NCBI GenBank assembly: GCA_030619715.1 | Contig: JAUXAW010000001.1 | Span: 3,195-67,194, forward strand | Reading direction: 5' to 3' | From: a candidate division WWE3 bacterium | Lineage (GTDB): Bacteria > Patescibacteriota > WWE3 > JAUXAW01 | Length of the DNA stretch: 64,000 bases | In this document: positions 1 through 64,000 of the stretch, piece after piece | How positions within the stretch are numbered: the first letter of the stretch is position 1 | How the letters are laid out: each line of letters opens with the position of its first letter | Notes under the pieces: model-generated | The model's input: only the letters and a program-made list of their open reading frames with translations | What the model was told of the DNA's origin: nothing | The model's database searches: none | Program-made: the position numbers and the translations under genes

Positions 1-950
1 GAAACATCTTTCCACGGAATGATTCGATATTGGTAATTGGGTTTCTCAGAAAAAGCATCCTTTACCGCTGGGAGATGCTCAAACCAACCCCGATACTTTT
101 TGCCAATTAGATTCTCACCTTTAATCTTCGTAACTTCGGTTGCGTTGGGCGCAGTTTTTTTCATGTAATCTTCTGTGGAATAAAAGATGCCCGCCTCGGT
201 TTTAAATCTCACATATTCGAGTTTTGGGTTAACCGCAATTGCGGTATTAGCCGGTAGAGTCCACGGCGTTGTTGTCCAAACTAATAAATACTCATTCTTA
301 GCATCTAGTAATTGATACTCCACCGTAATCGCTGTGTGTGTGATCTCTTGGTACTCCTCACTCAAAATTTCGTGCTGGGAGATAGCCGTTCCGCAACGGG
401 GGCACCAAGGGACCGAATCGCGACCTTTGTAAAGATTTCCATCCCGCCAAACTTTTTTCAAAAAATGCCAAATTGCGTAGTTGTTCTCGTCGCTCATCGT
501 GTAATAGTCGTTCCCCCAATCCATAAAATATCCCAATCTTTTTGATTGTTCCGTCTGAATCTTGGCAAAATGCAAAGTATGTTTTTTACATTCTTCGACA
601 AACTTAGCAATACCATACCTCTCAATATCCTTTTTTGATTTAAAACCCAATTTCTTTTCGACCTCGACCTCAACCCAAAGCCCCTGGTTATCAAAACCGT
701 TTTGAAATCTCTCGCGAAATCCCTGCATACTCTTGTAGCGTTGATATAGATCTTTGAGAGTCCGACCCCAGGCGTGATGAACACCCATTGGGTTGTTAGC
801 GGTGATAGGACCATCGAGGAAGGAAAAGCGCTTCTTTGAGGCCTTGTTCTTTTCAAGATATTTTGGAAGAATCTTATTCTTCTCCCAAAACCGTAAAATC
901 TTTTCTTCAAGTTTGGGAAAATCAACTTTAGAGTCGACGGGCTTGAACAT
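1..950 (-). CDS. ileS: Isoleucyl-tRNA synthetase, archaeal/eukaryote-like type, N-terminal ~316 aa. The gene runs off the window start.
   Basis: Manual translation of the minus strand from the ATG at 950 gives MFKPVDSKVDFPKLEEKILRFWEKNKIL...FSFLDGPITANNPMGVHHAWGRTLKDLYQRYKSMQGF...WCPRCGTAISQHE. This is the class I aaRS HIGH-type region and IleRS-like Zn motif. There is no stop codon down to position 1. The tracked ORFs 312-545 and 494-925 are other frames. Confidence 0.75.
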   Translation of the reverse strand, partial: MFKPVDSKVDFPKLEEKILRFWEKNKILPKYLEKNKASKKRFSFLDGPITANNPMGVHHAWGRTLKDLYQRYKSMQGFRERFQNGFDNQGLWVEVEVEKKLGFKSKKDIERYGIAKFVEECKKHTLHFAKIQTEQSKRLGYFMDWGNDYYTMSDENNYAIWHFLKKVWRDGNLYKGRDSVPWCPRCGTAISQHEILSEEYQEITHTAITVEYQLLDAKNEYLLVWTTTPWTLPANTAIAVNPKLEYVRFKTEAGIFYSTEDYMKKTAPNATEVTKIKGENLIGKKYRGWFEHLPAVKDAFSEKPNYQYRIIPWKDV

Positions 951-1026
951 TGTGAGGTCAGTATAACAAGAAGAGGCGATCACCGCAAGATTTTTCTTTG
1001 CGTTGACCGCCTGCTCTCTCCAAAAA

Positions 1027-1611
1027 CTATTCTTCCTCCTTCCGCCGGGGCACCTGGTGGCAGTGGCGGCAGCGGGCTTCGTAGGTCTCGTCGGCGCCGA
1101 CCATGATCACCGGATCGTCGTAGTTGGCTGGCTGACCGTTAATCAACCGCTGGCTACGGCTAGCCGGCGCACCACAGACGACGCAGATGGCCTGCAGCTT
1201 GTCCACCTTCTCCGCTATGGCCATCAGCAAGGGCATCGGACCGAAGGGCTCACCGCGAAAGTCCATATCCAGTCCAGCAACGACAACACGCACACCACCG
1301 TCTGCTAGCAGATTGCAAACATCGGCGAGAGTGTGCTCGAAGAAGTGCCCCTCGTCAATGAACACCACCTCGATGTCCGGCCCGACCAACGCTGTTATCT
1401 GCCAAACATCTCCCACTATAACAGCTTTGTGACGCTCTCCCCTATGAGAACCCACACTCTCTGCTGTATAGCGGGTGTCGCGGCTGTGATTGAATACCAT
1501 TACCTGCTGCCGGGCAATCTCGGCTCGCCTGATACGACGGAGTAGCTCCTCCGTCTTGCCGCTGAACATGCTGCCGCAGATGACCTCGATCCAACCTCTC
1601 TTTTGAGACAT
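1027..1611 (-). CDS. tdk: Thymidine kinase (TK1 family). The ATG at 1611 is preferred; the track start at 1632 is a TTG.
   Basis: [17 protein letters not shown]-loop. C-terminal Zn ribbon CVVCG...CRHCH. RBS GGAGG 7-9 nt upstream of the ATG at 1611. GC-rich. Confidence 0.85.
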
Positions 1612-1628
1612 ACTCTCCCTCCTCTCCT

Positions 1629-2051
1629 TCAACGATGGTAGCCAAGTCTTCGAACAGCATCAAGGAAAGCACTCTCCTCAGGTCCAATCGGCGACTCGCC
1701 TTCGAGAAGAGCTAGAATCCTTTCAGGAGAAGGGCCCCGCGCTTCAGTTAGGAGCAGTTCGTCTCCGAACTTCTGCCCAAGGGGTCCCTCCCTGAAAGCC
1801 CGCTCCAAAAGAACCAGAGCATCGCTCTCCTTGAGTCCGATCGGAGACCCTCTCGCCAGCAATTCCAGCAATTCTCCGAGGGTAAAACGGGTCGTCTCTC
1901 TCTGAAGCTTTCTGATATGACGCGCTGCCTGACCTGCTGAAGCAAACCCACCCTCAACAAGCTTCAGATTTTTTGTTTCCTCAAAAGTCTCCCTGAGCAT
2001 TACAAAACCATCCTCCGAACCCGTGGCTGACACCGCTATAACCCACTCCAT
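1629..2051 (-). CDS. Hypothetical protein, GC-rich. The likely start is the ATG at 2051, preceded by AGGAGG.
   Basis: [22 protein letters not shown]..., about 140 aa. It lies immediately upstream of tdk on the same strand, with a strong RBS. No recognisable domain. Confidence 0.5.
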
Positions 2052-2183
2052 CCTAACTCCCCTCCTTTCTTTCTTTGTTAAATTTTGATGGTGCTGCGAA
2101 TAAAACAAAAGCCCCTTGCGGGGCAGTTTGAGACAAACCTAGTCAACCATAATTTCTAAATTCTGTAAAGACCTAATTTTGAC

Positions 2184-2218
2184 AACTTGACAAATCTGTT
2201 ACACTTTGGTAGTTTTTA
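2184..2218 (+). promoter_or_regulatory. Candidate sigma70-like promoter (TTGACA-17-TAGTTT) in a divergent intergenic region.
   Basis: The TTGACA motif is duplicated (ttgacaacttgacaa), with a -10-like element 17 nt downstream. It lies upstream of the 2337 lipoprotein ORF. Confidence 0.3.
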
Positions 2219-2336
2219 ATACAGGTTAAAGAGGATCAGCAGATTCACAACACCACAAAACACGGGAAGGAGGCAGACCAGGTCTTTTGTGTTACACCTG
2301 GGTTAGGCACAGAATCGAAGAAAGGAGGTAACCCAC

Positions 2337-2543
2337 ATGTCACGCCGAAGGGCACTAGGGCTTCTATTGCTCATCGTTATACTCTTGGCAGGAGGCTGCG
2401 CACCGCCACTGCCCGGCACACAGGGAAGATGTGAAGCCGATTGCCAAGATTTAGGCCACGAGTTCTGGGAATTCGAGCGGGGCCTTGCTGGGAGCGACTG
2501 CTGGTGCAAACCAGCAAACAAGGACCCCATCCAGGTGTGGTAG
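2337..2543 (+). CDS. Small Cys-rich lipoprotein, 68 aa.
   Basis: RBS GGAGG then ATG. Signal peptide with a lipobox-like LLAGGC. Four more Cys in the mature part. Confidence 0.5.
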   Translation: MSRRRALGLLLLIVILLAGGCAPPLPGTQGRCEADCQDLGHEFWEFERGLAGSDCWCKPANKDPIQVW

Positions 2544-2618
2544 CCCCAAAATGGCACCATCTCAATTCAAACCGTCCAGCAGTAGCTGGACCAAAACACT
2601 CCGAAGGAGGTGAGAGAA

Positions 2619-2882
2619 ATGGCGGAACCTGTAGGTGCCAAAGTCGTCACTGAAGATGGCAGGGTCTACACCGGAAACATCGTCGAACCCGCGTCTCCAG
2701 GGCTGCTTACACTAGAAAGGTGTGCTCTGGTAATACCGGGTGGTGGATGGTGTTCCGAAGGAAAACGGTCCATCCCGATCCACAATGTCCGCCACGTGGA
2801 TCATGGAGAGTTCACATGGGGAATGGGCGCTAAGAGCTGGTTTAAGGATGGGAAGCCCATCATCGATCCCATCCTTACATAA
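2619..2882 (+). CDS. Hypothetical small protein, ~87 aa.
   Basis: RBS GGAGG 8 nt upstream of the ATG at 2619. GC-rich. Followed by a terminator. Confidence 0.45.
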   Translation: MAEPVGAKVVTEDGRVYTGNIVEPASPGLLTLERCALVIPGGGWCSEGKRSIPIHNVRHVDHGEFTWGMGAKSWFKDGKPIIDPILT

Positions 2883-2891
2883 CCAGCCAAA

Positions 2892-2939
2892 AGCCGCAGA
2901 GTGGTAACACCGAAGTTGCTCTGCGGCTACTTTCTTTCA
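2892..2939 (+). terminator. Rho-independent terminator.
   Basis: 10 bp stem AGCCGCAGAG/CTCTGCGGCT with a 17 nt loop, followed by tactttctttc. Confidence 0.6.
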
Positions 2940-2943
2940 AAAC

Positions 2944-3522
2944 CTACTGACCCCACTTTAACGATCGCCCTTCATCAAGAAGCATCAGAAGCATGATTCC
3001 GTAGTTGGCTAAATCCAGAGCCGTGTCCGGCAGTTTCTCGTCGGCAACTTTTCTTTTGTAACTTTTTTTGGAAAGCTGGGTGAGACGAAAGTATTTGTCC
3101 CCGATCCGGACTCCCAGTCCGGGAATCCCCCAAAAGCGAAAGGCATTCCCGTAATCGGCATTTTTACGCCGGAAAAGACTGGTCATTTCTCTGACCAGCT
3201 TCTTAAAAGCTTTTGGTTCGGAAAGACCCAGAAGACTGGGCCTAAAGAAGTTAAGATGAAAGTTGGTAGCATTGATAACTAAGGATTCTGTCGTGCTCTG
3301 AATCCGCTTGCGTAACTTCTGATCCTGTGGTCTCTTTTGCGCCTGGATAAGAAGTTCGACCAGCTCAAAATAGTCTTTCCTCAAATTAGCAGGAGGGTCG
3401 GTAGGATCGTAACTCAAAAGCTGATCCTGACTTAGTGACAAAATCCGTTTCGCCGCAACGGCAAAGTGAGCGGCATTCTCCTTATTGGAAGCCCTCATTA
3501 GTTTTTTTAAATCTTTCATCAT
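2944..3522 (-). CDS. DUF1599-like (nucleotide-modification-associated domain-like) protein, 192 aa.
   Basis: The motif KNADYGNAFRFWG...RIGDKYFRLTQL resembles the K-x-x-DYG-x-A-W/F-R ... D-K/Q-I/Y-F signature I associate with DUF1599. This recollection is unverified. Confidence 0.4.
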   Translation of the reverse strand: MMKDLKKLMRASNKENAAHFAVAAKRILSLSQDQLLSYDPTDPPANLRKDYFELVELLIQAQKRPQDQKLRKRIQSTTESLVINATNFHLNFFRPSLLGLSEPKAFKKLVREMTSLFRRKNADYGNAFRFWGIPGLGVRIGDKYFRLTQLSKKSYKRKVADEKLPDTALDLANYGIMLLMLLDEGRSLKWGQ

Positions 3523-3754
3523 TATGTTTATCTTAGTCTAACGGTAGCTACTGTAATTTTTTGGGGATCAAAGGGGACAACCCGACCGTCTCTTTTTCTA
3601 ATTTTTTCTGGGGTTTGGACAGGAGTTTTGGACACAGAAAACAACCCCGGGGGCAGCGAGGAGTGAGGAAATTCTTTCAACAATGTAAAGAGTATACTAT
3701 GTGTCTCCTCAATGTCAAGCTCCAAAGTAGAGAGGTGCAGAGAAAAATCTGTAA

Positions 3755-4810
3755 CTAAGCGGGAAGAAGGGTCTGACCAGTCCGGAGGGCTCGGGCAACC
3801 TTGTTGGGTATAGTTAGATCTAACTCCCAAAAATTTTGCTGGCGGGTGATCGGTTGGACCGGACCCGAACCACTCTGGCCACTCAGCCATGGCAAAAGAA
3901 TTTTTTCCGCGACCCATTTACTCGCCGCCGGGGCCACTGACTTTGAAATTAAGACCTGCGCCTCGAGAGGCCTTGGCCGAACCGACAAAATATTCAGAAT
4001 CTTGTCAAGCGGATAGGTCATTAGCGCGGCGTGTTCCAAAAGGTCAAACCAGCGATTCTCCTCCTGCCAAACCATCAGCCGTCGAGAAAGTACCGAACCG
4101 GTGTACCAATCTTTCTGGCTGATTATTTTTGGCACCACCGAACGAAACTTCATCTCCAAATCCCGTTTCTCCGCCCAGGCCACCGGATTAACCGCTTCTT
4201 TGGAAAAAACAGGATGCCCGAAGTCATAGCCTTCTGTTTCAGACTTCAACCAATCACCAACTTTATAATCGGAGGGCCAAACGGTCTCCGGGACAGAGGG
4301 GGGTTTCCTGGTCATACTGGTATGGATGATGTGAACACGTGGCCTTCTTTGAGGAATACCGATGTAACGTAAATCCAACCGTACAAGTAAGGTTGTCACG
4401 TTGTCCCAGACATCATAAAGTTGATTGTGAAAATTTGTCAAAAGCTTTCGTCCTAATGTCCAAGATAGAGGGCCTGTTTCCCACCAGATAACTTGGGCGC
4501 GAGAAGCTCCTGCTACTTTAACAAGATCAAGGATTTCCGGAAAAGTTTCTGGATCCTCGTGGGACTTCTTATCAAAGAAACTTAAACTTAAGTGGCTGAA
4601 CCTAGAACAAGGCGGGTTCCCTACAACAATATCTGCTTTAGGAAGACTGTCCGGCATCTGGGAAACTTCTTTGCTCGGCAAACCCAAGGACTGTGCCCCG
4701 CGCAATCCGGGTTTCCAAACTTCCTCACTTTCGAGAACCAGCAAACCCGCCTGTTGGAGACCTAGTAAAAATCCTCCTAAATAACAATGAGTTCCAATAA
4801 CTTTAAGCAT
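3755..4810 (-). CDS. Divergent DNA C5-cytosine methyltransferase-fold protein, 351 aa.
   Basis: Motif IV GNPPCSRFS (PC nucleophile). Motif VI-like WWETG (ENV equivalent). Motif VIII QRRPR. Motif I is degenerate (IGTHCYLGGFLLGLQQAG, no FxGxG). The start is 6 bp after the stop of the upstream kinase gene. Confidence 0.6.
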   Translation of the reverse strand: MLKVIGTHCYLGGFLLGLQQAGLLVLESEEVWKPGLRGAQSLGLPSKEVSQMPDSLPKADIVVGNPPCSRFSHLSLSFFDKKSHEDPETFPEILDLVKVAGASRAQVIWWETGPLSWTLGRKLLTNFHNQLYDVWDNVTTLLVRLDLRYIGIPQRRPRVHIIHTSMTRKPPSVPETVWPSDYKVGDWLKSETEGYDFGHPVFSKEAVNPVAWAEKRDLEMKFRSVVPKIISQKDWYTGSVLSRRLMVWQEENRWFDLLEHAALMTYPLDKILNILSVRPRPLEAQVLISKSVAPAASKWVAEKILLPWLSGQSGSGPVQPITRQQNFWELDLTIPNKVARALRTGQTLLPA

Positions 4811-4816
4811 AAGAGT

Positions 4817-5734
4817 TTAAAGAGCCGCATCAATCTTTTTGAGAATAAACTTGAAATCGGAAGGTTTGTGAACGAAGTCGAGCTCATCAACAGGGATAGT
4901 GACTGTAGAACAAAGGTCAAAACTCCCTACCCACTGATCATGTTTTTGGTTGAGGTGCTCCAAATATTCGGCGGTAATATTCTTTTCGTAAACTCTGCCT
5001 CGTTCTTTGATTCTCTTCAAAAGCTCGGGGACGGGCATCTTGAGATAAATAACAAGGTCAGGGACTTGAATGAGGTTTTTAACTGAGGAATAAAGACTTT
5101 GTAGGGTTCGATAATCTAACCCGTCTAGAATGCCTTGCTCGTATAAACTGGTGGCAAAGATAGAGAACTGCTCATGGACGCTGCGGTCCTGAAAAACGGG
5201 GATGATGCTTTTGTCAATTTCCGAATGGATTCTAAAACTTTCGGCGATGAAGTAAAGCTGGCTATGCAGCGCCCATCTCCCCATATCCTGGTAGTAACGC
5301 GGAAGGTAGGGGTTCCCAAGATCATCTATCAAGAAAAACTTACCGTTGTAATACTTAGCTAGCTTTTTAACCAAAACTGTTTTCCCCGCACCAATATTTC
5401 CCGTAACCACTACGTGGAAGAAGCCCTCCCGGGCCCGGACGGCTCCTTTGGTAATTGTCTTTTTAATCTCGGCCAGTTCCCTCTCAACCGCCGTCAGTTT
5501 TGAAGGCAGCGTATAATCTTTTTCCATGTTCTCGGGAAGGAAAAAGGAGAGAGGTTTATTTAGGACTTTGGCAATCTTCTCCAGCGATTCCAGCGAAAGG
5601 CGAAACTGGCCGCTTTCTAACTGGCTAATAGTTGGACCAGCGTAGTTTGTTTTTTCTCCCAAAATTTCCTGGGAAATTCCTAACTCTTCGCGAGCCTTTC
5701 TAACTTGTTTTCCGACGAATTTTTTAATATTCAT
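4817..5734 (-). CDS. XRE-family HTH domain fused to a deoxynucleoside kinase (dCK/dGK/dNK family).
   Basis: N-terminal QVRKAREELGISQEILGEK...TISQLESG (HTH_XRE). P-loop VVTGNIGAGKT. DRS/ERS-like motif QDRSVHEQFSIF. RBS AAGGAG. Confidence 0.7.
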   Translation of the reverse strand: MNIKKFVGKQVRKAREELGISQEILGEKTNYAGPTISQLESGQFRLSLESLEKIAKVLNKPLSFFLPENMEKDYTLPSKLTAVERELAEIKKTITKGAVRAREGFFHVVVTGNIGAGKTVLVKKLAKYYNGKFFLIDDLGNPYLPRYYQDMGRWALHSQLYFIAESFRIHSEIDKSIIPVFQDRSVHEQFSIFATSLYEQGILDGLDYRTLQSLYSSVKNLIQVPDLVIYLKMPVPELLKRIKERGRVYEKNITAEYLEHLNQKHDQWVGSFDLCSTVTIPVDELDFVHKPSDFKFILKKIDAAL

Positions 5735-6012
5735 AAAACAACTCCTTTGATAAGTCTTGATATTTGTAAGATCAGAGTTAGATTGCAGCTAAGTATAGCA
5801 ATCCTATCTGTGAAGGTCAAGGGTTAGACAAAATGGGGGGAGGTTAGAAGTTGATTATGTTAAATTTCACCCAAAGCTTTATGAATATATCTTCTGACTT
5901 GAGGTAATCTTGTTGTTTCAAGTCGTCTTTAGCAGAAGGTAGGTTTCGGTAGCGTGTTCGATCAAAACATGACTTTGGGCATAAAAAATCTTCCGGGGGC
6001 AGCGGAGAATAT

Positions 6013-6091
6013 CAGTAACTCAATAATTCAGTAACATCAGTAAAGACAAGAAGAACCTGCTATTGATTTACTGTCTTTACTGTCTTCACTG
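6013..6091. repeat. CAGTAA/TTACTG repeat element downstream of ftsZ. It includes an 11 bp inverted repeat CAGTAAAGACA/TGTCTTTACTG.
   Basis: CAGTAA at 6013, 6029 and 6038. TTACTG at 6068 and 6077. A related copy lies at 9672-9717. Confidence 0.6.
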
Positions 6092-6094
6092 GCT

Positions 6095-7186
6095 TTACTT
6101 CTTCCGAAGGAAGGTTGGGATTTCGTACTTCTCTTCTTCCTCTTTCATCTTCCCCCGAAATTCTTCCCTAAATCCTTCAACCCTTTCCTCAGACGGGGGT
6201 CGGCCTTCGAAGCCGGTGGCGATGACCGTAATTTTCAGTTGGTCGACCATCGAGTCGTCGATCGTCGCCCCGAAGATAATGTTAGCATCGGGGTCGGCCG
6301 CCTGGGCAATAATCTTTGCCGCCTGGTCCACCTCGTGCATCGTCAAATCCGGGCCGCCGATGATATTAAAAAGTATACCTTTGGCTCCTTCGATATCAAG
6401 CTCCAAAAGGGGCGAGGAAATGGCCGCTTTCGCGGCTTCTTCGGCGCGACGCTCACCGGAACTGCGGCCAATCCCCATCAGGGCCGAACCGGCGTCGGTC
6501 ATAATCGTCCGCACATCGGCAAAGTCCACATTAATCAACCCCGGCATCACAATTAAATCGGAAACTCCCTGAACGCCCTGTCCCAGAACGCCGTCGGCAA
6601 CCTTAAAGGCGTCCAGAATTGACATTTTCTTATCCACAATTTCCAAAAGCTTCTGGTTGGGGATAGTAATTAGGGCGTCAACCTTATCCCTCAAATTAAC
6701 AACCCCTTCCTCGGCCTGTTGCATCCTCTTGCGTCCTTCAAACTCAAAGGGCTTGGTCACCACTCCGATCGTCAATGCTCCCAAACTCTTGGAAATTCCG
6801 GCGATGATTGGCGAGGCGCCGGTCCCCGTTCCCCCACCCAAACCGGCGGTCAAAAAGACCATGTCCGACCCCTCCAAAATCGCCTGTATTCTCTCGGTCG
6901 ATTCCTCCGCCGCCTTGCGGCCAATCTCGGGATTGGCCCCCGAACCCAAACCACCAGTCAGCTGCTCGCCGATCTGAATCTTGACCGGGGCGTTGTTGAT
7001 CGAAAGCGCCTGGGCGTCGGTGTTGACCGCCACAAACTCCACTCCTTGAATCTGCTGGAGGTCAATCATGGAGTTGAGGGCGTTACCACCCCCACCCCCA
7101 ATGCCGAGGACTTTGATGTTTGCAAATTTTTCAACTTCCGGTTTGATTAACATAATATGATGAAAAGGGATTCGGGGCAGAATCAA
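6095..7186 (-). CDS. ftsZ: Cell division GTPase FtsZ.
   Basis: GGGTGTG tubulin signature; FEFEGRKR. Confidence 0.95.
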
Positions 7187-7201
7187 AAAGGATTAATCCT
7201 T

Positions 7202-7642
7202 CTAAATCCTCTTTGTATCCCTCTTAATTCTATTCCTGAAGGTAAACACTTGTAACGGTCTGCTCCCAAAATTTACCAGAAAACCTATACTTAATCCAGA
7301 CGCTCTTAGATAAGAAACCGTTTGTGATCTAAACTGTGAGTGCGAAGTTTCCACCGCCTTAACCTCAACAACAATCTTTCCATCAACTACCAAGTCAATT
7401 CGATGATCCCCAACCTTCCCTCCTTTAAAATGAACCGGCACATGTACTTCCTCTCGAAAGCGAATCCGATGTTCCTTGAGGCACTTTTTAATCGCTTCAA
7501 CATAAACCGACTCTTTAAAGCCGGGACCTAGCTCGTTATAAACCTCAAAGAAAATCCCCCTTAACTTATAGGTGAGCTCCGGATACAACAACTCCTTTTC
7601 ATTGCTGATCCCTCTTGATCCTTCGTCATCCTTCTTAATCAT
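7202..7642 (-). CDS. GxxExxY family protein (PD-(D/E)xK-like).
   Basis: LTYKLRGIFFEVYNELGPGFKESVYVEAI matches the GxxExxY signature. Confidence 0.7.
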   Translation of the reverse strand: MIKKDDEGSRGISNEKELLYPELTYKLRGIFFEVYNELGPGFKESVYVEAIKKCLKEHRIRFREEVHVPVHFKGGKVGDHRIDLVVDGKIVVEVKAVETSHSQFRSQTVSYLRASGLSIGFLVNFGSRPLQVFTFRNRIKRDTKRI

Positions 7643-7644
7643 AT

Positions 7645-8880
7645 TCAGGGCAGATAGGATTTAATCCAGTTGACCATTCTTCCCAAAAGCTCAAACACAC
7701 GTCCCCGAGCGGCGCCTAAACTGATGCGGCGTTCGGGCTGCAATCTCGAACCGTACAAAAGAAGGCCAATCGAGGCAGCAAAAGCCGGGCCATTAACCTC
7801 TTCAATCAGACCCGAAGCCCCGCGAGGTTGGCCAATCCGCACCGGCATCTTCAAAACCTGTTTGGCGGCCTCGGCAATCCCCGCCGTCTCCGCCGCTCCC
7901 CCGCAGATAATAATTCCCGCCGGTAGCTTCCCGGCAAAACCAGACTTCTTGACCTCCAATGCCACCAGCGAGAAAATCTCCTGCAGTCGTGCTTTGATAA
8001 TTTCGTTGAGCGTTTTTTTTGACAACGTTTTCGTCTCCAGTCCCAAATCAGAAATGTCAAGCTGATTCTCTTCTTTCTGGTTGCCTAGCGCCGCCACCTG
8101 CAGTTTTTCCTTGATCTTCCCCGCATCCTCCAAACTGGTGCGCAAGCCGATGGCCAAATCGTTGGTGAGATTCTGACCGCCGATCGGTAGAACCGTGGCG
8201 TAGGCCGGACTGCTGTCCTCAAAAACCAAAATGTCCGTCGTTCCCCCGCCGATATCGACCAAAACCGCGCCCAACTCCTTTTCCGTGTCCGTCAAAACCG
8301 CTTCGGCCGCCGCCACCCCCCCAAAAACCAGATCCTCCACGTCTACCCCGACCTGCTGGACGCACTTGACCAAGTTCCTCATCACCGTCGTGGCTCCGGA
8401 GATAATGTTCGTTTCTACCTCGAGGCGAATCCCACTCATCCCCACCGGGTCGCGCACTCCATCCTGCGAATCAACAATAAAACCGCGGGGGATGACGTGA
8501 ATGATCTCCCGCGACGAGGGAATCGAAATCGCCTGCGCCGCCTCGGTCACCCGAGCCACATCCGACGGCGAAATCTCACCTTCCTGATGGGCGACGGCGA
8601 CGACTCCGTGGGAGTTAAGCGAGGAGATATGCGTTCCGTCAACCAAACAGTAGGCCGAGGAAACGGCGTAACCAGCCATCCGCTCGGCGCTCTCGAGGGA
8701 CGCGGCAATCGCCTCGACCGCCTCGTCGATGTCAACCACCACTCCTTTCTTGATCCCTTTTGAAGGTACGGTTGAAACCCCAATGACCGAAATCTTCCCC
8801 TCGGGGGACAGAGTAGCAATGATCGTTGTTATCTTCGCGGAACCAATATCAAGTCCAGCAATTATCCTATCTTTGGCCAT
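7645..8880 (-). CDS. ftsA: Cell division protein FtsA.
   Basis: Actin-like ATPase motifs DIGSAKITT and DIGGGTTD. Confidence 0.95.
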   Translation of the reverse strand: MAKDRIIAGLDIGSAKITTIIATLSPEGKISVIGVSTVPSKGIKKGVVVDIDEAVEAIAASLESAERMAGYAVSSAYCLVDGTHISSLNSHGVVAVAHQEGEISPSDVARVTEAAQAISIPSSREIIHVIPRGFIVDSQDGVRDPVGMSGIRLEVETNIISGATTVMRNLVKCVQQVGVDVEDLVFGGVAAAEAVLTDTEKELGAVLVDIGGGTTDILVFEDSSPAYATVLPIGGQNLTNDLAIGLRTSLEDAGKIKEKLQVAALGNQKEENQLDISDLGLETKTLSKKTLNEIIKARLQEIFSLVALEVKKSGFAGKLPAGIIICGGAAETAGIAEAAKQVLKMPVRIGQPRGASGLIEEVNGPAFAASIGLLLYGSRLQPERRISLGAARGRVFELLGRMVNWIKSYLP

Positions 8881-8923
8881 TAGGGAGCTCCAATTTTAAT
8901 TTTACATCAAAGTAGGCTTAGGG

Positions 8924-9658
8924 TCAATACCTAACAACAGGTTGTTCGTACCGTAAATCGACTTGCTTAAGACTCTTGCCTTCAATTTTATACTTTTGCA
9001 AGACCGTTTGTAAAGACCGAATTTGGCCTGCAAGATCTTTTTCGCGGGAAAAGAATATCGTCAATTCCTCGTCACCTTTGACTTCGATTCCTGTCTGGCC
9101 GGCAAATTTGACCGAAGAAACCCAGGGCTCTTCAAGAAGAATCAATAAGACAATATTCGCGTCGATCGTCTGTCCCAGTGCCAATTCCGAACCCAACTCC
9201 AGAACAACTGTTTTCAGGCCTTGCCACTCCGGCTGGACTTCGGAGTAGATAACGCCTTCTTTGTCAACAAGAAATTCCAAGCCCCCAGGACGGGAAATCT
9301 TAGCAATCGGCTTTCTTTCGCTAATCTGAACGACGACCGTCTGCGAATACTTCTTTTTAAAAACCACATCTCCCACCGGCAGAAACTTTTTTCTTATTTC
9401 ACCGGCGATCGCCTGTTCTTTAAGAAGAAATATCCTCTGCCCAATCGCTGACCTCTTGGCCTGCTCACACCATCTTTTTTCGTCGGCGACCGAAGTTTTG
9501 TCTTTAACCTGACAGTTGACCTTCTTAATGATGAAAAAATCGGACTTGAAGACAAGATAGAACCCACCAACCAGGAGTCCAACTCCAAGGAGAACAAGAA
9601 ACAATCTTTTAAACCACCGCCGCGCTACTCGAACTTTGGGTTTCCACAATTTAACCAT
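8924..9658 (-). CDS. ftsQ: FtsQ/DivIB-like cell division protein. The start at 9658 (MVKLWKPK...) is preferred over the track start at 9751.
   Basis: Single TM segment followed by a POTRA-like region. Position between murG and ftsA. Confidence 0.7.
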   Translation of the reverse strand: MVKLWKPKVRVARRWFKRLFLVLLGVGLLVGGFYLVFKSDFFIIKKVNCQVKDKTSVADEKRWCEQAKRSAIGQRIFLLKEQAIAGEIRKKFLPVGDVVFKKKYSQTVVVQISERKPIAKISRPGGLEFLVDKEGVIYSEVQPEWQGLKTVVLELGSELALGQTIDANIVLLILLEEPWVSSVKFAGQTGIEVKGDEELTIFFSREKDLAGQIRSLQTVLQKYKIEGKSLKQVDLRYEQPVVRY

Positions 9659-9671
9659 CAAAACTATTCTA

Positions 9672-9717
9672 CAGTAAAGACAGTAATTCAGTAAAGACAG
9701 TAACCCAATAAGAACCT
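9672..9717. repeat. Tandem CAGTAAAGACAGTAA x2 plus AAGAACCT element upstream of ftsQ.
   Basis: cagtaaagacagtaattcagtaaagacagtaacccaataagaacct. A related element lies at 6029-6058. Confidence 0.6.
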
Positions 9718-9893
9718 TTCGCTTCGCCAAGTCTGACTTGGCTTCGCTCAAGAACCTTGCATTTGAGCATAGTCTAACGACTATTAGCTCAAAAGTAGGC
9801 CTTCGGCTTATTTAACTCCGGTACTTGACTTCTGTCCTGTATTATGTTAAAATTAAGAAGTAAAATGTGGTCGCAGAGCTTAATCTGCCAAAT

Positions 9894-9922
9894 TTGACAA
9901 ACGGAACAAAAACTGTTATAAT
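9894..9922 (+). promoter_or_regulatory. Perfect consensus sigma70 promoter TTGACA-17-TATAAT.
   Basis: TTGACA at 9894-9899, exactly 17 nt spacer, TATAAT at 9917-9922, then TTAAGG. This is the same cassette as at 26836 and 26904. Confidence 0.6.
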
Positions 9923-9928
9923 TAAGGT

Positions 9929-10021
9929 ATAAGCTCAAAAAGAAGCTTAAAAAAAGGCAATCAGCACTTGGTCTCGATATTCTTGTTATATCAAGGTCAA
10001 CCGCGGGTTGCCTTTATTTTT
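9929..10021 (+). ncRNA. Candidate short transcript or attenuator: promoter-proximal hairpins ending in an intrinsic terminator.
   Basis: Predicted TSS ~9929. Hairpin CAACC-gcg-GGTTG (9998-10010) followed by CCTTTATTTTT. An upstream imperfect hairpin sits around 9966-9994. Confidence 0.25.
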
Positions 10022-10057
10022 AGGCAATAAAACCAAATTCAAAGCGAGGAGGCAAAA

Positions 10058-10153
10058 ATGGCAAAGTACAAAACACCGCCGAGGTCCAAAAAGCGGCCGA
10101 CGGAGAACAGGGCGCTCGGTAGCATTCGCCGTCGGCAGCAACGACGCTCCTGA
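10058..10153 (+). CDS. Candidate 31-aa highly basic peptide (MAKYKTPPRSKKRPTENRALGSIRRRQQRRS).
   Basis: GAGGAGG RBS 5 nt upstream of the ATG. A second RBS+ATG mini-ORF (10 aa) starts at 10197. Could be leader peptides. Confidence 0.25.
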   Translation: MAKYKTPPRSKKRPTENRALGSIRRRQQRRS

Positions 10154-10691
10154 CCCAACACTTGGCCAGGAGCCAACAAAAACTAAAGGAGGTCACAATG
10201 CACAAAATGTCCGAGTTTCACCAACCTTAGCCGAAAGGCGAGGAACCCTCCTGAAACAAAAAACATCCCTGAATAGGGGAGCGGGTTGCAAGTAGGGAGG
10301 GAAAATAAAGGGCCTGGGCAGCCCTTCGGAGGGAAAGTTCGTCGGACAACGATGTCCAACAACTTTCCCTCCAATCCACCTGCTCTCAACCAACCGTTGA
10401 GGTCGGATGGATTCAACAACAATTTAACAACGAGGTGACACACTTGTGTGTTACCGCAGTTGACAAAAGACCTGTGGGTTGTAAGACGCGGAAAGTTCGG
10501 AAAAACATCGATTTCCGAATTTCCCTTGTCTTATTCACCCTTCATAAAGTTCAAAAAAAGAAAGGGGGCAAAATAAGACCAAAATGTACCACCTGACTCC
10601 GGACACCTGAACCCGCAAGGGCAGGCAACAGGAGGAGTCAGGGCCCACGCCCCCGTCCTTCGGGACACGGGCACGGGCAAGAAGGAGAGAA
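10154..10691 (+). promoter_or_regulatory. Long GC-rich structured 5' leader upstream of the cold-shock-domain gene.
   Basis: Nested hairpin GGGAAAGTT...AACTTTCCC at 10337-10375. Hairpin CTGACTCC...GGAGTCAG around 10594-10644. Hairpin GGTGACACAC-tt-GTGTGTTACC around 10433-10456. CspA-type genes typically carry long regulatory leaders. Confidence 0.3.
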
Positions 10692-11300
10692 ATGGCTAGT
10701 AGAATTAAGTTTTTCAACGGTACTCGCGGCTTCGGCTTCATCAAGCGCGAGGGGGAGCGAGACATCTTCTTCCACATCTCCGATGTGGTGAGCGGTTACA
10801 AACCGCAAGAAGGTGACTCGGTCGAGTTCGAGGTTGGTCAGGGCAAGAAGGGGCCCGCCGCCAGGAACATCCGCCCCGCCTCAGCCAATTCCGGTGAGGC
10901 GACCATGAAGGTCGTGATGGAGGGCGACGCGGTAACGAGCTCTGGCTCGTGCACCATCATCTGCGGCCTCAAAGGGGAACCGCTGCCAGCACTCAGTGCC
11001 CCCATGCGGGGAACTGGTAAGGGTAGCTACGCCACCCTGCGAGTAGGGAAGCACATCCAGGTGAAGGGTTCCTGGTACAGAGGCGAACCCGCCCAGATTA
11101 CCGTGGAAGAGGTTACTCCTGTCAAGGACGGAGAGCCGATTCGCGAGCTACTCTGGAAGGGAATTGCCGAGGAACTACCGGAGGTCTATGCCTATCTGGA
11201 GAAGGCAGTGCGCGCTGCGGATGAAAAAGCCCAGTGCTACCACTGCCACCACCTGCACTTTCCGGTGGCAAACGCTGGGCAGCTCGGCGCCAGAGTGTAG
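10692..11300 (+). CDS. Cold-shock-domain protein with a ~135 aa C-terminal extension (Cys/His-rich tail).
   Basis: N-terminus KFFNGTRGFGFIKREGERDIFFHISDV...GDSVEFEV is a CspA-like CSD. C-terminus carries QCYHCHHLH. GC about 60%. Confidence 0.75.
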   Translation: MASRIKFFNGTRGFGFIKREGERDIFFHISDVVSGYKPQEGDSVEFEVGQGKKGPAARNIRPASANSGEATMKVVMEGDAVTSSGSCTIICGLKGEPLPALSAPMRGTGKGSYATLRVGKHIQVKGSWYRGEPAQITVEEVTPVKDGEPIRELLWKGIAEELPEVYAYLEKAVRAADEKAQCYHCHHLHFPVANAGQLGARV

Positions 11301-11312
11301 AACACGGGATCA

Positions 11313-11342
11313 GAGGCGCCAGTATCCGCCTCTCTTTGCAGG
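11313..11342 (+). terminator. Candidate terminator hairpin after the csd gene.
   Basis: GAGGCG-ccagtatc-CGCCTC followed by TCTTTG. Weak T-run. Confidence 0.3.
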
Positions 11343-11630
11343 CAAAAGTTCGTCAGCAGTTTACGAACTCCCCGACCTGCGAAGTATTACAAGGGGATGA
11401 AAAGCACCAAGCACGTCTGGTCTATCAGATGCCCGATGAATAGGGTTGGTAGAAGACGTGCTACAGAGGGAGTCTGAAAGGACTTTGCTTTCAGACCGAT
11501 GCGCGCCCATGTTGCGTGTCCAACACTGATACCAGAACTAGTATCAGACCGTTGCTCCTCTCTCCAAGCTCATTAGTCTAAAAGGGTTAGTGAGTTTAGG
11601 GAGGGGAAATAGAAAAATAACTCAGTCATA

Positions 11631-12746
11631 TCAATTCAGTAACTTAACGACTTCGTCTGCGATGTTGTCTGCCGCATCCAACCGCACTAACTTCTGCGCC
11701 TTCTTTCCCCCTTCCCGATATTTTTCCAAATTGGACAAAAGTATATCACTATGTAGTAGTATACTTTTGGCAGATAAATCTTTTTCCTCAAGAATAATCG
11801 CCGAACCGGTGTCGACGAGAAGCTGGGCGTTTTTGCGCTGTTCGTCGTGGGAAACCCAGGGAATAGGAATCAAAATCGCCGGCTTTCCCAATGCGGCCAA
11901 TTCGTAAACAATATTCGCTCCCGCCCGGCTGACAACCAAATCGGCGGCGGCAAAAACAGCACCGATTTCCTCCTCACCAAAAAAATCTTGCAACAAGTAA
12001 CACGATCGTAGCTCCGCGCTAAGAGCTGAGCGCTGAGCGCTAAGCGCTTCGTAATCATCGAAGACCGTTGACCTCCCACACTGATGAATAACGTTATATT
12101 TCTCCAACAACTGCGGCAACGCTCCTTTCACCGCTTCGTTAATCACATGCGAACCTTGTTTTCCTCCAGTAATGTAAATTGTTGATAGTTGATTGTTGAT
12201 TGCTAATTGTTTTTTTACTTCGAAAATTGCAGGCCTGAGAGGATTACCGGTTACGGCAATTTTATCCCTCGGGAAATACTTTAAGGACTCTTCCCAACTG
12301 ACAAAGATTTTCTTTGCGAACTTAGAAACAAGCCGGTTCGCCCATCCCCCTTCAACCGTCTGCTCGTGCGTCACCGAGGGAATTCCCAAAAACCAGCCGG
12401 CTATCACCACCGGAGGAGCAAGATAGCCTCCGAAGCTGACAATCAAATGGGGTCGGATTTTCAAAAGATAACAAAAGGCCTGCAGAAAGCCGAACGGCAA
12501 GCGAATCAATTTTAGTGGGTGAAAAGTCCTGTAAAGCTTACCGGCCTTAAGGTCATAAAAAGGAATCCCCCGCCCGGTCACCTCCTGATATTCGGCGCTG
12601 ACATTCTTATCTCCCCACATGGAGAACTTGTGACCGATCCAACAAAAATTGGAAATTGGAAATTGGAAATTGGAAATTAGAGAATCGATGACAGCCAAGG
12701 CGGGCGTATGGTGACCACCAATAAAAACAATCCTAACGTCTTTCAT
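11631..12746 (-). CDS. murG: UDP-GlcNAc:undecaprenyl-PP-MurNAc-pentapeptide GlcNAc transferase MurG.
   Basis: N-terminal IVFIGGHHTPALAV. GGKQGSHVINEAV. The GT28 C-terminal domain is present. Confidence 0.9.
   Translation of the reverse strand: MKDVRIVFIGGHHTPALAVIDSLISNFQFPISNFCWIGHKFSMWGDKNVSAEYQEVTGRGIPFYDLKAGKLYRTFHPLKLIRLPFGFLQAFCYLLKIRPHLIVSFGGYLAPPVVIAGWFLGIPSVTHEQTVEGGWANRLVSKFAKKIFVSWEESLKYFPRDKIAVTGNPLRPAIFEVKKQLAINNQLSTIYITGGKQGSHVINEAVKGALPQLLEKYNVIHQCGRSTVFDDYEALSAQRSALSAELRSCYLLQDFFGEEEIGAVFAAADLVVSRAGANIVYELAALGKPAILIPIPWVSHDEQRKNAQLLVDTGSAIILEEKDLSAKSILLHSDILLSNLEKYREGGKKAQKLVRLDAADNIADEVVKLLN
12651..12678. repeat. Heptanucleotide tandem repeat (GGAAATT)x4 inside murG, in frame.
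   Basis: ggaaattggaaattggaaattggaaatt. It encodes ISNFQFPISNF in an N-terminal MurG loop. Confidence 0.9.
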
Positions 12747-13870
12747 TTTGAACTCCTGACCGTATAACGGCTAACCGAAAGAAGCAGCCCCATGGCCATC
12801 ATCATAAAAATCATCGACGAGCCGCCGTAAGAAATTAAAGGCAGGGGAATTCCCGTCAGCGGCAGCAAAGCCGTCATCGCCGCCAGATTGACTAGAACTT
12901 GAATTGCCAACCACGAAGCAACACCAGTCGCAACCAATTTTCCCAAATCATCAGGTGCCTCCCGTGCCACGGCAAAACTTTTAAAAATCAAAAAAGCAAA
13001 CGCCGCCACCACCGCCACCGTCCCCACAAAACCCAACTCCTCCCCGACGACGGCAAAAATTGAATCGGTTGTCACCTCCGGAAGATACTCGTACTTCTGG
13101 CGAGACTGACCAAATCCCAAACCAAAGGCCCCACCAGAACCAATCGCCATCAAAATTTGCTGGATATGATACCCACCGGAAAGAGGATCGGCCGCCGCGG
13201 GATCAAGATAAGTTTGCAGGCGCTGCATTCGATAAGGCGAGTTAATAATAAACAAAATCCCCAAAATTCCCAAACCTAATCCGAGAGGCAACAGCTTGAG
13301 GATGCTAACACCGGAGACAAAATAAATACAGAGTCCAATTGCGGCAATAACCATTGCTGTCCCGTAGTCGGGCTGGAGGACAACCAGACCACAAAGAACT
13401 GCCAAGAGAAAAAGAAACGACGAAAACCTCTGCTTTTTCTTGGCAAACCAAGCCGAAAGATAAAGAATAAAACTAAACTTGGCCAATTCCGACGGCTGGA
13501 AGCCCATCCCCCCCGGAAGGTAAATCCATCTTCGAGCACCATAAACTTTGGGAATAAACGCCTCAAAAACTGCTGGTAAAAATCGGGCTATCACCGTCAG
13601 GAGCAAGAAAAAAAGACTTAAGGCAAAAATAGTAAAGCTAAGCTTTGAAAGACGCTGGTAGCCTAGCTTGTAGACGAAAAACGCCGCAAGCGTCCCCAAA
13701 AGAACCCAGAGCGATTGGAGGATTAAAAAATGGTATTTTCCTCCAAAAACCTCGTGGGCATAAACGACCGAGGCATCGTAGACCATAATGACACCGAAGA
13801 TGAGGAGCAAGATGACTCCGATCAAGAGTGAGATATCTGGGGAGTGGGAAGTCTGTTTGAGACGAGGCAT
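12743..13870 (-). CDS. ftsW: SEDS-family peptidoglycan polymerase FtsW/RodA.
   Basis: 10-TM SEDS protein. Position in the dcw cluster. Confidence 0.85.
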   Translation of the reverse strand: MPRLKQTSHSPDISLLIGVILLLIFGVIMVYDASVVYAHEVFGGKYHFLILQSLWVLLGTLAAFFVYKLGYQRLSKLSFTIFALSLFFLLLTVIARFLPAVFEAFIPKVYGARRWIYLPGGMGFQPSELAKFSFILYLSAWFAKKKQRFSSFLFLLAVLCGLVVLQPDYGTAMVIAAIGLCIYFVSGVSILKLLPLGLGLGILGILFIINSPYRMQRLQTYLDPAAADPLSGGYHIQQILMAIGSGGAFGLGFGQSRQKYEYLPEVTTDSIFAVVGEELGFVGTVAVVAAFAFLIFKSFAVAREAPDDLGKLVATGVASWLAIQVLVNLAAMTALLPLTGIPLPLISYGGSSMIFMMMAMGLLLSVSRYTVRSSK

Positions 13871-13975
13871 AGAAAATTTCTAATTTCTAATATCTAATTT
13901 CTAAAATTTTCGACATTGGGAATTGGACATTTGACATTTTATTAGGAATTAGTAATTAGGAATTAGACATTATAG
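13871..13975. repeat. Repeat-rich AT-rich intergenic spacer (TTTCTAA and GGAATTRG units).
   Basis: atttctaatttctaatatctaatttctaa ... gggaattggacatttgacatt ... aggaattagtaattaggaattag. Confidence 0.7.
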
Positions 13976-15070
13976 CTACAACAGTGCCACCAAAACACCG
14001 GCAAATGCTAAGACTGCACCAGCTAACCAAAGACGCATTGTGACCTTGGTCTCCGGCCAGCTGAGCATCTCAAAATGATGGTGAAGTGGCGCCATCTTAA
14101 AGACCCGACCCCGACCCATTTTGACCGAGGCAACTTGGATAAGCACCGAAAGAACCTCGGCCACAAAAACGCCGCCAACTATTAAAAGACTTAACTCCCG
14201 TCGCAGCATCATTGCTATTACGGCGAGAGTCATCCCCAAGGACAGCGAGCCGACATCGGCCATTTCAAAACGAGCCGGATGAATATTGAAGTAAAGAAAC
14301 GACAGCAAAGTTCCCACAACAGTGGCGCAAAAATAGCCAATCTGATTGTAGCCTAAAGCTAAACTAATAACCATATAGGCGGTAAAAGCCATCGCCAAAA
14401 GACCGCCGGCGAGCCCGTCCATCCCATCGGTTAAATTGACGGCGTTGGCCATTCCCGCCAACATCAAAACAACGAGGGGAATATAAAAAATTCCGATGTC
14501 AAAAGTTCCCAAAAACGGCAGCCAAAGTTCGTGCCAATCCAGTTTGAAGTACATCCACCAGGCGGCGACCAAACCGATGGCTACCTGAATGAGAAACTTT
14601 TCCCAGGGCTTAAAACCGGAGGTTGGGTAGCTACCCAGAGCCCGAAAAATTTCCTTAAAAGCGTTCCAGGGCAGAAGTAAAATGTTATAGATGTTCCAGG
14701 TGAAGCCGGACAAGGTAACAATCGGTGTAACTCCCCCCCGCACCGTGTCCGAAAGTTTGGCGTGACCAAAAATGTTTAAAAGATCGTCGATGCCGCCAAA
14801 GATGCCTGCTATAGCCAAACAGAAAAGAGGTAGACAAGTTTGCGCTCGCGAGAGATTAAAGACAAGAGTGATGGCAATGGTGGTCAGTACCATCAACAGG
14901 CCGCCCATGATCGGGGTCCCCAACTTGACCCGCCGCGCCTCAATTTTCTCTTCAACCTCCTGCCTGATTCGTCGACGAACGTTACACTTGTACAAAAATT
15001 TGATCAACAGCGGCGCCCAGGCAAAACTCACTATTAACGATCCCAAAAGAAAAACCAACGCTTTAATCAT
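13976..15070 (-). CDS. mraY: Phospho-N-acetylmuramoyl-pentapeptide transferase MraY.
   Basis: NAVNLTDGMDGLAGG motif. Polytopic membrane protein. The track start at 15094 overlaps murF; the internal Met at 15070 is more likely. Confidence 0.9.
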   Translation of the reverse strand: MIKALVFLLGSLIVSFAWAPLLIKFLYKCNVRRRIRQEVEEKIEARRVKLGTPIMGGLLMVLTTIAITLVFNLSRAQTCLPLFCLAIAGIFGGIDDLLNIFGHAKLSDTVRGGVTPIVTLSGFTWNIYNILLLPWNAFKEIFRALGSYPTSGFKPWEKFLIQVAIGLVAAWWMYFKLDWHELWLPFLGTFDIGIFYIPLVVLMLAGMANAVNLTDGMDGLAGGLLAMAFTAYMVISLALGYNQIGYFCATVVGTLLSFLYFNIHPARFEMADVGSLSLGMTLAVIAMMLRRELSLLIVGGVFVAEVLSVLIQVASVKMGRGRVFKMAPLHHHFEMLSWPETKVTMRLWLAGAVLAFAGVLVALL

Positions 15071-16302
15071 TGTTTCCAACGCACGTCCTGACAAACAAGA
15101 AGTTCCGCGACACGTGATGGATCCTTCAAAAGCTTTTCGACGATTTTCTCCATCCTCATTCCCCGCGAGCCTTTGACTAGGATTATATCACCTTTCTTAG
15201 GCTTAATTAAATCCACAATCGATTTCGATGCTTCCTCGGAATTTTCAAAACGATGATACTGCGCAGTATTAGAGTGGAAAGATTCACCGACCGTGATTAG
15301 AACATCAGCGTCCGACTCGGTAACCATCTGCCCGACCAAACGGTGGCCATTTTCTTCAAAATCACCCAACTCGAGCATATCCCCGAGGACCGCGATTCTT
15401 CTCTTCGCCGAAAAATTTTTTAGAACTTTGAGGGCGGCGGCGGCCGATTTTGGTGAGGAATTATAGCTGTCGTCCAAAATTTTTGCGCCGTTGATACCAC
15501 CCAAGAGATTTAGACGACCTCTGAGAGGCTTAAGCTTTTTCAAACCACGATTAATCTCGACCGTAGACAAACCGCAAACCTTCCCCACGGCCGCCGCCGC
15601 TAGTGCATTATAAATTACATGCTCTCCCAAAAGGGGAATTTGGGCCTTAATTATCTCTGGCCGGACATCAGCCCTTGGGTTTTTCCCGTACCAGACAATC
15701 GGACTTTTACATTTTTTCTCCAACGAGCGTACATTTTCATCGTCCCAATTTAAAACCGCCGCCCCCGACGGTGGAAGTGCTTCCAGTAGTTCTCCCTTGG
15801 CTTTGATAATATTTTCCAAAGTACCGAGCTTCTCCATGTGCGTTGGATTGATAAAAGTAACAACGCCGATTCGTGGCTTAATGATCTTGCAGGTTTCTCT
15901 AATCTCTCCCAATCGGTCCATCCCCACCTCAACAACTAATTTCTGGTGAGATTTTTTGAGGTTGTTCACAATTTCAATTGAGAGTCCCAAAGCGGTATTC
16001 AGAGTCTCGGCGGATTTTAAAACCTTAAATTTCTGTGCTAAAACGGTGGTAATGGCTTCTTTGGTTGAAGTTTTCGCCGTCGAACCGGTAATGGCAATTA
16101 CTTCGGGGTTGACTTTCTTTAAACGCTTTTTAGCAGTTTCGTAAAGCTCCTCTTCTTCCAAAACTCCCTTCGCTCCCTTCTTCAACGCCTCGTCAATAAA
16201 CTTGTGCCCGTCGTACTTCTCCCCCTTGACGGCGACAAAATATTCCCCCTTTTTAATCAACCTCGAATCCTGACAAACTTTCATAACATCTAAAGATGTC
16301 AC
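15067..16302 (-). CDS. murF: UDP-MurNAc-tripeptide--D-Ala-D-Ala ligase MurF (Mur ligase).
   Basis: ITGSTAKTSTKE P-loop. N-terminus DSRLIKKGEYFVAVKGEKYDGHKF. Four bp overlap with murA. Confidence 0.8.
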   Translation of the reverse strand: MTSLDVMKVCQDSRLIKKGEYFVAVKGEKYDGHKFIDEALKKGAKGVLEEEELYETAKKRLKKVNPEVIAITGSTAKTSTKEAITTVLAQKFKVLKSAETLNTALGLSIEIVNNLKKSHQKLVVEVGMDRLGEIRETCKIIKPRIGVVTFINPTHMEKLGTLENIIKAKGELLEALPPSGAAVLNWDDENVRSLEKKCKSPIVWYGKNPRADVRPEIIKAQIPLLGEHVIYNALAAAAVGKVCGLSTVEINRGLKKLKPLRGRLNLLGGINGAKILDDSYNSSPKSAAAALKVLKNFSAKRRIAVLGDMLELGDFEENGHRLVGQMVTESDADVLITVGESFHSNTAQYHRFENSEEASKSIVDLIKPKKGDIILVKGSRGMRMEKIVEKLLKDPSRVAELLVCQDVRWKQ

Positions 16303-17645
16303 TCCAATTCTGCCCGCTCGATTTTGGCACCGAGGTTACGGAGCTTTTCGTCGAAATTTTCGTAGCCGCGGTCAATGTGTTCGACGCCAGAGGTTTCGCT
16401 TTGACCCTCGGCGGCGAGGGCGGCTAAAATCAAGGTGGCACCAGCACGAAGGTCTGGAATCGCCAACCGCGAACCGAAAAGAGATGTTGGTCCGTGAACC
16501 CTCGCGAGAACTTTAGGTTCTCTATCTCCCTCCAACCACTCAAAGCCGTATCTTCCGGGATCAAAAGCTATTCCTGCTTCGGAAGGAGTCAAGACCTCAA
16601 TCTTCGCTCCCGCCTTTAACAGCTCGTCGACGAAAGAAAAACGATTCTCAAAAATAGTTTCGTGAGCCAAGCTTACTCCATTGGCTTGGGCTAAAAGAAT
16701 GCAAAAGGGCTGAATCCAATCCGTCATAAACCCGGGGTGGGGGACAGATTCCACGTCAACCGGCTCCAGCGCCGTGCCCTCTTCTAACCAAACCCGAAGG
16801 GTCTGTTTCTGAATGTCAAAACCAACGCCCATTTTTTCCAGCTTGGCCAAAAAAGCGGTTAGGTCCAGGGGCCGAACGTCGGTCAGCGTTACATCTCCCC
16901 TGGTTGCCGCGGCGGCAACGGCAAAAGTAACCGCCTCATTGCGATCAGGCAAAATCCGGTGACGCGCCCCCGCAAGCTCCCGCACCCCCTCAACCACAAT
17001 CCTTCTTGATTCACTTTCATCCCTCTTAATCCTCGCTCCCATTTTGACCAAAAGCACAATCAAATCATCAACCTCCGGCTCCTCGGCGGCATTCGTGATC
17101 ACCGTTTCGCCCTCGGCTAAAACCGACGCCAAAATTGCATTCTCCGTTCCCATTACCGTGTTTTTATCAAAATTAATCTCTGCCCCCTTCAGTCGCGGCA
17201 CCGAAATTTTGTAAACCCCACCCTTATGAGAGACTACTGCTCCCAGTTTTTCCAAAACCATCAGATGACGGTCGATGGGGCGCAAACCGATGCGGCAACC
17301 GCCGGGCTCGGGAATCGTTACCTCACCAAAACGAGCCAAAAGAGGGCCAATAGTTATTACCGAGCTTCGTGATTTTACCCCCAAACTGTGGGGAACTTCC
17401 GAGGAGAAAACTTCGTCGGCCCGCAAACCAAGAGTGTGCTCATCGAGGAACTCCGTCTTAACTCCCAAATTCTCAACGATTTCAACAATCACTCCCACAT
17501 CATCAATCCGCGGAATATTTTCTAAAACTACTTCATCAGAGGTCAAAAGCGAAGCCGCCACCATCTTGATCGCAGCGTTCTTGGCACCTGATATTTGAAC
17601 TTGACCCTTGAGGGGAATACCACCCTCAATTAAAAATTTCTGCAT
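16299..17645 (-). CDS. murA: UDP-N-acetylglucosamine 1-carboxyvinyltransferase MurA.
   Basis: QISGAKNAAIKM. Catalytic Cys in the GGCRIGLRPIDRH loop. Confidence 0.9.
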   Translation of the reverse strand: MQKFLIEGGIPLKGQVQISGAKNAAIKMVAASLLTSDEVVLENIPRIDDVGVIVEIVENLGVKTEFLDEHTLGLRADEVFSSEVPHSLGVKSRSSVITIGPLLARFGEVTIPEPGGCRIGLRPIDRHLMVLEKLGAVVSHKGGVYKISVPRLKGAEINFDKNTVMGTENAILASVLAEGETVITNAAEEPEVDDLIVLLVKMGARIKRDESESRRIVVEGVRELAGARHRILPDRNEAVTFAVAAAATRGDVTLTDVRPLDLTAFLAKLEKMGVGFDIQKQTLRVWLEEGTALEPVDVESVPHPGFMTDWIQPFCILLAQANGVSLAHETIFENRFSFVDELLKAGAKIEVLTPSEAGIAFDPGRYGFEWLEGDREPKVLARVHGPTSLFGSRLAIPDLRAGATLILAALAAEGQSETSGVEHIDRGYENFDEKLRNLGAKIERAELE

Positions 17646-19421
17646 TTATTTATCCGGCTCAATCCCGTAATAAACCGTCAACTCTTTTGTTATCTCCATC
17701 CACATCGGCACCGCCGTTTCCGCCGCGTAAATGCTAGCAGATGGCTGGCGCAACAAAACTAGCATAACAAAGTTGGGGTGGCTTGGCAAAAAGCCGACGA
17801 AGGTGGCGTTGGTCTTCGTCGGATCGTAGCGGCCCTCGACCGGAATTTGCGCCGTCCCCGTTTTCCCCGCCACCCGATGAGTTTTCAAATTATAAAATTT
17901 TGATTCCCCGCCCTCGACTGCGGCGGTCAACATCTCGACCATAATTTCCGCTGATTTCGCTGATATTACCTGAGCCAACTCTTTTGGCTTTATCCTGATT
18001 ACCCGCCCGCCCTCACGGATTTCGTTAACAACATACGGCTTCATCATCTTGCCGTCGTTGACAATCGTCGAAAAAATAGCCGCCAACTGCAGGGGGGTCA
18101 TCGAAACACCCTGACCGAACGCCGCCGTTGCCAAATCAACCGGTCGCCACTCGGAAAGCTCCTTGACAATTCCCGTGTCTTCATCCTCAAGATCAATTCC
18201 CAAAACCTCACCCAGACCAAACCTCAAAAAATAAGAGCGTAAAGTTTTCGCCCCCAACTGTTGCCCAACCCAGGCGGCACCAATGTTGTTCGAGTGCTGC
18301 AAGACCTCAATCATCGTTTCCTCACCGTGATGCTTTCCGTCCCAGGTATCAATCGTGTAACCGGAAACGGTGATTGGACCTGAATCGATCATCGTCGTCT
18401 GCGGTTCAACCGTTTTCGTGTCAATCCCGGCCGACATCATCAGCGCCTTTAATACCGACCCCGGTTCGTAAGTCTCAGAAATCGCTCCGTTTTTCCATTG
18501 CTCCGCTGATTTCGCTGATTGCTCACCTGATTCCGCTGATTCAATCTGTGCTGCAAGCTCTGTATTAAGGAATGGGTCGGACGGGTCATATGTAGGAAAG
18601 TTGGCAAGCGCCAAAATCGCCCCCGTCTGCGGCTCCACCACCACCACCGACCCGCTCTCTGCCCCGTACTTCCCCACCGCCGCCGAAAGTTTCTGCTCGA
18701 CCATAAATTGCAGTGAGCGATCAATTGTCAAAACCAAATCCCGACCATTTTCGGCCGGGATTTTTTTGTAGCCACCCAGAAGAATCGGCTGACCCGAAGC
18801 GTCTTTTTCTTCAACAATTCTTCCCGGACGACCGCGAAGGTCTCCGTTGTAAAAACCTTCCAAACCGTAATAGCCCTGGTCCTGCCCCTGCTCATCGGAA
18901 CCGACGAAGCCCAAAAGATGAGCCGCCAAACTCTCTTCCGGATAAAACCTCCTCGGCTCCTCCTCAAACCCAATTCCCTCGATTCCTAAACTTTCAATTT
19001 TCTCTTTCGTCTCGGGTAACACTTTGTGAGCCAAGGGAACCCATTGTAGGTCTTGACTTAAGGCCTCTAACAACCGTTGAGTCTCAGATTTCTTCAAGTC
19101 ATAGTCATCCAAAAGTTTTGAGTTTTGAGTTTTGAGTTTTTCTTCGACCAAGATTGCAGCAAGTAACTCTGAAGTCTTTTTGACATCCTTAACATTTGGA
19201 GGCTCACCATATACCAAATATGCTGCCTGATTTTCTACCAACGGAAAGCCGTCGTTGGAAAAAATCCGCCCCCGAGCAGCAGGAATCTCCGCATATCCCC
19301 AATGCTGTTTGGAGGCCAAGGCGGCGAACTTGTTATGCTCTACAATCTGCAGCTGGAAAAGCCGGAAGGTGATCAGGATTAAAAAGGATAAAAAAAGGAT
19401 TAAGAGGATCCTCACTCTCAT
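17646..19421 (-). CDS. ftsI: Penicillin-binding protein (FtsI/PBP2 class B transpeptidase).
   Basis: Transpeptidase motifs GSVLK (SxxK), HSNN (SxN) and KTGTA (KTG). N-terminal TM segment. Confidence 0.9.
   Translation of the reverse strand: MRVRILLILFLSFLILITFRLFQLQIVEHNKFAALASKQHWGYAEIPAARGRIFSNDGFPLVENQAAYLVYGEPPNVKDVKKTSELLAAILVEEKLKTQNSKLLDDYDLKKSETQRLLEALSQDLQWVPLAHKVLPETKEKIESLGIEGIGFEEEPRRFYPEESLAAHLLGFVGSDEQGQDQGYYGLEGFYNGDLRGRPGRIVEEKDASGQPILLGGYKKIPAENGRDLVLTIDRSLQFMVEQKLSAAVGKYGAESGSVVVVEPQTGAILALANFPTYDPSDPFLNTELAAQIESAESGEQSAKSAEQWKNGAISETYEPGSVLKALMMSAGIDTKTVEPQTTMIDSGPITVSGYTIDTWDGKHHGEETMIEVLQHSNNIGAAWVGQQLGAKTLRSYFLRFGLGEVLGIDLEDEDTGIVKELSEWRPVDLATAAFGQGVSMTPLQLAAIFSTIVNDGKMMKPYVVNEIREGGRVIRIKPKELAQVISAKSAEIMVEMLTAAVEGGESKFYNLKTHRVAGKTGTAQIPVEGRYDPTKTNATFVGFLPSHPNFVMLVLLRQPSASIYAAETAVPMWMEITKELTVYYGIEPDK
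19115..19142. repeat. Heptanucleotide tandem repeat (GTTTTGA)x4 inside ftsI, in frame.
   Basis: gttttgagttttgagttttgagttttt. It encodes EEKLKTQNSKLL. Confidence 0.9.
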
Positions 19422-19714
19422 TGAACCTGCGCCAGTTTGGGATAGGAAAGGTATTCAAATGCCTGGGGATTGTATTTGAAGCCCAACTCTACTGCCTGCT
19501 CTTCAATTCGTGAAAACGAACCTAAACGGGCAACATTTTTTTTAAGCACCTGAATTTCGTTTTCCAGCTCACACCTTTGTGCTTCCGACTCTCTAATCTT
19601 TTGACCTTCGGTGGAAAGTTCATTGGCCAAAACCAACTGAGCAGAACCCAGAATCACAATCAAAACGAGAGTAGTTATCAAAATTGATTTTAGACTTAGT
19701 AATTTTCTCATCAA
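19418..19714 (-). CDS. ftsL: Cell division protein FtsL-like (single TM plus coiled coil).
   Basis: 98 aa, N-terminal TM segment, heptad-rich ectodomain. Position between rsmH and ftsI. Confidence 0.7.
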   Translation of the reverse strand: MMRKLLSLKSILITTLVLIVILGSAQLVLANELSTEGQKIRESEAQRCELENEIQVLKKNVARLGSFSRIEEQAVELGFKYNPQAFEYLSYPKLAQVQ

Positions 19715-19718
19715 ACTG

Positions 19719-20594
19719 TCACTTCTTCTCTAACGCTCTCAGTTTTGCCGATCTTGTCCTCGGATTTTTTTCAATTTCCTCGTCTGACGGTACTACTGGC
19801 TTCCTTGTTAATTCTCCTCCCAAATCCTTTTTAATCATATTCTTCATAAAATCCTTGACAATCCTATCCTCCAGCGAGTGAAAACTAATAACGACTAACC
19901 GACCGTCTGCTTCCAGCAGTCCAAACGCTTGGGGCAGTGAGGACTGCAAGTTATTTAGCTCATCGTTAACCGCAATCCTAAGCGCTTGGAACACTTTAGT
20001 CGCCGGGTGTGTTTTCCGGGGCTCTCTGACAACCTGCGTGACTATATCCGCCAACTCCGCCGAGGTCCTAATCGGTTTGTCCCAACGCGAACGGATAATC
20101 GCCCCGGCAACAGCGCGTGCTCGAGACTCCTCTCCGTATTTTTCAAAGAGCTTAACAAGTTCTTTTTCACTCAAACCGTTAACCAAGTCTGCGGCAGTAA
20201 CTTTTAGATCGGGATCGGCGCGCATATCCAACGGTTCATTTTTTTGAAAACTAAACCCCCGTCCCGAATGCTCTAGTTGATAACTTGAAAGCCCAAGGTC
20301 GTACAAAATCCCAGTAACCGGATAGAAATCGTTCTCTTTGGCAATCTTGTCGATATTTTTAAAGTTCTGAGCTCTTAGCACCCAGCCCTTAGCACCTAGC
20401 TTTTCTAGCTTCTCCCGAGCGGCATCTATCGCATCAGGATCGACGTCCAGCCCGAGAAGGTTTCCACCACGCTTAACGATTTCGACCGCATGGCCGCCAC
20501 CGCCGACTGTCGCGTCGATATATTTTTTATTAGAACGTACGTTTAAATACGTTAGTGTCTCTTTTAAAAGTGCTGGTTCATGAAACTCCGCCAT
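19719..20594 (-). CDS. rsmH: 16S rRNA m4C1402 methyltransferase RsmH (MraW).
   Basis: GGGGHA SAM-binding motif. Classic position after mraZ. Confidence 0.9.
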   Translation of the reverse strand: MAEFHEPALLKETLTYLNVRSNKKYIDATVGGGGHAVEIVKRGGNLLGLDVDPDAIDAAREKLEKLGAKGWVLRAQNFKNIDKIAKENDFYPVTGILYDLGLSSYQLEHSGRGFSFQKNEPLDMRADPDLKVTAADLVNGLSEKELVKLFEKYGEESRARAVAGAIIRSRWDKPIRTSAELADIVTQVVREPRKTHPATKVFQALRIAVNDELNNLQSSLPQAFGLLEADGRLVVISFHSLEDRIVKDFMKNMIKKDLGGELTRKPVVPSDEEIEKNPRTRSAKLRALEKK

Positions 20595-21025
20595 CAGACC
20601 TCAAGCTTAGCCAACCTTTTGCCAGTCGCCCCCGAATGCTTGGCAATATAAGTTTTCCGCTTCGCCCATTCTTCGCTAGCCCAAATTTCAACCCACCGGC
20701 CTAGTCCCAAAAAACAAACTTCTTTCTTAATCTTGGCGTACTCTTTAAGGTTCTTGGGCAGAACGAATCGCCCGGCCTCATCCAACTCAACCTCAACTGC
20801 GCCCCCCAGCAAAAATCGGCTTGTGTCCCGCACCTCCTCGGCTACAAAAGGCCCTGCCGCCGCGTCGGCAATTAAAATCTCCCACTGTTTGGGAGAAACA
20901 ACAACTAAACAACCCTCGTAGCCCTGGGTAACGACAACTTTATTACCAATTTCTTCGCGAAATTTTTTTGGTAGCGAAACACGGTTCTTGGCCTCGACTC
21001 TGTATTTGTATTCTCCAATAAGCAT
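20594..21025 (-). CDS. mraZ: Transcriptional regulator MraZ.
   Basis: Duplicated MraZ/SpoVT-AbrB fold. N-terminus MLIGEYKYRVEAKNRVSLPKKFRE. Confidence 0.9.
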   Translation of the reverse strand: MLIGEYKYRVEAKNRVSLPKKFREEIGNKVVVTQGYEGCLVVVSPKQWEILIADAAAGPFVAEEVRDTSRFLLGGAVEVELDEAGRFVLPKNLKEYAKIKKEVCFLGLGRWVEIWASEEWAKRKTYIAKHSGATGKRLAKLEV

Positions 21026-21059
21026 AACATTATCTTACCACCAATTCCCACTAAATACC

Positions 21060-21088
21060 ACTTTACATATATAAAAAGTTCTTGTCAA
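21060..21088 (-). promoter_or_regulatory. Candidate mraZ/dcw promoter (TTGACA-17-TAAAGT on the minus strand).
   Basis: The -35 at 21088-21083 and -10 at 21065-21060, ~35 nt upstream of the mraZ ATG. TGGGA/GTGG repeats lie between the -10 and the start, a possible MraZ box. Confidence 0.4.
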
Positions 21089-21116
21089 GTATCAGTTTCT
21101 CCTTTAGGTACAACTA

Positions 21117-21151
21117 AGAGCCAAGCTCTGACGGAAAAAGAGCTTGGCTCT
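21117..21151. promoter_or_regulatory. Perfect 13 bp inverted repeat AGAGCCAAGCTCT-N9-AGAGCTTGGCTCT between glyQS and the mraZ promoter.
   Basis: Seen directly. No T-run on either strand, so this is a terminator-like or operator hairpin. Confidence 0.5.
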
Positions 21152-21221
21152 GGGCCTGGCTTGACACCAGCTGTTTATTTTGCTACTTTATAGGTTGAAG
21201 GGGAGAAGGCTGCCTAAGGTG

Positions 21222-22589
21222 TCACTCCAGACGCTTACGGAAGAGCTCAACTAATTCAGAGGTTTTGAAGCGCTCCTGTTCTGTTGTGTCTCGGTCGCGG
21301 ACGGTGACAGTGTCATCTTCCAAAGTTTGAAAGTCGATAGTTACACACCACGGCGTTCCGATTTCGTCCTGAGAATAGTAGCGCTTACCGATGTTGCCGC
21401 GGTCATCCCAAGCGACGTGAAACTCCGTCTTCAAATCTTCAAAAACTTCCCGCGCCTTTTTGACCAACTCCGGCTTATTTGCCAAAAGAGGAAATACCGC
21501 TACTTTATACGGTGCCAATCGTGGATCCAGCCTTAAGACAACACGATCTCCATCTTCAGTGTAACTATCAAGCAACGCCACCAACGCCGTCCTGGTCACT
21601 CCGAAAGTTGGCTCAACTACGTGCGGGAAAAATTCCTCACCCGTTTCCTGGTCACGGTAGCGCAAATCAACTCCACTAAACTTGGTATGCTGCCTCAAAT
21701 CATAATCCGTGCGGTAAGCCAAACCGTAAAGCTCCTTAAAACCACCGAAGGGAAAATCATACTCGATATCCTCGGTTCTTTTTGAATAGTGAGAAAGTTC
21801 CTCTTCGGTGTGTCTTCGCCAACGCAATTTATCTTTAGAAATTCCCAACGATGTCAACCAACCTGTCATCTCCTCCTTCCAATATTCAAAATATTTCTCC
21901 CAATTCTTTTCGCGGACAAAATACTCGAGCTCCATCATCTCAAACTCAAAAGTCCTGAAAATAAAATTACCCAAGGTCACCTCGTTACGGAAAGCTTTTC
22001 CAACTTGAGCCAAACCAAAAGGAATCTTGGGCGAAAAAGAATCAACCACATTTTGAAAAGTCAGGAACATATTCTGAGCTGTTTCGCCACGGAGATAAAC
22101 TTTGTCTTTGCCTTCCTCCAAACTACCTAAAGAGGTTTCAAAAAGAAGATTGAATTTACGGACCGAGGTCAAATCAACGCTACCACAGGAAGGGCACTTC
22201 AATTTGTTTTCCAAAACTATTTTGTCAACCTCCCCAAGCGGCTTCCCTTCAACCTTGATATTCAACTCATCTTCAATCAGATGGTCAGCTCGGATTCGCT
22301 TCTTACAGCTTTTGCAGTCAATTAAAGGGTCATTAAAGCTTTCCGTATGCCCCGAAGCCTGCCAAACTTTAGGATTAGAAATAATTCCTCCGTCAGTACC
22401 ATAAATGTCTTCACGCTCGTGAACAAAAGTCTTCCACCACAAATCTTTAATGTTTCTTAAAAGTTCGGCCCCCAAAGGGCCGTAATCATAAGCATTCGCC
22501 AGCCCCCCGTAAATTTCGGAGCTGGGATAAACAAAACCGCGCCTTTTGCAAAGACTGACAATTTTTTCTAGCAAGTTTTGCTCACTCAT
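21222..22589 (-). CDS. glyQS: Glycyl-tRNA synthetase (alpha2 dimeric type).
   Basis: N-terminus [26 protein letters not shown]. Class II aaRS motifs. 455 aa. Confidence 0.9.
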
Positions 22590-23125
22590 AATTTCTCTTG
22601 AAACTGCGGGGACTTCAATTTCTTCTCAATGATTTCCTCAATATAACCTTTTATATCTCTGCGGTCAACCTTGTCTGACCAGAAACCAAGCAACCTCAAC
22701 AACTCGATCTCGAAATTCCGAGTAGTGGCACTTAGCTCAGAGCGTTTAGCACTTAGCTCGCCAAGAGTTCCGACTAAGAGGTTAAAAACCTGACGGTTGA
22801 CTTGTCTGTCCGGTGTCAGTTGGTCAACCAGTTCAACCAAATAAAACGCTGCCGCGGTTTTCCTAAGGTCTTTTTTAAGTTTTGAAAATGAATTGACCAC
22901 CTGCGCCTCGGTGACAATATCAAGATTTCGTCCCTCGGCCAGAAACAAAACGCAGTGATTAAAGAGCTCAACATTTCCCCCTTTCCTCGAAGTAATCTTC
23001 CGAACCCCCTTAGCAATCGTTTTAATTTTGCCGTAATGCTTCGTATAGATTGTCAGAATCCGGTCCGCCTCACCATAGTTCGTTCGCTTTAAGATTACCC
23101 CTTCAGTTTTATAACTGGACATCAA
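22586..23125 (-). CDS. recO: DNA repair protein RecO (short form).
   Basis: N-terminal OB-fold region [27 protein letters not shown]...AKGVRK. Confidence 0.65.
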
Positions 23126-24953
23126 TTTCGCGGTCGGACTTCAACTCAAACCCCTCAACCTCTTTACCATTAACCTTAATGCTATACATATGCCCGTCGG
23201 TCCCGGGTTGCTTTTGAACCAGCATTTGCAAGGCCTGGCCTTTCTGGACCTTAAAAGGCAACTCGTAGGTCACCGAAACGGAGTTGGAGTTCTCTGGATA
23301 GCAATAGGTGTAAGTTGTGAAAACCGTCTTGCCTAATTCTTCAGAAGAGGTCACCGCCGTCCAAGAGCTGCTGTCAAGAAGCTTGGAGCCTTGAGGAACA
23401 TAAATCCGCATCCAATCATAATAAGTCCCGTTGAGCCAACCGTCGTGGGGTTCGGGATTGTTTAAATTGATTGTCACCGTTTTTACCACCGTTCCATCTT
23501 TTGCCACCTTGATGTCCTGAGTTACCGTTTCCTGGATATAAAGATTGGCCTTGGCTCCGGCAAAGTTACAATCGTTGATGTGAAGATAATCACCGTCAAA
23601 ATCCCTGCTTCGCCCAGCAAAATTATACTTCTCCGCCAACTTTTGCGCCTCTGGCGCATGAAGATACAAAAGAACATGCTTCTCTCCCACCGCCTGCAGT
23701 GCCGTCTCGAAAAGTGGCTTCCAACGATCGCGGGAAGCGTGGAAGGCCTTGTCCATCATGGCGTCCATTAACTCTCCCAAAAGATCCTTGCGACCGACAA
23801 TATACCGCCCCAAAAGATTGACGTAAAGTTCTAACTGATAAACAATATTCTCCGAAGAGAAGGGCTCCTCATAGCCAGAAAGCTCGACTGGGCCCAAAAC
23901 CCCCAAAATATCTTTGACAAAATAGGTGTCAATACCAATAATTCCGTCAATCCGTGGAAAATTGGAAATTTTTCCTAAAAACCACTCAAACTTTTGACAA
24001 CTCTCATAGAAGTCCGGCGAGAGGTTAGAATCGCGAATAAAAGATTCTTCGACTTTAAGATATTGGGCTAAGACCGGCGTGGGAGGAGTTCTTTCGACAA
24101 TTTTTTCGTCCAACTTATACATATCATCGGAGGTCACCGAGATGATTTTCCCGCCCTCGACCGTTATCAGCGCGTAGGCGGTCAAAAAGCCCCCCGTCGG
24201 CCGCAGCTCTTTGTCATTTTGAAAAAGAACTAAATAGGTCTTTGGAGCCAAGTCACCCAAAACCCCCGGCAGAACGGCCAAAAGCTCTTTGATATCCGGC
24301 ATACTCTCCTCTACCGTATTCATCGTTTGTTTGGCCTCAATCAAAAGCGAACGAATTGGTTGACCTCTGAACGATTGAGGATAACGTTTGGGATCAACCG
24401 TCTCCAGCTCTTGGCGAATCGCCGCAAATTCTGTGGCAACTTCATCCAGTCGAGGGGCAATCTCGGGCATCACTTTGACCAGACCCTCAATCTTCTTTTC
24501 CGCATCAAGAAAGGCCTCGGTCTCCTCGGTCTTAAACCCCAAAACATCAGCGAACGGCTCAATCGCCTCGATCAGAACATTCCCCGCGGCAACACCGTGA
24601 TGAGCAGCTCGCAGAATATGCTCAATATCTTTGTAGTAGTTACCAAAGAAGGGGACGCTTTTCGTCCAAGAGAGGGGTTTAACATCTTCCTGAATATAAC
24701 CGATAGAGTCGTCTAGACCCGCAAGATCCCGCTCAATCTTGGTTAAATCTTGCAACAAAACCCCATCTTTCAAAAGCCGTGCTTGCCACCGAACTTTTTT
24801 AACATCGGCATAAACTTTCATCCCCGGCCGAATAATGAATAGAAAACAGAAAACAATGAACAATAAACAGAAAACAGAAAACAGGGCGACTGATCGTTTG
24901 TGTTTATAAAAGAAATTTGAGATTTGAGATTTGAGATTTGAGATTTTTTTCAC
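23109..24953 (-). CDS. DUF4012 domain membrane-anchored protein (paralog A).
   Basis: Signature LVLFQNDKELRPTGGFLTAYALITV. N-terminal TM segment. GTG start immediately followed by an A7 tract and the heptamer repeat. Confidence 0.8.
   Translation of the reverse strand: MKKISNLKSQISNFFYKHKRSVALFSVFCLLFIVFCFLFIIRPGMKVYADVKKVRWQARLLKDGVLLQDLTKIERDLAGLDDSIGYIQEDVKPLSWTKSVPFFGNYYKDIEHILRAAHHGVAAGNVLIEAIEPFADVLGFKTEETEAFLDAEKKIEGLVKVMPEIAPRLDEVATEFAAIRQELETVDPKRYPQSFRGQPIRSLLIEAKQTMNTVEESMPDIKELLAVLPGVLGDLAPKTYLVLFQNDKELRPTGGFLTAYALITVEGGKIISVTSDDMYKLDEKIVERTPPTPVLAQYLKVEESFIRDSNLSPDFYESCQKFEWFLGKISNFPRIDGIIGIDTYFVKDILGVLGPVELSGYEEPFSSENIVYQLELYVNLLGRYIVGRKDLLGELMDAMMDKAFHASRDRWKPLFETALQAVGEKHVLLYLHAPEAQKLAEKYNFAGRSRDFDGDYLHINDCNFAGAKANLYIQETVTQDIKVAKDGTVVKTVTINLNNPEPHDGWLNGTYYDWMRIYVPQGSKLLDSSSWTAVTSSEELGKTVFTTYTYCYPENSNSVSVTYELPFKVQKGQALQMLVQKQPGTDGHMYSIKVNGKEVEGFELKSDREIDVQL
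24916..24950. repeat. Heptanucleotide tandem repeat (TTTGAGA)x4 followed by a T7/A7 homopolymer at the extreme 5' end of the DUF4012 gene.
   Basis: tttgagatttgagatttgagatttgagattttttt. It encodes MKKISNLKSQISN. Confidence 0.9.
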
Positions 24954-25594
24954 GCTGCTCCTCTCGCCTGCAAAACTGCCAACGGTGTTTTGAGGATAAT
25001 GTAAAAATCGTAGAGGATTGAACGGCGGTCGGCATAGGCCGCATCCATTTTAGCCCTCTCGACAAAACTAACCTCCGAGCGACCTCCAACCTGCCAAGGA
25101 CCAGTAATTCCCGGCTTAACTTTTAAGAGCCGCTCAACATACGGACGGCTCTCGGGAAAAACGCGCTGCTGGTCCCGTAACTCAAAAGGAAAATAGGCAC
25201 GCGGCCCGACCAAACTCATCTCTCCCCTCAAAACGTTGATAAACTGCGGAAACTCATCAACACTCACCCTCCGCATAAAATTCCCTCCTCCAATAATGCG
25301 GGGGTCGTTTTCCAATTTGTAGCTATTTCTCTTGTACTCCTCATAAAGTTCGGAATGTTGTAGCAGATAGGCGTGGGCGTTGGGAATCATTGAGCGAAAT
25401 TTGTACATCCGAAATTTTTTACTATCTTTGCCAAGTCTTTCGGGGATATCCGCAAACACCGGACCCGGAGAAATAAGTTTGATATAAACGGCAGTTAGGA
25501 GCATCAGGGGACTAAAGACTACCAAACCAACGATCGCACCCACGATGTCAATCAGGCGTTTGGTCTTGTCATAAAAGTCTGGTGTGTTCTTCAT
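24950..25594 (-). CDS. Polyprenyl-phosphate sugar-1-phosphate transferase (initiating phosphoglycosyltransferase, PglC/WbaP C-terminal-domain type).
   Basis: KFRSM. DEFPQFINVLRGEMSLVGPRA. PGITGPWQV. The start at 25594 has a GGAGGG RBS; the track start is 25696. Confidence 0.85.
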   Translation of the reverse strand: MKNTPDFYDKTKRLIDIVGAIVGLVVFSPLMLLTAVYIKLISPGPVFADIPERLGKDSKKFRMYKFRSMIPNAHAYLLQHSELYEEYKRNSYKLENDPRIIGGGNFMRRVSVDEFPQFINVLRGEMSLVGPRAYFPFELRDQQRVFPESRPYVERLLKVKPGITGPWQVGGRSEVSFVERAKMDAAYADRRSILYDFYIILKTPLAVLQARGAA

Positions 25595-26705
25595 AAAGGC
25601 CCTCCACAAAACCCTCAAGCTCTCTCTGGAAGCGCTTCTTACTAAATCTTGCCGCCTGCGCGTAGCAGTCTTCACTATGATACTGTGCCGTACCAAAGTG
25701 TTCGAGAGCCTTGGTTAGGGCCTCAACCGTTTGTGGATAGAAAAACTCCCCCGTTTTGCCTCCAATCACCGTTTCCAAAGCCCCACCAGCTTTAAAAGCG
25801 ATGACCGGTTTTCCCACCGCCTGTGCTTCCAGAGGCGTGATTCCGAAGTCCTCTTTCTGCGGAAAAATCAAGGCACGGCAGCCTTTATAGTAACTGACCA
25901 CCTCTTCGTCTGTCAACCGATCAAAGAGCTCGACTGTGGGTCCCGCTAATTTCTTCAGCCGTTCAAAATCTGGACCTTCGCCGATGATTTTGAGAGGAAG
26001 TTTGAGCCGGTTGCCGGCTTCGATCGCAATATCGATTTTTTTCCAGGCAGTCAGGCGAGAAACAATTAAATGGTAATCTGAATTAGCGACCGAGGGGTCC
26101 GCGAGCGGAACGTTAGGGTTCGGAGCCGATCGGAACCGATCCAAATCTACGAACGGGTAAATGATGTGCGAATCCCGACCGTAGTATTTTTTGATTCGCG
26201 CCTGCGGCGTCTTGGAGTTGGCGATAAAGTGGTCAACTCGTTGAGCAGCAGCGTAATCCCAAAGGCGGAAATAGGATAAAAAGGGATTTAAGAGGGATTT
26301 AAAGGGATAGGGAAAATTTTCAAAATAAGTTTGGGGTTCCCAAAACATTCGCGGTGGGGTATTCATATAGCAGATATGAAGCGTCTCCGGCCGTGTAATC
26401 ACCCCGTGGGCAAATCTCGTTGAAGATGACAAAACAACATCGTAACCTGTTAGATCAAAACTCTCAAAAGCAAGTGGATAGAGTGGGAAATAATGGCGGT
26501 AAAGTTTTTCCTTAAACGGCAGCTTCTGCATAAACGAAGTTTTGAGATTTGAGATTTGAGATTTCCACTGGGCGGAGGCCATGGATGTAAAAACGTCAGC
26601 TTTGGGGAACGTCTCGATCATTGCCATAAACAACCTCTCCGCTCCCCCATGTTGAATCAAATCATCATGAACCAAAGCGATTTTTATTTCAGTCATCGTC
26701 CCCAT
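25569..26705 (-). CDS. GT4-family glycosyltransferase.
   Basis: EDFGITPLEAQAVGKPVIA (E-x7-E region). Contains the in-frame heptamer repeat at 26538-26566 (KSQISNLK). Confidence 0.8.
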   Translation of the reverse strand: MGTMTEIKIALVHDDLIQHGGAERLFMAMIETFPKADVFTSMASAQWKSQISNLKTSFMQKLPFKEKLYRHYFPLYPLAFESFDLTGYDVVLSSSTRFAHGVITRPETLHICYMNTPPRMFWEPQTYFENFPYPFKSLLNPFLSYFRLWDYAAAQRVDHFIANSKTPQARIKKYYGRDSHIIYPFVDLDRFRSAPNPNVPLADPSVANSDYHLIVSRLTAWKKIDIAIEAGNRLKLPLKIIGEGPDFERLKKLAGPTVELFDRLTDEEVVSYYKGCRALIFPQKEDFGITPLEAQAVGKPVIAFKAGGALETVIGGKTGEFFYPQTVEALTKALEHFGTAQYHSEDCYAQAARFSKKRFQRELEGFVEGLYEEHTRLL

Positions 26706-26733
26706 TTTATCACACCCTATCTGTTTTCTCCCG

Positions 26734-26814
26734 TGATGTAGTGGCAGGCTTGTCTGTTACCTCCCCTCACTAAAGTGATGTAATTCCCGTACGGCCGTAC
26801 GCAATTAACATCAC
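26734..26814. promoter_or_regulatory. Operator-like element: three GTGATGT(A/T)A boxes (two direct, one inverted) around a perfect 14 bp palindrome CGTACGGCCGTACG.
   Basis: gtgatgtag (26734). gtgatgtaatt-CCCGTACGGCCGTACG-caattaacatcac (26775-26814). Confidence 0.45.
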
Positions 26815-26835
26815 TTCCCACCAACCCCCTCATAT

Positions 26836-26864
26836 TTGACAACCATCTTGTAATATGGTATAAT
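26836..26864 (+). promoter_or_regulatory. Perfect consensus promoter TTGACA-17-TATAAT (copy 2).
   Basis: TTGACA at 26836-26841, 17 nt spacer, TATAAT at 26859-26864, then TAAAGG. Confidence 0.6.
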
Positions 26865-26903
26865 TAAAGGGTGGGATGCAGTAGCGAACTTTAGTTCGCG
26901 CAT

Positions 26904-26932
26904 TTGACAAACAGAGCATTCTATGCTATAAT
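26904..26932 (+). promoter_or_regulatory. Perfect consensus promoter TTGACA-17-TATAAT (copy 3, tandem to copy 2).
   Basis: TTGACA at 26904-26909, 17 nt spacer, TATAAT at 26927-26932, then TAAGAAGG. Confidence 0.6.
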
Positions 26933-27162
26933 TAAGAAGGAAAATGGGATAAGACGATGGAGAGAGGCCCAGGAGGGCTTTTGGTAGAAGGACGCGAAAC
27001 GCTCGTTTCTTTCCATCAGAAGCCTTTAAGGTTCTTCGAAAGTCACAAAACAGAAAGTGAGGAAAATTGCTAAAATTGCGGTTAGCAGCCGCCGGAGGCT
27101 CTCAAATCCAAAACCGAGAGCTTCTGTAAAAATCCTGGCGAGATGCCAGGAAAAGGGGCAAA

Positions 27163-27426
27163 ATGTCTACTCCAACCTTGTGGAGGGAGGACTGGGGGGA
27201 GTACTCCTTCCGCCCGCCGTGTGGGCACGCCGGTGGCGGTGCAGGTGACCAAATCCCCCACGACGAGGTGGACGAGACTGGTACATGGACATGTCCTGTG
27301 TGTGGGCTGTCCATCCAGATAACAGGCTCGTCCCCCGTGCCAAGTGACAACTGGAGTGACTCCAATGATGCCCTCGTCACTTGGCCGGATGGAAGGTTAG
27401 AACTATTTGCAGTTCACGATGTCTAA
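27163..27426 (+). CDS. Small GC-rich protein with a zinc-ribbon-like CxH...CPVCG motif, 87 aa.
   Basis: ATG preceded by GGGG. A hairpin CTGGC-gagat-GCCAG lies just upstream. GC about 60%. The only plus-strand gene inside a minus-strand glycosyltransferase run. Confidence 0.45.
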   Translation: MSTPTLWREDWGEYSFRPPCGHAGGGAGDQIPHDEVDETGTWTCPVCGLSIQITGSSPVPSDNWSDSNDALVTWPDGRLELFAVHDV

Positions 27427-27464
27427 CCTCCTTAATAACCGTATTCGCCTCTTAAGGCGAGTTG

Positions 27465-27533
27465 ACACGCTTAACGTACGGTTACTTAACCAGAAATGGT
27501 TGAGGTTCCGAAAGCGTGTCTTCTTTTGTTTGT
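27465..27533 (+). terminator. Large intrinsic terminator (possibly bidirectional).
   Basis: 9 bp stem GACACGCTT/AAGCGTGTC enclosing an inner hairpin, followed by TTCTTTTGTTTG. Confidence 0.55.
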
Positions 27534-27558
27534 AAGAGGAGGATAGCAAGCAAGCTTG

Positions 27559-28599
27559 TCACTTCAAAACCGATCGGAGAACCGACAGAGTTTCGCGGGC
27601 ACACTTTTCCCAAGAAAATTTTTCCGACTGCAAAAGTCCTTTTTGAATTATTCTCTGATAATTTGAATTATCGAAGTGAAGAACTTTTTTAATTCCCTCG
27701 GCGATGCTTTCAACACCGAAAGGGTCAACATAGACAACGGCGTCACCACCAACCTCAGGCAGCGAAGAAGCGTTGGAGGTCACCACCGGAGTTCCGCAGG
27801 CCATCGCTTCCAAAACCGGGAAACCAAAACCCTCGTAATAAGACGGATAAACAAAAACCAGGGCCTTTCGATAAAGTTCGACCAAATCTTTCCGCGCCAC
27901 AAACCCCGGAAACTCCACTGTATCTTCAATACCCAACTTCCTAACTTTCGCTCTAATCATTTTAGTTTCAATTTTATCTTTATTAACAAACTGCCCTCCG
28001 GGCATTATTAATTTCAGCTTTGAGATTTGAGTTGTGGATTTGAGTTTTGAGTTTTGAGTTTTGAGATTGGCGAAAGCCTGTACGAGCCTGAGTATGTTCT
28101 TATTCACCTCCACCCCACCTACAAACAAAATATAATTTCCCCTTTCTTCTTTAGGGACAGGATCCTGCGTTCTAAACTCCTCATCAACTCCCAAATAGAC
28201 CCGATGGACGGCGTCTGCACCAACCCCCACAGATCTGACTACATCCTTCTTCGTATTATCAGAATTGACAAGAATCGCGTCAGCCTTTTTCACGCTCCGC
28301 AACTTCCATCGGTAAAGAAGTCCTTTTAAAAAATTGGCTAGGACCCCTTTTTCGGAAAAACGTTTAGTGGCCAGGGGAACAAGGTCGTGAATCATCAAAA
28401 CTCTAGGGCAAGAAACTCGCGGAAACCCGTCCCAAAAGTTGGGCTGTAGAAAAACATCCACTTTAGAAAAATCCCTCGTCTCAATCCTGACATCCGGATC
28501 AACTTTCGGCAACCACTCAATAATATGTTCGGTATAATTCCCAATCCCGCGGCCTTTATATTGATTTTTCGTTGTCCGATCATCAATGCCAATAATCAT
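27559..28599 (-). CDS. GT4-family glycosyltransferase.
   Basis: EGFGFPVLEAMACGTPVVTSNASSLPEV. Start probably MIIGIDD at 28599 (track start 28644). Contains the heptamer repeat at 28018-28072. Confidence 0.8.
   Translation of the reverse strand: MIIGIDDRTTKNQYKGRGIGNYTEHIIEWLPKVDPDVRIETRDFSKVDVFLQPNFWDGFPRVSCPRVLMIHDLVPLATKRFSEKGVLANFLKGLLYRWKLRSVKKADAILVNSDNTKKDVVRSVGVGADAVHRVYLGVDEEFRTQDPVPKEERGNYILFVGGVEVNKNILRLVQAFANLKTQNSKLKSTTQISKLKLIMPGGQFVNKDKIETKMIRAKVRKLGIEDTVEFPGFVARKDLVELYRKALVFVYPSYYEGFGFPVLEAMACGTPVVTSNASSLPEVGGDAVVYVDPFGVESIAEGIKKVLHFDNSNYQRIIQKGLLQSEKFSWEKCARETLSVLRSVLK
28018..28072. repeat. Imperfect heptanucleotide repeat tract (TTTGAGA/TTTGAGT/TGTGGAT, about 7.5 units) inside the GT4 gene.
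   Basis: tttgagatttgagttgtggatttgagttttgagttttgagttttgagatt. It encodes LKTQNSKLKSTTQISKLK. Confidence 0.85.
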
Positions 28600-29744
28600 A
28601 AAAACATTAAAGCATTTAATACCTTCTCGGCTGTTTTTTTCCAACTAAACTTTTTCGCCTGCTGCAAACCCCCTTCAATCAAATCCTGACGATCACCAGC
28701 CAGAACCTTCTCCATCGCCTCGGTAAGCTCGTCTATACTCTGAGGTTTGACCAAAATTCCCGCATCGCCTACAACCTCCGGAATTGAGGTGGTGTTGGCC
28801 GCAATTACCGGACAGCCGCAGGACATCGCCTCAAGAACCGTCAGACCGAAGCCCTCATGAAAACTGGGATGGACTAGCGCCACCGCCTCGTTCAAAATCG
28901 CCGCCACCTCCCGGTCATCCTCAATCCTTCCGGTTAAGATAACATCATTTTGTAACTTAAGTTTCTTAAGAAGATTAAGAAGATTCCGAGAGTCTTGATC
29001 CCTCCCCTTCGCATCCACCGACCCAATTAAAACCAACGTGGGATGAGAACCGATCCGCCTTTGGCGGATGAGATTAGCAAACGCCCGAAGGAGCGTTTGC
29101 AAATTCTTGTGCGGTCGAAAATTTCCCAGATAAACAAAAAATGGCTTTGAGATTCCATACTTGTCAAGGACCTGCCTGCCGGCAGGCAGGGCTTCGCTCT
29201 TGACATCACCGTCGTTGATGGGTTCGTAGGCCTCACTCGCTGCGCCGCGAATATTAATAATCCTACCCTCCTCCACCCCCAAAAATTCTTTTATGTCACT
29301 TTTCACAAACTCAGAAATGGTAAAAATTACCGCCGCTCTTTTGGCCACCAACTTCGAAACAAACACATCGTACAATCTCGCCTTCGGCGAGGCAATTTCC
29401 GGGTACCGGCGGTAAAGAAGATCGTAGATTGTCAGCGCATATTTTTCCCGCAAAAAAAGAGAAGCCCCCCAGGGAGTTGTCCAAAATAAATCTAGTTTGA
29501 GTTTTGAGATTTCCAACGGAAGCGAAAAATGCTGGTGAAAAGAATTCGGCTTTGATCTGACCACAGCGAACTCAAACTGCGGTTGATTCTCTGACCAAGC
29601 TTCCATTTTATTTCCAGGATTCCCAACGAGAACAAATGTATGACCTGACCGCAACCTTGCTAGAGCCTTAATCAGATTCTCCCGATAATTCCCGATCCCG
29701 GTCGGAAAATCCTGAATCATCCGCACATCAATTCCAATTTTCAT
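28596..29744 (-). CDS. GT4-family glycosyltransferase.
   Basis: HEGFGLTVLEAMSCGCPVIAANTTSIPEVVGDAG. Confidence 0.8.
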   Translation of the reverse strand: MKIGIDVRMIQDFPTGIGNYRENLIKALARLRSGHTFVLVGNPGNKMEAWSENQPQFEFAVVRSKPNSFHQHFSLPLEISKLKLDLFWTTPWGASLFLREKYALTIYDLLYRRYPEIASPKARLYDVFVSKLVAKRAAVIFTISEFVKSDIKEFLGVEEGRIINIRGAASEAYEPINDGDVKSEALPAGRQVLDKYGISKPFFVYLGNFRPHKNLQTLLRAFANLIRQRRIGSHPTLVLIGSVDAKGRDQDSRNLLNLLKKLKLQNDVILTGRIEDDREVAAILNEAVALVHPSFHEGFGLTVLEAMSCGCPVIAANTTSIPEVVGDAGILVKPQSIDELTEAMEKVLAGDRQDLIEGGLQQAKKFSWKKTAEKVLNALMFL

Positions 29745-30646
29745 AACCGAGACAACCGCACCTTCTCCATCAACTTAATGCCCCCAAGAACCAAACAATC
29801 AATCACCGCCGGATACTTTTGCCGGTAATGTTTGTTGTAAAAAATCCGCATCGCATCGGTTGAAGCCTCTAGGACCCGACGCTTAGATTCCTTGGTTGCT
29901 GTTGTGACCTTCTGAGAAGACTTTTTTATTCCCGATGAGGCACCTTTGTGATGGATAATTTTTGCATCGGGATAAAACATCACCTTCCATCCCTTCTCTT
30001 TGAAGCGGTAGCACCAATCCAAATCCTCGCCGTAAAAAAAGAAGTCTTCGTCCCAAATCCCAACCTCCTTCATCGCCTTGCGTCGCACCATCATAAAGGC
30101 CCCACAACAGGCATCAATTTCGTGAGTTTTTCCCAGATCTTTCCAGGTCTGATGATACTGACCAAACAATTTTGACCTAGGGAACAGTTTTTCCAGTTTG
30201 GTAAAGAAACAAAAAGAAGCCCAAGGAGTCGGAAACCCACGATGGCAATCGGGATCCATCCCCCCACTGGTCAGCTCAACAAAACAGGTCGAAACCCCAA
30301 CTTCAGGATTACCATCCATAAACTGGATTATGGTTGGTAGAGTTTTCTCGGGAACAGCCGTGTCCGGATTGAGAAACAAAAGATACCGTCCCGAAGATTC
30401 TTTGATGGCAAGGTTGTTCGCCTTAGCAAATCCCAAGTTTTTCTTGTTAACAATGAGTTTGACCTGGGGGAAAATCCGCTTGACCATCCCCGTCGAGCCG
30501 TCCCACGATGCATTATCCACCACAAAAATCTCCATTCGCTTATTCGCGTTCATTGGCTCCTCATTCGCTAACATTAGCGTGTTTAAACATTCGCGCAATA
30601 AATCATTGGTATTAAAATTAACAATAATTACCGAAAGGTCTGTCAT
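29741..30646 (-). CDS. GT2-family glycosyltransferase.
   Basis: LSVIIVNFNTNDLL...VVDNASWDGS. DxD region. Confidence 0.8.
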   Translation of the reverse strand: MTDLSVIIVNFNTNDLLRECLNTLMLANEEPMNANKRMEIFVVDNASWDGSTGMVKRIFPQVKLIVNKKNLGFAKANNLAIKESSGRYLLFLNPDTAVPEKTLPTIIQFMDGNPEVGVSTCFVELTSGGMDPDCHRGFPTPWASFCFFTKLEKLFPRSKLFGQYHQTWKDLGKTHEIDACCGAFMMVRRKAMKEVGIWDEDFFFYGEDLDWCYRFKEKGWKVMFYPDAKIIHHKGASSGIKKSSQKVTTATKESKRRVLEASTDAMRIFYNKHYRQKYPAVIDCLVLGGIKLMEKVRLSRL

Positions 30647-31764
30647 ATCCCCTCGAATACTTTAAGGGTTTCTCGAGCCGCCTTCTCCCACGAAAACCGT
30701 TTCAAATTTTCAAAGCCCTTCTTAATCATTTCTGCTTTTAGTTTATCATCAGTTAAAATTCTCCGCATTGCTTCAGCAAGCTCCTTTATGTCGTCAGGAT
30801 CAACAAAAAGGGCCGCGTCTCCCCCCACCTCGGGCATAGAGGAGATGTTTGAGGTAATTACCGGACAACCACAGGCCTGGGCCTCAAGAATCGGCAAACC
30901 AAAACCTTCATAAAATGAGGGCAGGACAAAAAGGTCGGCTAGATTATAAAGGGCGGGCAAATCGGCCTCGAGGATAAAATCGGTAAAAATTATCTCTTTG
31001 TCCATTCCTAAATCTTCAATCACCTGAAAAATCTCCTTGTTTTTCCAGCCATAACTTCTCCCCCCGCCAATGACCAGTTTATGGGAAAGGTTGGTACCTT
31101 CCTTAAATCTTGAAAAGGCCCTAACCAACCCCGGAATATTTTTTCTCGGCTCCAAAACCCCTATAAATAGAATGAATTGGCGGGGGAGATTATATTTTGT
31201 TCTGATGCCAGAAAGTTTCTTTTGGTCTTCGACAACCCGAAATGCCAAGCTCGTTCCTAAATGTGTGACCGCGATTTTATCCTCAGGGACTTTTAAAATC
31301 TTGATCAAATCTTTTTTTGTACTTTGGGAAATGACGATAACCCTCTCGGTTTGTCTGACTGCTAGAGGTATAAGAGTCCGAAAATAGAGCTGTTTAATCC
31401 AAATATGCTTCTTCCGGTGCTTAAACCAAGTGAGGTCCAAAATAGCCACCACCTGCTTGCAAGTCTTAAACAAGGGAACGGTAAACGCGGGACCGTAGAA
31501 TATATCAACTTTCTCACGCTTTAAGTCAAAGGGTAAAAGTGTTTGCTCCCACAAAAGCCGCAACGCCCTATTGGAGGGAACAAATTTTAATTTAACCCGA
31601 GGATTGCCCTTAACTTCAAAATATTGGGCATTGAGATCGGAAACATAAAGCAGATACTGATTCCTAGTGTCAATCTTTAAAAGGGCGTTGACCAAGCTCC
31701 CTATATACCGCCCCATTCCGTGTTTTAAAGACTTCATCGCCAAAGTATTAATGGCTATTTTCAT
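30643..31764 (-). CDS. GT4-family glycosyltransferase.
   Basis: YEGFGLPILEAQACGCPVITSNISSMPEVGGDAA. Confidence 0.8.
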   Translation of the reverse strand: MKIAINTLAMKSLKHGMGRYIGSLVNALLKIDTRNQYLLYVSDLNAQYFEVKGNPRVKLKFVPSNRALRLLWEQTLLPFDLKREKVDIFYGPAFTVPLFKTCKQVVAILDLTWFKHRKKHIWIKQLYFRTLIPLAVRQTERVIVISQSTKKDLIKILKVPEDKIAVTHLGTSLAFRVVEDQKKLSGIRTKYNLPRQFILFIGVLEPRKNIPGLVRAFSRFKEGTNLSHKLVIGGGRSYGWKNKEIFQVIEDLGMDKEIIFTDFILEADLPALYNLADLFVLPSFYEGFGLPILEAQACGCPVITSNISSMPEVGGDAALFVDPDDIKELAEAMRRILTDDKLKAEMIKKGFENLKRFSWEKAARETLKVFEGI

Positions 31765-33242
31765 ACTTCCTCCTTAACTCCTAGCGAGGTGCCAACAAGG
31801 TACCAAAACAAAAAGGCAATTTTTGAGGCCCGAAAGATATCGGCAAAGACGGCGTTGGCCGCTAACCCGATGGTGACGGAAATTATGGCAAAGGCCAATA
31901 CCCTTGATTGGTGGTCTTCTAATCTTCTTACTTTCTTAAGCATCTCCGCCATAATTTTCCTAAGAAGGGCAATAAAAACGGCCAGCCCAAGTATCCCCGT
32001 TTCCCCCAGCAAGGTCGCGTACTCTCCGTCCAAACCAATGCCCACAGACCCCATTCCCCCTCCCAACAAAGGATTCTTCCTTACCTTAGCAAGCGCCCGG
32101 GGCCAAGTTTCACTAAGGCGCCAGCGTAAACTAGGATCCGCTTCCTTCACTTTTTCCAAAAGAAGAGAACCCCTCTCCTCAATCCCTTTTACGAAAGCTC
32201 TCCTTCTCTCATTAACCTCGTCCACAAAAACAGAAACTCTTTTTTTAATGTTACCGGCAAGATTAAAGGTTTCCTCGGGGACTCCCTCCTCCTCCTTCTC
32301 TTCCACAGCAGTTATGGGGAAAGACGGCTCTCTAGCTTCCTCTTGGAGTTCTTTTTCTTGCAGAATCTGCCTAGCCATTTCTTCTTCCCTAAAACTCTCA
32401 AAAGTTCCGGCCAAAAGTTGAAATCTCATAACGAGGGGTTTGGAAACAAAAAGGGGCATTATTAAAGTCATCAAGGCCAAAGCACCGACGGTTAACTTAT
32501 GCTTTAGTTCGCGGCGGGCTAAACTCAAACTAAGGACGGCCAAAAACGAACAAATAACCGGAAAGCGCGCTCCAGAAAAACCCATCGTCATTATGGCCGC
32601 CACCAAAGCGGCAAAATAAAAAAGTTTTAGCCTGCGGTTTTTGGTAATGACAAAGATACCGGCCGCAATCGGAATCAGAACGATCAAAAAGCCCGCCAGT
32701 TCATAAGGCCCGGAGAAACTAGCAAAGGCGCGGTCTGTTCCCTTAATATAAGTGTATTGGTAAAAACCGCCCCCGTAACCTCCCGCGGCGCCCGTAATTT
32801 GGAGCAGGGCCCAAGCGCTGATCAAAATACCGAGGGCTATTAAGACATTAAAACAGACAGAACGGGATTTCTTGGTAGGAGCGGCAGCGTAACCCAGATA
32901 AAAGAGAGCCGCGTACTCCACAAACCGAAGGACAAACAGATAACTGGAAACGGAAAGCTGGTTAAAAACGACGTTGTGCGTGGTGGAAATAAACATTAGA
33001 GAAAGCCAGCCGATAATCAAAATTGAAACGGGCGAAAACAGGGCCCCAAGAATTTTCTTTCGAAAATCTTCATCCCGCCTAAAGAGAACAAAGCCGAACA
33101 AAATGAGGATTAAAAGGAGAAAATCTTCAATCCGCACCGGAGTGGCAAAATTTGATATTTTGATCAGAGAAATCTTAGGGAAAAGGAGGACAAAAGCGAT
33201 GTAGCCAAGAACCAAGTACTGGTAAACTCTACTTTCCTGCAT
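31761..33242 (-). CDS. O-antigen ligase/Wzy-family polytopic membrane protein with a long charged cytoplasmic insert.
   Basis: Multi-TM protein. C-terminal GGGMGSVGIGLDGEYATLLGETGILG resembles the Wzy_C/O-antigen ligase motif. Confidence 0.6.
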   Translation of the reverse strand: MQESRVYQYLVLGYIAFVLLFPKISLIKISNFATPVRIEDFLLLILILFGFVLFRRDEDFRKKILGALFSPVSILIIGWLSLMFISTTHNVVFNQLSVSSYLFVLRFVEYAALFYLGYAAAPTKKSRSVCFNVLIALGILISAWALLQITGAAGGYGGGFYQYTYIKGTDRAFASFSGPYELAGFLIVLIPIAAGIFVITKNRRLKLFYFAALVAAIMTMGFSGARFPVICSFLAVLSLSLARRELKHKLTVGALALMTLIMPLFVSKPLVMRFQLLAGTFESFREEEMARQILQEKELQEEAREPSFPITAVEEKEEEGVPEETFNLAGNIKKRVSVFVDEVNERRRAFVKGIEERGSLLLEKVKEADPSLRWRLSETWPRALAKVRKNPLLGGGMGSVGIGLDGEYATLLGETGILGLAVFIALLRKIMAEMLKKVRRLEDHQSRVLAFAIISVTIGLAANAVFADIFRASKIAFLFWYLVGTSLGVKEEV

Positions 33243-33245
33243 AGG

Positions 33246-34346
33246 TTAGATCGCCGCCTTCCGCACCACCGAAAGCCAGGCCTTTTTCCAATTTTCAAGA
33301 TTGTAAACCGTTGTGACCTCTTTTTGTTGCCGAGCGGCAACACTTTCCCAAGACGAGTAGGTTCCTTCCATTTTTTGAGCCAGACTTTCCGCTGTCGGCT
33401 CGGATTGAACCGTTGGTAAATCGACAAGCCCGTGGACATTGGTGGAAACGGTTGCCACGCCGCAACTCATTGCTTCAAGGGCGGCCAGAGAAGTCCCCTC
33501 CCGCTGCAGCGTGGGAATAACAACCATCTCCGCCGCGGAATAAACATGCCGGATTTTTTTCCATGCAACACTCCCTTTAAAATAAACCTTCGCCCCTAAA
33601 TTTTCCTGGCTGATTAGGTCCTCCAATTCTTTTTTGTATTTTTCGTCAAAGCATACCCCCACCAGAACAAGGTTAGTTTCAGGAAAAGTTTTACTAAAAA
33701 GGGCAAAGGCCTCAATGGCTAAATGGATACCGCGGGGCCTGGAGAGATTGCGGGGAACGAGAATTGTATGATCGGGAAAACTGGGAGCCGGTTCCACGGA
33801 CCTAAAATAATTGGTGTCCACACAGTTGGGAATAAACCATTTGCCCGGCATTATTTTTTCGAACATCTTTTCTTTGGGTTGAATCGCCACTCCCATTTGG
33901 CGAAAATAGTTGGTGTCATTGGCGACCAAATACTTAAAATGCCTAAAAGACCATTTAGCAATTTTAATCTTTAGGCGTTGAGATAAGGAGGTTGGGGGAA
34001 TGTCCCATTCACAGCCATGAGATAAAACGATCACCTTCTTTTTCCACCACAGCGGCAAGGAGTGGAAAGCATAATGGCAAATCAACAAATCTTCCGCCCG
34101 CAATTTACCCCACTTTAAATTCAAAACTAAGTTAAACCACCATAAATCCAAAGCCCTCCCCCCTTTTATAAATGATGGTTTATGAGGTAATAGGCGTAAT
34201 TCCGGATCGCGAACCCCGTTATTAAACTGGTAAACACTCTGCTCGTAACCCTTTTGGGAAAATATTTCGTACAGATTGGCCAAATAGGTCTGAGCCCCTC
34301 CCGTTATTGGTTTGTATTCGGTGGCAATGTGTCCAATTTTCGTCAT
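33246..34346 (-). CDS. GT4-family glycosyltransferase.
   Basis: REGTSLAALEAMSCGVATVSTNVHGLVD. Confidence 0.75.
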   Translation of the reverse strand: MTKIGHIATEYKPITGGAQTYLANLYEIFSQKGYEQSVYQFNNGVRDPELRLLPHKPSFIKGGRALDLWWFNLVLNLKWGKLRAEDLLICHYAFHSLPLWWKKKVIVLSHGCEWDIPPTSLSQRLKIKIAKWSFRHFKYLVANDTNYFRQMGVAIQPKEKMFEKIMPGKWFIPNCVDTNYFRSVEPAPSFPDHTILVPRNLSRPRGIHLAIEAFALFSKTFPETNLVLVGVCFDEKYKKELEDLISQENLGAKVYFKGSVAWKKIRHVYSAAEMVVIPTLQREGTSLAALEAMSCGVATVSTNVHGLVDLPTVQSEPTAESLAQKMEGTYSSWESVAARQQKEVTTVYNLENWKKAWLSVVRKAAI

Positions 34347-35086
34347 AAACCCCCTTTAATCAACCGGTTCCTCCTCCATAAATAATAAGACAAATAGAGA
34401 GCATTAACAAACCCCAGCCAACCATCCAGAAAACCAAGTTTTCTAAAATAAATGTTCGGAAACCGCAAAAACGGTTTTAATTCATTATAGAGAGTCACAT
34501 TAGAGCCGCTTTTTAAAAATTCTTGCGCTTCCAAAGCTGAATACTCCCTTACCTTCTCCAAGAGGGCTTTTCTATTTTTATAGGTATAGTGGATAATGGG
34601 GTGATCAAGGTATCCTGCCTTCTCTATCTCAACTCGCTCATGGACGGCTCCGTCAAATTCCCCTCCGAAACGACCTTTTGATTTTCTAAACAATCGCAGA
34701 TGCCAATCATTCTGCATTCCCCCAAAACGAAGCCGCTTATCTCCAATGTAAGTAGTAAAAAGAATATAGTATCCATCGTGTTGAGGATTTTCTAAGACTT
34801 TTTGGATCTCTTCAGCCAACTCTGACGGTACTCGCTCGTCCGCATCAAGACTTAGTATCCAGTCGTTTGACGCCTCTCTTATTCCAAAATTTTTTTGTCC
34901 CCCATACCCAAGCCACTCCTGCAGATAAACCTTCTCGGTGAAACGCCGTGCCACTTCTGCGGTTTTATCCGTGGTTCTGGCGTCAACAACAACAATCTTC
35001 TCCTCACACCAAGAAACCGACTCTAAACACTCAGCAATTTGCGTCTCTTCGTTTTTGGCAATAATAACGGCGGAAATTTGATTCAT
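34343..35086 (-). CDS. GT2-family glycosyltransferase.
   Basis: ISAVIIAKNEETQIAECLESV...VVVDARTTDKT. Confidence 0.8.
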   Translation of the reverse strand: MNQISAVIIAKNEETQIAECLESVSWCEEKIVVVDARTTDKTAEVARRFTEKVYLQEWLGYGGQKNFGIREASNDWILSLDADERVPSELAEEIQKVLENPQHDGYYILFTTYIGDKRLRFGGMQNDWHLRLFRKSKGRFGGEFDGAVHERVEIEKAGYLDHPIIHYTYKNRKALLEKVREYSALEAQEFLKSGSNVTLYNELKPFLRFPNIYFRKLGFLDGWLGFVNALYLSYYLWRRNRLIKGGL

Positions 35087-35088
35087 CT

Positions 35089-36009
35089 CTACCTCTTAAA
35101 TACTCCCCTCACAAAACCGAATATGTCAGCTAAATCTTTAACCACGATTACCGGTGGGACATAAAGAAGCCATTTCAAGGGCAGTTTTTTCTTCCACATG
35201 TGGCGGCTGCGGCGGAGCCAGTAGAGAAAAAGAATTGCGGTCAGAAACAAAAACGAAATTGGCTCAACCACAGTAAAAATCAGCAGCAAAAACAAAAAAA
35301 GATAGAAAAGAATTTTTCTAAGATAGCTTGGAGCGTGAATCAGGTCAATTCCATCTCCAATGGCGTAATTGTAATATTGTTTAAAAAAACCTCGCAGGTC
35401 TGAACGAGGACGCCAGTAAACGATGGCTTTGGGAGCAAATAAAAACTCGTAACCAGCTTCTTTAAGAGATAAATCAAAAGGCGTGTCCTCGTTATAAGAG
35501 GTATGCTCGGGATAGCCCCCGACTTTTTCCCAAGCTTCTTTTTTGAAAGCAATTGACCGACTGGAAGGAAGCCAAGTTTTAGGATCAATTTGGTCGTGGT
35601 CAGAGAGCATCAGCATCGCCGAAACCTCCTCAAAAAACGACTGGGGCGCGCTTTTGAAAAAGCCGCCGACTACTTGTGTACTGGGGTCTTTTTCAAAGGG
35701 TTCGATCAAATAACGCAACCAGTTTTTGTCGGCAACGGTGCCCACATCGGTCACCGCAATTATTGAACTTCGGGCCTGTCTAATCGCTTCATTACGACCC
35801 ACCGAACGGTTGCCCGGTTTGATAACCAGTTTAATCCGCCTATCTCTGGCAGCGTATTCCTGAATTATCTCAATCGTCCCATCGGTCGACCCCCCATCGC
35901 AAATTATCAGTTCGTCTATAGGGTAGGTTTGATTTAAAATCCCCATCATAAAGGACTTTATACTTTTCGCCTCGTTCTTTTCAGTAGTAATAACCGATAT
36001 TTTAAGCAT
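35089..36009 (-). CDS. GT2-family glycosyltransferase with a C-terminal TM anchor.
   Basis: ISVITTEKNEAKSIKSF...ICDGGSTDGT. C-terminal hydrophobic segment. Confidence 0.8.
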   Translation of the reverse strand: MLKISVITTEKNEAKSIKSFMMGILNQTYPIDELIICDGGSTDGTIEIIQEYAARDRRIKLVIKPGNRSVGRNEAIRQARSSIIAVTDVGTVADKNWLRYLIEPFEKDPSTQVVGGFFKSAPQSFFEEVSAMLMLSDHDQIDPKTWLPSSRSIAFKKEAWEKVGGYPEHTSYNEDTPFDLSLKEAGYEFLFAPKAIVYWRPRSDLRGFFKQYYNYAIGDGIDLIHAPSYLRKILFYLFLFLLLIFTVVEPISFLFLTAILFLYWLRRSRHMWKKKLPLKWLLYVPPVIVVKDLADIFGFVRGVFKR

Positions 36010-36027
36010 TTGGTGAAATTAAAAGTG

Positions 36028-37797
36028 TCACTCAACCCCTCTTAATGAAAGTATCAACTCGCCATCACTAGGATAACTAACCATCTTGGTAATAGAACTA
36101 AAATCATCCGGAATAAACTTATCATCGGGCTGACTTGAGGATGACCACTCTAGCGGCGTATCTTCGCCTTGAACAATTATCATTTTTTGATCTTCACCTA
36201 AGTTTTGCGTATCACTAATGTAAAAATCCCCAATCAATATTTTCTGATACTCTCCGCTTTCCGGCAAATACGTTCCCGAAATCAGCGGTCCTACCACGCC
36301 TTCGTTTGTACGCATTTGGGAATTATAAGTAGCTTTAAATACCTCGTAAACAAAGCTTGTAGGGGAGAGGTTTTCAAAGCGATACCCATAAGAAATTCCA
36401 TTCTTGGCAAACCTAACTACTTTGTAGATAGTTCCACCACCTAACCTTACTCGAAAACTTAAAACATAATCTTGCCCATCCTTGTGTATCCCATCCAAAA
36501 TCACAGTGTGGTCTACATCAACTTCACTAGGAAAGTTCAACGCTAATTTTCCATCGCCGAAAATCCACTCTTCCTTAAGACCAACATTTGCCAACTCTAG
36601 ATGATTCATACCTTGGTAAATGCTTATGTCTTGCGGAGAGTCTCCCTGGAGATAACTATCTGAATAGGGAGTGTAATCACTTAACCTAATCCAACCATTA
36701 TCTCCCACCTTGATATCCAAACGGGCCCGATATTCCGACGACCAAAACATGAATGTTTTATATTCCGAACTCCTGGACGGATATAAATGGCCGCTCCAAG
36801 CACCAGCACTACCGCTTTGGAGTAACGCATAAGTTCTATCGTTCGCCTGCTGCTGCTCACGAAATTTATCACCAAACTCCAACAGAGTTACATAATTCAA
36901 GTCTGGATAACTCTGGTAAAGCCACTGTAACCAATCTTTAAACAAGCTGATTTTCTCTAAATTCATATTATTCGGCATAGCACCACCATAAATATACCCA
37001 AGTTCAATAATTGTTGGCAAAAGCTTTAGCGTATCGTCATCAAAGTCGCTTTCAATAAAGACCGAATCCGTAAGCAGCTGCATCTGTTCTAGAGTATTCG
37101 AGTTTATCGGCTCGAAAACAGGCCTAGTCCCCGAAATTTTAGACCAGTATAAATCTGGGTGTTCCACTTCATAGTTCAAAATATCCAAAAATGCATCCTT
37201 GCCGGGAACTAAAGGGTGATTAACAGACGGATAAAATGGGTAATCAAAGCTACCTGCCGCACTGGCCGTGTCAGTTTTGTATTGCTGCCAATTCGCAGTA
37301 ATTGCTATGGAGGAACCATACTCTTCTCGTATGTGCCTAAGAATAGAAATGTCACTTATCCAAAGATGTAATACCGGATACTCACCAAAGTATCTCTCAA
37401 ATTCAGTAAAACAGATATCCAATTCGTCGAATACCTCTTCTCTGCTTGCTGACTCTACTCCTCCTCCGCTAGAAAGGCCCATCCCAGCCCTCAATGAGTA
37501 CCCAACACCATCACCGTAAACACGCCTCAGTTTTTTGACGGCTTTTCTCAAAGCATCGTCCTCCCCTGTGACATCTTGACAATGTAAAATCCAAGTAGCC
37601 CTGGCCCCTACTTTCCTATGAACCTCCTTGGCCACCTCTTGTAACACCAACTCGGATGGGATTCCAGAGAAAACTAAAGGAAAATAGTCATTTGATTCTT
37701 TTTGCCCCGAATTAAGACGTAGGCCTGCCAGTATTAACAAAAACAGAGAAATACAAACTGCAACGAACTTACGATAATTCTTAGAAATTAATTTCAT
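36028..37797 (-). CDS. Large exported/membrane-anchored hypothetical protein (589 aa) embedded in the glycan locus.
   Basis: N-terminal signal/TM segment FVAVCISLFLLILAGL. No recognisable catalytic motif. Possibly a glycan-processing enzyme. Confidence 0.5.
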   Translation of the reverse strand: MKLISKNYRKFVAVCISLFLLILAGLRLNSGQKESNDYFPLVFSGIPSELVLQEVAKEVHRKVGARATWILHCQDVTGEDDALRKAVKKLRRVYGDGVGYSLRAGMGLSSGGGVESASREEVFDELDICFTEFERYFGEYPVLHLWISDISILRHIREEYGSSIAITANWQQYKTDTASAAGSFDYPFYPSVNHPLVPGKDAFLDILNYEVEHPDLYWSKISGTRPVFEPINSNTLEQMQLLTDSVFIESDFDDDTLKLLPTIIELGYIYGGAMPNNMNLEKISLFKDWLQWLYQSYPDLNYVTLLEFGDKFREQQQANDRTYALLQSGSAGAWSGHLYPSRSSEYKTFMFWSSEYRARLDIKVGDNGWIRLSDYTPYSDSYLQGDSPQDISIYQGMNHLELANVGLKEEWIFGDGKLALNFPSEVDVDHTVILDGIHKDGQDYVLSFRVRLGGGTIYKVVRFAKNGISYGYRFENLSPTSFVYEVFKATYNSQMRTNEGVVGPLISGTYLPESGEYQKILIGDFYISDTQNLGEDQKMIIVQGEDTPLEWSSSSQPDDKFIPDDFSSITKMVSYPSDGELILSLRGVE

Positions 37798-38863
37798 AAT
37801 AAACCTTAATCGTTTCCTCCACCATTTTATCCCAGGAGTATTTCTTTACTTGCTCTAAACCTTTAATTTTAAGCGTCTGCTGCAGGTCTTTATCCTCGGT
37901 TATCTGGTCAATCGCCTTTGTAATCTCGGCTATATTATAAGGATTAATCAATAAAGCGGCCTCCCCAACAATCTCCGGCAGACAAGAAATATTTGAGCAT
38001 ATTACCGGAGTGCCAACCGACATTGCCTCCAGCGGCGGAATTCCAAACCCCTCGTAAAACGAAGGGTAGACAAGGGCCACGGCGCAACCTAGCCAGTGGT
38101 ATTTCTCTTCTTCGCTTACATACCCCACTAGCCGAACTTTGTTTTCTAATTGAAGCTTGTTGATAATACCGGAAAATTGATCAGAGTGTTTACCAACAAT
38201 GACCAGGTCGTACGTCTCTTTAGCTTTGGACTGGTGATAAGCTTTAATTAATCCTGTGATATTTTTTCGTTTGTCCACTCCTCCGAAATAAACAAGATAA
38301 GCTTTTTCATGCAGACGTCTTTTTTTGTCCCACGATGGCGAATCTAGCCCGTCGTGGATAACCGCGGTTTTTTTTCTGATCGGGGGAAATATTTTTATCG
38401 CGTTATTCGCTGTAGTTTGAGATATGGCAATTATTTTATTGGCTTTCTTAAAAGAGATTAGTAATGAAATTAAATATTCAGGCAGATTAACAATATTCCG
38501 TCCGCAAAAATACTTGGGCCACATCAAGGGAATGACATCGTTAAGAGTCAAAACAGATTTACCATTAAAGAGGAGGGGGATACCATAATTCCAGGTGGCG
38601 TGATAAAGATCAAATTTATTTTGGTTAAGAAACTTGGGCAGGCGTATCTGTTCCCAGAAGAAACGGTTGTTCCCAGGGATAATTCTTTTTTCAATCCCCC
38701 CGACCGGACGTTTCGGCTCCTGGTGATACAAAAGAACAGTTTTTACCCCTCTCGCTTTTAACCCCTCGGCTAACCTGATGATATATTTGCCCACGCCGGT
38801 AATTTCGTTACCCGCGGCTCGGGCGTCTAAGGCAATTTTTGGCAACTCACCTTCTAATTCCAT
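37781..38863 (-). CDS. GT4-family glycosyltransferase.
   Basis: [31 protein letters not shown]. Confidence 0.8.
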
Positions 38864-39764
38864 AATTATTAGTTAAAAAATCGAAGAAGCCGTCCCCGGC
38901 CGCTTGGACAAACTCTTTGTCTTTTCCTGTAATTTTGGACTTAGCAACTCTTGCAACCAATCTTAGACCATATAGCGCTGTAAAGCCTGCCGACCAAACA
39001 GGCGGGTTAAACTTTTTTACAAAATATAATCGGTTCCGAGTTTTATAATACTCATTAGCTGGATTTTTTTCACCCACCGTCGAGCCAACTTTGTGCCAAA
39101 TTTTAGCTTTAGGCGCAAAGGCAATTTTGAAACCGGCCCTTCTTGCTCTGACACACAAATCTACATCCTCATAAAATAAAAAATAACGCTCATCAAACAA
39201 ACCAATTTTTTCCAACACTTGCCTCTTAATCAACAGCGAGGTGCCCGGCGCCCATTCCAGATAGTGTGCCTCATCGAACTGTCCCTCGTCGGCCTGCCCG
39301 AAAAACAAATGGTCGGCCTGACCGGTTCTCATATTTAGTCTACTATCCACAAACCAAACAGTTTGGGGACTACCACGGTAGTATATCTTTGGAACGGCTA
39401 TGCCGACCCCCGAGCCGCTCATACCTCGAACCAACTCCGTCAAAACTTGCGGATCTACCAGCGTGTCGGGATTGAGGACCCAAATCAAATCCGCTCCGTG
39501 CTCCAAGGCGTATTTTATGCCCCGATTATTACCACCCGAATAACCTAAATTCTTCCCCGTTTGAATTAACTTGATCTCAGGAAATTCTTCTTCTAAAATT
39601 TTTTGGGAGTCATTGGTGGAGCCGTTGTCGACGATGATAATTTCATAGTTGTGATAAGTAGTTTTCTGGAGAGAACGAATACATTCAATTGTATCCTTGT
39701 AATTGTTCCAATTTAAAACGACAATGTAAACGCTAGAATTTTTGTTCATAAAGCACTTTTTCAA
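38847..39764 (-). CDS. GT2-family glycosyltransferase.
   Basis: VYIVVLNWNNYKDTIECIRSL...IIIVDNGSTNDS. Confidence 0.8.
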   Translation of the reverse strand: MKKCFMNKNSSVYIVVLNWNNYKDTIECIRSLQKTTYHNYEIIIVDNGSTNDSQKILEEEFPEIKLIQTGKNLGYSGGNNRGIKYALEHGADLIWVLNPDTLVDPQVLTELVRGMSGSGVGIAVPKIYYRGSPQTVWFVDSRLNMRTGQADHLFFGQADEGQFDEAHYLEWAPGTSLLIKRQVLEKIGLFDERYFLFYEDVDLCVRARRAGFKIAFAPKAKIWHKVGSTVGEKNPANEYYKTRNRLYFVKKFNPPVWSAGFTALYGLRLVARVAKSKITGKDKEFVQAAGDGFFDFLTNNYGIRR

Positions 39765-40899
39765 CGGCCGCTAGATATTCAGCCACCGTCCGCTTCCAAG
39801 TAAATCTTTCACCCTGAGCCCTGGCTCCGATGGATAAAGCATTTCGCAAAGAAGGATTGTTTGCTATCTCGATTATTTTATCCACAAACTCCCCCTTGGA
39901 ATTAACCAAAAACCCACTCTCGCCGTTTTTACAAAGTTCTGGATGAGGACCAATATTATAGGCGATCACCGGCTTGCCGAAAAACTGCGCCTCAGCTAAA
40001 GGCAGGTCAAAACCCTCCCACTTGGTTGCGGTGACATACAAATCACAACTCGAATACAGTAAGGCCATCTTCTCCTTCGGTACATTCAGTAAGGGGATGA
40101 CACCGTTTGTTTGCAGTATCCTGCGATCCTCCTCCCCTCCGTAACCGGCCACGGCTAACTCAATCCTTGCATCTTTGCTTTTGGCTTCTTTATAAATCTC
40201 CAGCAGTTCGTGCAAATCTTTGTAAGTCCTGGTTTTCATATTGGCTCTACCAACATAAAGTATCAAAAAGTCCCCTTCCCGCAACCCTATTTTACTTCGG
40301 AAATTAATAATCTCCTCACTACTAATTGGATATTCCGCGTAAGTATCGGCGCCTAGGTGTACGACTCGGGCCTTCCTTTTTAAATTACTTGGCAGCTCAT
40401 TTTTAATGTAGTTAGAGATGGTTAATATTTTCCGGGCCTTTTTGAAAAACAAATATTTCCGACTAGCCGCCAAGTATATTTTGTTGATTTTGTGCCGAAG
40501 CGATAGATAGCGGCTGGAGGCGACACCGTAATCAATCACAATACATGATTTTTCGGTAAACAAAAGAGTAGGGAAAAAGGGATAAGAATTAAGAATAAAC
40601 AAATCAGCCTCAATATTTTGGATTTTATTTTTTCCAAGATAAAGCTCCAAATCACGGGCGGCCATGTCTGAAAAAAACTTTCTGACAACCCGACTTAAAA
40701 ATGTTTTTTCAAGAGGTTTCAAAACTTCTAATTCATATTTTCGATTGCTATAACTGGAATCAGTGAATAATGTGTAAACAGTAACTCCATAACCGGCCGT
40801 TACTAATCCATTAGCAATTAAATCAACAACAGCATCTACCCCATGGCCCTGTAGCATTCTTTCATTAAAGAGAGCAATCTTAAAGTTGTTCTTAATCAT
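39733..40899 (-). CDS. GT4-family glycosyltransferase.
   Basis: WEGFDLPLAEAQFFGKPVIAYNIGPHPEL. Confidence 0.75.
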   Translation of the reverse strand: MIKNNFKIALFNERMLQGHGVDAVVDLIANGLVTAGYGVTVYTLFTDSSYSNRKYELEVLKPLEKTFLSRVVRKFFSDMAARDLELYLGKNKIQNIEADLFILNSYPFFPTLLFTEKSCIVIDYGVASSRYLSLRHKINKIYLAASRKYLFFKKARKILTISNYIKNELPSNLKRKARVVHLGADTYAEYPISSEEIINFRSKIGLREGDFLILYVGRANMKTRTYKDLHELLEIYKEAKSKDARIELAVAGYGGEEDRRILQTNGVIPLLNVPKEKMALLYSSCDLYVTATKWEGFDLPLAEAQFFGKPVIAYNIGPHPELCKNGESGFLVNSKGEFVDKIIEIANNPSLRNALSIGARAQGERFTWKRTVAEYLAAVEKVLYEQKF

Positions 40900-42041
40900 A
40901 ATGACATATAGAAATTTTTGAGCTCGCCGGCAACCTTTTTTGCGTCAAACACATCTTCAGCCCTTGCCAATGATTTTTCACCAAGCATCTTTCTAAAATC
41001 TTCATCCACAATCAACCTCTCTATCGCCTCAGCAATAGCAACCGCATCTCCGGGTGGAACTAAAATTCCTGCTCCCCCCACAACTTCTGGAAGGGCGCCG
41101 CTCATCCCCGCTATTACCGGTTTACCACTGGCCATGCTTTCAATTAGCGCCATTCCAAATTGCTCCTGCCAGTTTTCCAAAGGGAAGCAGGGCAAAACAA
41201 AAACGCTGGCGCTAGAATGCAGCGCCGGCATCTCTTCGTATGGCACTTTACCCACGAAAACAACCTGTTCATCCAAACCCAATCTAGTTACAATTTGTTT
41301 TAAAATTCCTTCGCGAGGGCCTTCCCCCACAATTAACAACTTCAGACGCCGATCTGCCAACCGTGGTTGAAGAAGCAGCTTCTTAAAAGCGATTATCAAA
41401 TAGTCAAAACCTTTCTCCCAAACCAATCTTCCGATGCTCAGAATGATAAAATCGCCCGAGGAAATACCTAACCTAGGTTTGAAAATATCCAGGTTAATGC
41501 CATACGGCAAAACTTTAATCTTTTGTTCCTCTACCCCATCAATTAAAAGGGCCTCTTTGGCTTGCTCGGTTACGGCATGAAACAAATCCACATTGTTAAG
41601 AACTTCCTTTTTAAATGCCTTTTGCGCGGGATTAAATTCTCCCGTTAACGGAATGTTTTGCCAAACGGTGACCACAACTTTTTTTACTTTACCCGCCAGT
41701 TTTGCTTTGATCGCCTGATATGTGTAGTAATTAAAGGTTTCGGCGCTATGAGCAATATCAAAACCCTCTAATGCTTTTTCCAATCCTATCATCACTTGAC
41801 TGTCACCGAAAAACCGATTAAGCGCCGCTTGGTATTTGGAAGCCTTGCTAAAATCTGCCAACATGTACAACTGTCTCACCGGAAACTTAATTTTTGATAT
41901 CCTTCCTCTTGGTTTTTTACTCGTGAAACCGACAAGTTCAATCCCCCCACCAACCAACGGCTTGTAGTTTTGCATTTCGTATTCCCCCAAATCAGCCCCT
42001 CGAATTAGGGCAATTTTTTTCATCTCATCTTCTAACACCAA
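40896..42041 (-). CDS. GT4-family glycosyltransferase.
   Basis: ENWQEQFGMALIESMASGKPVIAGMSGALPEVVG. Confidence 0.75.
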   Translation of the reverse strand: MVLEDEMKKIALIRGADLGEYEMQNYKPLVGGGIELVGFTSKKPRGRISKIKFPVRQLYMLADFSKASKYQAALNRFFGDSQVMIGLEKALEGFDIAHSAETFNYYTYQAIKAKLAGKVKKVVVTVWQNIPLTGEFNPAQKAFKKEVLNNVDLFHAVTEQAKEALLIDGVEEQKIKVLPYGINLDIFKPRLGISSGDFIILSIGRLVWEKGFDYLIIAFKKLLLQPRLADRRLKLLIVGEGPREGILKQIVTRLGLDEQVVFVGKVPYEEMPALHSSASVFVLPCFPLENWQEQFGMALIESMASGKPVIAGMSGALPEVVGGAGILVPPGDAVAIAEAIERLIVDEDFRKMLGEKSLARAEDVFDAKKVAGELKNFYMSL

Positions 42042-43479
42042 CCAGATTGACTAAAATCTTTTTATCTTCTTCGTCAAACGCTCCCAGTAAGTAAAGCAGG
42101 CCAAAATAAATTGGCGGCGCGAGTAAGAGAGAAAAGAATAGGTGGCGGCCAGTTAGCAAAATAAAACCACCCATAATAAGGGCGGCCATCAGAGGTTTGA
42201 GTGCCATCACAACAAAATTAATTGAATAAAAATGTTTTGAAAAGTACCAAAGCACGAGCGTAAAGCCCAAAACCTCGGTTAAAAGAGTCGTTAAACTGGC
42301 ACCGATAAAACTTAACCCCAGCCCCCATGTTGGTATCAGAAATAAATTCAAACCTAAACTGACAATAACATTTAATGCCGTGATCGCCACTAAAACCTTC
42401 ATCTTACCCATTGAAGTTAAAGTTGAAGCGAATAAACTACTCACGAAAATAACGCCCACCGCCCAGATTAAAATTCTTAAAGAAGCGGCCGAGCGGATAA
42501 AATCCGGACCGTAGGCTAACTTAATAATCGGCTCGGCCAGAAGCGTTGTTCCCACGGCCATGGGAATTCCCAAAATGACAAGATATTTTAAGATTTTTTG
42601 AAAGGTTGAGTAGAATTTAGTTTTGTTTTCAAGATAGAGCCGTGAGAAAAGTGGAAAGGCGGCTCCGGTAACAATCGCCGGCACCATTTGCAGGGTGTCC
42701 ACAAATTTATAACTGGCCGAATACAACCCCACCGCAACCTCGTTGCCGGCTCCTATAATCGGCAATTTGGACAAAAGCACCATATCAGATCGGTGATAAA
42801 TTGTGATCAGGATATTAATTGCGGCAAAGGGAACCGCCTCTTTTAAAATTTGGCCTAAAAACGCCTTGTTTAATTTCAACCTTCCAAATTTAAACTTTTT
42901 GCCTATGGTAATCAGGGCGGTGATTAAAACGACTGCCGCCGCAAGTATTGCCACCCAGCCTAAGCCCACCACTCCGTAGCCCAAATATAAAGCAACCACC
43001 CCTCCCACCGTTAAAACAGCGCTATTGAGGATACCCAAAATAGCATTAAACTCCATTTTTTCGTAGGCCTGAAACAAAGAAGTTAGCAGAGAGGAGAAAG
43101 AGGAGAAAACCAAAGCCAAAGCCAGCAGATAAATAGTTTGTTCAACAACCTCGCTATAGCCAAGTAATTTGGTCACTAACCCGATTGAGAGAAGGACCAC
43201 CGCGGACAGACAGGCCTTCAAAACCAGCATGCTCCCTAAATAATAGCCCGTTTTGTCTCTGTAGCGAGCTACTTCTCGAACAAAAAGATTGTTTAGGCCC
43301 AACTCTGTAAAAACGCTGAACAGCCCGACCACGCTCCCGGCGATGGCGTATTCTCCCAACCCCAGGCTCCCTAATTTGCGAGCGGCGTAAACCGTAAAAA
43401 CAATCGTGAAGATTTTGGGAACTATACTGGCAAAGGTTAAGGCAATAGTGTTTTTAGCTAATCTTTTTGTGTTGTTCAT
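42025..43479 (-). CDS. wzx: Wzx-type oligosaccharide flippase (MOP/polysaccharide biosynthesis protein).
   Basis: 12-14 TM segments. N-terminus KNTIALTFASIVPKIFTIVFTVYAARKLG is typical of PST-family flippases. Confidence 0.75.
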   Translation of the reverse strand: MNNTKRLAKNTIALTFASIVPKIFTIVFTVYAARKLGSLGLGEYAIAGSVVGLFSVFTELGLNNLFVREVARYRDKTGYYLGSMLVLKACLSAVVLLSIGLVTKLLGYSEVVEQTIYLLALALVFSSFSSLLTSLFQAYEKMEFNAILGILNSAVLTVGGVVALYLGYGVVGLGWVAILAAAVVLITALITIGKKFKFGRLKLNKAFLGQILKEAVPFAAINILITIYHRSDMVLLSKLPIIGAGNEVAVGLYSASYKFVDTLQMVPAIVTGAAFPLFSRLYLENKTKFYSTFQKILKYLVILGIPMAVGTTLLAEPIIKLAYGPDFIRSAASLRILIWAVGVIFVSSLFASTLTSMGKMKVLVAITALNVIVSLGLNLFLIPTWGLGLSFIGASLTTLLTEVLGFTLVLWYFSKHFYSINFVVMALKPLMAALIMGGFILLTGRHLFFSLLLAPPIYFGLLYLLGAFDEEDKKILVNLVGVRR

Positions 43480-44590
43480 CGCAAAACTTCACCACGATAT
43501 CAACTATCTTTTTCGCCGCGGTCCCATCGCCGTAGGGGTTGACGGCCTTTGCCATTCGCTGGTAAGCCGCCTCATCTGACAAAAGGGTGCCGGTAATCTT
43601 AACGATCTTCTCCTTTTTCGTTCCGGCCAGGACGGCGGTTCCCGCTTCTATCCCTTCGGGCCTCTCGGTTGTTTCTCGCAAGACAACCACCGGCTTACCC
43701 AGCGAGGGGGCCTCTTCCTGAATTCCGCCCGAGTCGGTTAAGACTAAGTAACTTTCTTTCATCACCCTGACCATATCCTTGTAATTTAGGGGCTCAATCA
43801 GATGTACCCGGGGGTGGTTACCCAATTGTTCATAGGCCATTTTTCTAACATTTGGATTTGGATGCACGGGAAAAATAATTTCAACATCGTCAAAATTTGC
43901 CAAGATTTCTCTAACGGCTTCGTATATTTGCTTCATCCCCTTACTTAAATAGTTTTCTCGGCGATGAGCGGTCAGAAGAACTTTTCGGCTCTTATTATCA
44001 AGAATTGTTCTTAGTTGCTGGTTAGAAACCTCGTGTTTTTGGCCCGCAACCCACAGCAAAGCATCGATCACCGTATTTCCGGTGAGATGAATCTTTTTCT
44101 CATCAACCCCTTCCCTCAACAGATTACTTCTAGCCAATTCCGTCGGAGCAAAATAGAGCGAGCTGAGGGTATCGGTTATTCTGCGATTCATTTCTTCGGG
44201 AAAAGGATTATAAATATTGTGCGTTCTCAGCCCGGCTTCAACATGGCCAACCGGTATTTGGTTGTGAAAGGCGGCCAGAGCCGTCACCATTACGGTGGTT
44301 GTGTCTCCCTGAACCAAGACCAAATCCGGTTCCTCTTTGTACAAAACGTCTTCTACCCCACCCAGGATTCTGGCCGTAAGAAAAGCCAAAGTTTGATTAG
44401 GCGTCATCAGGTCCAAATCATAATCCGCTTTCAAGGAAAATGTATCCATCACCTGATCAAGCATTTCCCGGTGTTGGGCCGTCACCACCACTTTACTTTC
44501 AAGCGTTTTACGCCGGGCAAGTTCCCAAACAACCGGGGCCATCTTGATGGCCTCGGGACGAGTTCCAAATACAGAAATAGCCTTCATCAT
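43454..44590 (-). CDS. wecB: UDP-N-acetylglucosamine 2-epimerase (non-hydrolysing).
   Basis: N-terminus ISVFGTRPEAIKMAPVV. HVEAGLRT. 378 aa. Confidence 0.85.
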   Translation of the reverse strand: MMKAISVFGTRPEAIKMAPVVWELARRKTLESKVVVTAQHREMLDQVMDTFSLKADYDLDLMTPNQTLAFLTARILGGVEDVLYKEEPDLVLVQGDTTTVMVTALAAFHNQIPVGHVEAGLRTHNIYNPFPEEMNRRITDTLSSLYFAPTELARSNLLREGVDEKKIHLTGNTVIDALLWVAGQKHEVSNQQLRTILDNKSRKVLLTAHRRENYLSKGMKQIYEAVREILANFDDVEIIFPVHPNPNVRKMAYEQLGNHPRVHLIEPLNYKDMVRVMKESYLVLTDSGGIQEEAPSLGKPVVVLRETTERPEGIEAGTAVLAGTKKEKIVKITGTLLSDEAAYQRMAKAVNPYGDGTAAKKIVDIVVKFCDEQHKKIS

Positions 44591-44662
44591 ATAAGTTAAT
44601 GATACCGCAAAACCTGCTCCACCCCAACCAGCAAAAACATAAAGGCCCAGGAAGAAAGTCTC

Positions 44663-45490
44663 TCATTTCCAGCCCCTCAAATCACGTCCGATTAATTTTT
44701 CCAAACTCTCAATATCTTTTCTAAAAACCTTACGCAACCTTTCCCGTTCAGACCTGCTCATCGGTGGGTAGGTTGCTTCCTTCCGATTGACCATTACATA
44801 GAGTCGTTGGATTCGATTGTAAAGATTAGCCCTTTTCAAAAAATCAATCAGTCCTCCGAGCCCCGCCTTCTCTAGAAATTTCCGCAGTTTAAATAGAACT
44901 ACCAAAAACCTAAACCGCACCTTCGCCGCCGGGTTAACTTTCTTGCCCAAAGATGGAGGAACAAAGCTAGAATCAACCCCTAAAAACTCGTACAAATCAC
45001 GGACGACGGTTCCGGGCCGGCTCTCAATATTATCAAATAAAATAATGTGTATCTTCTCCTGGCTGAATAAATCAAACCACCGAACGAGATACCTGTGATA
45101 AAAACCCTCCTCCAGATACTCGTCAATGCCCGCATCTTTATTAAAATTCAAAGCCCCCCACCAATAATGAGAGTAGGCCCGATCGACTGGGTTTCGCAAA
45201 CAGACAACCAACTTCGCTTCGGGGAAATGTTTCTTAATCCGCTTCGGGGCGTCTTCGTCACAAAGATAAGAGTTGCTGTACTCCCCTCTCACTCGTGGGC
45301 CGCCGCGCTCGGTAAACTGGCTTTCATACCAACTCATCCCTTTCTGGTAATACTTACTGAAAAATTCAATCTCTTTAATGTGAGGGACGCATATCTCCGG
45401 GTGCTCCCGCAAAACTTGGGCAATCCAGCTAGTCCCACTGCGAAAAGCACCGATGCCAATAAAGTCAACTTTGAAGGCTGTCATTTCCAA
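44663..45490 (-). CDS. Sulfotransferase-family protein.
   Basis: The 5'-PSB-like motif IGIGAFRSGTSWIAQVL (PAPS binding). 275 aa. Confidence 0.7.
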   Translation of the reverse strand: MEMTAFKVDFIGIGAFRSGTSWIAQVLREHPEICVPHIKEIEFFSKYYQKGMSWYESQFTERGGPRVRGEYSNSYLCDEDAPKRIKKHFPEAKLVVCLRNPVDRAYSHYWWGALNFNKDAGIDEYLEEGFYHRYLVRWFDLFSQEKIHIILFDNIESRPGTVVRDLYEFLGVDSSFVPPSLGKKVNPAAKVRFRFLVVLFKLRKFLEKAGLGGLIDFLKRANLYNRIQRLYVMVNRKEATYPPMSRSERERLRKVFRKDIESLEKLIGRDLRGWK

Positions 45491-47007
45491 GAACTCAAGT
45501 CCCGCTCAATTAATTTCTCAAGTTTTTCGACATCTTTTCTAAATAACCTCTTTAATCTCAACCGCGTCTCCTCCCGCATCGATGGATAATCAAAGGGTTT
45601 TTTATTCACTTTGCCATACAAATTGGACAAAGAAGGGTTGCTAATCAATTCCCTGACCAAGAAACCCAACCCCAAGGCCCGCAAAGCCTTCATCGGCAAA
45701 TTAACCAAATCGGCCAACAATTTGAATCTTACTTTCTTAGCTCGGTTCACCCTTCTCGTCAAAACTGAAGGCGCAAAGTTCTGACCCACCCCTAAAAAAC
45801 CGTAGACATCTTTCAGAACTTCCTGAGGGCGTTCTTTGATATCATCGAACAGAACAATTTTAATTTTCTCTCTGGGAAACACGTCGTAAAATCTTTTAAG
45901 CTGCTTATAATAGAAACCCCTCTTTATATACTGATCATCTTTTTCCAACTCTCCCTCAAAAGTTTCGGCCAAGTCGCCCGACTCAAAATTAGCTTTTTTC
46001 CACCAGTAAAACGAATAGACCGTATCCTCCGGTCTTCGCAGGCAGGCAATTAATTTAACGTTGGGAAAGTGGCGTTTGATTAGTCCGCAAGACTCGGGAA
46101 AAAACATATAGTGGGTGGTAAACTCGCCTCTAACCGCCCCTTTTGGAGCCTTCTCAAAGAAAGAACTGTACCGTTCCCAGCCTTTTGAATAATTGCTCCT
46201 CTTTTTCTCAAAATCAAAAAAACAGATCTCCTTCCGAGAAGGAAGATATATCTCGGGGTGCTCGCGTAAACACTCGGTCAACCAAGTGGTTCCGCTTCTC
46301 ACTGCTCCAATCCCTATAAAATCCAGGTTTAACAGCTCTCGCCGCCCAATTTTATGCCTTATTTCCTCGATAACAAACGGCATCACCTTTTGTGACAAAT
46401 GAATCGAATCTCGGAAGTATTCTATCTTCGTCAACCCGTCTCGATCTACCAACCTGTCAAAAATCGAAATAGCCTTCAGACTATTTTCTTCTATTAGTTC
46501 ACTAAGACGCCTGTTAAATTGGTGCACAACACGGTTTCTCTCGAGACAGGTGCCATACGTGGGATATTCCCCGCCCTTCACTATAAACCGAGTCGAGGGT
46601 GGAACATGCCAAACCAACACCCCGTAACCCATCTGACTGACCTCTTTAATAACCGAAAAATATCGATCAACACATTCATTCACAACATCCTCTGTGCCCC
46701 TGTTCTGTTTCTCCGCTTGCTTAAGCAAATGCGCCCGGCAGTCTATCTCACCAAAGCAGAATAAAACCCTACTGCCAATGGGTATAGTGTTCAAAACAGC
46801 AAACAGTTTCTCTCTACCTCTCGTCCTCGTTCCACTTCGGGAAAGGTTGTAGGCCAAAACAGGTCCTAGTCGATATGTCCTAAAGAGGGAAATTAGATCC
46901 TCGTGCGGCTCGGGCCACGAGGGTTGCACAAAAGGAACGCCCGAGAACAGATTGGCGTGGCTGTCTCCAATGCAATGAATAACATCCCTTCCGCTTCTCA
47001 TAATCAT
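45481..47007 (-). CDS. SGNH/GDSL hydrolase domain fused to a sulfotransferase domain.
   Basis: N-terminal block I CIGDSHANLF and block V DSIHLS (DxxH). C-terminal IGIGAVRSGTTWLTECL sulfotransferase PAPS motif. Confidence 0.65.
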   Translation of the reverse strand: MIMRSGRDVIHCIGDSHANLFSGVPFVQPSWPEPHEDLISLFRTYRLGPVLAYNLSRSGTRTRGREKLFAVLNTIPIGSRVLFCFGEIDCRAHLLKQAEKQNRGTEDVVNECVDRYFSVIKEVSQMGYGVLVWHVPPSTRFIVKGGEYPTYGTCLERNRVVHQFNRRLSELIEENSLKAISIFDRLVDRDGLTKIEYFRDSIHLSQKVMPFVIEEIRHKIGRRELLNLDFIGIGAVRSGTTWLTECLREHPEIYLPSRKEICFFDFEKKRSNYSKGWERYSSFFEKAPKGAVRGEFTTHYMFFPESCGLIKRHFPNVKLIACLRRPEDTVYSFYWWKKANFESGDLAETFEGELEKDDQYIKRGFYYKQLKRFYDVFPREKIKIVLFDDIKERPQEVLKDVYGFLGVGQNFAPSVLTRRVNRAKKVRFKLLADLVNLPMKALRALGLGFLVRELISNPSLSNLYGKVNKKPFDYPSMREETRLRLKRLFRKDVEKLEKLIERDLSSWK

Positions 47008-48062
47008 CTACGCCTGCTTCTGAAATCCTCATATATCAGAATAATCTGGTTGGCTCTATTGTGATAGGTGTGGTCAGCCAACACTTTCCGCCGGCCGGCC
47101 TCGATAATCGGAGTTCTCTTTTCGGGATTCCGAATGTAGTAGTCAATTTTCTCAAACCAATCATCGGTATTTTTCGCAATCACCAGCTCGTTCTCGTTAA
47201 AATACTTTCTAAGCACCCTAACATTATCACAAATCTCAAACCCACCCGAAGCAGGAATCTTAAAAGTTCTCTCATTAAAGTCCGAGCCAAACTTTCTTTG
47301 GTGGTCCTCGTGGATATTCAACGAAATAGTCGAAGAAGAATAAACCTTTCGCTCGTCACCAAGCGGTAATTGAAACTTCCTTATGTGCTTCAGGGGCTCA
47401 ATATTGAAGTATTGACCTGCTTTTTGAACATATCCCAACAACCTATTACCCAAAGTCCAATCACTTCCATGGACCTTGACATCGTACTTTTTCATCAGCG
47501 GAAAAAGGTGCTTTTTAACAAACTCTCGCTTGCTGGGCAGGAGACTACCAACAAAGGAAATGTCGGCCTTATATTTGTCATCGGGTTCGTAAAAATATTT
47601 TTTAACATTTGCCGCCAACAGAATTGTGTGAAATGGGTAGCCGGTGGTTTTGGTGAACCCATCCATCGAAGGGTCATCCTGCTCTAACCAATGAAAGAAC
47701 ACATCACCGGCCAAACCGTCCCTTATCAATTTAATTAGTTCGGGTTTGCTCTCCAAAGCTTGAGCCCCAAACTGGTCGGTTTGATGTTTCCAAGGGGAGA
47801 TTTGATTAAAAAATACAAGCCTTTCTTTTCTATACTTTTTCAACAATTCCAAGTCTAAAAACTTCAAGTTGTACTGATTCAAAGAAGAAATAAAAATATC
47901 CGGTCGATACTCTTCCAAAACTTCTTTCAGGTCATCATTGGACGTCAACGGTCTAAACCGATGGCCCAGGTCCTCAAAAGCATCTTTGTAACCCTCGTAG
48001 ACAAATCTTCCCGCATAGACGGTTTCCAAGGAGGGTATTTGGTATAAAATGTTTAAATTCAT
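47004..48062 (-). CDS. CgeB-like/DUF3880 glycosyltransferase-family protein.
   Basis: C-terminal KNTDDWFEKIDYYIRNPEKRTPIIEAGRRKVLADHTYHNRANQI is typical of CgeB-family GT1-like proteins. Confidence 0.55.
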   Translation of the reverse strand: MNLNILYQIPSLETVYAGRFVYEGYKDAFEDLGHRFRPLTSNDDLKEVLEEYRPDIFISSLNQYNLKFLDLELLKKYRKERLVFFNQISPWKHQTDQFGAQALESKPELIKLIRDGLAGDVFFHWLEQDDPSMDGFTKTTGYPFHTILLAANVKKYFYEPDDKYKADISFVGSLLPSKREFVKKHLFPLMKKYDVKVHGSDWTLGNRLLGYVQKAGQYFNIEPLKHIRKFQLPLGDERKVYSSSTISLNIHEDHQRKFGSDFNERTFKIPASGGFEICDNVRVLRKYFNENELVIAKNTDDWFEKIDYYIRNPEKRTPIIEAGRRKVLADHTYHNRANQIILIYEDFRSRRR

Positions 48063-48682
48063 CTTTTCCGAAACCCCTCCCAGACAAAGGGGTACGAGAA
48101 AATTACGTTGTGAGTTCTATCTATTTCTTTGACTAAGTCCCTTCGCATCTCTGCCGCTCGGGGGACAAAACGATGAAACTGCACCTGAAGATTTTCCACA
48201 CGATTAATTAGGCCGCTGTCAACCATTCTTTTTAACAAACGGTATTCCCCACCTTCAATGTTGACGGACATCAAGTCAATCTTCTCGCCGGCGCAATGTT
48301 CCTTCATAAATTCTACAATGTCAACAAAACTAACTTCCTCTCTCCTAGCCGATTGTACAAAAACCGAGCTGGCATCCCCACTGACGCCAATCGGCCTCCT
48401 TTCTGTTTTGTCTGATAGACCAATGTTGTAGACTTGAACCTTCTTATTATTTTCATACTTATTTTCTAACACGCGGTAATATGACCTAACCGGCTCAAAG
48501 ATGTAGGTACGAGGGTTATACCTAGATATAATCTTGTCCGAAAAGTTTCCAATGTAGCCGCCGACATCGAATACTAAACTCTCACTCTTGAGATTGTAAT
48601 CAACTAGACACGTATGATCTCCATCGTCCCAAAACCACCTGCAAAGGTTTATCTTGGCAACCAATCCCCAGAAATTTTTCAT
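48059..48682 (-). CDS. FkbM-family methyltransferase.
   Basis: VFDVGGYIGNFSDKI...TYIFEPV (FkbM MT domain). Confidence 0.65.
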   Translation of the reverse strand: MKNFWGLVAKINLCRWFWDDGDHTCLVDYNLKSESLVFDVGGYIGNFSDKIISRYNPRTYIFEPVRSYYRVLENKYENNKKVQVYNIGLSDKTERRPIGVSGDASSVFVQSARREEVSFVDIVEFMKEHCAGEKIDLMSVNIEGGEYRLLKRMVDSGLINRVENLQVQFHRFVPRAAEMRRDLVKEIDRTHNVIFSYPFVWEGFRKR

Positions 48683-49817
48683 AACACATCCCGGAAAATA
48701 TTAGCGTAATCAAACTGCCGAGCGTACTCCCGTGCCCTTAAACGATATTCCTGGTTTCTCTCCGAACCCATCAACGTAATTACGCCCGTAATGACGCCCT
48801 TAACGTCTTCGCCAATGATCAGGCCACACCTTCGATTTTCAATTTCCCTAGCATTCCAGGGAATATTGGTCAACAAAACGGGGACGCCGCAGGCCAAGTA
48901 TTTTTTCACCTTCCCCGGGTCGGCGTAATAGGTCCAAGTGTCCAAGTTCTTAACATAGGGGGCAATAGCCAGACAACTTTTGGCAATCTCCTTTTCCAGT
49001 TCCTCATCACTTTTGATTTTTCCCAGAAAATGACAGTATTTTTCAACATTTAATTCCTTGGCGAGCCTCTCCAATTCCAACCGGTAACTTCCTCCACCGA
49101 TTATCTTAAACCGAAAATCGGGCATCTTTTTGACAATCTCCGGAATCGCCCTGATTACCAACTGCACCCCCTGTTTGGGCAGTAGATGCCCCATAAAGAC
49201 CAAGGTGTTTTTATCGCACTCCTCGTAAGAGTATTTCTTAACTCGGTCCACCCAAACGCCATAGGGAACGATTTTTTGCTTTCGATAATCACTTTTCTTA
49301 ATGCCCAAAAATTTCTCTCTCGCTTCGACCATTCGCGGTGAAAGGTCCCACATCTCATCGGCATTTTTGTAACCAAGGACATTGATAAAATGATAAATTT
49401 TGTTTTTCCAGCCACTCTCAAATCTATCTTGGGGAACAAAGTCAATTGCCCAAAAGATAGTTTTTTTAACCCGCCCCAGAAGCCTTACCGTAAGACCAAA
49501 GAAAACACACAGACCGTCCATCCCCACGTAAGTGTCCCAGACAATTTTTGAACCCAGCAGCCACCTGAGAGTAAAGAAAAATTCTTTAAGATAGATGACC
49601 GGCTCGGGCAAACCTTTGAAATCTCGAGTTCTTTCCTCTCTGTAAACCCCACCCTCTTTATACCAAGTATAATAACTACATCTGTCCGGGGCATCGAAGA
49701 AACTGTGTCGAATGTGCAAAACATTGGAATACTTTTTGGAGTTGAGAAAGATAACCAAATCATCGTCGGGCTGGGTAACAAATTTATGAGAAACGACGAC
49801 GACATTCTTGGCCAGCT

Positions 49818-49821
<4 letters not shown>
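48679..49821 (-). CDS. GT4-like glycosyltransferase.
   Basis: C-terminal GT-B Rossmann domain (FLGKIKSDEELEKEIAKSCLAIAPY...GVPVLLTN). Confidence 0.65.
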
Positions 49822-51585
<1,764 letters not shown>

Positions 51586-51598
51586 TTAATAATCGCGG

Positions 51599-52267
51599 CT
51601 AACTATTATTTTTAATGATTGCCGCATTGTAGGACAAAAAGGGCCGCAAAAACGGCAAACCTTCCATAATTTTTTCGTAAATTTTAAATAGCTTAACGAA
51701 TCTTTTGGGATAGTTGTGGCACTCAAAGCACTTAAACTTCGCTTGAGGAAAGATGGCACGAACCAGTTTCTTAAAATAATTCTGTTTGAAGTGCTGGTGG
51801 CCACGCAGCAAAGTCATATAGGGATACAATAATGGGTTGTAGCGGTTCGCTTCGACAATGACAACAGAACCACCTGTTTTACAAACTCGTTTTAACCCTT
51901 CTAAGGCATGTCTGTGTTTCTCGTAACTCTGGTGTTCCTCATCAATATGATGCAAAACATCGTGGGCAAAGACAAAGTCAAACTGGTTTTCGCCAAAAGG
52001 GATCTCTGAGATGCCCGCCTTTTTGAATTCCAAACCCTTAATATTCTTTATTCTTTCGTGTTCAAAGATATCAATGCCGGAGGTTGCGAGGCCATACTCG
52101 TTGATGAAAATCTCCGCATCAAACCCCCCACCGCACCCGACATCCAAAATCTTCCCGCCGCCGGCAAAATCAAAACCAAGTTTATTAAAAATATCATCCC
52201 GATACTGATTTCCTGTGTTAATCATGGTCCAAGAGTATTCTAACATAGACAAGGGATTGACTCTCAT
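51599..52267 (-). CDS. Class I SAM-dependent methyltransferase.
   Basis: KILDVGCGGGFDAEIFINEYG (motif I). Confidence 0.8.
   Translation of the reverse strand: MRVNPLSMLEYSWTMINTGNQYRDDIFNKLGFDFAGGGKILDVGCGGGFDAEIFINEYGLATSGIDIFEHERIKNIKGLEFKKAGISEIPFGENQFDFVFAHDVLHHIDEEHQSYEKHRHALEGLKRVCKTGGSVVIVEANRYNPLLYPYMTLLRGHQHFKQNYFKKLVRAIFPQAKFKCFECHNYPKRFVKLFKIYEKIMEGLPFLRPFLSYNAAIIKNNS
52108..52226. repeat. Direct repeat copy 1 (~119 bp), the 5' end of the methyltransferase gene.
   Basis: About 85% identical to 53031-53148. The two copies flank the nucleotidyltransferase::APS-kinase gene. Confidence 0.8.
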
Positions 52268-52292
52268 GTAGAATAAGAGTTAGTGGGGTAAG

Positions 52293-53030
52293 ATGAAGTA
52301 TTCACTGTTTATCGGCCGGTGGCAACCTTTTCACAAGGGCCACAAAATGCTGATCAATGAAGTTCTCAAGGAGAAAAAGCCTGCTCTCATCGCTATCAGA
52401 GATACTGAAATATCGGAGGAAAATCCGTACACTATCGAGGAACGTAGGAAGATGATCAAAGAAGAGTACGGAGATAGCGTAAAGATAATCACCATCCCGG
52501 ATATAGGGGAGATCTGTTACGGTCGAAGGGTTGGATACAAGATAAGAAGAATTCGCTTGGATAACCAGACAGAGGAGATATCAGGAGCCAAGATAAGAGA
52601 TTCACAAAAAAGGGTTATTTGGCTTACAGGCAATATGGGTGCAGGGAAAACATCTCTTGCTTATCTTCTTAAAGACAGGTTGAATGCGGTTGTTTTGGAT
52701 GGCGATGAGATGCGAGCATCAATCTCGCTGGGAGCAGGTTTTAGCAAAAAGGACAGGAACGAACATAATTTAAGAGTAGCACGGCTGGCAAAAATTCTTC
52801 ACGCCCAGGGGCACAATGTTGTTGTGGCGGTCATCGCACCATTTAGGGAAACGAGAAAAAAGATTAATGATATCTGTGATCCCTATTGGATTTATGTGTG
52901 TGGCGGAGCAACGGGGAAAGATAAGCCCTACGAACCGCCGGAGAATCCCGATGTGGTTATTGATCCTTTGTCTGAAAGTTTAAGCGAAAGCCTGGAGAAA
53001 ATCATTGAGGAGGTGGGGAAAATTACATAG
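52293..53030 (+). CDS. Compact NMNAT/cytidylyltransferase-like nucleotidyltransferase domain fused to adenylylsulfate (APS) kinase. Candidate minimal PAPS synthase.
   Basis: N-domain has FIGRWQPFHKGH (H-x-G-H) and EISGAKIRDS (ISxTxIR-like). C-domain has VIWLTGNMGAGKTSLAYLL (P-loop), LDGDEMR, FSKKDRNEHNLRVARLAKIL and VVAVIAPFRETR, the APS kinase (CysC) motifs. Confidence 0.7.
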   Translation: MKYSLFIGRWQPFHKGHKMLINEVLKEKKPALIAIRDTEISEENPYTIEERRKMIKEEYGDSVKIITIPDIGEICYGRRVGYKIRRIRLDNQTEEISGAKIRDSQKRVIWLTGNMGAGKTSLAYLLKDRLNAVVLDGDEMRASISLGAGFSKKDRNEHNLRVARLAKILHAQGHNVVVAVIAPFRETRKKINDICDPYWIYVCGGATGKDKPYEPPENPDVVIDPLSESLSESLEKIIEEVGKIT

Positions 53031-53190
53031 AAATCTCCGCATCAAACCCCCCGCCGCAACCCACATCCAAAATTTTCCCACCTCTTTGGAAGTCAAAGCC
53101 AAGTTTATTAAAAATATCGTCCCGATACTGGTTTCCCGTGCTAATCATACTCGAAAGCATTTTAGCATAAAAACCCTTCAAAAAAACTTG
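53031..53190 (-). pseudogene. Truncated duplicate of the 5' end of the SAM methyltransferase gene (direct repeat copy 2).
   Basis: Encodes MISTGNQYRDDIFNKLGFDFQRGGKILDVGCGGGFDAEIS, against MINTGNQYRDDIFNKLGFDFAGGGKILDVGCGGGFDAEIF in the intact gene. It then terminates. Confidence 0.7.
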
Positions 53191-53261
53191 AAGTCTCATA
53201 GTAGATATGGTAGTATGTTTGCGCCGGAACCTTAACAACTCAGTTAGACAGGGGGAGACAG

Positions 53262-53996
53262 ATGAGAATAGTCCGCTCAACGGGGTGTTTTAAGAGCCTC
53301 CTGGCGGCCTACCTCGAAATTCCATACTTCCCGTGGAAGAATATGGAAGTGGAATTGTGGCCGCTACGAGGCACAGGCATCCAAAGAATAATCGACGGTG
53401 GGTGCCGGATCGTTAGCATCCACATGCCCTTCGGTGAGTCACTGTGGCGAGGAGGACTTCCTCACATATGGCGCCTCATACGAAGGGATTTCCAGAGGAG
53501 GTCTGTAAAATCCGCCATGCACCTGGCTCTCACAGCGGTCGTCTTAGCTACGGATTTCTGGCATCGCATCTGGAAACCGTACTGGCCGGAACTCGACATC
53601 GAAACCATCGAGCAGGACTTAGCGATGTTGCGACCGAACGCGCTCCTTTTTCACGGTGATCAGCTGTGGGCCGTTTCAGAGGCGACGGAGAGAATCCTGG
53701 CGCTTGCGAGGAGTATGGGCACTGGGATTCACGTCGAGCATTGCTCCATCGGGCCCTCTGAAGAACCTCTCACTATTCACGACACGATCAACATGTGTCG
53801 AAGGGATGGTTGGAAATTGGCCCCAGACCTACACCACAGCCCTGAATTCGAGAGATATTTGCTTGTTCTAAAAGAAGAGGGGCTACTTGGAGAAATCCAG
53901 TGTCGTGGTTTTAAAGAAGCGCGCAGGCTGATGACAGCTTACCCGGGCCTAGAAGGGGCCCCACTGGTTATCGAGCCAAAAGACCTGACCACCTAG
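53262..53996 (+). CDS. Hypothetical protein, GC-rich (about 58%).
   Basis: RBS GGGGGAG before the ATG. 244 aa, no recognisable motif. Compositionally distinct from its neighbours. Confidence 0.5.
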   Translation: MRIVRSTGCFKSLLAAYLEIPYFPWKNMEVELWPLRGTGIQRIIDGGCRIVSIHMPFGESLWRGGLPHIWRLIRRDFQRRSVKSAMHLALTAVVLATDFWHRIWKPYWPELDIETIEQDLAMLRPNALLFHGDQLWAVSEATERILALARSMGTGIHVEHCSIGPSEEPLTIHDTINMCRRDGWKLAPDLHHSPEFERYLLVLKEEGLLGEIQCRGFKEARRLMTAYPGLEGAPLVIEPKDLTT

Positions 53997-54007
53997 GATG
54001 GGGGCAC

Positions 54008-54766
54008 TCAAAATCGCAGTTCCGGCTTGAGTGCCCTCAAATTCATCATATTATTCTTAACCTCAACCACAATTTCTTCCAAAATCTCCTCCCAAGAATC
54101 TTCAAGGAGGCGGGCACAATCTTCAAAAACCCTTTTTGCTTTCTCCACATTCACGTTGTCCCCCTGCGGGAGACCTGCGGCCATATTCGCCCAAATTTCG
54201 ACCAGACCCTGAATCGAAAGAAACCTTTCGGGAGTATAGGATCTCAAGAGAAACAAAATATCCTGCGAAACATCCGCAATCTCCTTGTCGAAGCACTCGG
54301 CCAAAAGAGACGCTGCTTCGGAAACATCAATCTGGGAAATCTTTTTTGCTAAATCTTCAACAAAATTTCGCCGGTGCCGAAGAAGTTGGACATCAACTCC
54401 CCACCAAAGAAAGTTGTGAAATCGAGCCCGCGAAGCTATCTCCAAGGAAATCTCCGAGGCCTCAGCGATTCGTTTCCCATACTCTTCTCTCTTACTTTCA
54501 AACCGCTCCGCAATGCTCCGACTAAACCCATCTGCCCCAAACTCGGCGCTGTGGCAAAGCATACCCAAAGCCAAATCTCGCCTCCCCGGAGAGTATTTAT
54601 CCAAGAAATCCAGAAGTTTCTTTCCGCCCTCATGGATCTCCTCAAACTCAAACACAGAGCCGGGAACGAAGGGAACAATATCCGGATAATAGGAGCCCAA
54701 AACCAAATCCCCCGTTAACCTTCCGGCAACCCTTTTAGCGACGTAGGGATGACCGATGACATTCAT
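54008..54766 (-). CDS. Hypothetical protein. The internal Met at 54766 (MNVIGHPYVAKR...) is the likely start.
   Basis: About 250 aa. No recognisable domain. Confidence 0.45.
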   Translation of the reverse strand: MNVIGHPYVAKRVAGRLTGDLVLGSYYPDIVPFVPGSVFEFEEIHEGGKKLLDFLDKYSPGRRDLALGMLCHSAEFGADGFSRSIAERFESKREEYGKRIAEASEISLEIASRARFHNFLWWGVDVQLLRHRRNFVEDLAKKISQIDVSEAASLLAECFDKEIADVSQDILFLLRSYTPERFLSIQGLVEIWANMAAGLPQGDNVNVEKAKRVFEDCARLLEDSWEEILEEIVVEVKNNMMNLRALKPELRF

Positions 54767-54810
54767 TGGAAGTATTTTAACACAGACAGAAGAGGCGATT
54801 CTCGTGTAAA

Positions 54811-56376
54811 ATGGTAACAATGAAAGAGTGGTTCAGACAAAATTGGAAGGCCCTCGCTTTTCTCGCCTTTCTGGTTTTTGTGGCCTACATCAACTCTCTA
54901 AATAACGCCTTTGTGGCTGACGATATTCCCGCGATCCTTAACAAAGCAGATATTACCGAAATAAGCTACGTCTTCGCCACCCCTCTTGTCTTGGCAAGGA
55001 CTTTCCTGAACTTCATCATCGCTAACATCTTCGGCCGCTCACCACCCGCTTTCCGCGCCGTCAACATCCTTTTTCATCTCGGCAATGTTTGGCTGCTTTA
55101 TTTCCTCCTTCACATCTTAGCCAACCGCAAAACCGCTCTCTTCGCCGCCGCCATCCTGGCCACCCATCCCCTTATGACCGAGTCAGTTACCTGGGTTGCC
55201 GGTGGTCTATACGCACAGTACAGCTTCTTCCTTCTTCTGGCGTTAGCGCTATATGTTCTAAACGATGTGAACGAAAACAAAAAAGTTTATTGGTCCGCAC
55301 TCGGGAGCTTCGCCGTCGGTCTTCTCACCTCCGAAAAGGCAATGGCTTTCCCTCTTATCCTTTTGGCGTTGGAATTCGCCTACCGGGGTTTGCGAAAAAA
55401 TTGGAGGCGCTTGATTCCCTTCTTTGCTCTTGGGGGGATCTGGGCACTAATATTTATCGGAAAAATTGGCGAGAGAGCCGCTAACCTCCAAACGATGTAT
55501 TATCAAGCCCCCCAAGCAACGGAGTCCCTAGCTCAGATCCCAATCGCCATTACCTCCTACTTAAAATTAGTCTTCTGGCCGAAGGGGCTTACTCTCTACC
55601 ACTCGGAGATGAGCTTCTCTGCCGTTGAGTTCTACCTGCGGCTGGCCGCCCTAATTATTTTCTTGGGACTGATGGCTTACGCATACAGGAAAAGCAAACC
55701 GACATTTTTTTGGTTATCTTTCTTCATCATCGCTCTTTCACCAACACTGGTCCCGTTTGGTCTTTCTTGGATTGTCGCCGAGCGCTACGTCTACCTAGGC
55801 ACAATTGGAATTCTTGTGGTCGTAGCGATGGGAATCCAAAAGATTGGAGAAAAACTCGGCAACCCCAATATTTCTTACGCAATTATGGTTCCAGTCGTTT
55901 TAGCGCTGACGGCAAGAACGATTGCTAGAAACACCGACTGGAAAAACCAAGACACGCTTTGGCTAGCGGCGGCGAAGACATCGCCTTCAAGCCCGCAGAA
56001 CCATAATAATCTCGGAGATCTGTACGGCCGACGGGGGGATTTGGAAAGGTCGGCAGAGGAGTTTAAAAAAGCGATCGAGCTCAAACCGGGCTACGCCGAC
56101 GCTCACCATAACCTGGCCATTGTTTATCAGCGAATGGGAAGAGTTGACGAAGCGATTGTAAACTATCAAAAGGCAGCCGAAATTAACCCCCTGCTCTGGC
56201 AACCCTGCCAAAATTTGGCCGCTATTTACTTTGAGCAAGAAGAGTTCGAGCTAGCAAAAGAATATATGGAAAAAGCGGTTGAAGCTAACCCCGAAAACGC
56301 CAACCTCCGCCGCAGCCTAGAAATCATTTATCAAGAACTCGTCCAAAAAGAGAATTCAAAACGCGATCAAGAGTAG
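54811..56376 (+). CDS. TMTC/DUF1736-like GT-C membrane glycosyltransferase with C-terminal TPR repeats.
   Basis: N-terminal polytopic region with YINSLNNAFVADDIPAI (N-x-F-x-x-DD motif). Three or four C-terminal TPRs (NLGDLYGRRGDLERSAEEFKKAIELKP...). Confidence 0.6.
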   Translation: MVTMKEWFRQNWKALAFLAFLVFVAYINSLNNAFVADDIPAILNKADITEISYVFATPLVLARTFLNFIIANIFGRSPPAFRAVNILFHLGNVWLLYFLLHILANRKTALFAAAILATHPLMTESVTWVAGGLYAQYSFFLLLALALYVLNDVNENKKVYWSALGSFAVGLLTSEKAMAFPLILLALEFAYRGLRKNWRRLIPFFALGGIWALIFIGKIGERAANLQTMYYQAPQATESLAQIPIAITSYLKLVFWPKGLTLYHSEMSFSAVEFYLRLAALIIFLGLMAYAYRKSKPTFFWLSFFIIALSPTLVPFGLSWIVAERYVYLGTIGILVVVAMGIQKIGEKLGNPNISYAIMVPVVLALTARTIARNTDWKNQDTLWLAAAKTSPSSPQNHNNLGDLYGRRGDLERSAEEFKKAIELKPGYADAHHNLAIVYQRMGRVDEAIVNYQKAAEINPLLWQPCQNLAAIYFEQEEFELAKEYMEKAVEANPENANLRRSLEIIYQELVQKENSKRDQE

Positions 56377-57127
56377 TCGCTGGATAGTTTGCCAAGAGAC
56401 GCTTTCTCTCAACCTCTGGCAAATCGTAAAACTTCAAAATTTTCAGACGATAAAAAATAGAAAGGGTGTCAAACAGAGTCTCAAAAAGGGAACGGGGGCT
56501 GACCGCGGTGCTAAGCACAAGCCGTAGCCGGACCGGCGCCTCTCTAATCTTAAAGTTGTAGTGGTGCGCCAGGGCCAAAACCTCGATATCAAAGGCGTAA
56601 CGCTTAACTAGAAGCAAAGGCATAATCTTTTCCAAAACTTTACGGCGAAAAACTTTTAAGCCCACTTGAGTATCGGTCACCCCCAAATCAAAGAGAAGTT
56701 TGACGGTAACTTGGGCCCCAAAACTGACCAACCGACGGTGCCAGGGATAAACTACCTGTGACCTAGGATGCACCTTCGAACCAATAACCAGATCCGCCCC
56801 ACTCTCTTCCAAAATCCTTAAGAAATAAACTATTTGTGAGGGAGGAAAATCAAGACCGGCGTCAAAAAAGGCAATCACATCCCCGCGGCTCTTCTCAAAA
56901 CCAAACTTGAGGGCGTGGCCTTTGCCGCGATTTGGTTCGTAGTAAAAAACTTGCACTCGATCGCCCCGCAAGGATTTGGCAACTTCGTAAGTTCCATCGG
57001 AACTGCCGTCGTCAACCACCACCAGCTCGTAATCCAGCTGCTGTTGGTCTAAAAAATCAGCCAGAGACCGAATCGTCTCTTTAATCCTTTTCTCTTCGTT
57101 GTAAGCGGGAATAATTACCGAAAGCAT
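56324..57127 (-). CDS. GT2 polyprenyl-phosphate sugar synthase (DPM1/GtrB-like).
   Basis: LSVIIPAYNEEKRIKETI...LVVVDDGSSDGT. 267 aa. Confidence 0.75.
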   Translation of the reverse strand: MLSVIIPAYNEEKRIKETIRSLADFLDQQQLDYELVVVDDGSSDGTYEVAKSLRGDRVQVFYYEPNRGKGHALKFGFEKSRGDVIAFFDAGLDFPPSQIVYFLRILEESGADLVIGSKVHPRSQVVYPWHRRLVSFGAQVTVKLLFDLGVTDTQVGLKVFRRKVLEKIMPLLLVKRYAFDIEVLALAHHYNFKIREAPVRLRLVLSTAVSPRSLFETLFDTLSIFYRLKILKFYDLPEVERKRLLANYPATTLDRVLNSLFGRVLDK

Positions 57128-58322
57128 GATCGAACCCGAGGGTAGCCAACACCCCCGTCATCACTACAATGTTACCATAAATCACCTGGTCCAAGGTTTC
57201 GTGAAAAAAGCACAAAAGTGCAATTTGGAGCACGGAGAAAATTGCTAAAAAAATAGCCGGGCGAAAATTGCCAATCGAGAGAAAAAAACGAGAGATAAGA
57301 TCGACAACGGCGTACAGTCCCATAAACACGGCAAAAACCCCTAAGTAAGGCACCGCGGCAAGGTATTGAGAACCAAACAGTAACGTCACCAAAAACCGAG
57401 GCAGAAGAAAATAAACCAAAACTCCAATCAGCGCTCCGGGAACGACCAGCAACAAGGATTTATGAAGAACCGCAAAAGGATTCTCTCCCCTCTCCTGCTT
57501 TTCTGCCGCCATTGGGAAAGCCACCATGACCACCGAACTTAGGCCAAAAAAGATTATCCTCCCTATCATCACCACCGAGCCGTAAATCCCCGCCTCCTCG
57601 GGGGAGAAAAAGTGTTTGACCAAAATGACATCGGTGTTATAAAAAGCAGCTAGTGCCAAAAGGGTAACCGTCGTCGGTAGAGCGTATTTCAACAAGTCCG
57701 TTTTTACAAACGAGCTTCCTGTAAAAGAGGTCCGCAAGTTCTTCCTCAAAAGCAGCAGAGCAACAACAATAGTCAGACCGCTAGAAATGATCAATCCCCA
57801 AGTAACCCCCCAAAGCCCAAAACCCAAAGCCGCCAAACCCACCCCGAACAAAAATTTCAAAAAGGGGCCCAAAAAAGACATTAGGGAAAAGGCCTTAAAC
57901 CTTAGCAGCCCTCGCAAAAAACCCAATGGGGACGAAGCCGTGAGAGAAAGGGCAACGAAGCCAAAAAACAGAACCGGAAGGAGGGGGTTGGCTATTTTTA
58001 AAAATTCGGCTAGCTGATTCCGGAAAACGAAAGCCAGACCGAGAAAAGTTAAACCCAAAAAGGATGTGGCTTTACTTGTCCAAACAAGAGCCTCCGTCAC
58101 CGCTTCAAAATCACCCTGCGCTTTGTACTTAGAAGCAAATTTAGTAGCGGTTGTCCTCAAAACACCTCCGGGGACACCGGCGATGTAGAGAAGAGAAAAG
58201 AGGGAGACAAGCGTTCCGTATTCCGCCGGCGAAAGCAACCGCCCCATCGCCAAGTGAAAGAAGTAATTAAGGAAAGCTCCCCCCAAAGAGCCCACGAGGA
58301 CGAGTATAATGGATTTTTTCAT
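57081..58322 (-). CDS. Polytopic membrane protein, flippase-like (Wzx/MATE-like polysaccharide biosynthesis family).
   Basis: About 12 TM segments. N-terminus LVLVGSLGGAFLNYFFHLAMGRLLSPAEYG. Confidence 0.5.
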   Translation of the reverse strand: MKKSIILVLVGSLGGAFLNYFFHLAMGRLLSPAEYGTLVSLFSLLYIAGVPGGVLRTTATKFASKYKAQGDFEAVTEALVWTSKATSFLGLTFLGLAFVFRNQLAEFLKIANPLLPVLFFGFVALSLTASSPLGFLRGLLRFKAFSLMSFLGPFLKFLFGVGLAALGFGLWGVTWGLIISSGLTIVVALLLLRKNLRTSFTGSSFVKTDLLKYALPTTVTLLALAAFYNTDVILVKHFFSPEEAGIYGSVVMIGRIIFFGLSSVVMVAFPMAAEKQERGENPFAVLHKSLLLVVPGALIGVLVYFLLPRFLVTLLFGSQYLAAVPYLGVFAVFMGLYAVVDLISRFFLSIGNFRPAIFLAIFSVLQIALLCFFHETLDQVIYGNIVVMTGVLATLGFDHAFGNYSRLQRREKD

Positions 58323-58525
58323 GAACGAAAGATGAAAACGATCCCGGCCATAATTAACAAAACGCCGCCAAACCGTACCAAAGACACCTGCTCACCAACC
58401 TCCAACCTTGTTAACCCCAAACTTCATCAGGAACTGGCCCACAACCCCCAAAATAATATTAATACCGAGCAGAAGATAAGGCGAAATCATTATTTGCCTA
58501 AGATTCTACCAACACCGAGCCCTCG

Positions 58526-60430
58526 ATGTCAAAACCAACGCTTGAATCCCGCTATCAACTTGTATACTATTGGGGTATGGTCCGGGCGAAGACTTCACGC
58601 TTAAAGAGGCTTTCAAAGCGCAAGAAGGTCCTGCTTACTGCTCTGGTGGTGTTGGTTTTGCTGGCCATAGGGGGCTACTTCTTGGTAGGCAGACCGGCGC
58701 AGGCCCTGTACCAGCAGGCCAAGTTAGCCAAACCCCATCTGGCCAATCTTAAAACCGGCTTGATAACACAAAATCTACCTCAAATTCGAGCGGAAGTGGC
58801 TGAACTCGATCAAATCCGAGCGAAGTCGGCGGAAATTTACCAACAGTTTGGCTGGCTCGAAGTAATTCCGGGGGTCGGTAACTATTATCGGGACGGCCAG
58901 CACGTTTTCAGGGCGGGAGAGGCGGGAATCGAAGCGGCGCAGATTATGGTCACGGCCCTAGAACCTTTTGAAGATTTTGAAGATATTGAAAAATTAACCC
59001 AGCTGGTTGTCATCTCTCCCCAAATTATCCCTCAACTAGAGGAGGCCTTACAGAAAATCGCGGTTGTCCGCGCGGAAATCACCCAAATCAACCCCCAGCG
59101 CTACCCTACCGAGATTAAGGGGTTTAAAATCCGCTCTAACTTAGAAAGCGCAATCGCCGCGCTCGACAGCGCCGAGGGGCTCCTCACCGACGCGGGACCC
59201 CTTCTGCGCGCTCTGCCTCAGGCGCTAGGAGCGGAAGAGCCCCAAAATTATTTAATTCTCTTCCAAAACGATAAAGAGCTCCGGCCCGGTGGCGGTTTCA
59301 TCACCGCCTACGCCCTGGCCCAATTCAACCAAGGGGTATTTTCTGTTTTGCAGTCAGACGATATTTATAATCTGGACCAGAACCGCGTGCGCCTGCCGGC
59401 CCCAGATCCGATTACGCGCTTTTTGAAAGTGCCGGGGTTTTACATGCGCGACACCAACTTTTCGCCCGACTTCAAAAAGAGCATGGAGGATTTTCTCATT
59501 TACTACGACGCCTGCGGTGCGCCGCCGGTAGCCGGAATTATCGCCATTGATACCCAATTCGTGGAAAGCTTTTTGGAACTCACGGGACCCATCAGCGTCC
59601 CCGAATACCAGCAAGATTTTTCCGGCTGGCCTAACCTGCCTCAATCCTGCCGCACGGGAGGCACGGACTTCACCACCGAAAATGTGGTTTGCCGACTGGA
59701 GCTCTACGCCGAGAAAATTCTCCATGGAAGCAGTCAACGCAAGGCCTTGATTGGTGATTTAATGGGGCATCTGGTCGATTGGCTGCTGACCGCGCCCCCG
59801 AACATCTGGCCGCCGATACTCAAAAATGTGGTCGAACAGGCGCAGACCAAACATCTATTAGTTTATTTTGAAAATGAAACTCTACAGAAATTGGCCGAAG
59901 ACTACAATTTGGCCGGACGGCTGCGAGAGGATTTCAAAACCGATTTTCTGCACGTTAACGACGCTAATTTAGCCGGCGCCAAATCCGATCTCTACATGGA
60001 TCGCAAATACCGCCTGGAGGTCAAAACAACCGGCGACGGGCAGGTGATCAACAAATTGACCCTCACTTACGCTAACACCGGTCTTTATGATGGCTGGCTC
60101 AACACAACCAATCGCGATTATCTAAGGATCTATGTCCCTCAGGGCTCTATGCTCATCGATTCCGACGGCGGTTCGTACGAGACAACAACTTTCGAGGACT
60201 TGGGCAAAACCGTTTTTGATAATTTTCTGCAGACCCCTCCACTGCAGACAATTCAGTTTATGGTCGAGTACCAATTGCCGCCGGAGGTGGAGAGAAAATC
60301 CTCAAAAGAATATGAGTTGCTAATCCAAAAACAGCCAGGGAAGGGGGCCGAAGAATGGACGGTGGTCGTAAACGGAGAAGAGCAAACGATAAATCTGGAT
60401 AGAGACGAAAAACTAAGATTTGAACTCTAA
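58526..60430 (+). CDS. DUF4012 domain protein (paralog B).
   Basis: YLILFQNDKELRPGGGFITAYALAQF. Collinear similarity to 23109-24953 (IDTYFV/IDTQFV, LYLHAPEAQKLAEKYNFAGR/LLVYFENETLQKLAEDYNLAGR). Confidence 0.8.
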   Translation: MSKPTLESRYQLVYYWGMVRAKTSRLKRLSKRKKVLLTALVVLVLLAIGGYFLVGRPAQALYQQAKLAKPHLANLKTGLITQNLPQIRAEVAELDQIRAKSAEIYQQFGWLEVIPGVGNYYRDGQHVFRAGEAGIEAAQIMVTALEPFEDFEDIEKLTQLVVISPQIIPQLEEALQKIAVVRAEITQINPQRYPTEIKGFKIRSNLESAIAALDSAEGLLTDAGPLLRALPQALGAEEPQNYLILFQNDKELRPGGGFITAYALAQFNQGVFSVLQSDDIYNLDQNRVRLPAPDPITRFLKVPGFYMRDTNFSPDFKKSMEDFLIYYDACGAPPVAGIIAIDTQFVESFLELTGPISVPEYQQDFSGWPNLPQSCRTGGTDFTTENVVCRLELYAEKILHGSSQRKALIGDLMGHLVDWLLTAPPNIWPPILKNVVEQAQTKHLLVYFENETLQKLAEDYNLAGRLREDFKTDFLHVNDANLAGAKSDLYMDRKYRLEVKTTGDGQVINKLTLTYANTGLYDGWLNTTNRDYLRIYVPQGSMLIDSDGGSYETTTFEDLGKTVFDNFLQTPPLQTIQFMVEYQLPPEVERKSSKEYELLIQKQPGKGAEEWTVVVNGEEQTINLDRDEKLRFEL

Positions 60431-60734
60431 TCGTGCCGAAAAAGCCTTAACCCCTGTAACTAAAGCATTTAATCATGCCTAACGATTAACGAGCGTCGTT
60501 ACAACATCCCTGATTAATGTGCTTTACCTACGGGGCTCTACCGGACCATAATCGGACCATCTCCAAATCCCTTTAACTGCAACGCACTCAACCTAACTTC
60601 CTTTACCTACAACCTTTAATCGGGTCATAATCGAGTCATAATCGGGTCATTTTTCATTACCTTAATCATTACCTATTTCAGCGGGATGCCTTTGCCTACA
60701 GCGTTTAATCATTACCTAATCGTTACTCTAATCA
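60431..60734. repeat. Repeat-rich non-coding region (TAATCGGGTCA x3, AATCATTACCT x3, CTTTACCTAC x2).
   Basis: aatcgggtcataatcgagtcataatcgggtcat ... taatcattacct repeated at ~60664, ~60708 and ~60731. Confidence 0.7.
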
Positions 60735-62120
60735 TTACCTAGGAACATAGACAACATTTCGACCGGAACCCCTGACGGCGAGAATCTCTCTCTCAACCAA
60801 GTTGTTCAATTCCAAAAATGCTGTCTTTCCCGACACTTCAAACAACCTACGATAATCTTTATTTGAAATCCGACCTTCCTTATTGACAAAATCAAGCGCG
60901 TTTCTCTGTCTCTCATTGAGTCCAGAGAGGTCCACCTTCGAAGTATCAACCCTCTTTTTATACGTCGGATCAAAAAGAGTGGTAATCACCGCCACGTTGA
61001 TGTCTTTCCAAATCGGATACTGCAACTTAAGCGGATAATTTTCAATTGTCTCGTAAATCCGGTCAACACCATTGCCAAACTCCTCGAGATATTTAACATC
61101 GTGGAGAACGCGAGCAATGGTTGGATTGCGTGAGCGTTGTGATTCGCGAAGATTCTCTGGTGTTATTCCCTCAAGAAAACTTCCCGGACTGTAAAACTCA
61201 ATTCGGTCGGCAAACATCTGAATCAAAATCCGTGAGCCGTAAATAGTGTAATCACGGTGGACAACGGCGTTAACAAGCAGCTCACGCAAGACAAAGTAGG
61301 GATAGACCGGCGTGTCTCGGCGGGCGATACCGACTTTGGGAATCTTGGAAATGACCTGAATATGTTCGCGCAGATACTGGTCGGCCTTGTCAATTTGGTC
61401 AAAAAGATTGCCAAAAAAATCTTTGGAATCAAGAATCGTATCGGTAATCGTGGCCTCGGGGTAGCGAACAACCGTCACATAGGCCTTGGGAATAAACTTT
61501 TGCGGTTCCTTGCCAAAGCTGAGAATTCCGGCGTTGGTCACCTCACCATCGGCAGTCAGGCAGCCGCGACCTTTTAAAATTTCCTCGTTCGAACCGTAAA
61601 GGCGGGCATCGTTAACGCTTTCGTATTTCTTTTTAAAATCCAAAATCGCTGCCTCGTCGATATCTGCCCATCTGGCCTCTGGACAAAGCTGCGAACCAAA
61701 AGCGTATTTCGCCTGCGAAAAGAGCAGCCGCTCGTATTCGCTACGACTCATCAACTTGGTCACACTTCCCGAACGTTTGAAGGGCTTTCCGTAAGCCAGA
61801 TGGGGTTTTTGCGTGCTGGGGGCAACTTCAACACTGATAATTTTTTTACCGTCAATTTCTGAAACAGTGATACGAGGATAGATAACCGGATCGGTGTTGT
61901 CCGTGATGGTGTTGGTCAGCTTTTCGATCGTGTTGTTGCCAATCTCGGCTCCCGAAACCTTGCCGTCGTCACTGACACCAATTAAGAGAATCCCACCGGC
62001 GCTGTTGGCGAAACTGGCGACGATTTCCACCAGCCGCCGCCGATCGGACGACGACGATTTAAACTCCAGCTGCTCCCCCTCCTTCTGCCCGATAATTTCC
62101 CGCAGATGTTCCTCACTCAT
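60735..62120 (-). CDS. AlbA_2 (Schlafen-like) plus HATPase_c_4 domain protein with a C-terminal wHTH. Putative transcriptional regulator.
   Basis: N-terminus EHLREIIGQKEGEQLEFKSS...ASFANSAGGILLIGVSDDGKV. C-terminal VVHRDYTIYGSRILIQMFADRIEFYSPGSF motif. Confidence 0.6.
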   Translation of the reverse strand: MSEEHLREIIGQKEGEQLEFKSSSSDRRRLVEIVASFANSAGGILLIGVSDDGKVSGAEIGNNTIEKLTNTITDNTDPVIYPRITVSEIDGKKIISVEVAPSTQKPHLAYGKPFKRSGSVTKLMSRSEYERLLFSQAKYAFGSQLCPEARWADIDEAAILDFKKKYESVNDARLYGSNEEILKGRGCLTADGEVTNAGILSFGKEPQKFIPKAYVTVVRYPEATITDTILDSKDFFGNLFDQIDKADQYLREHIQVISKIPKVGIARRDTPVYPYFVLRELLVNAVVHRDYTIYGSRILIQMFADRIEFYSPGSFLEGITPENLRESQRSRNPTIARVLHDVKYLEEFGNGVDRIYETIENYPLKLQYPIWKDINVAVITTLFDPTYKKRVDTSKVDLSGLNERQRNALDFVNKEGRISNKDYRRLFEVSGKTAFLELNNLVEREILAVRGSGRNVVYVPR

Positions 62121-62127
62121 ATGGACC

Positions 62128-62622
62128 TTATTCCTGCTGCTGCGCCTTGGCCTGCATTATCGCCTGAACAACTCTGCCATCCTCTTTGAGCCCTTCGATA
62201 AAGAGAATGTGTTTGCGATTGATGCGCATCTCGTCCATCGGCCCGTGCATCTCCTGTCCCAACTTGATCAGGGTGTACCCCGGTTGCTGTGCCTGCGCTC
62301 CCGGCGTCGCCTCGGGAGTTTGGGTCTGCAACGGGGGCTTAGTAATTAGGTAATAGATATCTCTGAGGACGACTTCGCTGGCATTAGCCTTAGCAATTTT
62401 TCCGAAGTAAACCTGGCCGTTGGACAAAAAAACCGCCTGATAATCGCCGCTGGCAATTTTTACATCCCGACCTTTCCAAAAGTAGTATCCACCACCGATA
62501 AGGAGAATCACCACCGCAACCACAATCAGAGGAAGAAATTTTTTGTTAGCGCCCTTCGCCGCCGTTGGGGTCAGTCCGCCAGGGGCGGATGGGGTCGTTG
62601 CCTGTTGTGAAAAAGTAACCAT
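62128..62622 (-). CDS. Membrane-anchored hypothetical protein.
   Basis: N-terminal TM segment LPLIVVAVVILLIGGGYYFW. 164 aa. Confidence 0.45.
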   Translation of the reverse strand: MVTFSQQATTPSAPGGLTPTAAKGANKKFLPLIVVAVVILLIGGGYYFWKGRDVKIASGDYQAVFLSNGQVYFGKIAKANASEVVLRDIYYLITKPPLQTQTPEATPGAQAQQPGYTLIKLGQEMHGPMDEMRINRKHILFIEGLKEDGRVVQAIMQAKAQQQE

Positions 62623-62708
62623 TCCTAAATCACCCCCTATCGTTTTCCAGCATTTATTCTAATCCTCTAAAACGCCCCTGTCAACCCGTCAACCAGAACC
62701 ACTGACAT

Positions 62709-63965
62709 TCACTCGGAACGAAGCAGAAACTGCCAAAGAGGAAGAAGCTCTATCTCCGTGTCTCGAAAGCGCTCTTTTCTCGCCACACTTTTGGTCACAA
62801 TTTGCGCTCTTTGAACATCGGGAAACCTCTTCAAGAACAACTTCAAACCCAGCAATCTGTGATCATCCATCCTCAAATCCTCCACATATTTGGCCTCGAT
62901 CGGCAACGGCTCCTGATATGCCCCAACGACAAAATCTAATTCTCTTTGCGATTCGGCAAAATACCCCACCTCCTGACCCGTCCTCAAGAAATGAGCAAAA
63001 ATAGCGTTCTCCGCCTTAAAGCCCAAATCCTGCTCCCCGGTCAGAAGTGTCTTCAGCCCCGTGTCTAGAAGATAAATCTTCTTCTGCGCGTAAACTCTTT
63101 GACGGTGGGAGGTTGACCACTTAGTCATCTTCTTCACCAAAAAAGCGCTCTCCAAATATTCAATGTATTTTTTGACGGTATCTACGCTAACTTCCAAGGT
63201 ATTTGCCAATTTGTTGAAGCTGACTCGTGTCCCAACCGAGGACGTCAGCAGCAAAAACAAGTCTCGCGCAACCGTCAGATTTTTGATTGGATAAAGTCGA
63301 ACCAAATCCCGCAGGAAAATATCGTCTAACAACGCGTTGAGGTAATCGGTTGACGGGTTGAGAACATTCTCGGGGTAGCCGCCGACCTGCAAATATTCCT
63401 CCGCGTAGTTTTCGAGGAGATAACCTTCGGAAACCTTTGGCGCAATCTTTCTGAAATTGAGAAATTCAGAAAAACTCAGCGGATAAATGATTGTATTAAT
63501 TTGTCTGCCGGTGAGTTTTCCGCCGTGAGATTTTATCAAAGCCGACGTTGAACCGGAGCAAACAATTTTCAAGTTTTCGGTGTCATAAAGCGATTTTAGT
63601 TCTATTTCCCAGTTCGGTGTTTCTTGGACTTCGTCAAAGAAAAGCAGCACTCGCTCGTCGCGCGGCAGTGAAAATATCTGACGGAATTCCTCCAAGTGTT
63701 TGGAGATAGGCAACCCCACCGCCTGCGGATGATCGCAAGAAAGATAAAAAATCTTCTCTTTCCCAACCCCTATCTCCAACTGCCTCTTAATTATTTGTTT
63801 TAAAAAAGTCGTCTTCCCCACACGACGGCTTCCGACGACAATCTCTATTTGGGGGCGATCAAACCTTGCCAGTATTTTTTCGAGGTAATCCTCTCGAGGA
63901 AACCCCGTCTTGAAGTCCCTACCCTCCCACCACGGATTAAGGGAAAAATAGGCCTGTCTGTCCAT
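62709..63965 (-). CDS. AAA+ ATPase (AAA_14 plus DUF4143 family).
   Basis: Walker A IVVGSRRVGKTTFL. Walker B LLFFDEVQ. C-terminal DUF4143-like region. Confidence 0.7.
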   Translation of the reverse strand: MDRQAYFSLNPWWEGRDFKTGFPREDYLEKILARFDRPQIEIVVGSRRVGKTTFLKQIIKRQLEIGVGKEKIFYLSCDHPQAVGLPISKHLEEFRQIFSLPRDERVLLFFDEVQETPNWEIELKSLYDTENLKIVCSGSTSALIKSHGGKLTGRQINTIIYPLSFSEFLNFRKIAPKVSEGYLLENYAEEYLQVGGYPENVLNPSTDYLNALLDDIFLRDLVRLYPIKNLTVARDLFLLLTSSVGTRVSFNKLANTLEVSVDTVKKYIEYLESAFLVKKMTKWSTSHRQRVYAQKKIYLLDTGLKTLLTGEQDLGFKAENAIFAHFLRTGQEVGYFAESQRELDFVVGAYQEPLPIEAKYVEDLRMDDHRLLGLKLFLKRFPDVQRAQIVTKSVARKERFRDTEIELLPLWQFLLRSE

Positions 63966-64000
63966 AATGGCAATATTTTAACTCAAATCGAAGCTTTTGT

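Follow-up and report, generated by a model that had tools for sequence, protein, structure and literature searches.

Tandem promoter modules probably heading moron-like insertions in two conserved operons of a candidate division WWE3 bacterium

Why should a short piece of a bacterial chromosome carry three perfect sigma-70 promoters, all on the plus strand and all in front of DNA that runs against the surrounding genes? The question is raised by a stretch of 64,000 nucleotides (the whole of it hereafter called the window) from a candidate division WWE3 bacterium. The host is a tiny-genome groundwater member of the Patescibacteria, and both inserts concerned are small, foreign-looking units lying in reversed orientation within essential operons.

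The three sites, at 9894-9922 (TTGACAAACGGAACAAAAACTGTTATAAT), 26836-26864 (TTGACAACCATCTTGTAATATGGTATAAT) and 26904-26932 (TTGACAAACAGAGCATTCTATGCTATAAT), all on the plus strand, read TTGACA-17-TATAAT with a TGn motif, then TAA; in positions, hexamers, 17-nt spacer and strand they are just as a preliminary description had reported. Its statement that perfect consensus promoters are rare holds as well: the 17-base motif TTGACA-N14-TGN-TATAAT-TAA is matched three times in the window versus 0.00 times in 100 dinucleotide shuffles, and five times versus 0.20 expected if one mismatch is permitted in the two hexamers. Within the 64-kb window the motif thus stands far above its frequency in shuffled sequence, random occurrence being the outcome named beforehand as telling against a recruited module. 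The motif is absent from all 31 related Patescibacteria murG loci (529 kb), in which perfect hexamer pairs number two, both in one locus (L006).

The real unit is larger, namely a tandem module of ~110 nt made of a first promoter (P1; -35, TGn, -10), ~40 nt that usually hold a hairpin, and a second promoter (P2; perfect -35, TGn, -10 and an AT-rich TAA discriminator). The first perfect site is the P2 of insert 1, and the other two are the P1 and P2 of insert 2. A tandem pair had been recognised only ahead of the small gene of insert 2; that pair stands, but insert 1 is paired too, its P1 at 9825-9853 (plus strand, TTGACT-17-TAAAAT with TGn, 10/12 hexamer positions) having been missed. This P1 sits 69 nt upstream of its P2, the pair of insert 2 being spaced by 68 nt, and aligns in register with the P1 of insert 2 (spacer identity 11/17). 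Five copies of the module are at hand, two in the window and three in other assemblies (L092, L154 and L169), and the 68-69 nt register is kept in 5/5.

Between P1 and P2, insert 1 has a weak hairpin (9873-9888, plus strand, GCAGA-GCTTAA-TCTGC; -7.5 kcal/mol, z -1.0) at the same aligned position as those of insert 2, L092 and L169; the L154 module has no P1-P2 hairpin. The hairpin of insert 2 (26884-26899, plus strand, GCGAAC-TTTA-GTTCGC; -15.8 kcal/mol, z -4.0) has in L169 the counterpart GCGAAG-TTCA-CTTCGC, a compensatory C-G to G-C change. An imperfect palindrome of 44 nt (26773-26816, centre ACGGCCGT, 82% complementary) lies 20 nt upstream of the insert 2 P1; in L169 its centre is unchanged and its arms are different yet complementary.

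Are these modules related by descent? The cassettes had been called identical, which does not hold: outside the consensus, the 17-nt spacers match at only 8-9/17 bases (9/17 between the two P2 promoters). A comparison beyond the promoters, proposed in the preliminary description, nevertheless finds likeness across the whole module, inter-promoter stretch included, and this supports the view that the modules are homologous, more than consensus look-alikes. The two window modules are 66.7% identical over 105 nt, in register and with one gap; set against 120 unrelated tandem modules, drawn from at least 120 metagenome loci with near-consensus promoters of the same pattern, they rank mutually second or third best (z about 3.3). 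Insert 2 scores 58.2 bits (E 1e-15) against a profile built from L092 and L154 only, and the L169 module, outside every training set, 53.6 bits (E 4.6e-16). Insert 1 reaches 36.2 bits (E 5e-9; best control 23.8 bits) with a profile of three training copies that leaves it out, and with the foreign L092 and L154 copies alone it is a marginal member at 23.3 bits, the best control scoring 22.6. Read directly, the non-consensus stretch after P1 is identical at 16/21 positions between insert 1 and L092.

Gene order in relatives indicates that both units are insertions, one at murG/ftsQ and one between two GT4 glycosyltransferase genes, and it bears out the earlier claim that plus-strand inserts interrupt minus-strand operons, for the neighbours are contiguous in relatives at both sites. 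In relatives, murG is directly followed by ftsQ (a gap of 8 nt in L006), and the distance from the murG end to the ftsA start is about 850-900 nt in at least 17 of them versus 2751 nt here; likewise, L170, L171 and L172 have the two glycosyltransferase genes side by side, 51 nt apart in L170 and overlapping by 4 nt in L172. The assembly is sound, because the insert 1 junctions recur in an independent Logan contig (L001) at 100% over 2000 nt. A predicted minus-strand host promoter at 9666-9695 (TTTACT-18-TAGAAT) is left for ftsQAZ; 7 nt separate it from the probable ATG of ftsQ at 9658, the start from which the alignment of FtsQ homologues begins. As to composition, the inserts had been described as GC-rich, which is true of the cargo ORFs (0.58-0.60, versus 0.43-0.47 in flanking genes and 0.46 for the genome) but not of the whole payloads, at only 0.51-0.53, nor of the promoter modules, which are AT-rich at 0.34-0.36. 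The ftsA and ftsZ genes of the host are GC-rich too (GC3 about 0.64), so the excess is no proof of foreign origin, and part of it may reflect high expression.

A case of cargo exchange is found at the glycosyltransferase site. In the closest relative, L169, the same module occupies the orthologous site ahead of a non-homologous 156-aa ORF in place of the 87-aa gene of the window; left flank, module and right flank are 86%, 80.6% and 79% identical, respectively, homology stops just after P2, at its predicted start of transcription, everything downstream is replaced, and the cargoes at this site share no similarity. With the CSD fusion of insert 1, three non-homologous cargoes stand behind the module. 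As the module is kept in sister genomes while the cargo differs, the swap shows what looks, from these alignments, like a reusable 'expression socket' for acquired genes. Homologous modules, plus-strand insertions and three cargoes also lend support to the recruited or mobile promoter module of the preliminary description. Cargo genes are found elsewhere without the module (L002, L157, L164 and L166), and the L092 module is oriented like the host genes.

What do the modules drive? In insert 1, P2 is predicted to start transcription around 9927-9930. About 20 nt past this start, an A-run, a long hairpin and a U-run (9945-10025, plus strand) have the shape of a bidirectional intrinsic terminator (plus strand -31.4 kcal/mol, z -5.4; minus strand -28.3 kcal/mol, z -4.4), a shape that would suit either an attenuator or the terminus of an RNA of ~95 nt. 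A putative, very basic 31-aa ORF follows (10058-10153, plus strand; MAKYKTPPRSKKRPTENRALGSIRRRQQRRS) with a GAGGAGG ribosome-binding site, and then the structured remainder of the leader (10154-10691, plus strand), which includes a conserved three-tier hairpin (10643-10678) directly ahead of the CSD gene's ribosome-binding site; positions 1-96 of L003 are conserved with 10596-10691 of the window, and in the L004 version of the hairpin the apical stem is compensatory. For the entire 763-nt leader (9929-10691) the fold energy is -283.5 kcal/mol (z -9.5), with sliding-window z of -3.5 to -5.6 versus about 0 in host genes.

Cargo gene 1 (10692-11300, plus strand) encodes 202 aa, namely an N-terminal cold-shock domain (Pfam CSD, E 1.2e-15, residues 4-61) and a C-terminal domain of ~130 aa ending in CYHCxHxH. 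Full-length homologues number only 5 among 5.8 billion proteins; the C-terminal domain belongs to an uncharacterised family of about 100 representative clusters, mostly without CSD. The AF2 model (pLDDT 81) weakly matches the AFV1 ORF157 nuclease fold (PDB 3ii2 / 3ild; PMC4187194), a borderline similarity at 13-15% identity that may serve as a lead only. The 3' region (11301-11630, plus strand; -127.8 kcal/mol, z -6.8) consists of long hairpins and abuts the murG stop codon; it has no U-tract terminator, and none was called there on the plus strand.

Insert 2 has a structured leader (26939-27162, plus strand; z -4.9) that holds a non-conserved 38-aa ORF (26957-27073) and whose first ~60 nt are homologous to the L092 leader. 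Its cargo gene (27163-27426, plus strand) encodes an 87-aa Cys-rich protein with one homologue (P0006, 77% identity); it had been labelled a Zn-ribbon gene, a label without profile support, as no Pfam, PHROG or PADLOC match was found. A predicted intrinsic terminator (27464-27532, plus strand; -49.9 kcal/mol, z -5.1) is formed by a long hairpin, then UUCUUUUGUUUG. Because substitutions are in excess at third codon positions (prevailing in cargo 1; 35 versus 17 and 13 at the other two positions in cargo 2), both cargo ORFs are, by their substitution pattern, real genes under purifying selection.

Taken together, I favour, with a probability of roughly 60%, the reading that the window holds two diverged copies of one ~110-nt module, each heading an autonomous, moron-like unit inserted on the opposite strand into a conserved operon. 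The housekeeping sigma-70/sigma-A holoenzyme would bind the near-ideal predicted promoters with no need of an activator, and the transcript would comprise a long leader rich in hairpins, a small cargo gene preceded by a strong ribosome-binding site, and a 3' end that is structured and in insert 2 predicted to be a canonical terminator. The units would have cut the host operons, such that ftsQAZ and the glycosyltransferase gene at 25569-26696 would now rely on extended -10 promoters of their own, and terminator-like hairpins within the inserts should block read-through from the host. Spread would most likely have occurred by ordinary recombination, with module and host flank serving as homology, not by self-transposition.

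An unlikely alternative is that the ORFs are secondary and that the units serve chiefly to make large structured non-coding RNAs, or else act as strong convergent promoters and terminators by which the host dcw and glycosyltransferase operons are insulated or repressed through transcriptional interference or antisense RNA. The folding of the leader and the early terminator-shaped hairpin of insert 1 fit this, as do the structure found throughout both inserts, their convergence with the host operons, the terminator-like sites that they carry on the minus strand, and the ~500-nt structured leader behind a perfect promoter in L006. Yet no Rfam family is matched, with E values up to 10 admitted, no homology links the leaders of insert 1, insert 2, L169 and L006, the L092 module runs in the direction of the host genes, and both ORFs are under apparent purifying selection and have strong ribosome-binding sites.

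Rather improbable, too, is that the units are self-mobile or phage-derived, be it as true morons of phages, as remnants of a prophage or as a new cassette system dependent on hairpins, with the module and the upstream palindrome forming the element's own end. The layout (additional DNA that brings its own promoter and terminator and deviates in GC) and the palindrome with co-varying arms that borders the module upstream in the window as well as in L169 would agree with such an origin; a stand-alone homologue of the C-terminal domain of the CSD fusion is found in a 72-kb viral contig (L164), the 87-aa homologue adjoins, in a GC-rich contig, an ORF similar by eye to a DnaQ/DEDDh 3'-5' exonuclease and unmatched in Pfam, PHROG and PADLOC, and relatives of cargo genes and module are mostly on very short contigs, as expected of variable or repeated DNA. 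However, searches for an integrase, a transposase, terminal inverted repeats and target duplications gave nothing, and the inserts lie within the dcw and glycosyltransferase operons, not within a prophage; the tandem pattern with TAA is unmatched in 2.9 million viral contigs, no DNA match exists in 50,697 phage records, and PHROG and PADLOC give nothing beyond the CSD.

Convergence of unrelated promoters, each independently at the sigma-70 optimum for high expression (e.g. of a cold-shock protein) and alike only by chance and shared functional constraints, is very improbable: tandem near-consensus promoters are common in metagenomes, where they drive tRNAs and ordinary ORFs, and the diverged P2 spacers and the marginal insert 1 score would suit it, but the stretch after P1, the common register and the leave-one-out scores of insert 2 and L169, far above the 120 controls (that of insert 1 clearly above with three training copies), argue otherwise, and the clustering of the five copies apart from other tandem promoters is partly shown.

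The preferred reading, that of moron-like units headed by one module, invites comparison with several known systems. Stable-RNA operons and phage early regions have tandem P1-P2 promoters, examples of which occur among the control loci, and here too two strong sigma-70-type promoters are separated by some tens of nucleotides and have near-consensus hexamers and an extended -10; in contrast, the DNA behind the present modules encodes no rRNA, tRNA or other known RNA, the two promoters keep a constant distance of 68-69 nt, and the sequence between them is conserved. Genes of the cspA type combine a strong promoter with a long regulatory 5' UTR, and CSD proteins act as transcription antiterminators. 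Along these lines, the CSD gene stands behind a very strong predicted promoter and a long structured leader, with a terminator-shaped hairpin and a conserved hairpin right before the ribosome-binding site; yet this leader measures 763 nt, that of Escherichia coli cspA about 160 nt, and the CSD here belongs to a rare fusion protein with an uncharacterised domain of ~130 aa.

No two different morons are known to share a promoter module. Morons are defined as extra DNA with its own promoter and terminator and deviant GC (PMC3594210). Like them, the present units are extra DNA between genes adjacent in relatives, with their own promoter, small genes of unknown function, a terminator (in insert 2) and a GC content unlike that of the neighbours, but they reside in core operons of the chromosome, dcw and a glycosyltransferase cluster, and not in a phage or prophage. 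Putative mobile promoters (PMPs), delimited by an identity of 80% or more, suggest a parallel in that a ready-made promoter is recruited to new or acquired genes (PMC3488235). In contrast to PMPs, the two copies within this genome are only 66.7% identical, two near-consensus promoters in fixed tandem make up the unit, which is tied to inserted opposite-strand cassettes with long structured leaders, and at one chromosomal site the cargo has been exchanged exactly downstream of the second promoter.

Three perfect TTGACA-17-TATAAT promoters had been noticed in the window, all on the plus strand, and were taken as three copies of one identical cassette. The sites themselves are real: those at 9894, 26836 and 26904 each have 12 of 12 hexamer positions and a 17-nt spacer, and all three combine an extended -10 (TGn) with a following TAA. 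A fourth site was overlooked, however, at 9825-9853 (TTGACT-17-TAAAAT with TGn, 10 of 12 hexamer positions), 69 nt upstream of 9894. Since it pairs with 9894, and at the second locus the perfect sites, 68 nt apart, pair as well, the unit at both loci is a tandem pair, P1-P2. Nor are the copies identical, for outside the consensus the spacers agree at 11 of 17 positions between the two P1 and at 9 of 17 between the two P2. The 17-base motif occurs three times in the window against none in 100 dinucleotide shuffles, and with one hexamer mismatch permitted there are five matches against 0.20 expected; in a wider scoring scan, no host operon promoter of the window exceeds 10-11 of the 12 hexamer positions. 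Every module site is in a gap separating minus-strand host genes, and downstream of it comes a plus-strand ORF with a ribosome-binding site. Their -35 and -10 hexamers, spacing (17 +/- 1 nt) and intergenic position upstream of a co-oriented unit make them predicted sigma-70/sigma-A housekeeping promoters. One further site (23914-23942, plus strand; TTGACA-17-AATAAT) is antisense within the DUF4012-type gene at 23109-24953; inside a minus-strand gene and without TGn, it was set aside as probably a chance match.

The genome belongs to the Patescibacteria (CPR), its best MurG matches (~53% identical) being found in 'Patescibacteria group', WWE3 and Saccharibacteria MAGs, and the genes of the window are nearly all on the minus strand. 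The first unit (insert 1, about 9752-11630, plus strand) lies in the classical dcw cluster between ftsQ (8924-9658/9751, minus) and murG (11631-12746, minus), the second (insert 2, about 26718-27542, plus) between two GT4 glycosyltransferase (GT) genes; both sets of flanks are syntenic with other Patescibacteria. The claim of the preliminary description that plus-strand inserts interrupt minus-strand operons is borne out by related genomes. In L006, the nearest GTDB relative, ftsQ follows murG after 8 nt, and FtsW-MurG-FtsQ-FtsA are contiguous in at least 17 related loci, where ~850-900 nt separate the end of murG from the start of ftsA, compared with 2751 nt in the window. Both junctions of insert 1 are reproduced by an independent Logan assembly. 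Close relatives of the second locus, located via the downstream glycosyltransferase, share the synteny GT-GT-Bac_transf-DUF4012-RecO-GlyRS-MraZ; the GT-GT site is empty in L170 (51-nt gap), L171 and L172 (4-nt overlap), and is filled only in the closest relative, L169 (GT 85% identical), by a 929-nt opposite-strand unit, as in the window. On gene order, both units are insertions relative to other genomes.

Similarity between the two modules extends beyond the promoter consensus, as they align in register at 66.7% over 105 nt with a single gap. Homology was weighed against convergence with at least 120 tandem pairs fitting the same constraints, taken from a public metagenome scan; these control loci are mostly unrelated, with AT-rich contexts, short leaders and, in 10 cases, tRNA genes. 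Set against them, the window modules are each other's second or third best match, with a combined score of 19 for spacers and inter-promoter sequence where the controls give 2.4 +/- 5.1 and 0.5 +/- 5.4. Only L092 and L154, two loci from other assemblies that are plainly relatives, outscore this pairing. A profile trained on L092 and L154 assigns 58.2 bits (E 1e-15) to insert 2 and 23.3 bits to insert 1, with the best control at 22.6 bits; training on insert 2, L092 and L154 gives insert 1 36.2 bits (E 5e-9), the best control having 23.8 bits; and a family profile trained without L169 recovers L169 at 53.6 bits (E 4.6e-16). The module is 71.9% identical to L092 over 114 nt, and the stretch directly after P1 (TAAAGAGTAAGATGTAGTTGC in L092) is identical in insert 1 at 16 of 21 positions, as read from the sequences. 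By these scores, insert 2, L092, L154 and L169 are close relatives and insert 1 a more diverged member of the same module family, its membership being indicated by moderate scores. A homologous tandem module of near-ideal, predicted housekeeping-type promoters heads these autonomous units. Between P1 and P2, insert 1, insert 2, L092 and L169 have a hairpin that occupies one and the same position when aligned, though its stems differ (they are given here as read, since MAFFT places the L092 stem one column off). Its strength ranges from strong (insert 2) through moderate (L092) to weak (insert 1), and L154 lacks it, so that its role is uncertain.

What follows the module is another matter. The unit of L169 opens with a degenerate P1 (TTGATA-17-TACAAT), a hairpin (GCGAAG-TTCA-CTTCGC) bearing a compensatory C-G to G-C change with respect to the window, and a perfect P2 followed by TAA. 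By blastn, window and L169 share 86% identity on the left flank, 80.6% across 67 nt of the module and 79% on the right flank, and the cargo region between module and right flank gives no match; homology stops at about the -10/+1 of P2. Behind it L169 has a 156-aa ORF (GC 0.54, no Pfam match) with its own terminator, in the place where the window has an 87-aa ORF. Along with the 202-aa cold-shock domain (CSD) fusion of insert 1, these make three mutually dissimilar cargoes behind one module. Directly upstream of P1, insert 2 and L169 have in common an imperfect palindrome of 44-46 nt, centred on ACGGCCGT, whose arms differ and are still complementary. Conversely, cargo relatives exist elsewhere without the module: in L002, with 298 nt of upstream sequence; in L157, behind an ORF resembling a DnaQ/DEDDh exonuclease by eye, for which Pfam, PHROG and PADLOC scans return no family; in L164, a 72-kb viral contig where the C-terminal domain of the CSD fusion stands alone; and in L166/L167, adjoining a tRNA and preceded by one TTGACT-17-TAGTAT promoter only. 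It follows that module and cargo can be separated; in sequence, a conserved module goes with differing cargoes.

In insert 1, about 20 nt after the start of P2, there is a long hairpin preceded by an A-run and followed by a U-run (9945-10025, plus strand; -31.4 kcal/mol, z -5.4), terminator-shaped on the other strand too; the element has the shape of a bidirectional intrinsic terminator and could serve as an attenuator of the CSD unit, as the end of a ~95-nt small RNA and as a stop to host read-through. It is followed by a possible 31-aa basic ORF. The 763-nt leader as a whole has z -9.5, with 200-nt windows down to z -5.6, host genes being near 0. Directly before the ribosome-binding site of the CSD fusion lies a three-tier hairpin (GCCC..GCCC..GUCC-UUCG-GGAC..GGGC..GGGC; 10643-10678), conserved in L003 (~46-81) and kept in L004 (94-128) with a compensatory apical stem (GAGC-UCA-GCUC), L003 and L004 being loci with CSD-fusion homologues; the hairpin is a candidate for the control of translation. 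The 3' region is structured (z -6.8) and ends in hairpins, no U-tract terminator being found there. At the left edge, just upstream of ftsQ, a 9-nt direct repeat AAGAACCTT (9710-9759) flanks a small palindrome, GCCAAGTC-T-GACTTGGC, and next to it a 17-nt tandem repeat, TTACTGTCTTTACTGAA x2 in the minus-strand reading (9668-9705), overlaps the ftsQ promoter; both features look like scars of small insertions or slippage.

In the CSD fusion (Pfam CSD, E 1.2e-15), the C-terminal ~130 aa (residues 69-202; window 10896-11297) belong to an uncharacterised family of ~100 clusters (P0007-P0107), mostly without CSD, with the motif GGG.TNTG.ATIVCG ... W.G..ELP ... KA.CYHC.H.H and usually a different ~60 aa at the N-terminus. 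Its members include L164 9944-10360 and L166 254-793. One of the family is in the 72-kb viral contig; another, on a CPR contig from Hainich groundwater, forms an autonomous unit of promoter, leader, ORF and terminator adjoining a tRNA. A first AlphaFold model from five sequences was discarded (C-terminal domain pLDDT <50); with a 30-sequence alignment the model is confident (pLDDT 81), and borderline matches of the model to the AFV1 ORF157 nuclease fold (PMC4187194) offer a lead. Outside the window, CSD-fusion homologues always adjoin a ~200-234-aa Cys-rich protein (motifs CDVCE ... YLTFCFYCDSTMCCNEVEYPDNPDWD; L002 916-1515, L003 725-1339, L004 894-1598 on the minus strand) with no family assignment; this 199-204-aa partner is absent from the window, and there is no pseudogene of it downstream of the CSD gene.

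Insert 2 has a structured leader of 224 nt (z -4.9), the first ~60 nt of which are common to L092, then the 87-aa Cys-containing ORF, with one homologue, and a predicted canonical terminator. In both the CSD-fusion and the 87-aa ORF, substitutions are in excess at third positions, as is to be expected if the genes are real, and PHROG, PADLOC and Pfam searches of all cargo and neighbour proteins gave the CSD as sole match. As for the inserts being GC-rich, this is true of the cargo ORFs (0.58-0.60, against 0.43-0.47 in neighbours and 0.46 in the genome) but not of the modules, which are AT-rich (0.34-0.36). Moreover, ftsZ and ftsA (6095-8880) have GC 0.54-0.56 and GC3 ~0.64 among neighbouring dcw genes of 0.44-0.48, which suggests expression-linked codon bias in this genome; since these genes are also GC-rich, composition alone is no proof of foreign origin.

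A third plus-strand unit among minus-strand genes (2109-2943) has a degenerate promoter near 2188 (TTGACA-17-TAGTTT with TGn), a 68-aa lipoprotein-like ORF (2337-2543) and an 87-aa ORF (2619-2882), each behind a strong ribosome-binding site and with a GC content of 0.54-0.58, and a terminator-like hairpin at its end (about 2893-2935); nhmmer found no match to the module family, of which it is not a member. Around it, on the minus strand of 1-5800, is a cluster of nucleotide-metabolism and modification genes that may be an island: a thymidine kinase (1027-1632, GC 0.58), a DUF1599 'nucleotide modification associated' protein (2944-3522), a C5-cytosine methylase-like gene (3755-4810) and an HTH-deoxynucleoside kinase fusion (4817-5734). 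L006 has two perfect TTGACA-17-TATAAT promoters (1758-2700; 19094-18086, minus strand). One of them, directly after the stop codon of the upstream gene, heads a unit made up of a structured leader of ~500 nt (z -4.3), a GC-rich ORF of 113 aa and a terminator; the other serves two genes for small membrane proteins, whose neighbours are on the opposite strand. Judged by sequence, the architecture of these L006 units is like that of the window units, and they are not homologous to the module family.

Expression from the module would be strong and activator-independent, and the leaders may serve for attenuation or stabilisation. Antitermination is a known activity of CSD proteins, for which reason the CSD protein of insert 1 may autoregulate at the terminator hairpin. 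Cargo would be exchanged by recombination, with module and host flank as homology. The host operons would be cut by insertion, the downstream genes using new extended -10 promoters 7 nt before the ATG. Within 9658-9695, upstream of ftsQ (minus), there is a promoter-like TTTACT-18-TAGAAT, its -10 exactly 7 nt before the likely ATG at 9658, and upstream of the downstream GT (minus) TGaTAAAAT (26712..26704), 7 nt before the likely ATG at 26696 (MTEIKIALV) and conserved in L169; this spacing suggests leaderless mRNAs for both genes. The boldest reading is that the module and its co-varying upstream palindrome form the conserved 5' end of an undescribed class of promoter-bearing gene cassettes of Patescibacteria, inserted and exchanged at fixed core-operon sites by a dedicated mechanism, possibly hairpin-dependent or site-specific recombination; I regard this as unlikely, at roughly one chance in eight.

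Patescibacteria have tiny genomes and few regulators; experimental genetics in them is almost lacking, and little is known of the ways in which they take up new genes and express them. A socket whose cargo is exchanged between sister genomes at one chromosomal hotspot would be a simple, regulator-free route to plug in and strongly express acquired genes. The module would also be a concrete natural case of promoter reuse and is a candidate strong, portable promoter for engineering Patescibacteria. With the conserved murG-ftsQ link of the cell-division cluster split by insert 1, it can be tested directly how an essential operon is rewired. Both cargo proteins represent new families: in one a CSD is joined to a domain whose nuclease fold may be ORF157-like, and the other is the Cys-rich protein of 87 aa.

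Among known systems, the closest are putative mobile promoters (PMPs) and phage morons. As in PMPs (PMC3488235), one module stands before dissimilar cargoes, in insert 1, insert 2 and L169. The identity threshold for PMPs, at least 80% over at least 50 nt, is reached by insert 2 and L169 (80.6% over 67 nt), but neither within the window (66.7% over 105 nt) nor with L092 (71.9% over 114 nt); and the distance to the start codon exceeds that of PMPs (PMC3488235), since the -10 of P2 ends 769 nt away from the start of the CSD gene and 230 nt away from that of the 87-aa ORF, with only unproven mini-ORFs nearer. Like phage morons (PMC3594210), the units are extra DNA between genes adjacent in related genomes, and their cargo differs in GC from surrounding genes (with the caveat that ftsA and ftsZ also have 0.54-0.56). 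As to a promoter and terminator of their own, promoters are predicted in both and a canonical terminator in insert 2, insert 1 ending in hairpins without a U-tract. The defining phage or prophage context is absent, the flanks being dcw and glycosyltransferase clusters. Among 50,697 phage records, blastn finds nothing that matches either cargo region; IMG/VR has 0 matches to the tandem pattern with TAA, and there the CSD-fusion profile finds only generic CSD matches and one stand-alone C-terminal-domain ORF (L164). Integron gene cassettes, which are promoterless ORFs with a 3' attC hairpin arrayed next to intI, do not fit: the units carry their own promoters, the palindrome is 5'-sided and by eye without attC core, and no tyrosine recombinase was matched among the flanking ORFs examined; a promoter-bearing cassette class would resemble an integron 'inside out', in which the promoter goes with the socket and cargo is swapped behind it. 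An outward promoter borne by an IS or MITE is set aside, as neither insert has bracketing repeats, there is no transposase domain and the inserts share the module alone; a search for repeats, inverted repeats and target duplications around the inserts gave short, chance-level matches only, among them TAT(T/A)AGCTCAAAA, which flanks the insert 1 module on either side and is regarded as chance because insert 2 has no equivalent. Tandem promoters of stable RNAs (rrn/tRNA) are dismissed for want of any known RNA downstream, Rfam giving nothing at gathering score in the whole window and nothing credible at E up to 10 in both inserts and the L006 leader, and ARAGORN neither tRNA nor tmRNA in the window. 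To sum up, because PMP and moron traits are in part present, and IS/MITE, integron and stable-RNA promoters are excluded, the units are filed, on their sequence features, as chromosomal moron-like cassettes of Patescibacteria sharing a tandem promoter socket.

What the first reader, a model, noticed from the sequence alone, without database searches (positions are those of the whole stretch)
9929..11342. GC-rich plus-strand insert in the dcw cluster: promoter, terminator-bounded short RNA, mini-ORFs with strong RBSs, ~540 nt structured leader and a cold-shock-domain fusion protein
Between ftsQ and murG lies a ~1.6 kb GC-rich block on the opposite strand from the dcw genes. A candidate ~90-nt transcript ends in a canonical terminator. 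Next come two mini-ORFs, a 31-aa very basic peptide and a 10-aa peptide, each with a GAGGAGG/GGAGG RBS. Then follows a leader full of stable hairpins and a CSD protein whose C-terminal ~135 aa end in a Cys/His cluster (QCYHCHHLH). The architecture suggests attenuation or thermosensing control, as in cspA. Inserting a stress-responsive, divergently transcribed unit in the middle of the division cluster is unusual.
Basis: partly seen in the sequence, partly recalled or inferred. Interest (0 to 1): 0.55.

Follow-up and report, generated by a model that had tools for sequence, protein, structure and literature searches.

The report
Conserved structured leader with swapped cargo
Between two cell-division genes of an uncultured bacterium sits a strongly promoted, hairpin-rich leader with two tiny genes, which related genomes also carry. 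Behind it this strain has acquired a rare gene that fuses a cold-shock RNA-binding domain to a phage protein domain, so this looks like a variable accessory-gene slot, not a cspA-style thermosensor.

Summary
These are a 12/12 consensus promoter, an A/U-flanked long hairpin, two Shine-Dalgarno-led small ORFs, an exceptionally stable leader (z = -8.8) and a 202-aa cold-shock-domain (CSD) fusion.

The cspA-like reading is not supported.
- Five of seven related murG-ftsQ gaps (FtsQ 58-90% identical) carry the same plus-strand unit: consensus promoter(s), 5' hairpin, ORF1, and hairpins that keep pairing through compensatory changes. Four of the five also have the micro-ORF2.
- The gene behind the unit differs between loci: the CSD fusion here, an unrelated 155-aa ORF in the closest relative, and none or other cassettes elsewhere. 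Two relatives have HicAB at this spot instead.
- No Rfam family matches, and the Shine-Dalgarno sequence (SD) of the CSD gene is not sequestered.

The CSD fusion has only four homologues among 5.8 billion proteins. It carries its own covarying three-tier hairpin just before its SD. Its C-terminal domain belongs to an unnamed protein family found on 50 IMG/VR viral contigs, with a weak fold resemblance to the AFV1 ORF157 nuclease.

Best reading: a lineage-conserved, strongly transcribed small-ORF/structured-RNA unit beside an accessory-gene hotspot, which drives a foreign cargo gene by read-through. The leader's own function is unknown. Interest is moderate.

The parts
9825..9853 (+). Upstream promoter P1 (TTGACT-17-TAAAAT, with TG)
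   Evidence: Tandem promoters about 69 nt apart also occur in L008, L011 and L016.
9894..9922 (+). Promoter P2, 12/12 sigma-70 consensus with extended -10. The inferred transcription start is about 9929-9930.
   Evidence: Conserved in L008, L009, L011, L014 and L016.
9931..9948 (+). 5'-terminal hairpin AAGCU-CAAAAAGA-AGCUU
   Evidence: Six loci keep the hairpin and a CAAAWNA loop. The stem switches between AAGCU/AGCUU and GGGU/ACCC, and 2 of 5 pairs are compensatory.
9945..10025 (+). Long hairpin flanked by an A-tract and UUUAUUUUU. It is terminator-like on both strands.
   Evidence: -31.4 kcal/mol, z = -5.4. The same form occurs in L008. The other relatives have a short hairpin without a U-run here.
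10058..10153 (+). ORF1, 31 aa, very basic, behind GAGGAGG
   Evidence: An SD-led ORF of 31-68 aa sits at this position in all six loci. The window, L011 and L014 share an RPTExxAL motif. The long form has three more homologues at 69-77% identity.
10146..10173 (+). Hairpin that encloses the ORF1 stop codon
   Evidence: A hairpin holds the ORF1 stop in the window, L008, L011 and L016, with non-homologous stems in L011 and L016. In L014 only a weak hairpin (-3.5 kcal/mol) starts at the stop codon.
10186..10230 (+). AAGGAGGU plus micro-ORF2 (10198-10230, 10 codons)
   Evidence: An SD followed by 3-10 codons is found in the window, L008, L011, L014 and L016 but not in L009.
10225..10243 (+). GAAA-tetraloop hairpin that holds the ORF2 stop codon
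   Evidence: Conserved in L011.
10246..10301 (+). Domain closed by CCCUCC/GGGAGGG
   Evidence: The outer stem covaries in L011 (UCUCC/GGAGA).
10328..10372 (+). 45-nt hairpin with a conserved apical GGAC-AAYNNY-GUCC
   Evidence: The lower stem keeps pairing in L008 and L011 through four compensatory changes.
10374..10412 (+). AUCCACCUGCUC hairpin. CCGTTG at 10394-10399 is the left edge of the segment that L011 lacks.
   Evidence: The hairpin also occurs in L009.
10455..10641 (+). Cargo-proximal leader block with two hairpins (10476-10540 and 10595-10639, the second with a GCAA loop)
   Evidence: 89-90% identical to L008 in front of a different gene, and about 95% identical to L003. CCC/GGG changes to UCC/GGA and the loop changes GCAA to GAAA.
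10643..10678 (+). Three-tier hairpin GCCC-GCCC-GUCC(UUCG)GGAC-GGGC-GGGC, 3 nt before the SD region
   Evidence: Kept in L003, L004 and L005, with the inner stem replaced in L004 (GAGC/GCUC) and a U-G pair in L003. Absent in front of the L008 cargo.
10692..11300 (+). CSD fusion protein, 202 aa. CSD is aa 4-61 (10701-10874). The phage-family C-terminal domain is aa ~70-202 (10899-11297).
11301..11548 (+). Structured 3' region. It occupies the place of the ~200-aa partner gene of L002 and L003.
   Evidence: z = -6.8 for 11298-11640. No trace of the partner gene.
11555..11606 (+). Terminal long hairpin next to the murG stop codon. CCGTTG at 11549-11554 is the right edge of the segment that L011 lacks.
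   Evidence: Single copy in the window. Two copies in L011 flank a two-gene cassette. A degenerate copy occurs in L008.

Best explanation
The gap between murG and ftsQ holds two things of different age.

**(1) A lineage-conserved plus-strand unit, transcribed divergently from ftsQ.**
- One or two consensus sigma-70 promoters.
- A hairpin at the very 5' end of the transcript.
- A small basic protein gene (ORF1).
- A 3-10-codon micro-ORF with a strong SD.
- A string of stable hairpins capped by GNRA or UUCG loops.

**(2) A slot behind this unit in which accessory genes are exchanged.** In this genome the slot holds a compositionally foreign cassette made of three parts:
- a three-tier hairpin;
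- an SD and a gene fusing a cold-shock domain to a phage-family domain;
- a structured 3' region.

**Inferred mechanism.** No promoter-like site lies between 9930 and 10692. The CSD fusion is therefore most likely expressed by read-through from the leader promoters. In this strain and in L008 the A/U-flanked hairpin at 9945-10025 probably attenuates that read-through. The hairpins probably act as stability or processing elements and as barriers against convergent murG transcription. They are not a thermometer.

The protein most likely binds single-stranded nucleic acid through its CSD and brings a phage-derived, possibly nuclease-like, domain to it.

**Shown:** the sequence features, their conservation, the covariation, the cargo variation, and the phage distribution of the C-terminal domain.
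**Inferred:** co-transcription, attenuation, the role of the hairpins, and the protein's activity.
For: - **Promoters.** Consensus promoters. They are rare in the window.
- **Stability.** The leader's stability is extreme.
- **Same architecture in relatives.** It is found in L008, L009, L011, L014 and L016, whose FtsQ is 90, 70, 58, 60 and 68% identical.
- **Covariation.**
  - 5' hairpin.
  - 45-nt hairpin.
  - GNRA hairpin of the 10455-10641 block.
  - A conserved ~140-nt block in the relatives. It has 39 pairs, 94.7% of cells paired, 10 pairs with compensatory changes against 0-3 in the slid controls, and 3 invariant U-G pairs that fix the strand.
- **ORF1 is a real gene.** An SD-led ORF is present in all six loci. 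The 67-68-aa form is conserved at 69-77% identity in three further contigs.
- **Cargo varies behind a conserved block.** The window has the CSD fusion, L003 has the CSD fusion plus a partner gene, and L008 has a 155-aa ORF. The L003 3' trailer matches the L008 trailer at 22 of 24 nt. The terminal hairpin is duplicated around a cassette in L011. HicAB occupies the same gap in L010 and L012.
- **Cargo is foreign.** It is 55-61% GC against flanks of 34-50%. The C-terminal domain occurs in 50 IMG/VR loci, usually as a stand-alone protein of about 140 aa.
- **No internal promoter** was found between 9930 and 10692.
Against: - There are no expression data, so co-transcription and attenuation are untested.
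- Covariation rests on only 3-6 sequences per element, and they are related to each other.
- The leader evolves by module gain and loss. The block best conserved in relatives is missing from the window. The U-run terminator form exists only in the window and L008. Much of the leader may therefore be dispensable.
- The minus strand folds as well as the plus strand (z = -10.1). Energy alone therefore does not identify the strand.
- ORF1 differs almost completely between the window and L008 although ftsQ/ftsA DNA is 93% identical.
- The function of the leader, of ORF1 and of the CSD fusion is not established by any homology.
Confidence: 0.5

Rival explanations
1. The ~760-nt leader is a cis-regulatory device of the cold-shock gene, acting as an attenuator or RNA thermometer as in cspA. 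It would tune CSD synthesis to temperature or to CSD protein level.
For: - A long structured leader precedes a CSD gene.
- A terminator-like hairpin follows the promoter.
- The three-tier hairpin just before the SD is conserved with covariation in four CSD-fusion loci. It could be an autoregulatory site for a protein that melts RNA.
- There is a weak FourU-like hit (E = 0.66, 20 bits against a cut-off of 60).
Against: - The same leader precedes a non-CSD gene in L008. In L009 and L014 no called plus-strand gene follows the leader.
- L002, L004 and L005 have unrelated sequence upstream of their CSD-fusion genes. Only L004 and L005 keep the proximal hairpin.
- Nothing matches the Rfam cspA thermoregulator.
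- The SD is unpaired in the local fold.

Only the 36-nt proximal hairpin can be specific to the CSD gene.
Confidence: 0.1
2. The conserved part is a free-standing new structured RNA, possibly working as a ribonucleoprotein with the basic ORF1 product. Its function would be unrelated to the cargo, and the cargo would merely have landed next to it.
For: - Tandem consensus promoters, as for stable RNAs.
- GNRA and UUCG loops.
- Covariation and invariant U-G pairs.
- Conservation across genomes with FtsQ identity down to 58%.
- No Rfam match, so it would be new.
Against: - Modules turn over quickly, and the best-conserved block is lost in the window.
- Two SD-led ORFs lie inside it.
- There is no defined 3' end.
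- It is replaced outright by HicAB in two relatives, so it is not essential.
Confidence: 0.2
3. The block is a remnant of a mobile element, or an integron-like cassette array, in which the long hairpins are recombination sites used by a recombinase encoded elsewhere.
For: - The terminal hairpin is duplicated on both sides of a two-gene cassette in L011.
- CCGTTG lies at both edges of the 1.15-kb segment that the window has and L011 lacks.
- Identical flanks surround different cargo.
- The cargo is GC-rich and phage-related.
- Near-perfect stems fold equally well on both strands, as DNA hairpin sites would.
Against: - No integrase or transposase lies within about 6 kb in the related loci. The only candidate is a weak Y1_Tnp hit, about 8 kb from ftsQ in L008.
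- The element is single copy in the window.
- It sits at the same chromosomal position in genomes down to 58% FtsQ identity.
- Canonical RNA tetraloops and U-G pairs point to selection at the RNA level.
- Homologous recombination between conserved flanks explains the swaps without a dedicated enzyme.
Confidence: 0.15
4. It is a toxin-antitoxin or abortive-infection module, either type I/III (small peptide or RNA plus effector) or a two-gene CSD-nuclease system.
For: - The gap hosts HicAB in two relatives.
- The CSD fusion has a conserved ~200-aa Cys-rich partner gene in L002, L003 and L004.
- CSD proteins are effectors in some retrons. The NCBIfam Se72 model gives 52 bits and PADLOC CSD_V matches.
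Against: - ORF1 peptides are hydrophilic and basic, unlike type I toxins.
- There are no tandem RNA repeats.
- The partner gene is absent from the window.
- The retron model scores below its cut-off (52 against 82), and no reverse transcriptase lies nearby.
- PADLOC matches only the generic CSD.
Confidence: 0.05

Closest known systems
cspA-type cold-shock mRNA leaders (Rfam cspA thermoregulator)
   Same: A long structured 5' leader lies upstream of a cold-shock-domain gene. A role for RNA structure in expression is plausible.
   Different: - No covariance-model match.
- The leader is about five times longer than the cspA leader (my own knowledge).
- It contains two translated-looking ORFs.
- It is shared with loci that lack a CSD gene.
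- The SD is not sequestered.
Integron platform (Pc promoter, promoterless cassettes ending in attC hairpins)
   Same: - A fixed strong promoter with promoterless cargo behind it.
- Long imperfect hairpins at cassette ends, duplicated around a cassette in L011.
- Different cargo between identical flanks.
   Different: - No integrase gene in the neighbourhood.
- At most one or two cargo genes.
- The hairpins were not compared with an attC model.
- The platform itself carries ORFs and an RNA with covarying pairs.
Accessory-gene hotspots and phage 'moron'-like islets
   Same: - A fixed chromosomal gap filled with different small accessory genes: HicAB, DUF3800, an aspartic-protease pair, and the CSD fusion.
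- The cargo is GC-atypical and phage-related.
   Different: Here a conserved promoter/leader unit sits at the slot and appears to supply transcription. The cassette brings hairpins but no promoter.
Retron CSD effectors (Se72 family; PADLOC CSD_V)
   Same: The CSD scores 52 bits on the Se72 model and E = 2.8e-16 on CSD_V.
   Different: - The Se72 score is below the family cut-off of 82.
- The protein is 202 aa with an extra domain.
- There is no reverse transcriptase and no msr/msd next to it.
AFV1 ORF157 nuclease (PDB 3II2; described as a nuclease in PMC4187194, which cites Goulet 2010)
   Same: It is the best natural structural match of the C-terminal domain. Foldseek gives E = 1.6e-3 and a target-normalised TM of 0.49. 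The BFVD top hits are Sulfolobales virus homologues, one annotated as a putative nuclease.
   Different: - The match is weak and sequence identity is 12-14%.
- The catalytic Glu was not mapped.
- The CYHC(R/H)xxH tail is a conserved motif of this family. Its presence in ORF157 was not checked.

Membership tests
cspA thermoregulator / cold-shock leader RNA (Rfam) | Match to the family covariance model | tested here: not met
   cmscan found nothing at the gathering threshold in the window. At E <= 1 in 9600-11700 there were only miRNA and FourU chance-level hits.
cspA thermoregulator / cold-shock leader RNA (Rfam) | The leader is specifically associated with a CSD gene | tested here: not met
   The homologous leader precedes a 155-aa non-CSD ORF in L008. 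In L009 and L014 no called plus-strand gene follows the leader.
RNA thermometer (FourU/ROSE type) | SD or start codon paired in a temperature-labile hairpin | tested here: not met
   In the local MFE and centroid folds the SD of the CSD gene is unpaired. The FourU hit at 9995-10064 scores 20 bits against a cut-off of 60.
Cold-shock domain proteins (Pfam PF00313) | CSD domain with RNP1/RNP2-like motifs | tested here: met
   PF00313 matches aa 4-61 at E = 1.2e-15, 57.6 bits against a cut-off of 27. RGFGFI and IFFHI can be read in the sequence. AF2 gives a five-stranded barrel, and Foldseek matches CspA/CspB structures.
CspA/CspE equivalogs (single-domain ~70-aa Csp) | Score above the NCBIfam equivalog cut-off, and a single-domain size | tested here: not met
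   The best NCBIfam score is 55 bits against a cut-off of 120. The protein is 202 aa and has a second domain.
Retron Se72 / type V CSD effector | Score above the family cut-off, and an adjacent reverse transcriptase plus msr/msd RNA | tested here: not met
   NF038236 scores 52 bits against a cut-off of 82. The neighbours are ftsQ and murG. No retron RNA was found in Rfam.
Intrinsic (rho-independent) terminator | G+C-containing hairpin followed directly by a U-run | tested here: met
   The pattern scan hits 9998-10010 followed by CCTTTATTTT. The extended hairpin is followed by UUUAUUUUU on the plus strand, and by UUUUUUU on the minus strand. Function was not tested. Terminator-like sites in the region are not enriched over shuffles (4 found against 3.3 expected).
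Integron | intI integrase gene adjacent to the cassette array | tested here: not met
   The ORFs flanking the block are dcw genes. The called genes within about 6 kb in L008, L009 and L011 show no integrase Pfam hit.
Integron | attC-type recombination hairpins at cassette ends | not tested
   No attC model is available in these tools. A long terminal hairpin is duplicated around a cassette in L011.
Type III toxin-antitoxin (ToxIN-like) | Tandem RNA repeats upstream of the toxin gene | tested here: not met
   No tandem or multi-copy direct repeats of meaningful length occur in 9600-11700.
AFV1 ORF157-class nuclease | Shared fold | tested here: inconclusive
AFV1 ORF157-class nuclease | Catalytic glutamate (Glu86 in ORF157) conserved | not tested
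   Residue-level superposition is not available here.
Unnamed phage protein family (WExGGGxTNTG ... HALF ... KAxCYHC[RK]xxH[YF]) | Significant sequence match over the whole domain, and the terminal CYHC motif | tested here: met
   phmmer with aa 70-202 gives 100 representative proteins at E <= 1e-3, six of them at E <= 1e-10, aligned over about residues 5-122 of the query. K179 and C185 are invariant, and Y183 and H184 are nearly invariant, across 80 sequences. There are 50 IMG/VR loci. The GGGxTNTG motif is degenerate in the window protein (EGDAVTSSGS).

The most novel reading that the evidence does not exclude
The conserved unit beside ftsQ is a previously undescribed expression and landing platform. 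It would be a strongly transcribed small-ORF/structured-RNA module whose hairpins serve both as RNA elements and as exchange points for hairpin-bounded gene cassettes. It would act as an integron-like system without a linked integrase, in an uncultured and probably Patescibacteria-type lineage. Alternatively, it is a new ribonucleoprotein RNA working with ORF1.
Probability: 0.12. Interest if true: 0.75.

Novelty: new variant of a known kind. Interest (0 to 1): 0.42.

Why it matters
**If the reading holds:**
- It shows how small-genome uncultured bacteria place foreign phage-derived genes under a resident strong promoter at a natural break in the division cluster.
- It supplies a candidate new structured RNA/small-protein unit with covariation support. 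Such units are largely uncharted in these lineages.
- It gives the first sequence-defined handle on an unnamed phage protein family of about 140 aa with a CYHC(R/K)xxH tail. In this protein the family domain is recruited onto a cold-shock domain, which suggests a single-stranded nucleic-acid target.

**If the reading fails:**
- It is an ordinary accessory-gene islet.

Tried and rejected
- **Rfam.** Searched the whole window at the gathering threshold, 9600-11700 at E <= 1, eleven related loci at gathering, and the L011 and L008 gaps at E <= 1. Only chance-level miRNA-type hairpin hits appeared.
- **tRNA/tmRNA.** None found.
- **DNA similarity of the leader.** No match in annotated phages.
- **Exact-pattern scans.** Conserved leader motifs found nothing in viral contigs or in metagenome contigs.
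- **Protein-pattern scan of metagenome contigs.** Nothing found.
- **The C-terminal domain in annotated records.** tblastn of the window's domain against phages, and of family member P0052 against phages and plasmids, found nothing.
- **Structure prediction.** AF2 with the five-sequence alignment failed for the C-terminal domain (pLDDT below 50). It succeeded with 80 sequences.
- **Family libraries.**
  - Pfam, PHROGs and PADLOC on the cargo proteins and partner genes gave nothing informative.
  - Pfam on the ORF1 peptides gave no hit.
  - Pfam and PHROGs on members of the C-terminal family gave no hit.
- **Paralogous copies.** None of the leader or the terminal hairpin elsewhere in the 64 kb.
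- **Remnant of the partner gene.** None in the window's 3' region.
- **Conserved neighbour of the family in phage contigs.** None; the largest neighbour cluster covers 5 of 49 loci.
- **Nucleotide similarity** between the leader and the 52 viral or MAG loci searched: none.
- **Replication origin** rejected, because GC skew does not change sign.
- **Type I toxin** rejected, because the ORF1 peptides are hydrophilic.
- **Strand assignment by folding energy** rejected, because both strands fold equally well. Tetraloop identity and invariant U-G pairs were used instead.
Full report
**Setting**

The window carries a division/cell-wall cluster on the minus strand:

| Gene | Coordinates |
|---|---|
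| ftsZ | 6095-7186 |
| PD-(D/E)XK gene | 7202-7642 |
| ftsA | 7645-8880 |
| ftsQ | 8924 to about 9660 |
| murG | 11631-12746 |
| ftsW | 12743-13870 |
| mraY | 13976-15094 |

The ~2-kb gap between ftsQ and murG holds only plus-strand features. In E. coli, murC and ddlB lie between murG and ftsQ (my own knowledge). Here they do not, so the gap is a natural break in the operon. The host is probably a Patescibacteria/CPR-type organism. That is inferred from gene content and from the uncultured sources of all relatives, and it was not tested.

- **Promoters.** A 12/12 consensus promoter with an extended -10 lies at 9894-9922. A second promoter lies at 9825-9853. Only three 12/12 promoters exist in the 64 kb.
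- **5' hairpins.** The transcript should start at about 9929, directly with a small hairpin (9931-9948). A long hairpin follows (9945-10025), flanked by an A-tract and UUUAUUUUU. It folds at -31.4 kcal/mol, z = -5.4. It looks like a terminator on both strands, and the minus strand has the better U-run.
- **Small ORFs.** ORF1 (10058-10153, 31 aa, very basic) and ORF2 (10198-10230, 10 codons) each follow a strong SD.
- **Leader stability.** 9929-10700 folds at -284 kcal/mol against -216 for shuffles, z = -8.8. The 3' region 11298-11640 gives z = -6.8. After regression on GC content, these are among the most stable 300-nt windows of the 64 kb.
- **CSD fusion.** 10692-11300 has a Pfam CSD at aa 4-61 and about 135 further residues with no Pfam match.
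- **Base composition.** Only this ORF is markedly GC-rich, at 59.6% against 46.4% for the window.

**Relatives**

The fusion protein is very rare. It has four homologues (63-79% identity) among 5.8 billion clustered proteins, all on short metagenome contigs.

FtsQ homologues led to seven related murG-ftsQ gaps. Five of them carry the same unit, divergent from ftsQ. These are L008, L009, L011, L014 and L016, with FtsQ identity of 90, 70, 58, 60 and 68%. The unit consists of the following parts:
- One or two consensus promoters.
- A 5' hairpin with loop CAAAWNA.
- A further hairpin.
- An SD followed by ORF1 (31-68 aa).
- A hairpin at the ORF1 stop codon. It encloses the stop in four of the five loci compared and is only weak in L014.
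- An A-rich linker, then AAGGAGGU and a 3-10-codon ORF2. L009 lacks this part.
- More hairpins.

The other two loci, L010 and L012, have HicAB at this spot. The unit is therefore lineage-conserved but dispensable. The gap is a variable slot.

**RNA-level conservation**

- The 5' hairpin switches between AAGCU/AGCUU and GGGU/ACCC stems.
- The 45-nt hairpin at 10328-10372 keeps its apical GGAC-AAYNNY-GUCC. Its lower stem keeps pairing through four compensatory changes in L008 and L011.
- The hairpin at 10595-10639 changes CCC/GGG to UCC/GGA, and its loop changes from GCAA to GAAA.
- A ~140-nt block is shared by L008, L009, L011 and L014.
  - It has 39 predicted pairs, and 94.7% of cells are paired.
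  - 10 pairs show compensatory changes, against 0-3 in the slid controls.
  - No shuffle in 500 reached the observed covariation score.
  - Three U-G pairs are invariant.
- Those U-G pairs, together with GNRA and UUCG loops on the plus strand, point to a plus-strand RNA. Folding energy cannot decide the strand, because the minus strand gives z = -10.1.
- The window has lost this block.
- No Rfam family matches the window or any relative.

The sample is small and the sequences are related. The covariation is supportive, not conclusive.

**The small ORFs**

- An SD-led ORF1 is present in all six loci.
- The window, L011 and L014 share the motif RPTExxAL. The window and L014 also share the C-terminal end QQR(R)S.
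- The 67-68-aa form has three further homologues at 69-77% identity. ORF1 is therefore a real small-protein gene.
- No ORF1 peptide has a Pfam match.
- ORF1 is almost entirely different between the window and L008, although ftsQ/ftsA DNA is 93% identical. This points to allele exchange at the locus.
- ORF2 is conserved in position and in its SD, but not in length or sequence. It looks more like a translational device than a peptide gene.

**Cargo**

A 187-nt block (10455-10641) is 89-90% identical to L008 and about 95% identical to L003. What follows it differs between loci:

| Locus | Cargo after the block |
|---|---|
| Window | CSD fusion |
| L003 | CSD fusion plus a ~200-aa Cys-rich partner gene |
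| L008 | Unrelated 155-aa ORF with no family match |

- The L003 3' trailer matches the L008 trailer at 22 of 24 nt.
- Compared with L011, the window has an extra 1.15 kb (10400-11554), with CCGTTG at both edges.
- The terminal hairpin (11555-11606) occurs twice in L011, around a two-gene cassette.
- The CSD cassette carries its own element, a three-tier hairpin (10643-10678) 3 nt before the SD region. It is kept in L003, L004 and L005, with a replaced inner stem and a U-G pair.
- The sequence further upstream in L002, L004 and L005 is unrelated to the window's leader, apart from one similar hairpin in L002.
- No promoter-like site lies between 9930 and 10692. In the local fold the SD of the CSD gene is free.

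**The protein**

- The partner gene accompanies the fusion in L002, L003 and L004 at 39-50% identity. It is absent from the window.
- The C-terminal domain matches 100 representative proteins at E <= 1e-3. Most of them carry a different ~55-aa N-terminal domain.
- The family is found on 50 IMG/VR viral contigs. There it is usually a stand-alone protein of about 140 aa, with the motifs WExGGGxTNTG, HALF and KAxCYHC(R/K)xxH(Y/F). It has no conserved neighbour.
- The family has no Pfam or PHROG match.
- With an 80-sequence alignment, AF2 gives mean pLDDT 82.8, and above 90 for most of the C-terminal domain.

**Interpretation**

The leader is not a device of the cold-shock gene. The best-supported picture has two layers.
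- An old, strongly transcribed small-ORF/structured-RNA unit lies beside ftsQ.
- A cargo slot lies behind it. In this strain the slot holds a foreign, phage-related CSD fusion, probably expressed by read-through.

In the window and L008, the A/U-flanked hairpin probably attenuates this read-through and blocks antisense transcription. The remaining hairpins probably stabilise or process the RNA and separate it from convergent murG transcription. These functional steps are inferred.

Rivals and their estimated probabilities:

| Explanation | Probability |
|---|---|
| Free-standing new RNA, or a ribonucleoprotein with ORF1 | 0.2 |
| Hairpin-mediated cassette exchange, or a mobile-element remnant | 0.15 |
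| cspA-like control | 0.1 |
| Toxin-antitoxin or defence module | 0.05 |

**Verdict**

The finding is a new variant of known kinds: an accessory-gene slot with a resident promoter/leader, a candidate new structured RNA, and a new CSD domain architecture. Interest is moderate (0.42). The leader's function remains unknown, and no experimental or expression data are available.

Noticed in passing
window 26706-27558: A second plus-strand islet lies between two minus-strand glycosyltransferase-like ORFs. It has two 12/12 consensus promoters 68 nt apart (26836 and 26904), followed by the same TATAATTAAG sequence as in the finding. A very stable leader follows, then a GC-rich (58%) 87-aa ORF with a CxxC motif (27163-27426). 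The design is the same as in the finding, so resident strong promoters driving small GC-rich genes may be a recurring theme in this genome.
   Followed up: partly
window 7202-7642: A PD-(D/E)XK_3 nuclease-family gene (Pfam E = 1.2e-32) is wedged between ftsA and ftsZ. The same arrangement occurs in L009.
   Followed up: no
L002 916-1515, L003 725-1339, L004 894-1598 (minus strand): A ~200-aa Cys-rich protein with no family match accompanies the CSD fusion in three of five loci, at 39-50% identity. It is co-directional in L002 and L003 and convergent in L004. It is missing from the window.
   Followed up: partly
L010 1-340; L012 4180-4930: In two relatives the murG-ftsQ gap holds a HicA/HicB toxin-antitoxin pair instead of the structured leader. 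In L012 a promoter-led 50-aa ORF also diverges from ftsQ.
   Followed up: partly
L011 3533-4758: In the same gap, L011 carries a DUF3800 gene. It also carries a 71-aa ORF plus a retropepsin-like aspartic protease, bracketed by two copies of the terminal hairpin.
   Followed up: partly
L014 4270-4330 (minus strand): The hairpin CAACCCGACGGGTTGA occurs twice, 50 nt apart, at the murG-proximal end of the leader.
   Followed up: no
L004 766-890; L005 717-810: The CSD-fusion orthologues L004 and L005 share a structured 3' element. The stems are GGGAGUGGA...UCCACUUCCC and GGAGGUGGA...UCCACCUCC, with a conserved GUGGAAAGGC. The window does not have it (read by eye).
   Followed up: no
L006 6010-7104: A stand-alone 119-aa member of the C-terminal-domain family in a MAG is followed by a 226-aa ORF. 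That ORF has a very weak DarT-like Pfam hit (E = 0.043).
   Followed up: no

Follow-up and report, generated by a model that had tools for sequence, protein, structure and literature searches.

In-frame heptanucleotide arrays in housekeeping genes of a candidate division WWE3 bacterium and a dispersed CTCAAAW element in CPR/Patescibacteria

Heptanucleotide arrays in the window

The stretch analysed here (64,000 nucleotides of contig JAUXAW010000001.1 from a candidate division WWE3 bacterium; hereafter the window) contains twelve arrays with a period of 7 nt, ten of them within intact open reading frames (ORFs). Six of these tracts had been recognized in a sequence-only reading of the same DNA and all six are present, with coordinates within a few bases; that list was sound as far as it went and incomplete, as six further arrays had been overlooked (murG arrays 2 and 3, both arrays of the mraY-ftsW spacer, the DUF4012 transmembrane array and the array of a flippase-family gene). 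Pfam assigns the hosts of the six tracts to MurG, FtsI/PBP, a DUF4012 protein and three GT4 glycosyltransferases (GT4a, GT4b and GT4c), all of them intact ORFs on the minus strand. The arrays are as follows.

12016 to 12048, minus strand: murG array 3, sense unit AGCGCTT/AGCGCTC, 4.7 copies, residues 233-244 (EALSAQRSALSA)
12178 to 12211, minus strand: murG array 2, CAACAAT-like unit, 4.9 copies, residues 179-190, inter-domain linker
12646 to 12678, minus strand: murG array 1, sense unit AATTTCC, 4.7 copies, residues 23-34 (ISNFQFPISNF); TRF unit AAATTGG, 4.7 copies, 100% match
13875 to 13972, no strand assigned: mraY-ftsW spacer, inverted pair of AATTTCT (4.3 copies, 13875-13904) and ATTAGGA (3.7 copies, 13941-13972), AT-rich hairpin
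19114 to 19140, minus strand: ftsI, CTCAAAA, 3.9 copies, residues 94-103 (KLKTQNSKL); TRF unit AGTTTTG, 3.9 copies, 100% match
24841 to 24884, minus strand: DUF4012 transmembrane segment, GTTTTCT, 6.3 copies (LFSVFCLLFIVFCFLF)
24915 to 24946, minus strand: DUF4012 N-terminus, CTCAAAT, 4.6 copies, residues 3-13 (KISNLKSQISN); TRF unit ATTTGAG, 4.6 copies, 100% match
26541 to 26564, minus strand: GT4a, CTCAAAT, 3.4 copies, residues 48-55 (KSQISNLK); TRF unit TTTGAGA, 3.4 copies, 100% match
28011 to 28065, minus strand: GT4b, canonical A-rich arm of a dispersed element (see below), residues 193-212 (NLKTQNSKLKSTTQISKLKL); TRF call at 28011-28068, 8.4 copies, 78% match, interrupted
29495 to 29513, minus strand: GT4c, about 2.7 units of CTCAAAW with one mismatch, residues 78-84 (EISKLKL), weak when taken alone
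57809 to 57831, minus strand: polysaccharide flippase-family gene, isolated array of CCCAAAG, 3.3 copies

The TRF copy numbers of the period-7 arrays range from 3.3 to 8.4, with the GT4c tract not called by TRF, and the arrays that were called share with heptanucleotide SSR/STRR the presence of at least three head-to-tail copies. Their location differs from the predominantly intergenic one of that class, with ten of the twelve inside ORFs; because the window is 94% coding, intergenic arrays are nevertheless over-represented about 3-fold.

Period 7 is the only enriched tandem-repeat period in the window. At lag 7, six segments matched at 19 or more of 21 positions, against none in 100 shuffles, and the other lags between 4 and 21 yielded none except lag 11 (one segment) and lag 14 (the same arrays as lag 7). 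With up to two mismatches, CTCAAAWCTCAAAW matches the window 18 times where 5.3 matches are expected, a count reached by none of 100 shuffles. The sequences of close relatives show the same specificity for period 7. Motif-bearing contigs totalling 639 kb yielded, after masking of the motif, 90 perfect arrays of period 7, no other period exceeding 16, and a control of 119 kb of unrelated bacteria yielded none.

It had also been claimed that the copy number keeps the reading frame in every case. All six ORFs are indeed intact, but the units do not come in multiples of three; what preserves the frame is partial units and, in GT4b, also an irregular 6-nt unit, CCACAA. On the sense strand the GT4b tract reads three CTCAAAA units, then CTCAAAT-CCACAA-CTCAAAT, then CTCAAAG and CTGAAAT, the irregular 6-mer corresponding to TTGTGG at 28032-28037 of the plus strand.

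Orthologous sites in related genomes

In orthologues about 75% identical, the same loops contain arrays that vary, and the differences in length are in-frame steps, repeatedly of 27 nt (one unit, CCACAA and two units). Between the window and the syntenic contig of the relative L010, arrays have been gained and lost, with all compared orthologous tracts in frame; GT4c was left out of this comparison since the L010 contig begins downstream of its tract. As the window comes from a metagenome-type assembly, an assembly or sequencing artefact might be suspected, a reading of negligible probability given that independent NCBI, ENA and JGI assemblies show these arrays at identical codons and that the ORFs are always left intact.

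In the AF2 model of MurG (pLDDT 85.8) the three arrays are predicted to lie at a helix end and loop, in the inter-domain linker and in a peripheral helix-loop. Specifically, array 1 covers the end of helix 1, the following loop and the start of strand 2, and array 2 falls on a coil (176-188). At the first site, relatives hold other inserts with a periodicity of 7 residues (ATSYQLPATSF, RNSKFEI..., NFQFSIFNFQ) or none, and the unit AATTTCC recurs in the ValRS gene of L061; the wide variety of units at this site indicates that slippage and homogenisation in place contribute no less than insertion. The second site is occupied in L007 by a canonical CTCAAAT arm with CCACAA and in L008 and L011 by related arrays. 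Array 3 is conserved in L007, and other relatives have different 7-residue periodic sequences in its place.

In ftsI the left junction is identical in the window, L009 and L010, and L009 carries at that junction (between EE and NLKTQNS) the full arm with CCACAA, 27 nt longer than in the window; FtsI relatives have from 0 to about 35 residues at this site. The ftsI array of the window thus appears to be an in-frame derivative of the arm, shortened by 27 nt. The array of GT4a likewise reads as a 27-nt-shorter, in-frame derivative, and its site is represented by three alleles: L010 is almost empty there, the window has a short array and L125 a full arm with CCACAA and a nested hairpin. The GT4b site of L010 is 9 residues (27 nt) shorter than that of the window.

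The N-terminal array of DUF4012 is retained in L010, where a nested mini-hairpin (18 nt net) is inserted within it; this tract is coding, as the syntenic orthologue opens with ATG and reads MKKISNLK. The transmembrane helix of the L010 protein has the same length as in the window and is non-repetitive. In the mraY-ftsW spacer, the hairpin of the window is predicted to fold as RNA with -14.1 kcal/mol (z = -2.9), and L007, L008 and L009 also have inverted periodic arrays in this spacer, with different units, which in L009 are the CTCAAAW arm with CCACAA and a TTTGAG partner. Altogether, the in-frame steps of 27 and 18 nt and the alleles found at one site (empty, short, full and nested) read like a time series.

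The dispersed CTCAAAW element and its copies inside genes

The A-rich arm consists of three CTCAAAW units, the signature CTCAAAW-CCACAA-CTCAAAW and one further unit, amounting to 48 nt or 16 codons. The signature was observed in GT4b of the window, in murG of L007 and, in L009, in ftsI and in the intergenic hairpin. A 20-nt core designed from these four instances was found in at least 120 metagenome contigs, a count taken without a formal null, and a scan of viral contigs gave 0 matches. Among the matches listed, exactly three units stand to the left of the core in 74 of 113 non-redundant copies and exactly one to its right in 78 of 113; the GT4b arm fits this architecture, which is fixed in about 70% of the listed copies, against the free variation in copy number of a pure microsatellite. 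One host contig is Parcubacteria-like and the nearest named relatives of the window are WWE3/Patescibacteria; the element occurs in many ultra-small CPR/Patescibacteria, where the family is widespread.

Dispersal of a specific sequence and length over at least 120 contigs is a trait of MITE, REP, REPIN and RPE families, as is an inverted-repeat structure, which is seen here in about 33 two-armed hairpin copies located between genes (a further 34 or so, also among the matches listed, are one-armed and lie inside long ORFs). The partner arm is the reverse complement (TTTTGAG...TTGTGG...), so that long AT-rich hairpins are formed between genes. The arms are complementary at 83.5% in register versus 50-53% when slid by one column; covariation beyond column composition was not detected between them (83.5% observed, 83.5% shuffled) and hence a function of the hairpin is not demonstrated. 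The two-armed copies do not match the classical terminator pattern.

Smaller hairpins of about 18-28 nt are nested in the heptamer arrays of the relatives, including GTCTTTTCCTYCGGAAAT in L010 and L125 and another, ending in CTCCCTTTGGGAGGGCACAA, that is present twice in L010. An identical 50-nt segment comprising array and nested hairpin occurs in two different genes of L010, evidencing copying within that genome. The mini-hairpins are often located at the irregular CCACAA/TTGTGG unit, and the recurring CCACAA could be a footprint or target of such a hairpin instead of reflecting a shared ancestry of the arrays. The window itself has a 12-nt palindrome (29175-29186) as the only hint of a nested mini-hairpin.

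These features bear on whether the arrays arose independently as microsatellites, by local slippage favoured at 7 nt, with the similarity of units due to mutational bias and to a filter for stop-free hydrophilic peptides. Units do differ widely among arrays and among orthologues at one site, and heptamers are described as the most abundant class of long SSR in many bacteria, explained by polymerase slippage (a polymerase-footprint idea; PMC4679880, summarising Mrazek 2007). A mobilising enzyme and target duplications were sought as well: a domain search recovered no transposase domain in any gene of the 64-kb window, and no target-site duplication or terminal inverted repeat was evident on comparing filled and empty orthologous sites, which are highly diverged. 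Against this stands a non-periodic 6-nt irregularity held at a fixed position (three units left, one right) in the 113 listed copies, in unrelated genes of divergent CPR lineages, together with the matching TTGTGG of the partner arm and the 50-nt segment duplicated in L010, none of which is expected of independent slippage. This explanation is already disfavoured for the CTCAAAW family, and for the tracts in general it seems unlikely.

Copies inside genes show only the A-rich arm, always on the sense strand, in the window and in the metagenome matches listed; no antisense copy was found in ORFs among the latter. The T-rich strand carries TGA in every frame after three units, and since that arm contains stops only the other survives in ORFs. 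On the A-rich strand, 7 being coprime with 3, no frame contains a stop, and the encoded peptides are cyclic and rich in K/S/Q/N/T/L. Among the matches listed, the ORF-inserted copies use the three frames in proportions of 14:9:9 (p = 0.46) and, in the raw DNA, 29 read through in frame against one possible frameshift. Their hosts in the metagenomes include RpoB, a class I aaRS, a MiaB-like enzyme, a RadA-like protein, a P-type ATPase and a Mur ligase, so that in-frame insertion into unrelated ORFs, the hallmark of RPE, is found here too. The copies are found, whatever the frame, in variable surface loops and in linkers between domains; the proteins concerned are unrelated and often essential.

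The sequence-only reading had offered contingency loci as an alternative, that is, one-unit slippage toggling the glycan genes and DUF4012 as in neuO of Escherichia coli K1. Tracts do occur in three GT4 genes and at the extreme 5' end of DUF4012, whose tract (residues 3-13, 4.6 perfect units) is the only one to resemble a long perfect tract near a 5' end, and the unit AAAACTC, encoding KLKTQNS, resembles the neuO unit AAGACTC (PMC13001214). The remaining tracts are internal and short or interrupted. Such tracts are also carried by murG and ftsI, and elsewhere by rpoB, aaRS, Mur ligase and radA-like genes; of at least 20 glycosyltransferase genes in the window, three carry tracts and at least 17 others have none. 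Orthologous tracts are all in frame, as are the listed copies at 29 to 1, while neuO is phase-OFF in about 66% of the E. coli genomes that carry it (PMC13001214). Switching of this kind is therefore very improbable for these tracts.

Also very improbable is that the tracts are selected functional modules, either peptides (flexible K/S/Q/N linkers or heptad helices) or RNA/DNA motifs (binding sites or translational pauses). The ftsI insertion has been retained since the common ancestor of lineages about 75% identical, a whole transmembrane helix of DUF4012 is encoded by a heptamer array and regulatory roles were proposed for the heptamers of Nostoc and Beggiatoaceae (bioRxiv 10.1101/2022.06.06.494920; PMC4679880). 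Conversely, equal use of three frames derives three unrelated peptides from one DNA, the host proteins have no function in common, and presence, absence and length differ between close orthologues.

Interpretation and comparison with known repeat systems

Altogether, the tracts probably derive, as copies in frame or as truncated remnants, from a small dispersed repeat family with a 7-nt unit that is widespread in CPR/Patescibacteria. The tie to a discrete element holds for the CTCAAAW arrays only; the murG arrays (AATTTCC, CAACAAT, AGCGCTT) and those of GTTTTCT and CCCAAAG are linked to it just by period, by sites that relatives occupy with canonical arms and by units that recur elsewhere. The earlier proposal of a dispersed family was borne out, with the element in all three frames of unrelated housekeeping genes, and that of insertions tolerated in loops of essential proteins agrees with the orthologue comparison, where the tracts behave as DNA-level insertions: at the MurG and FtsI sites some relatives have no array and others have arrays of different length or unit. 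The description as a simple in-frame minisatellite, given in the same reading, does not suit the best-defined tracts, which are a fixed 48-nt arm and its in-frame deletion derivatives.

Under this interpretation, new copies would arise by a copy process at the DNA level, be it mobilisation in trans (as for MITE/REPIN), template switching or gene conversion; slippage in unit register would subsequently expand, contract and homogenise the arrays, and purifying selection would purge copies that are out of frame, contain stops or are structurally intolerable. The encoded peptides would probably be near-neutral passengers. A bolder and rather doubtful possibility is that CPR/Patescibacteria harbour an active, undescribed and very small mobile DNA, made up of a heptamer arm of about 48 nt, a hairpin doublet and mini-hairpins of about 18-28 nt nesting at CCACAA, which is copied sequence-specifically (by a hairpin-recognising single-strand transposase or an RNA/template-switch route) and generates protein insertions throughout the lineage. 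If this were true, the arm being open in all three frames, the element would keep writing segments of 7-16 residues into loops of essential proteins (RpoB, aaRS, MurG, FtsI).

The genomes of CPR are regarded as streamlined and tiny, and here core genes of wall synthesis, division, transcription and translation carry a selfish-looking in-frame repeat. If mobile, it would be among the smallest elements known and a tractable case of repeats creating protein insertions. The tracts inflate the low-complexity segments of CPR proteins and are likely to fragment assemblies, too, and to mislead the alignment and phylogeny of marker genes like rpoB.

A literature search found no description of such heptamer repeats for CPR/Patescibacteria. 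Rickettsia palindromic elements (RPE) are small dispersed repeats, often in frame in unrelated metabolic or essential genes, whose peptide is compatible with the fold (PMC10969869). The CPR element shares with them a palindromic dispersed repeat and in-frame insertion in unrelated genes; RPE, however, measure about 150 bp, lack tandem heptamers and are inserted whole, whereas the CPR copies in ORFs keep one arm only (about 48 nt or less), in a different host lineage. REP/REPIN, mobilised by RAYT, are non-autonomous, short hairpin doublets present in hundreds of copies, mostly extragenic and at 3' gene ends (PMC3116915). Dispersed, short hairpin-forming doublets are common to both systems, but the arms described here are AT-rich heptamer arrays, many copies are intragenic, and no RAYT or other transposase was found among the window genes.

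Small dispersed repeats (SDR) nested in heptamer arrays were reportedly described in Nostoc punctiforme by Elhai and co-workers in 2008, a study cited in PMC3116915. The mini-hairpins of about 18-28 nt in the relatives of the window are nested in a similar manner, and differ in sequence and phylum.

The coding AAGACTC repeat of neuO (from prophage CUS-3 of E. coli K1) encodes a 7-residue peptide repeat and is in frame only at multiples of three (PMC13001214). It is likewise a coding heptanucleotide, one base from AAAACTC, yet it occurs in a single gene, as 3-53 perfect units at the 5' end, and switches ON/OFF frequently, whereas the CPR tracts are short, interrupted, spread across housekeeping genes and essentially always in frame.

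Along with RPE, the nearest known counterparts are the heptamers of Nostoc (STRR GGGGAYT and TTCAAAA), Xanthomonas (GGGAATC) and Beggiatoaceae (TAACTGA), with which the CPR arrays have in common a unit of 7 nt, a copy number between 3 and about 8, a large number of loci in each genome and the over-representation of period 7; (TTCAAAA)3 of Nostoc is one base from CTCAAAA (bioRxiv 10.1101/2022.06.06.494920). Heptamer copies lie inside ORFs in 32% of cases in Nostoc and 7-11% in Xanthomonas (PMC4692102), and in Beggiatoaceae stop codons limit the orientation in ORFs and one copy is found at the end of MurG (PMC4679880). In contrast to these systems, the host here is CPR/Patescibacteria, the units are A-rich, making a G-quadruplex impossible, most copies fall within coding sequence, which makes up 94% of the genome, and they lie mid-gene in essential genes, not at the ends; the main family is no array of free length but an arm fixed at 48 nt, which contains an irregular 6-mer and has a hairpin partner. 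The preference of bacterial repeats for 7 nt known from Nostoc, Xanthomonas and Beggiatoaceae is extended to a fourth, very distant lineage, which argues for a general mechanism.

Heptanucleotide arrays in the window and their host genes

The window is about 94% coding, and its genes follow one another in four blocks:

First block: aaRS fragment, TK, dNK, C5-methylase, ftsZ, PDDEXK_3 gene, ftsA, CSD gene
Second block, a compact dcw cluster: mraZ, rsmH, ftsL-like, ftsI, murA-like, Mur ligase, mraY, ftsW, murG
Third block: glyS, recO
Fourth block, a glycan cluster: about 37 kb, with at least 20 glycosyltransferase genes

No transposase was found among the window genes, and Rfam and tRNA scans of the window gave no matches. 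The nearest named relatives of MurG and FtsI belong to candidate division WWE3 and the 'Patescibacteria group' (about 50-54% identity), and closer relatives exist at 70-81% identity. An FtsI scan of the genome collection yielded no close species representative, only Firmicutes, Bacteroidetes and Actinobacteria at 24-33% identity, and the contigs of these distant bacteria were used as negative controls only. The PD-(D/E)XK (PDDEXK_3) nuclease gene between ftsA and ftsZ (7202-7642) is also found in L008 (13984-14412), a contig of a relative, and is absent from two other such contigs, L007 and L009.

Across the 64 kb of the window, Tandem Repeats Finder (TRF) detected 12 arrays of period 7. All six tracts described in the sequence-only reading are present and, as it had claimed, lie inside coding sequences, within minus-strand ORFs whose products were assigned with Pfam; the remaining arrays had been overlooked.

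12646-12678, minus-strand ORF, murG (site 1)
19114-19140, minus-strand ORF, ftsI (FtsI/PBP)
24915-24946, minus-strand ORF, DUF4012 gene
26541-26564, minus-strand ORF, GT4 glycosyltransferase gene GT4a
28011-28068, minus-strand ORF, GT4 glycosyltransferase gene GT4b
29495-29513, minus-strand ORF, GT4 glycosyltransferase gene GT4c, weak (about 2.7 units)
12178-12211 and 12016-12048, two additional murG arrays (sites 2 and 3), overlooked
13875-13904 and 13941-13972, inverted pair in the mraY-ftsW spacer, overlooked
24841-24884, array in the DUF4012 transmembrane helix, overlooked
57809-57831, further array, overlooked

The reading frame is kept, as had been proposed, but not by copy numbers in multiples of three: the tracts contain, for example, 4.7, 3.9, 4.6 and 3.4 units, and the frame is maintained via partial units and, in GT4b, via a 6-nt unit. 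Perfect repeats over threshold in the window number 6-8 for period 7 and 0 for periods 4-6 and 8-15. At lag 7, six segments were recovered (21-nt window, at least 19 matches) vs none in 100 Markov shuffles, and the remaining lags from 4 to 21 were empty except for one 11-mer and a lag-14 echo of the period-7 arrays. The motif CTCAAAWCTCAAAW, with up to 2 mismatches, had 18 matches where 5.3 were expected, a number attained in 0 of 100 shuffles. At 24841-24884, a (GTTTTCT)x6.3 array codes for the only transmembrane helix of DUF4012 (LFSVFCLLFIVFCFLF), which is of equal length and non-repetitive in the orthologue; this helix segment seems to have been overwritten by the array rather than lengthened.

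The distal part of the glycan cluster (30000-57000) comprises GT2/GT4 genes, two sulfotransferases, an APS kinase, epimerases and a flippase. Its G+C content is 0.41-0.45 vs 0.46-0.50 at 10-30 kb, and TRF found in it no multi-copy heptamer array of the kind present in the dcw cluster and in the proximal GT4 genes, only a 2.1-copy 15-nt match (52042-52056). Based on its lower G+C and lack of such arrays, this part may have been acquired more recently.

Repeats of other kinds also occur in the window. A 9-nt-unit array, TTTACTGTC x4.2 (window repeats 6029-6103 and 9671-9703), forms with its inverted partner CAGTAAAGA a hairpin that spans the stop codon of ftsZ; a x3.8 array of the reverse-complement 9-mer lies near the 5' end of ORF 8924-9751, and the array recurs in L008 (11763-11796). 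A repeat of about 80-90 nt, itself containing 11-nt sub-repeats (TAATCGGGTCA, TAATCATTACC), is present three or four times at 60452-60741, in the spacer that separates the second DUF4012 gene from a Schlafen/AlbA_2-HATPase_c_4 gene. Tandem 34-nt copies (26834-26867 and 26902-26935), each with a near-consensus TTGACA-N17-TATAAT promoter-like site, sit in the 396-nt spacer upstream of GT4a. A separate in-frame repeat in ftsI (18497-18542) is a 21-nt (7-codon) direct duplication with 9-nt sub-periodicity, transpeptidase-proximal at about aa 294-309 (...AESGEQSAKSAEQ...).

Orthologous tracts and their changes in length

MurG homologues at 70-80% identity have other 7-residue-periodic inserts at the three window array sites (for example ATSYQLPATSF, RNSKFEIRKFEI, NFQFSIFNFQ and KSQISNLKSQIHNSNLK), some are empty there, and in WWE3 proteins that are more distant the loops are short and ordinary. 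In the DNA of the relatives these inserts are true heptamer arrays, with differing units. In an AlphaFold model of the window MurG (pLDDT 85.8), array 1 runs from the end of helix 1 through a loop into the start of strand 2. Array 2 maps to the inter-domain linker, and array 3 to a peripheral helix-loop.

The FtsI site behind 'EE' holds from 0 to about 35 residues of the 7-residue-periodic type in relatives with at least 65% identity. The left junction of the ftsI tract, GAR GAR / AAY CTC AAA ACT ..., is identical in the window and in L009 and L010, contigs of relatives, which indicates that the tract goes back to a single old insertion that later diverged. L010 and the window are syntenic between GT4c and ftsW, and their proteins there are 69-77% identical. 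In L010, 9 aa of the GT4b tract and most of the GT4a tract are missing; it has arrays at two further sites, in GT4a and GT4c, that are array-free in the window, and shares the DUF4012 N-terminal tract, with an ATG start.

These MurG, FtsI and L010 comparisons bear on two possibilities raised earlier, that the tracts are assembly artefacts or insertions fixed at the same copy number in orthologues. The first is contradicted by orthologous arrays in the DNA of relatives, and the second by lengths that differ in in-frame steps and by the empty sites, so that the tracts are long-lived, change by in-frame steps, and are neither artefacts nor frozen.

The CTCAAAW element

Four arrays (window GT4b, L007 murG site 2, L009 ftsI and the L009 mraY/ftsW spacer) have in common the non-periodic interruption CTCAAAW-CCACAA-CTCAAAW. 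This 20-mer core was found in at least 120 metagenome contigs and had 0 matches in the viral-contig collection, which gives no hint that phages carry it. Among the matches listed, exactly three CTCAAAW-like units lie to the left of the core in 74 of 113 non-redundant copies and exactly one to its right in 78 of 113, and beyond these similarity between copies ends, giving an arm of 21+7+6+7+7 = 48 nt. About 33 of the listed copies are two-armed, with a loop between the arm and its reverse complement (TTTTGAG ... TTGTGG ...), about 34 are lone arms in ORFs of at least 450 nt, and the remainder lie on short contigs, at the ends of genes or beside another palindromic repeat. As RNAalifold picked a mis-registered hairpin of 7 pairs, the palindrome register was imposed; arm-arm complementarity is then 83.5% in register vs 50-53% slid by one column, equals the shuffled-column value, and no covariation between the arms exceeds that of shuffled columns, hence there is no evidence of compensatory evolution. 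With the motif masked, the contigs among the matches listed hold 90 perfect period-7 arrays vs at most 16 of any other period (units AAAAATC, AAAAGTC, AAATGTC, AAATTAG, AAATTGG and others), and none occurs in 119 kb of unrelated bacteria. The CTCAAAW family is a discrete dispersed element of fixed architecture, not a microsatellite.

Inside ORFs, all three frames of the arm are used (14:9:9, p = 0.46), giving the peptides LKTTTQ, SKPQLK and QNHNSK, and no antisense reading occurs among the matches listed; these orientation and frame rules follow from the T-rich strand having TGA in every frame after three units. Selection for a coiled coil or a specific peptide was rejected since all three frames are used equally. 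A G-quadruplex function, as in Xanthomonas and Nostoc, was discarded since runs of G or C are absent from the units. Hosts confirmed with Pfam are a class I aaRS, a MiaB-like radical-SAM enzyme, a RadA-like ATPase, RpoB, a P-type ATPase and a Mur ligase; the assignment of ValRS, LeuRS and topoisomerase I as further hosts is by visual inspection only. The contig with RpoB is Parcubacteria-like, thus the element spans divergent CPR lineages. The proposal of minisatellite insertions tolerated in loops holds as regards dispersed in-frame insertion, given the variable-loop locations and unrelated hosts, but a simple minisatellite is at odds with the fixed 48-nt architecture. The alternative of contingency loci is disfavoured: in raw DNA, 29 copies are read through vs one possible frameshift (among the matches listed), and the tracts behave differently from neuO, a true heptanucleotide switch (PMC13001214).

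The GT4b tract (28011-28065) is a canonical arm. The L009 arm exceeds the window ftsI tract by 27 nt, and the window GT4b arm exceeds the L010 remnant by 27 nt; the allele in metagenome contig L125, a full arm plus a nested mini-hairpin, exceeds the window GT4a tract by 45 nt (27+18). A length of 27 nt equals one unit, CCACAA and two units, and its loss is among the in-frame deletions possible through unit-register slippage over the irregular 6-mer; the short 'pure' arrays of the window would be slippage-deletion derivatives of the arm. The mraY-ftsW spacer holds an inverted array pair in 4 of 4 genomes examined, with differing units; in the window this hairpin folds modestly (-14.1 kcal/mol, z = -2.9). 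A terminator scan, which applies a GC-stem criterion, did not flag these AT-rich heptamer hairpins, so a terminator role is unproven. For the non-CTCAAAW arrays (those in murG, in the transmembrane helix and at 57.8 kb), any link to the family would run only through period, site sharing (a canonical arm at L007 murG site 2) and unit recurrence (a ValRS gene contains AATTTCC). That units vary at a single site argues for homogenisation by slippage acting in addition to insertion.

Small hairpins lie inside arrays of relatives, often at the irregular unit: GTCTTTTCCTYCGGAAAT in L010 DUF4012 and L125 GT4a (net +18 nt), and AGCGCTTCGCTCGCTCCCTTTGGGAGGG ahead of CACAA in L010 GT4a and GT4c, in segments identical across 50 nt (net +27 nt). 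GC-rich hairpins are contained in two reverse-complement arms, the T-arms of contigs L026 and L116; a search for the relatives' GC-rich mini-hairpin families in the window found only one 12-nt palindrome. This perfect palindrome, CCTGCCGGCAGG (29175-29186), lies in GT4c and encodes LPAGRQ, and the L010 orthologue lacks 4 residues there. Similar CCTGCC...GGCAGG mini-hairpins occur in frame in the MurG of relatives (for example L007 site 1 and PAGRQAG-type motifs in proteins P0014, P0016 and P0020). In two relatives (L009 9209-10360 and protein P0023), the linker between the MurG domains contains an in-frame insertion of a longer, different palindromic repeat (translation ...HSEERSDEESRSEIL..RYTQ..DDR, DNA type GTCATCCTGAACGAAGTGAAGGATC), which also directly adjoins heptamer arms in metagenome contigs L018, L031, L036, L076 and L123. 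Small dispersed repeats nested in the heptamer arrays of Nostoc were reportedly described by Elhai in 2008, a study that PMC3116915 cites, and the mini-hairpins nested in the arrays of relatives resemble them.

Proposed mechanism and comparison with known systems

Copies of the element are located in variable loops and show in-frame length changes between orthologues, and an identical intragenomic copy exists in L010. The element would spread by copying at the DNA level and change by slippage, with selection acting as a filter, and the encoded peptides would be passengers.

Heptamer repeats are known from Nostoc and Xanthomonas (PMC4692102) and from the recF/recO regions of Nostoc (bioRxiv 10.1101/2022.06.06.494920), and a passage of PMC4679880 attributes to Mrazek 2007 a polymerase-footprint idea for the 7-nt preference. 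A literature search by taxon, concept and literal sequence found no account of such repeats in CPR/Patescibacteria. The heptamers of Beggiatoaceae obey a similar stop-codon logic, with copies at ORF ends, MurG included (PMC4679880), and in-frame palindromic repeats in essential genes, the hallmark of Rickettsia RPEs (PMC10969869), are common to the present element. What sets it apart from known systems is that its arm and hairpin are built of heptamers, that it extends broadly across CPR and that its copies often sit in the middle of core genes.
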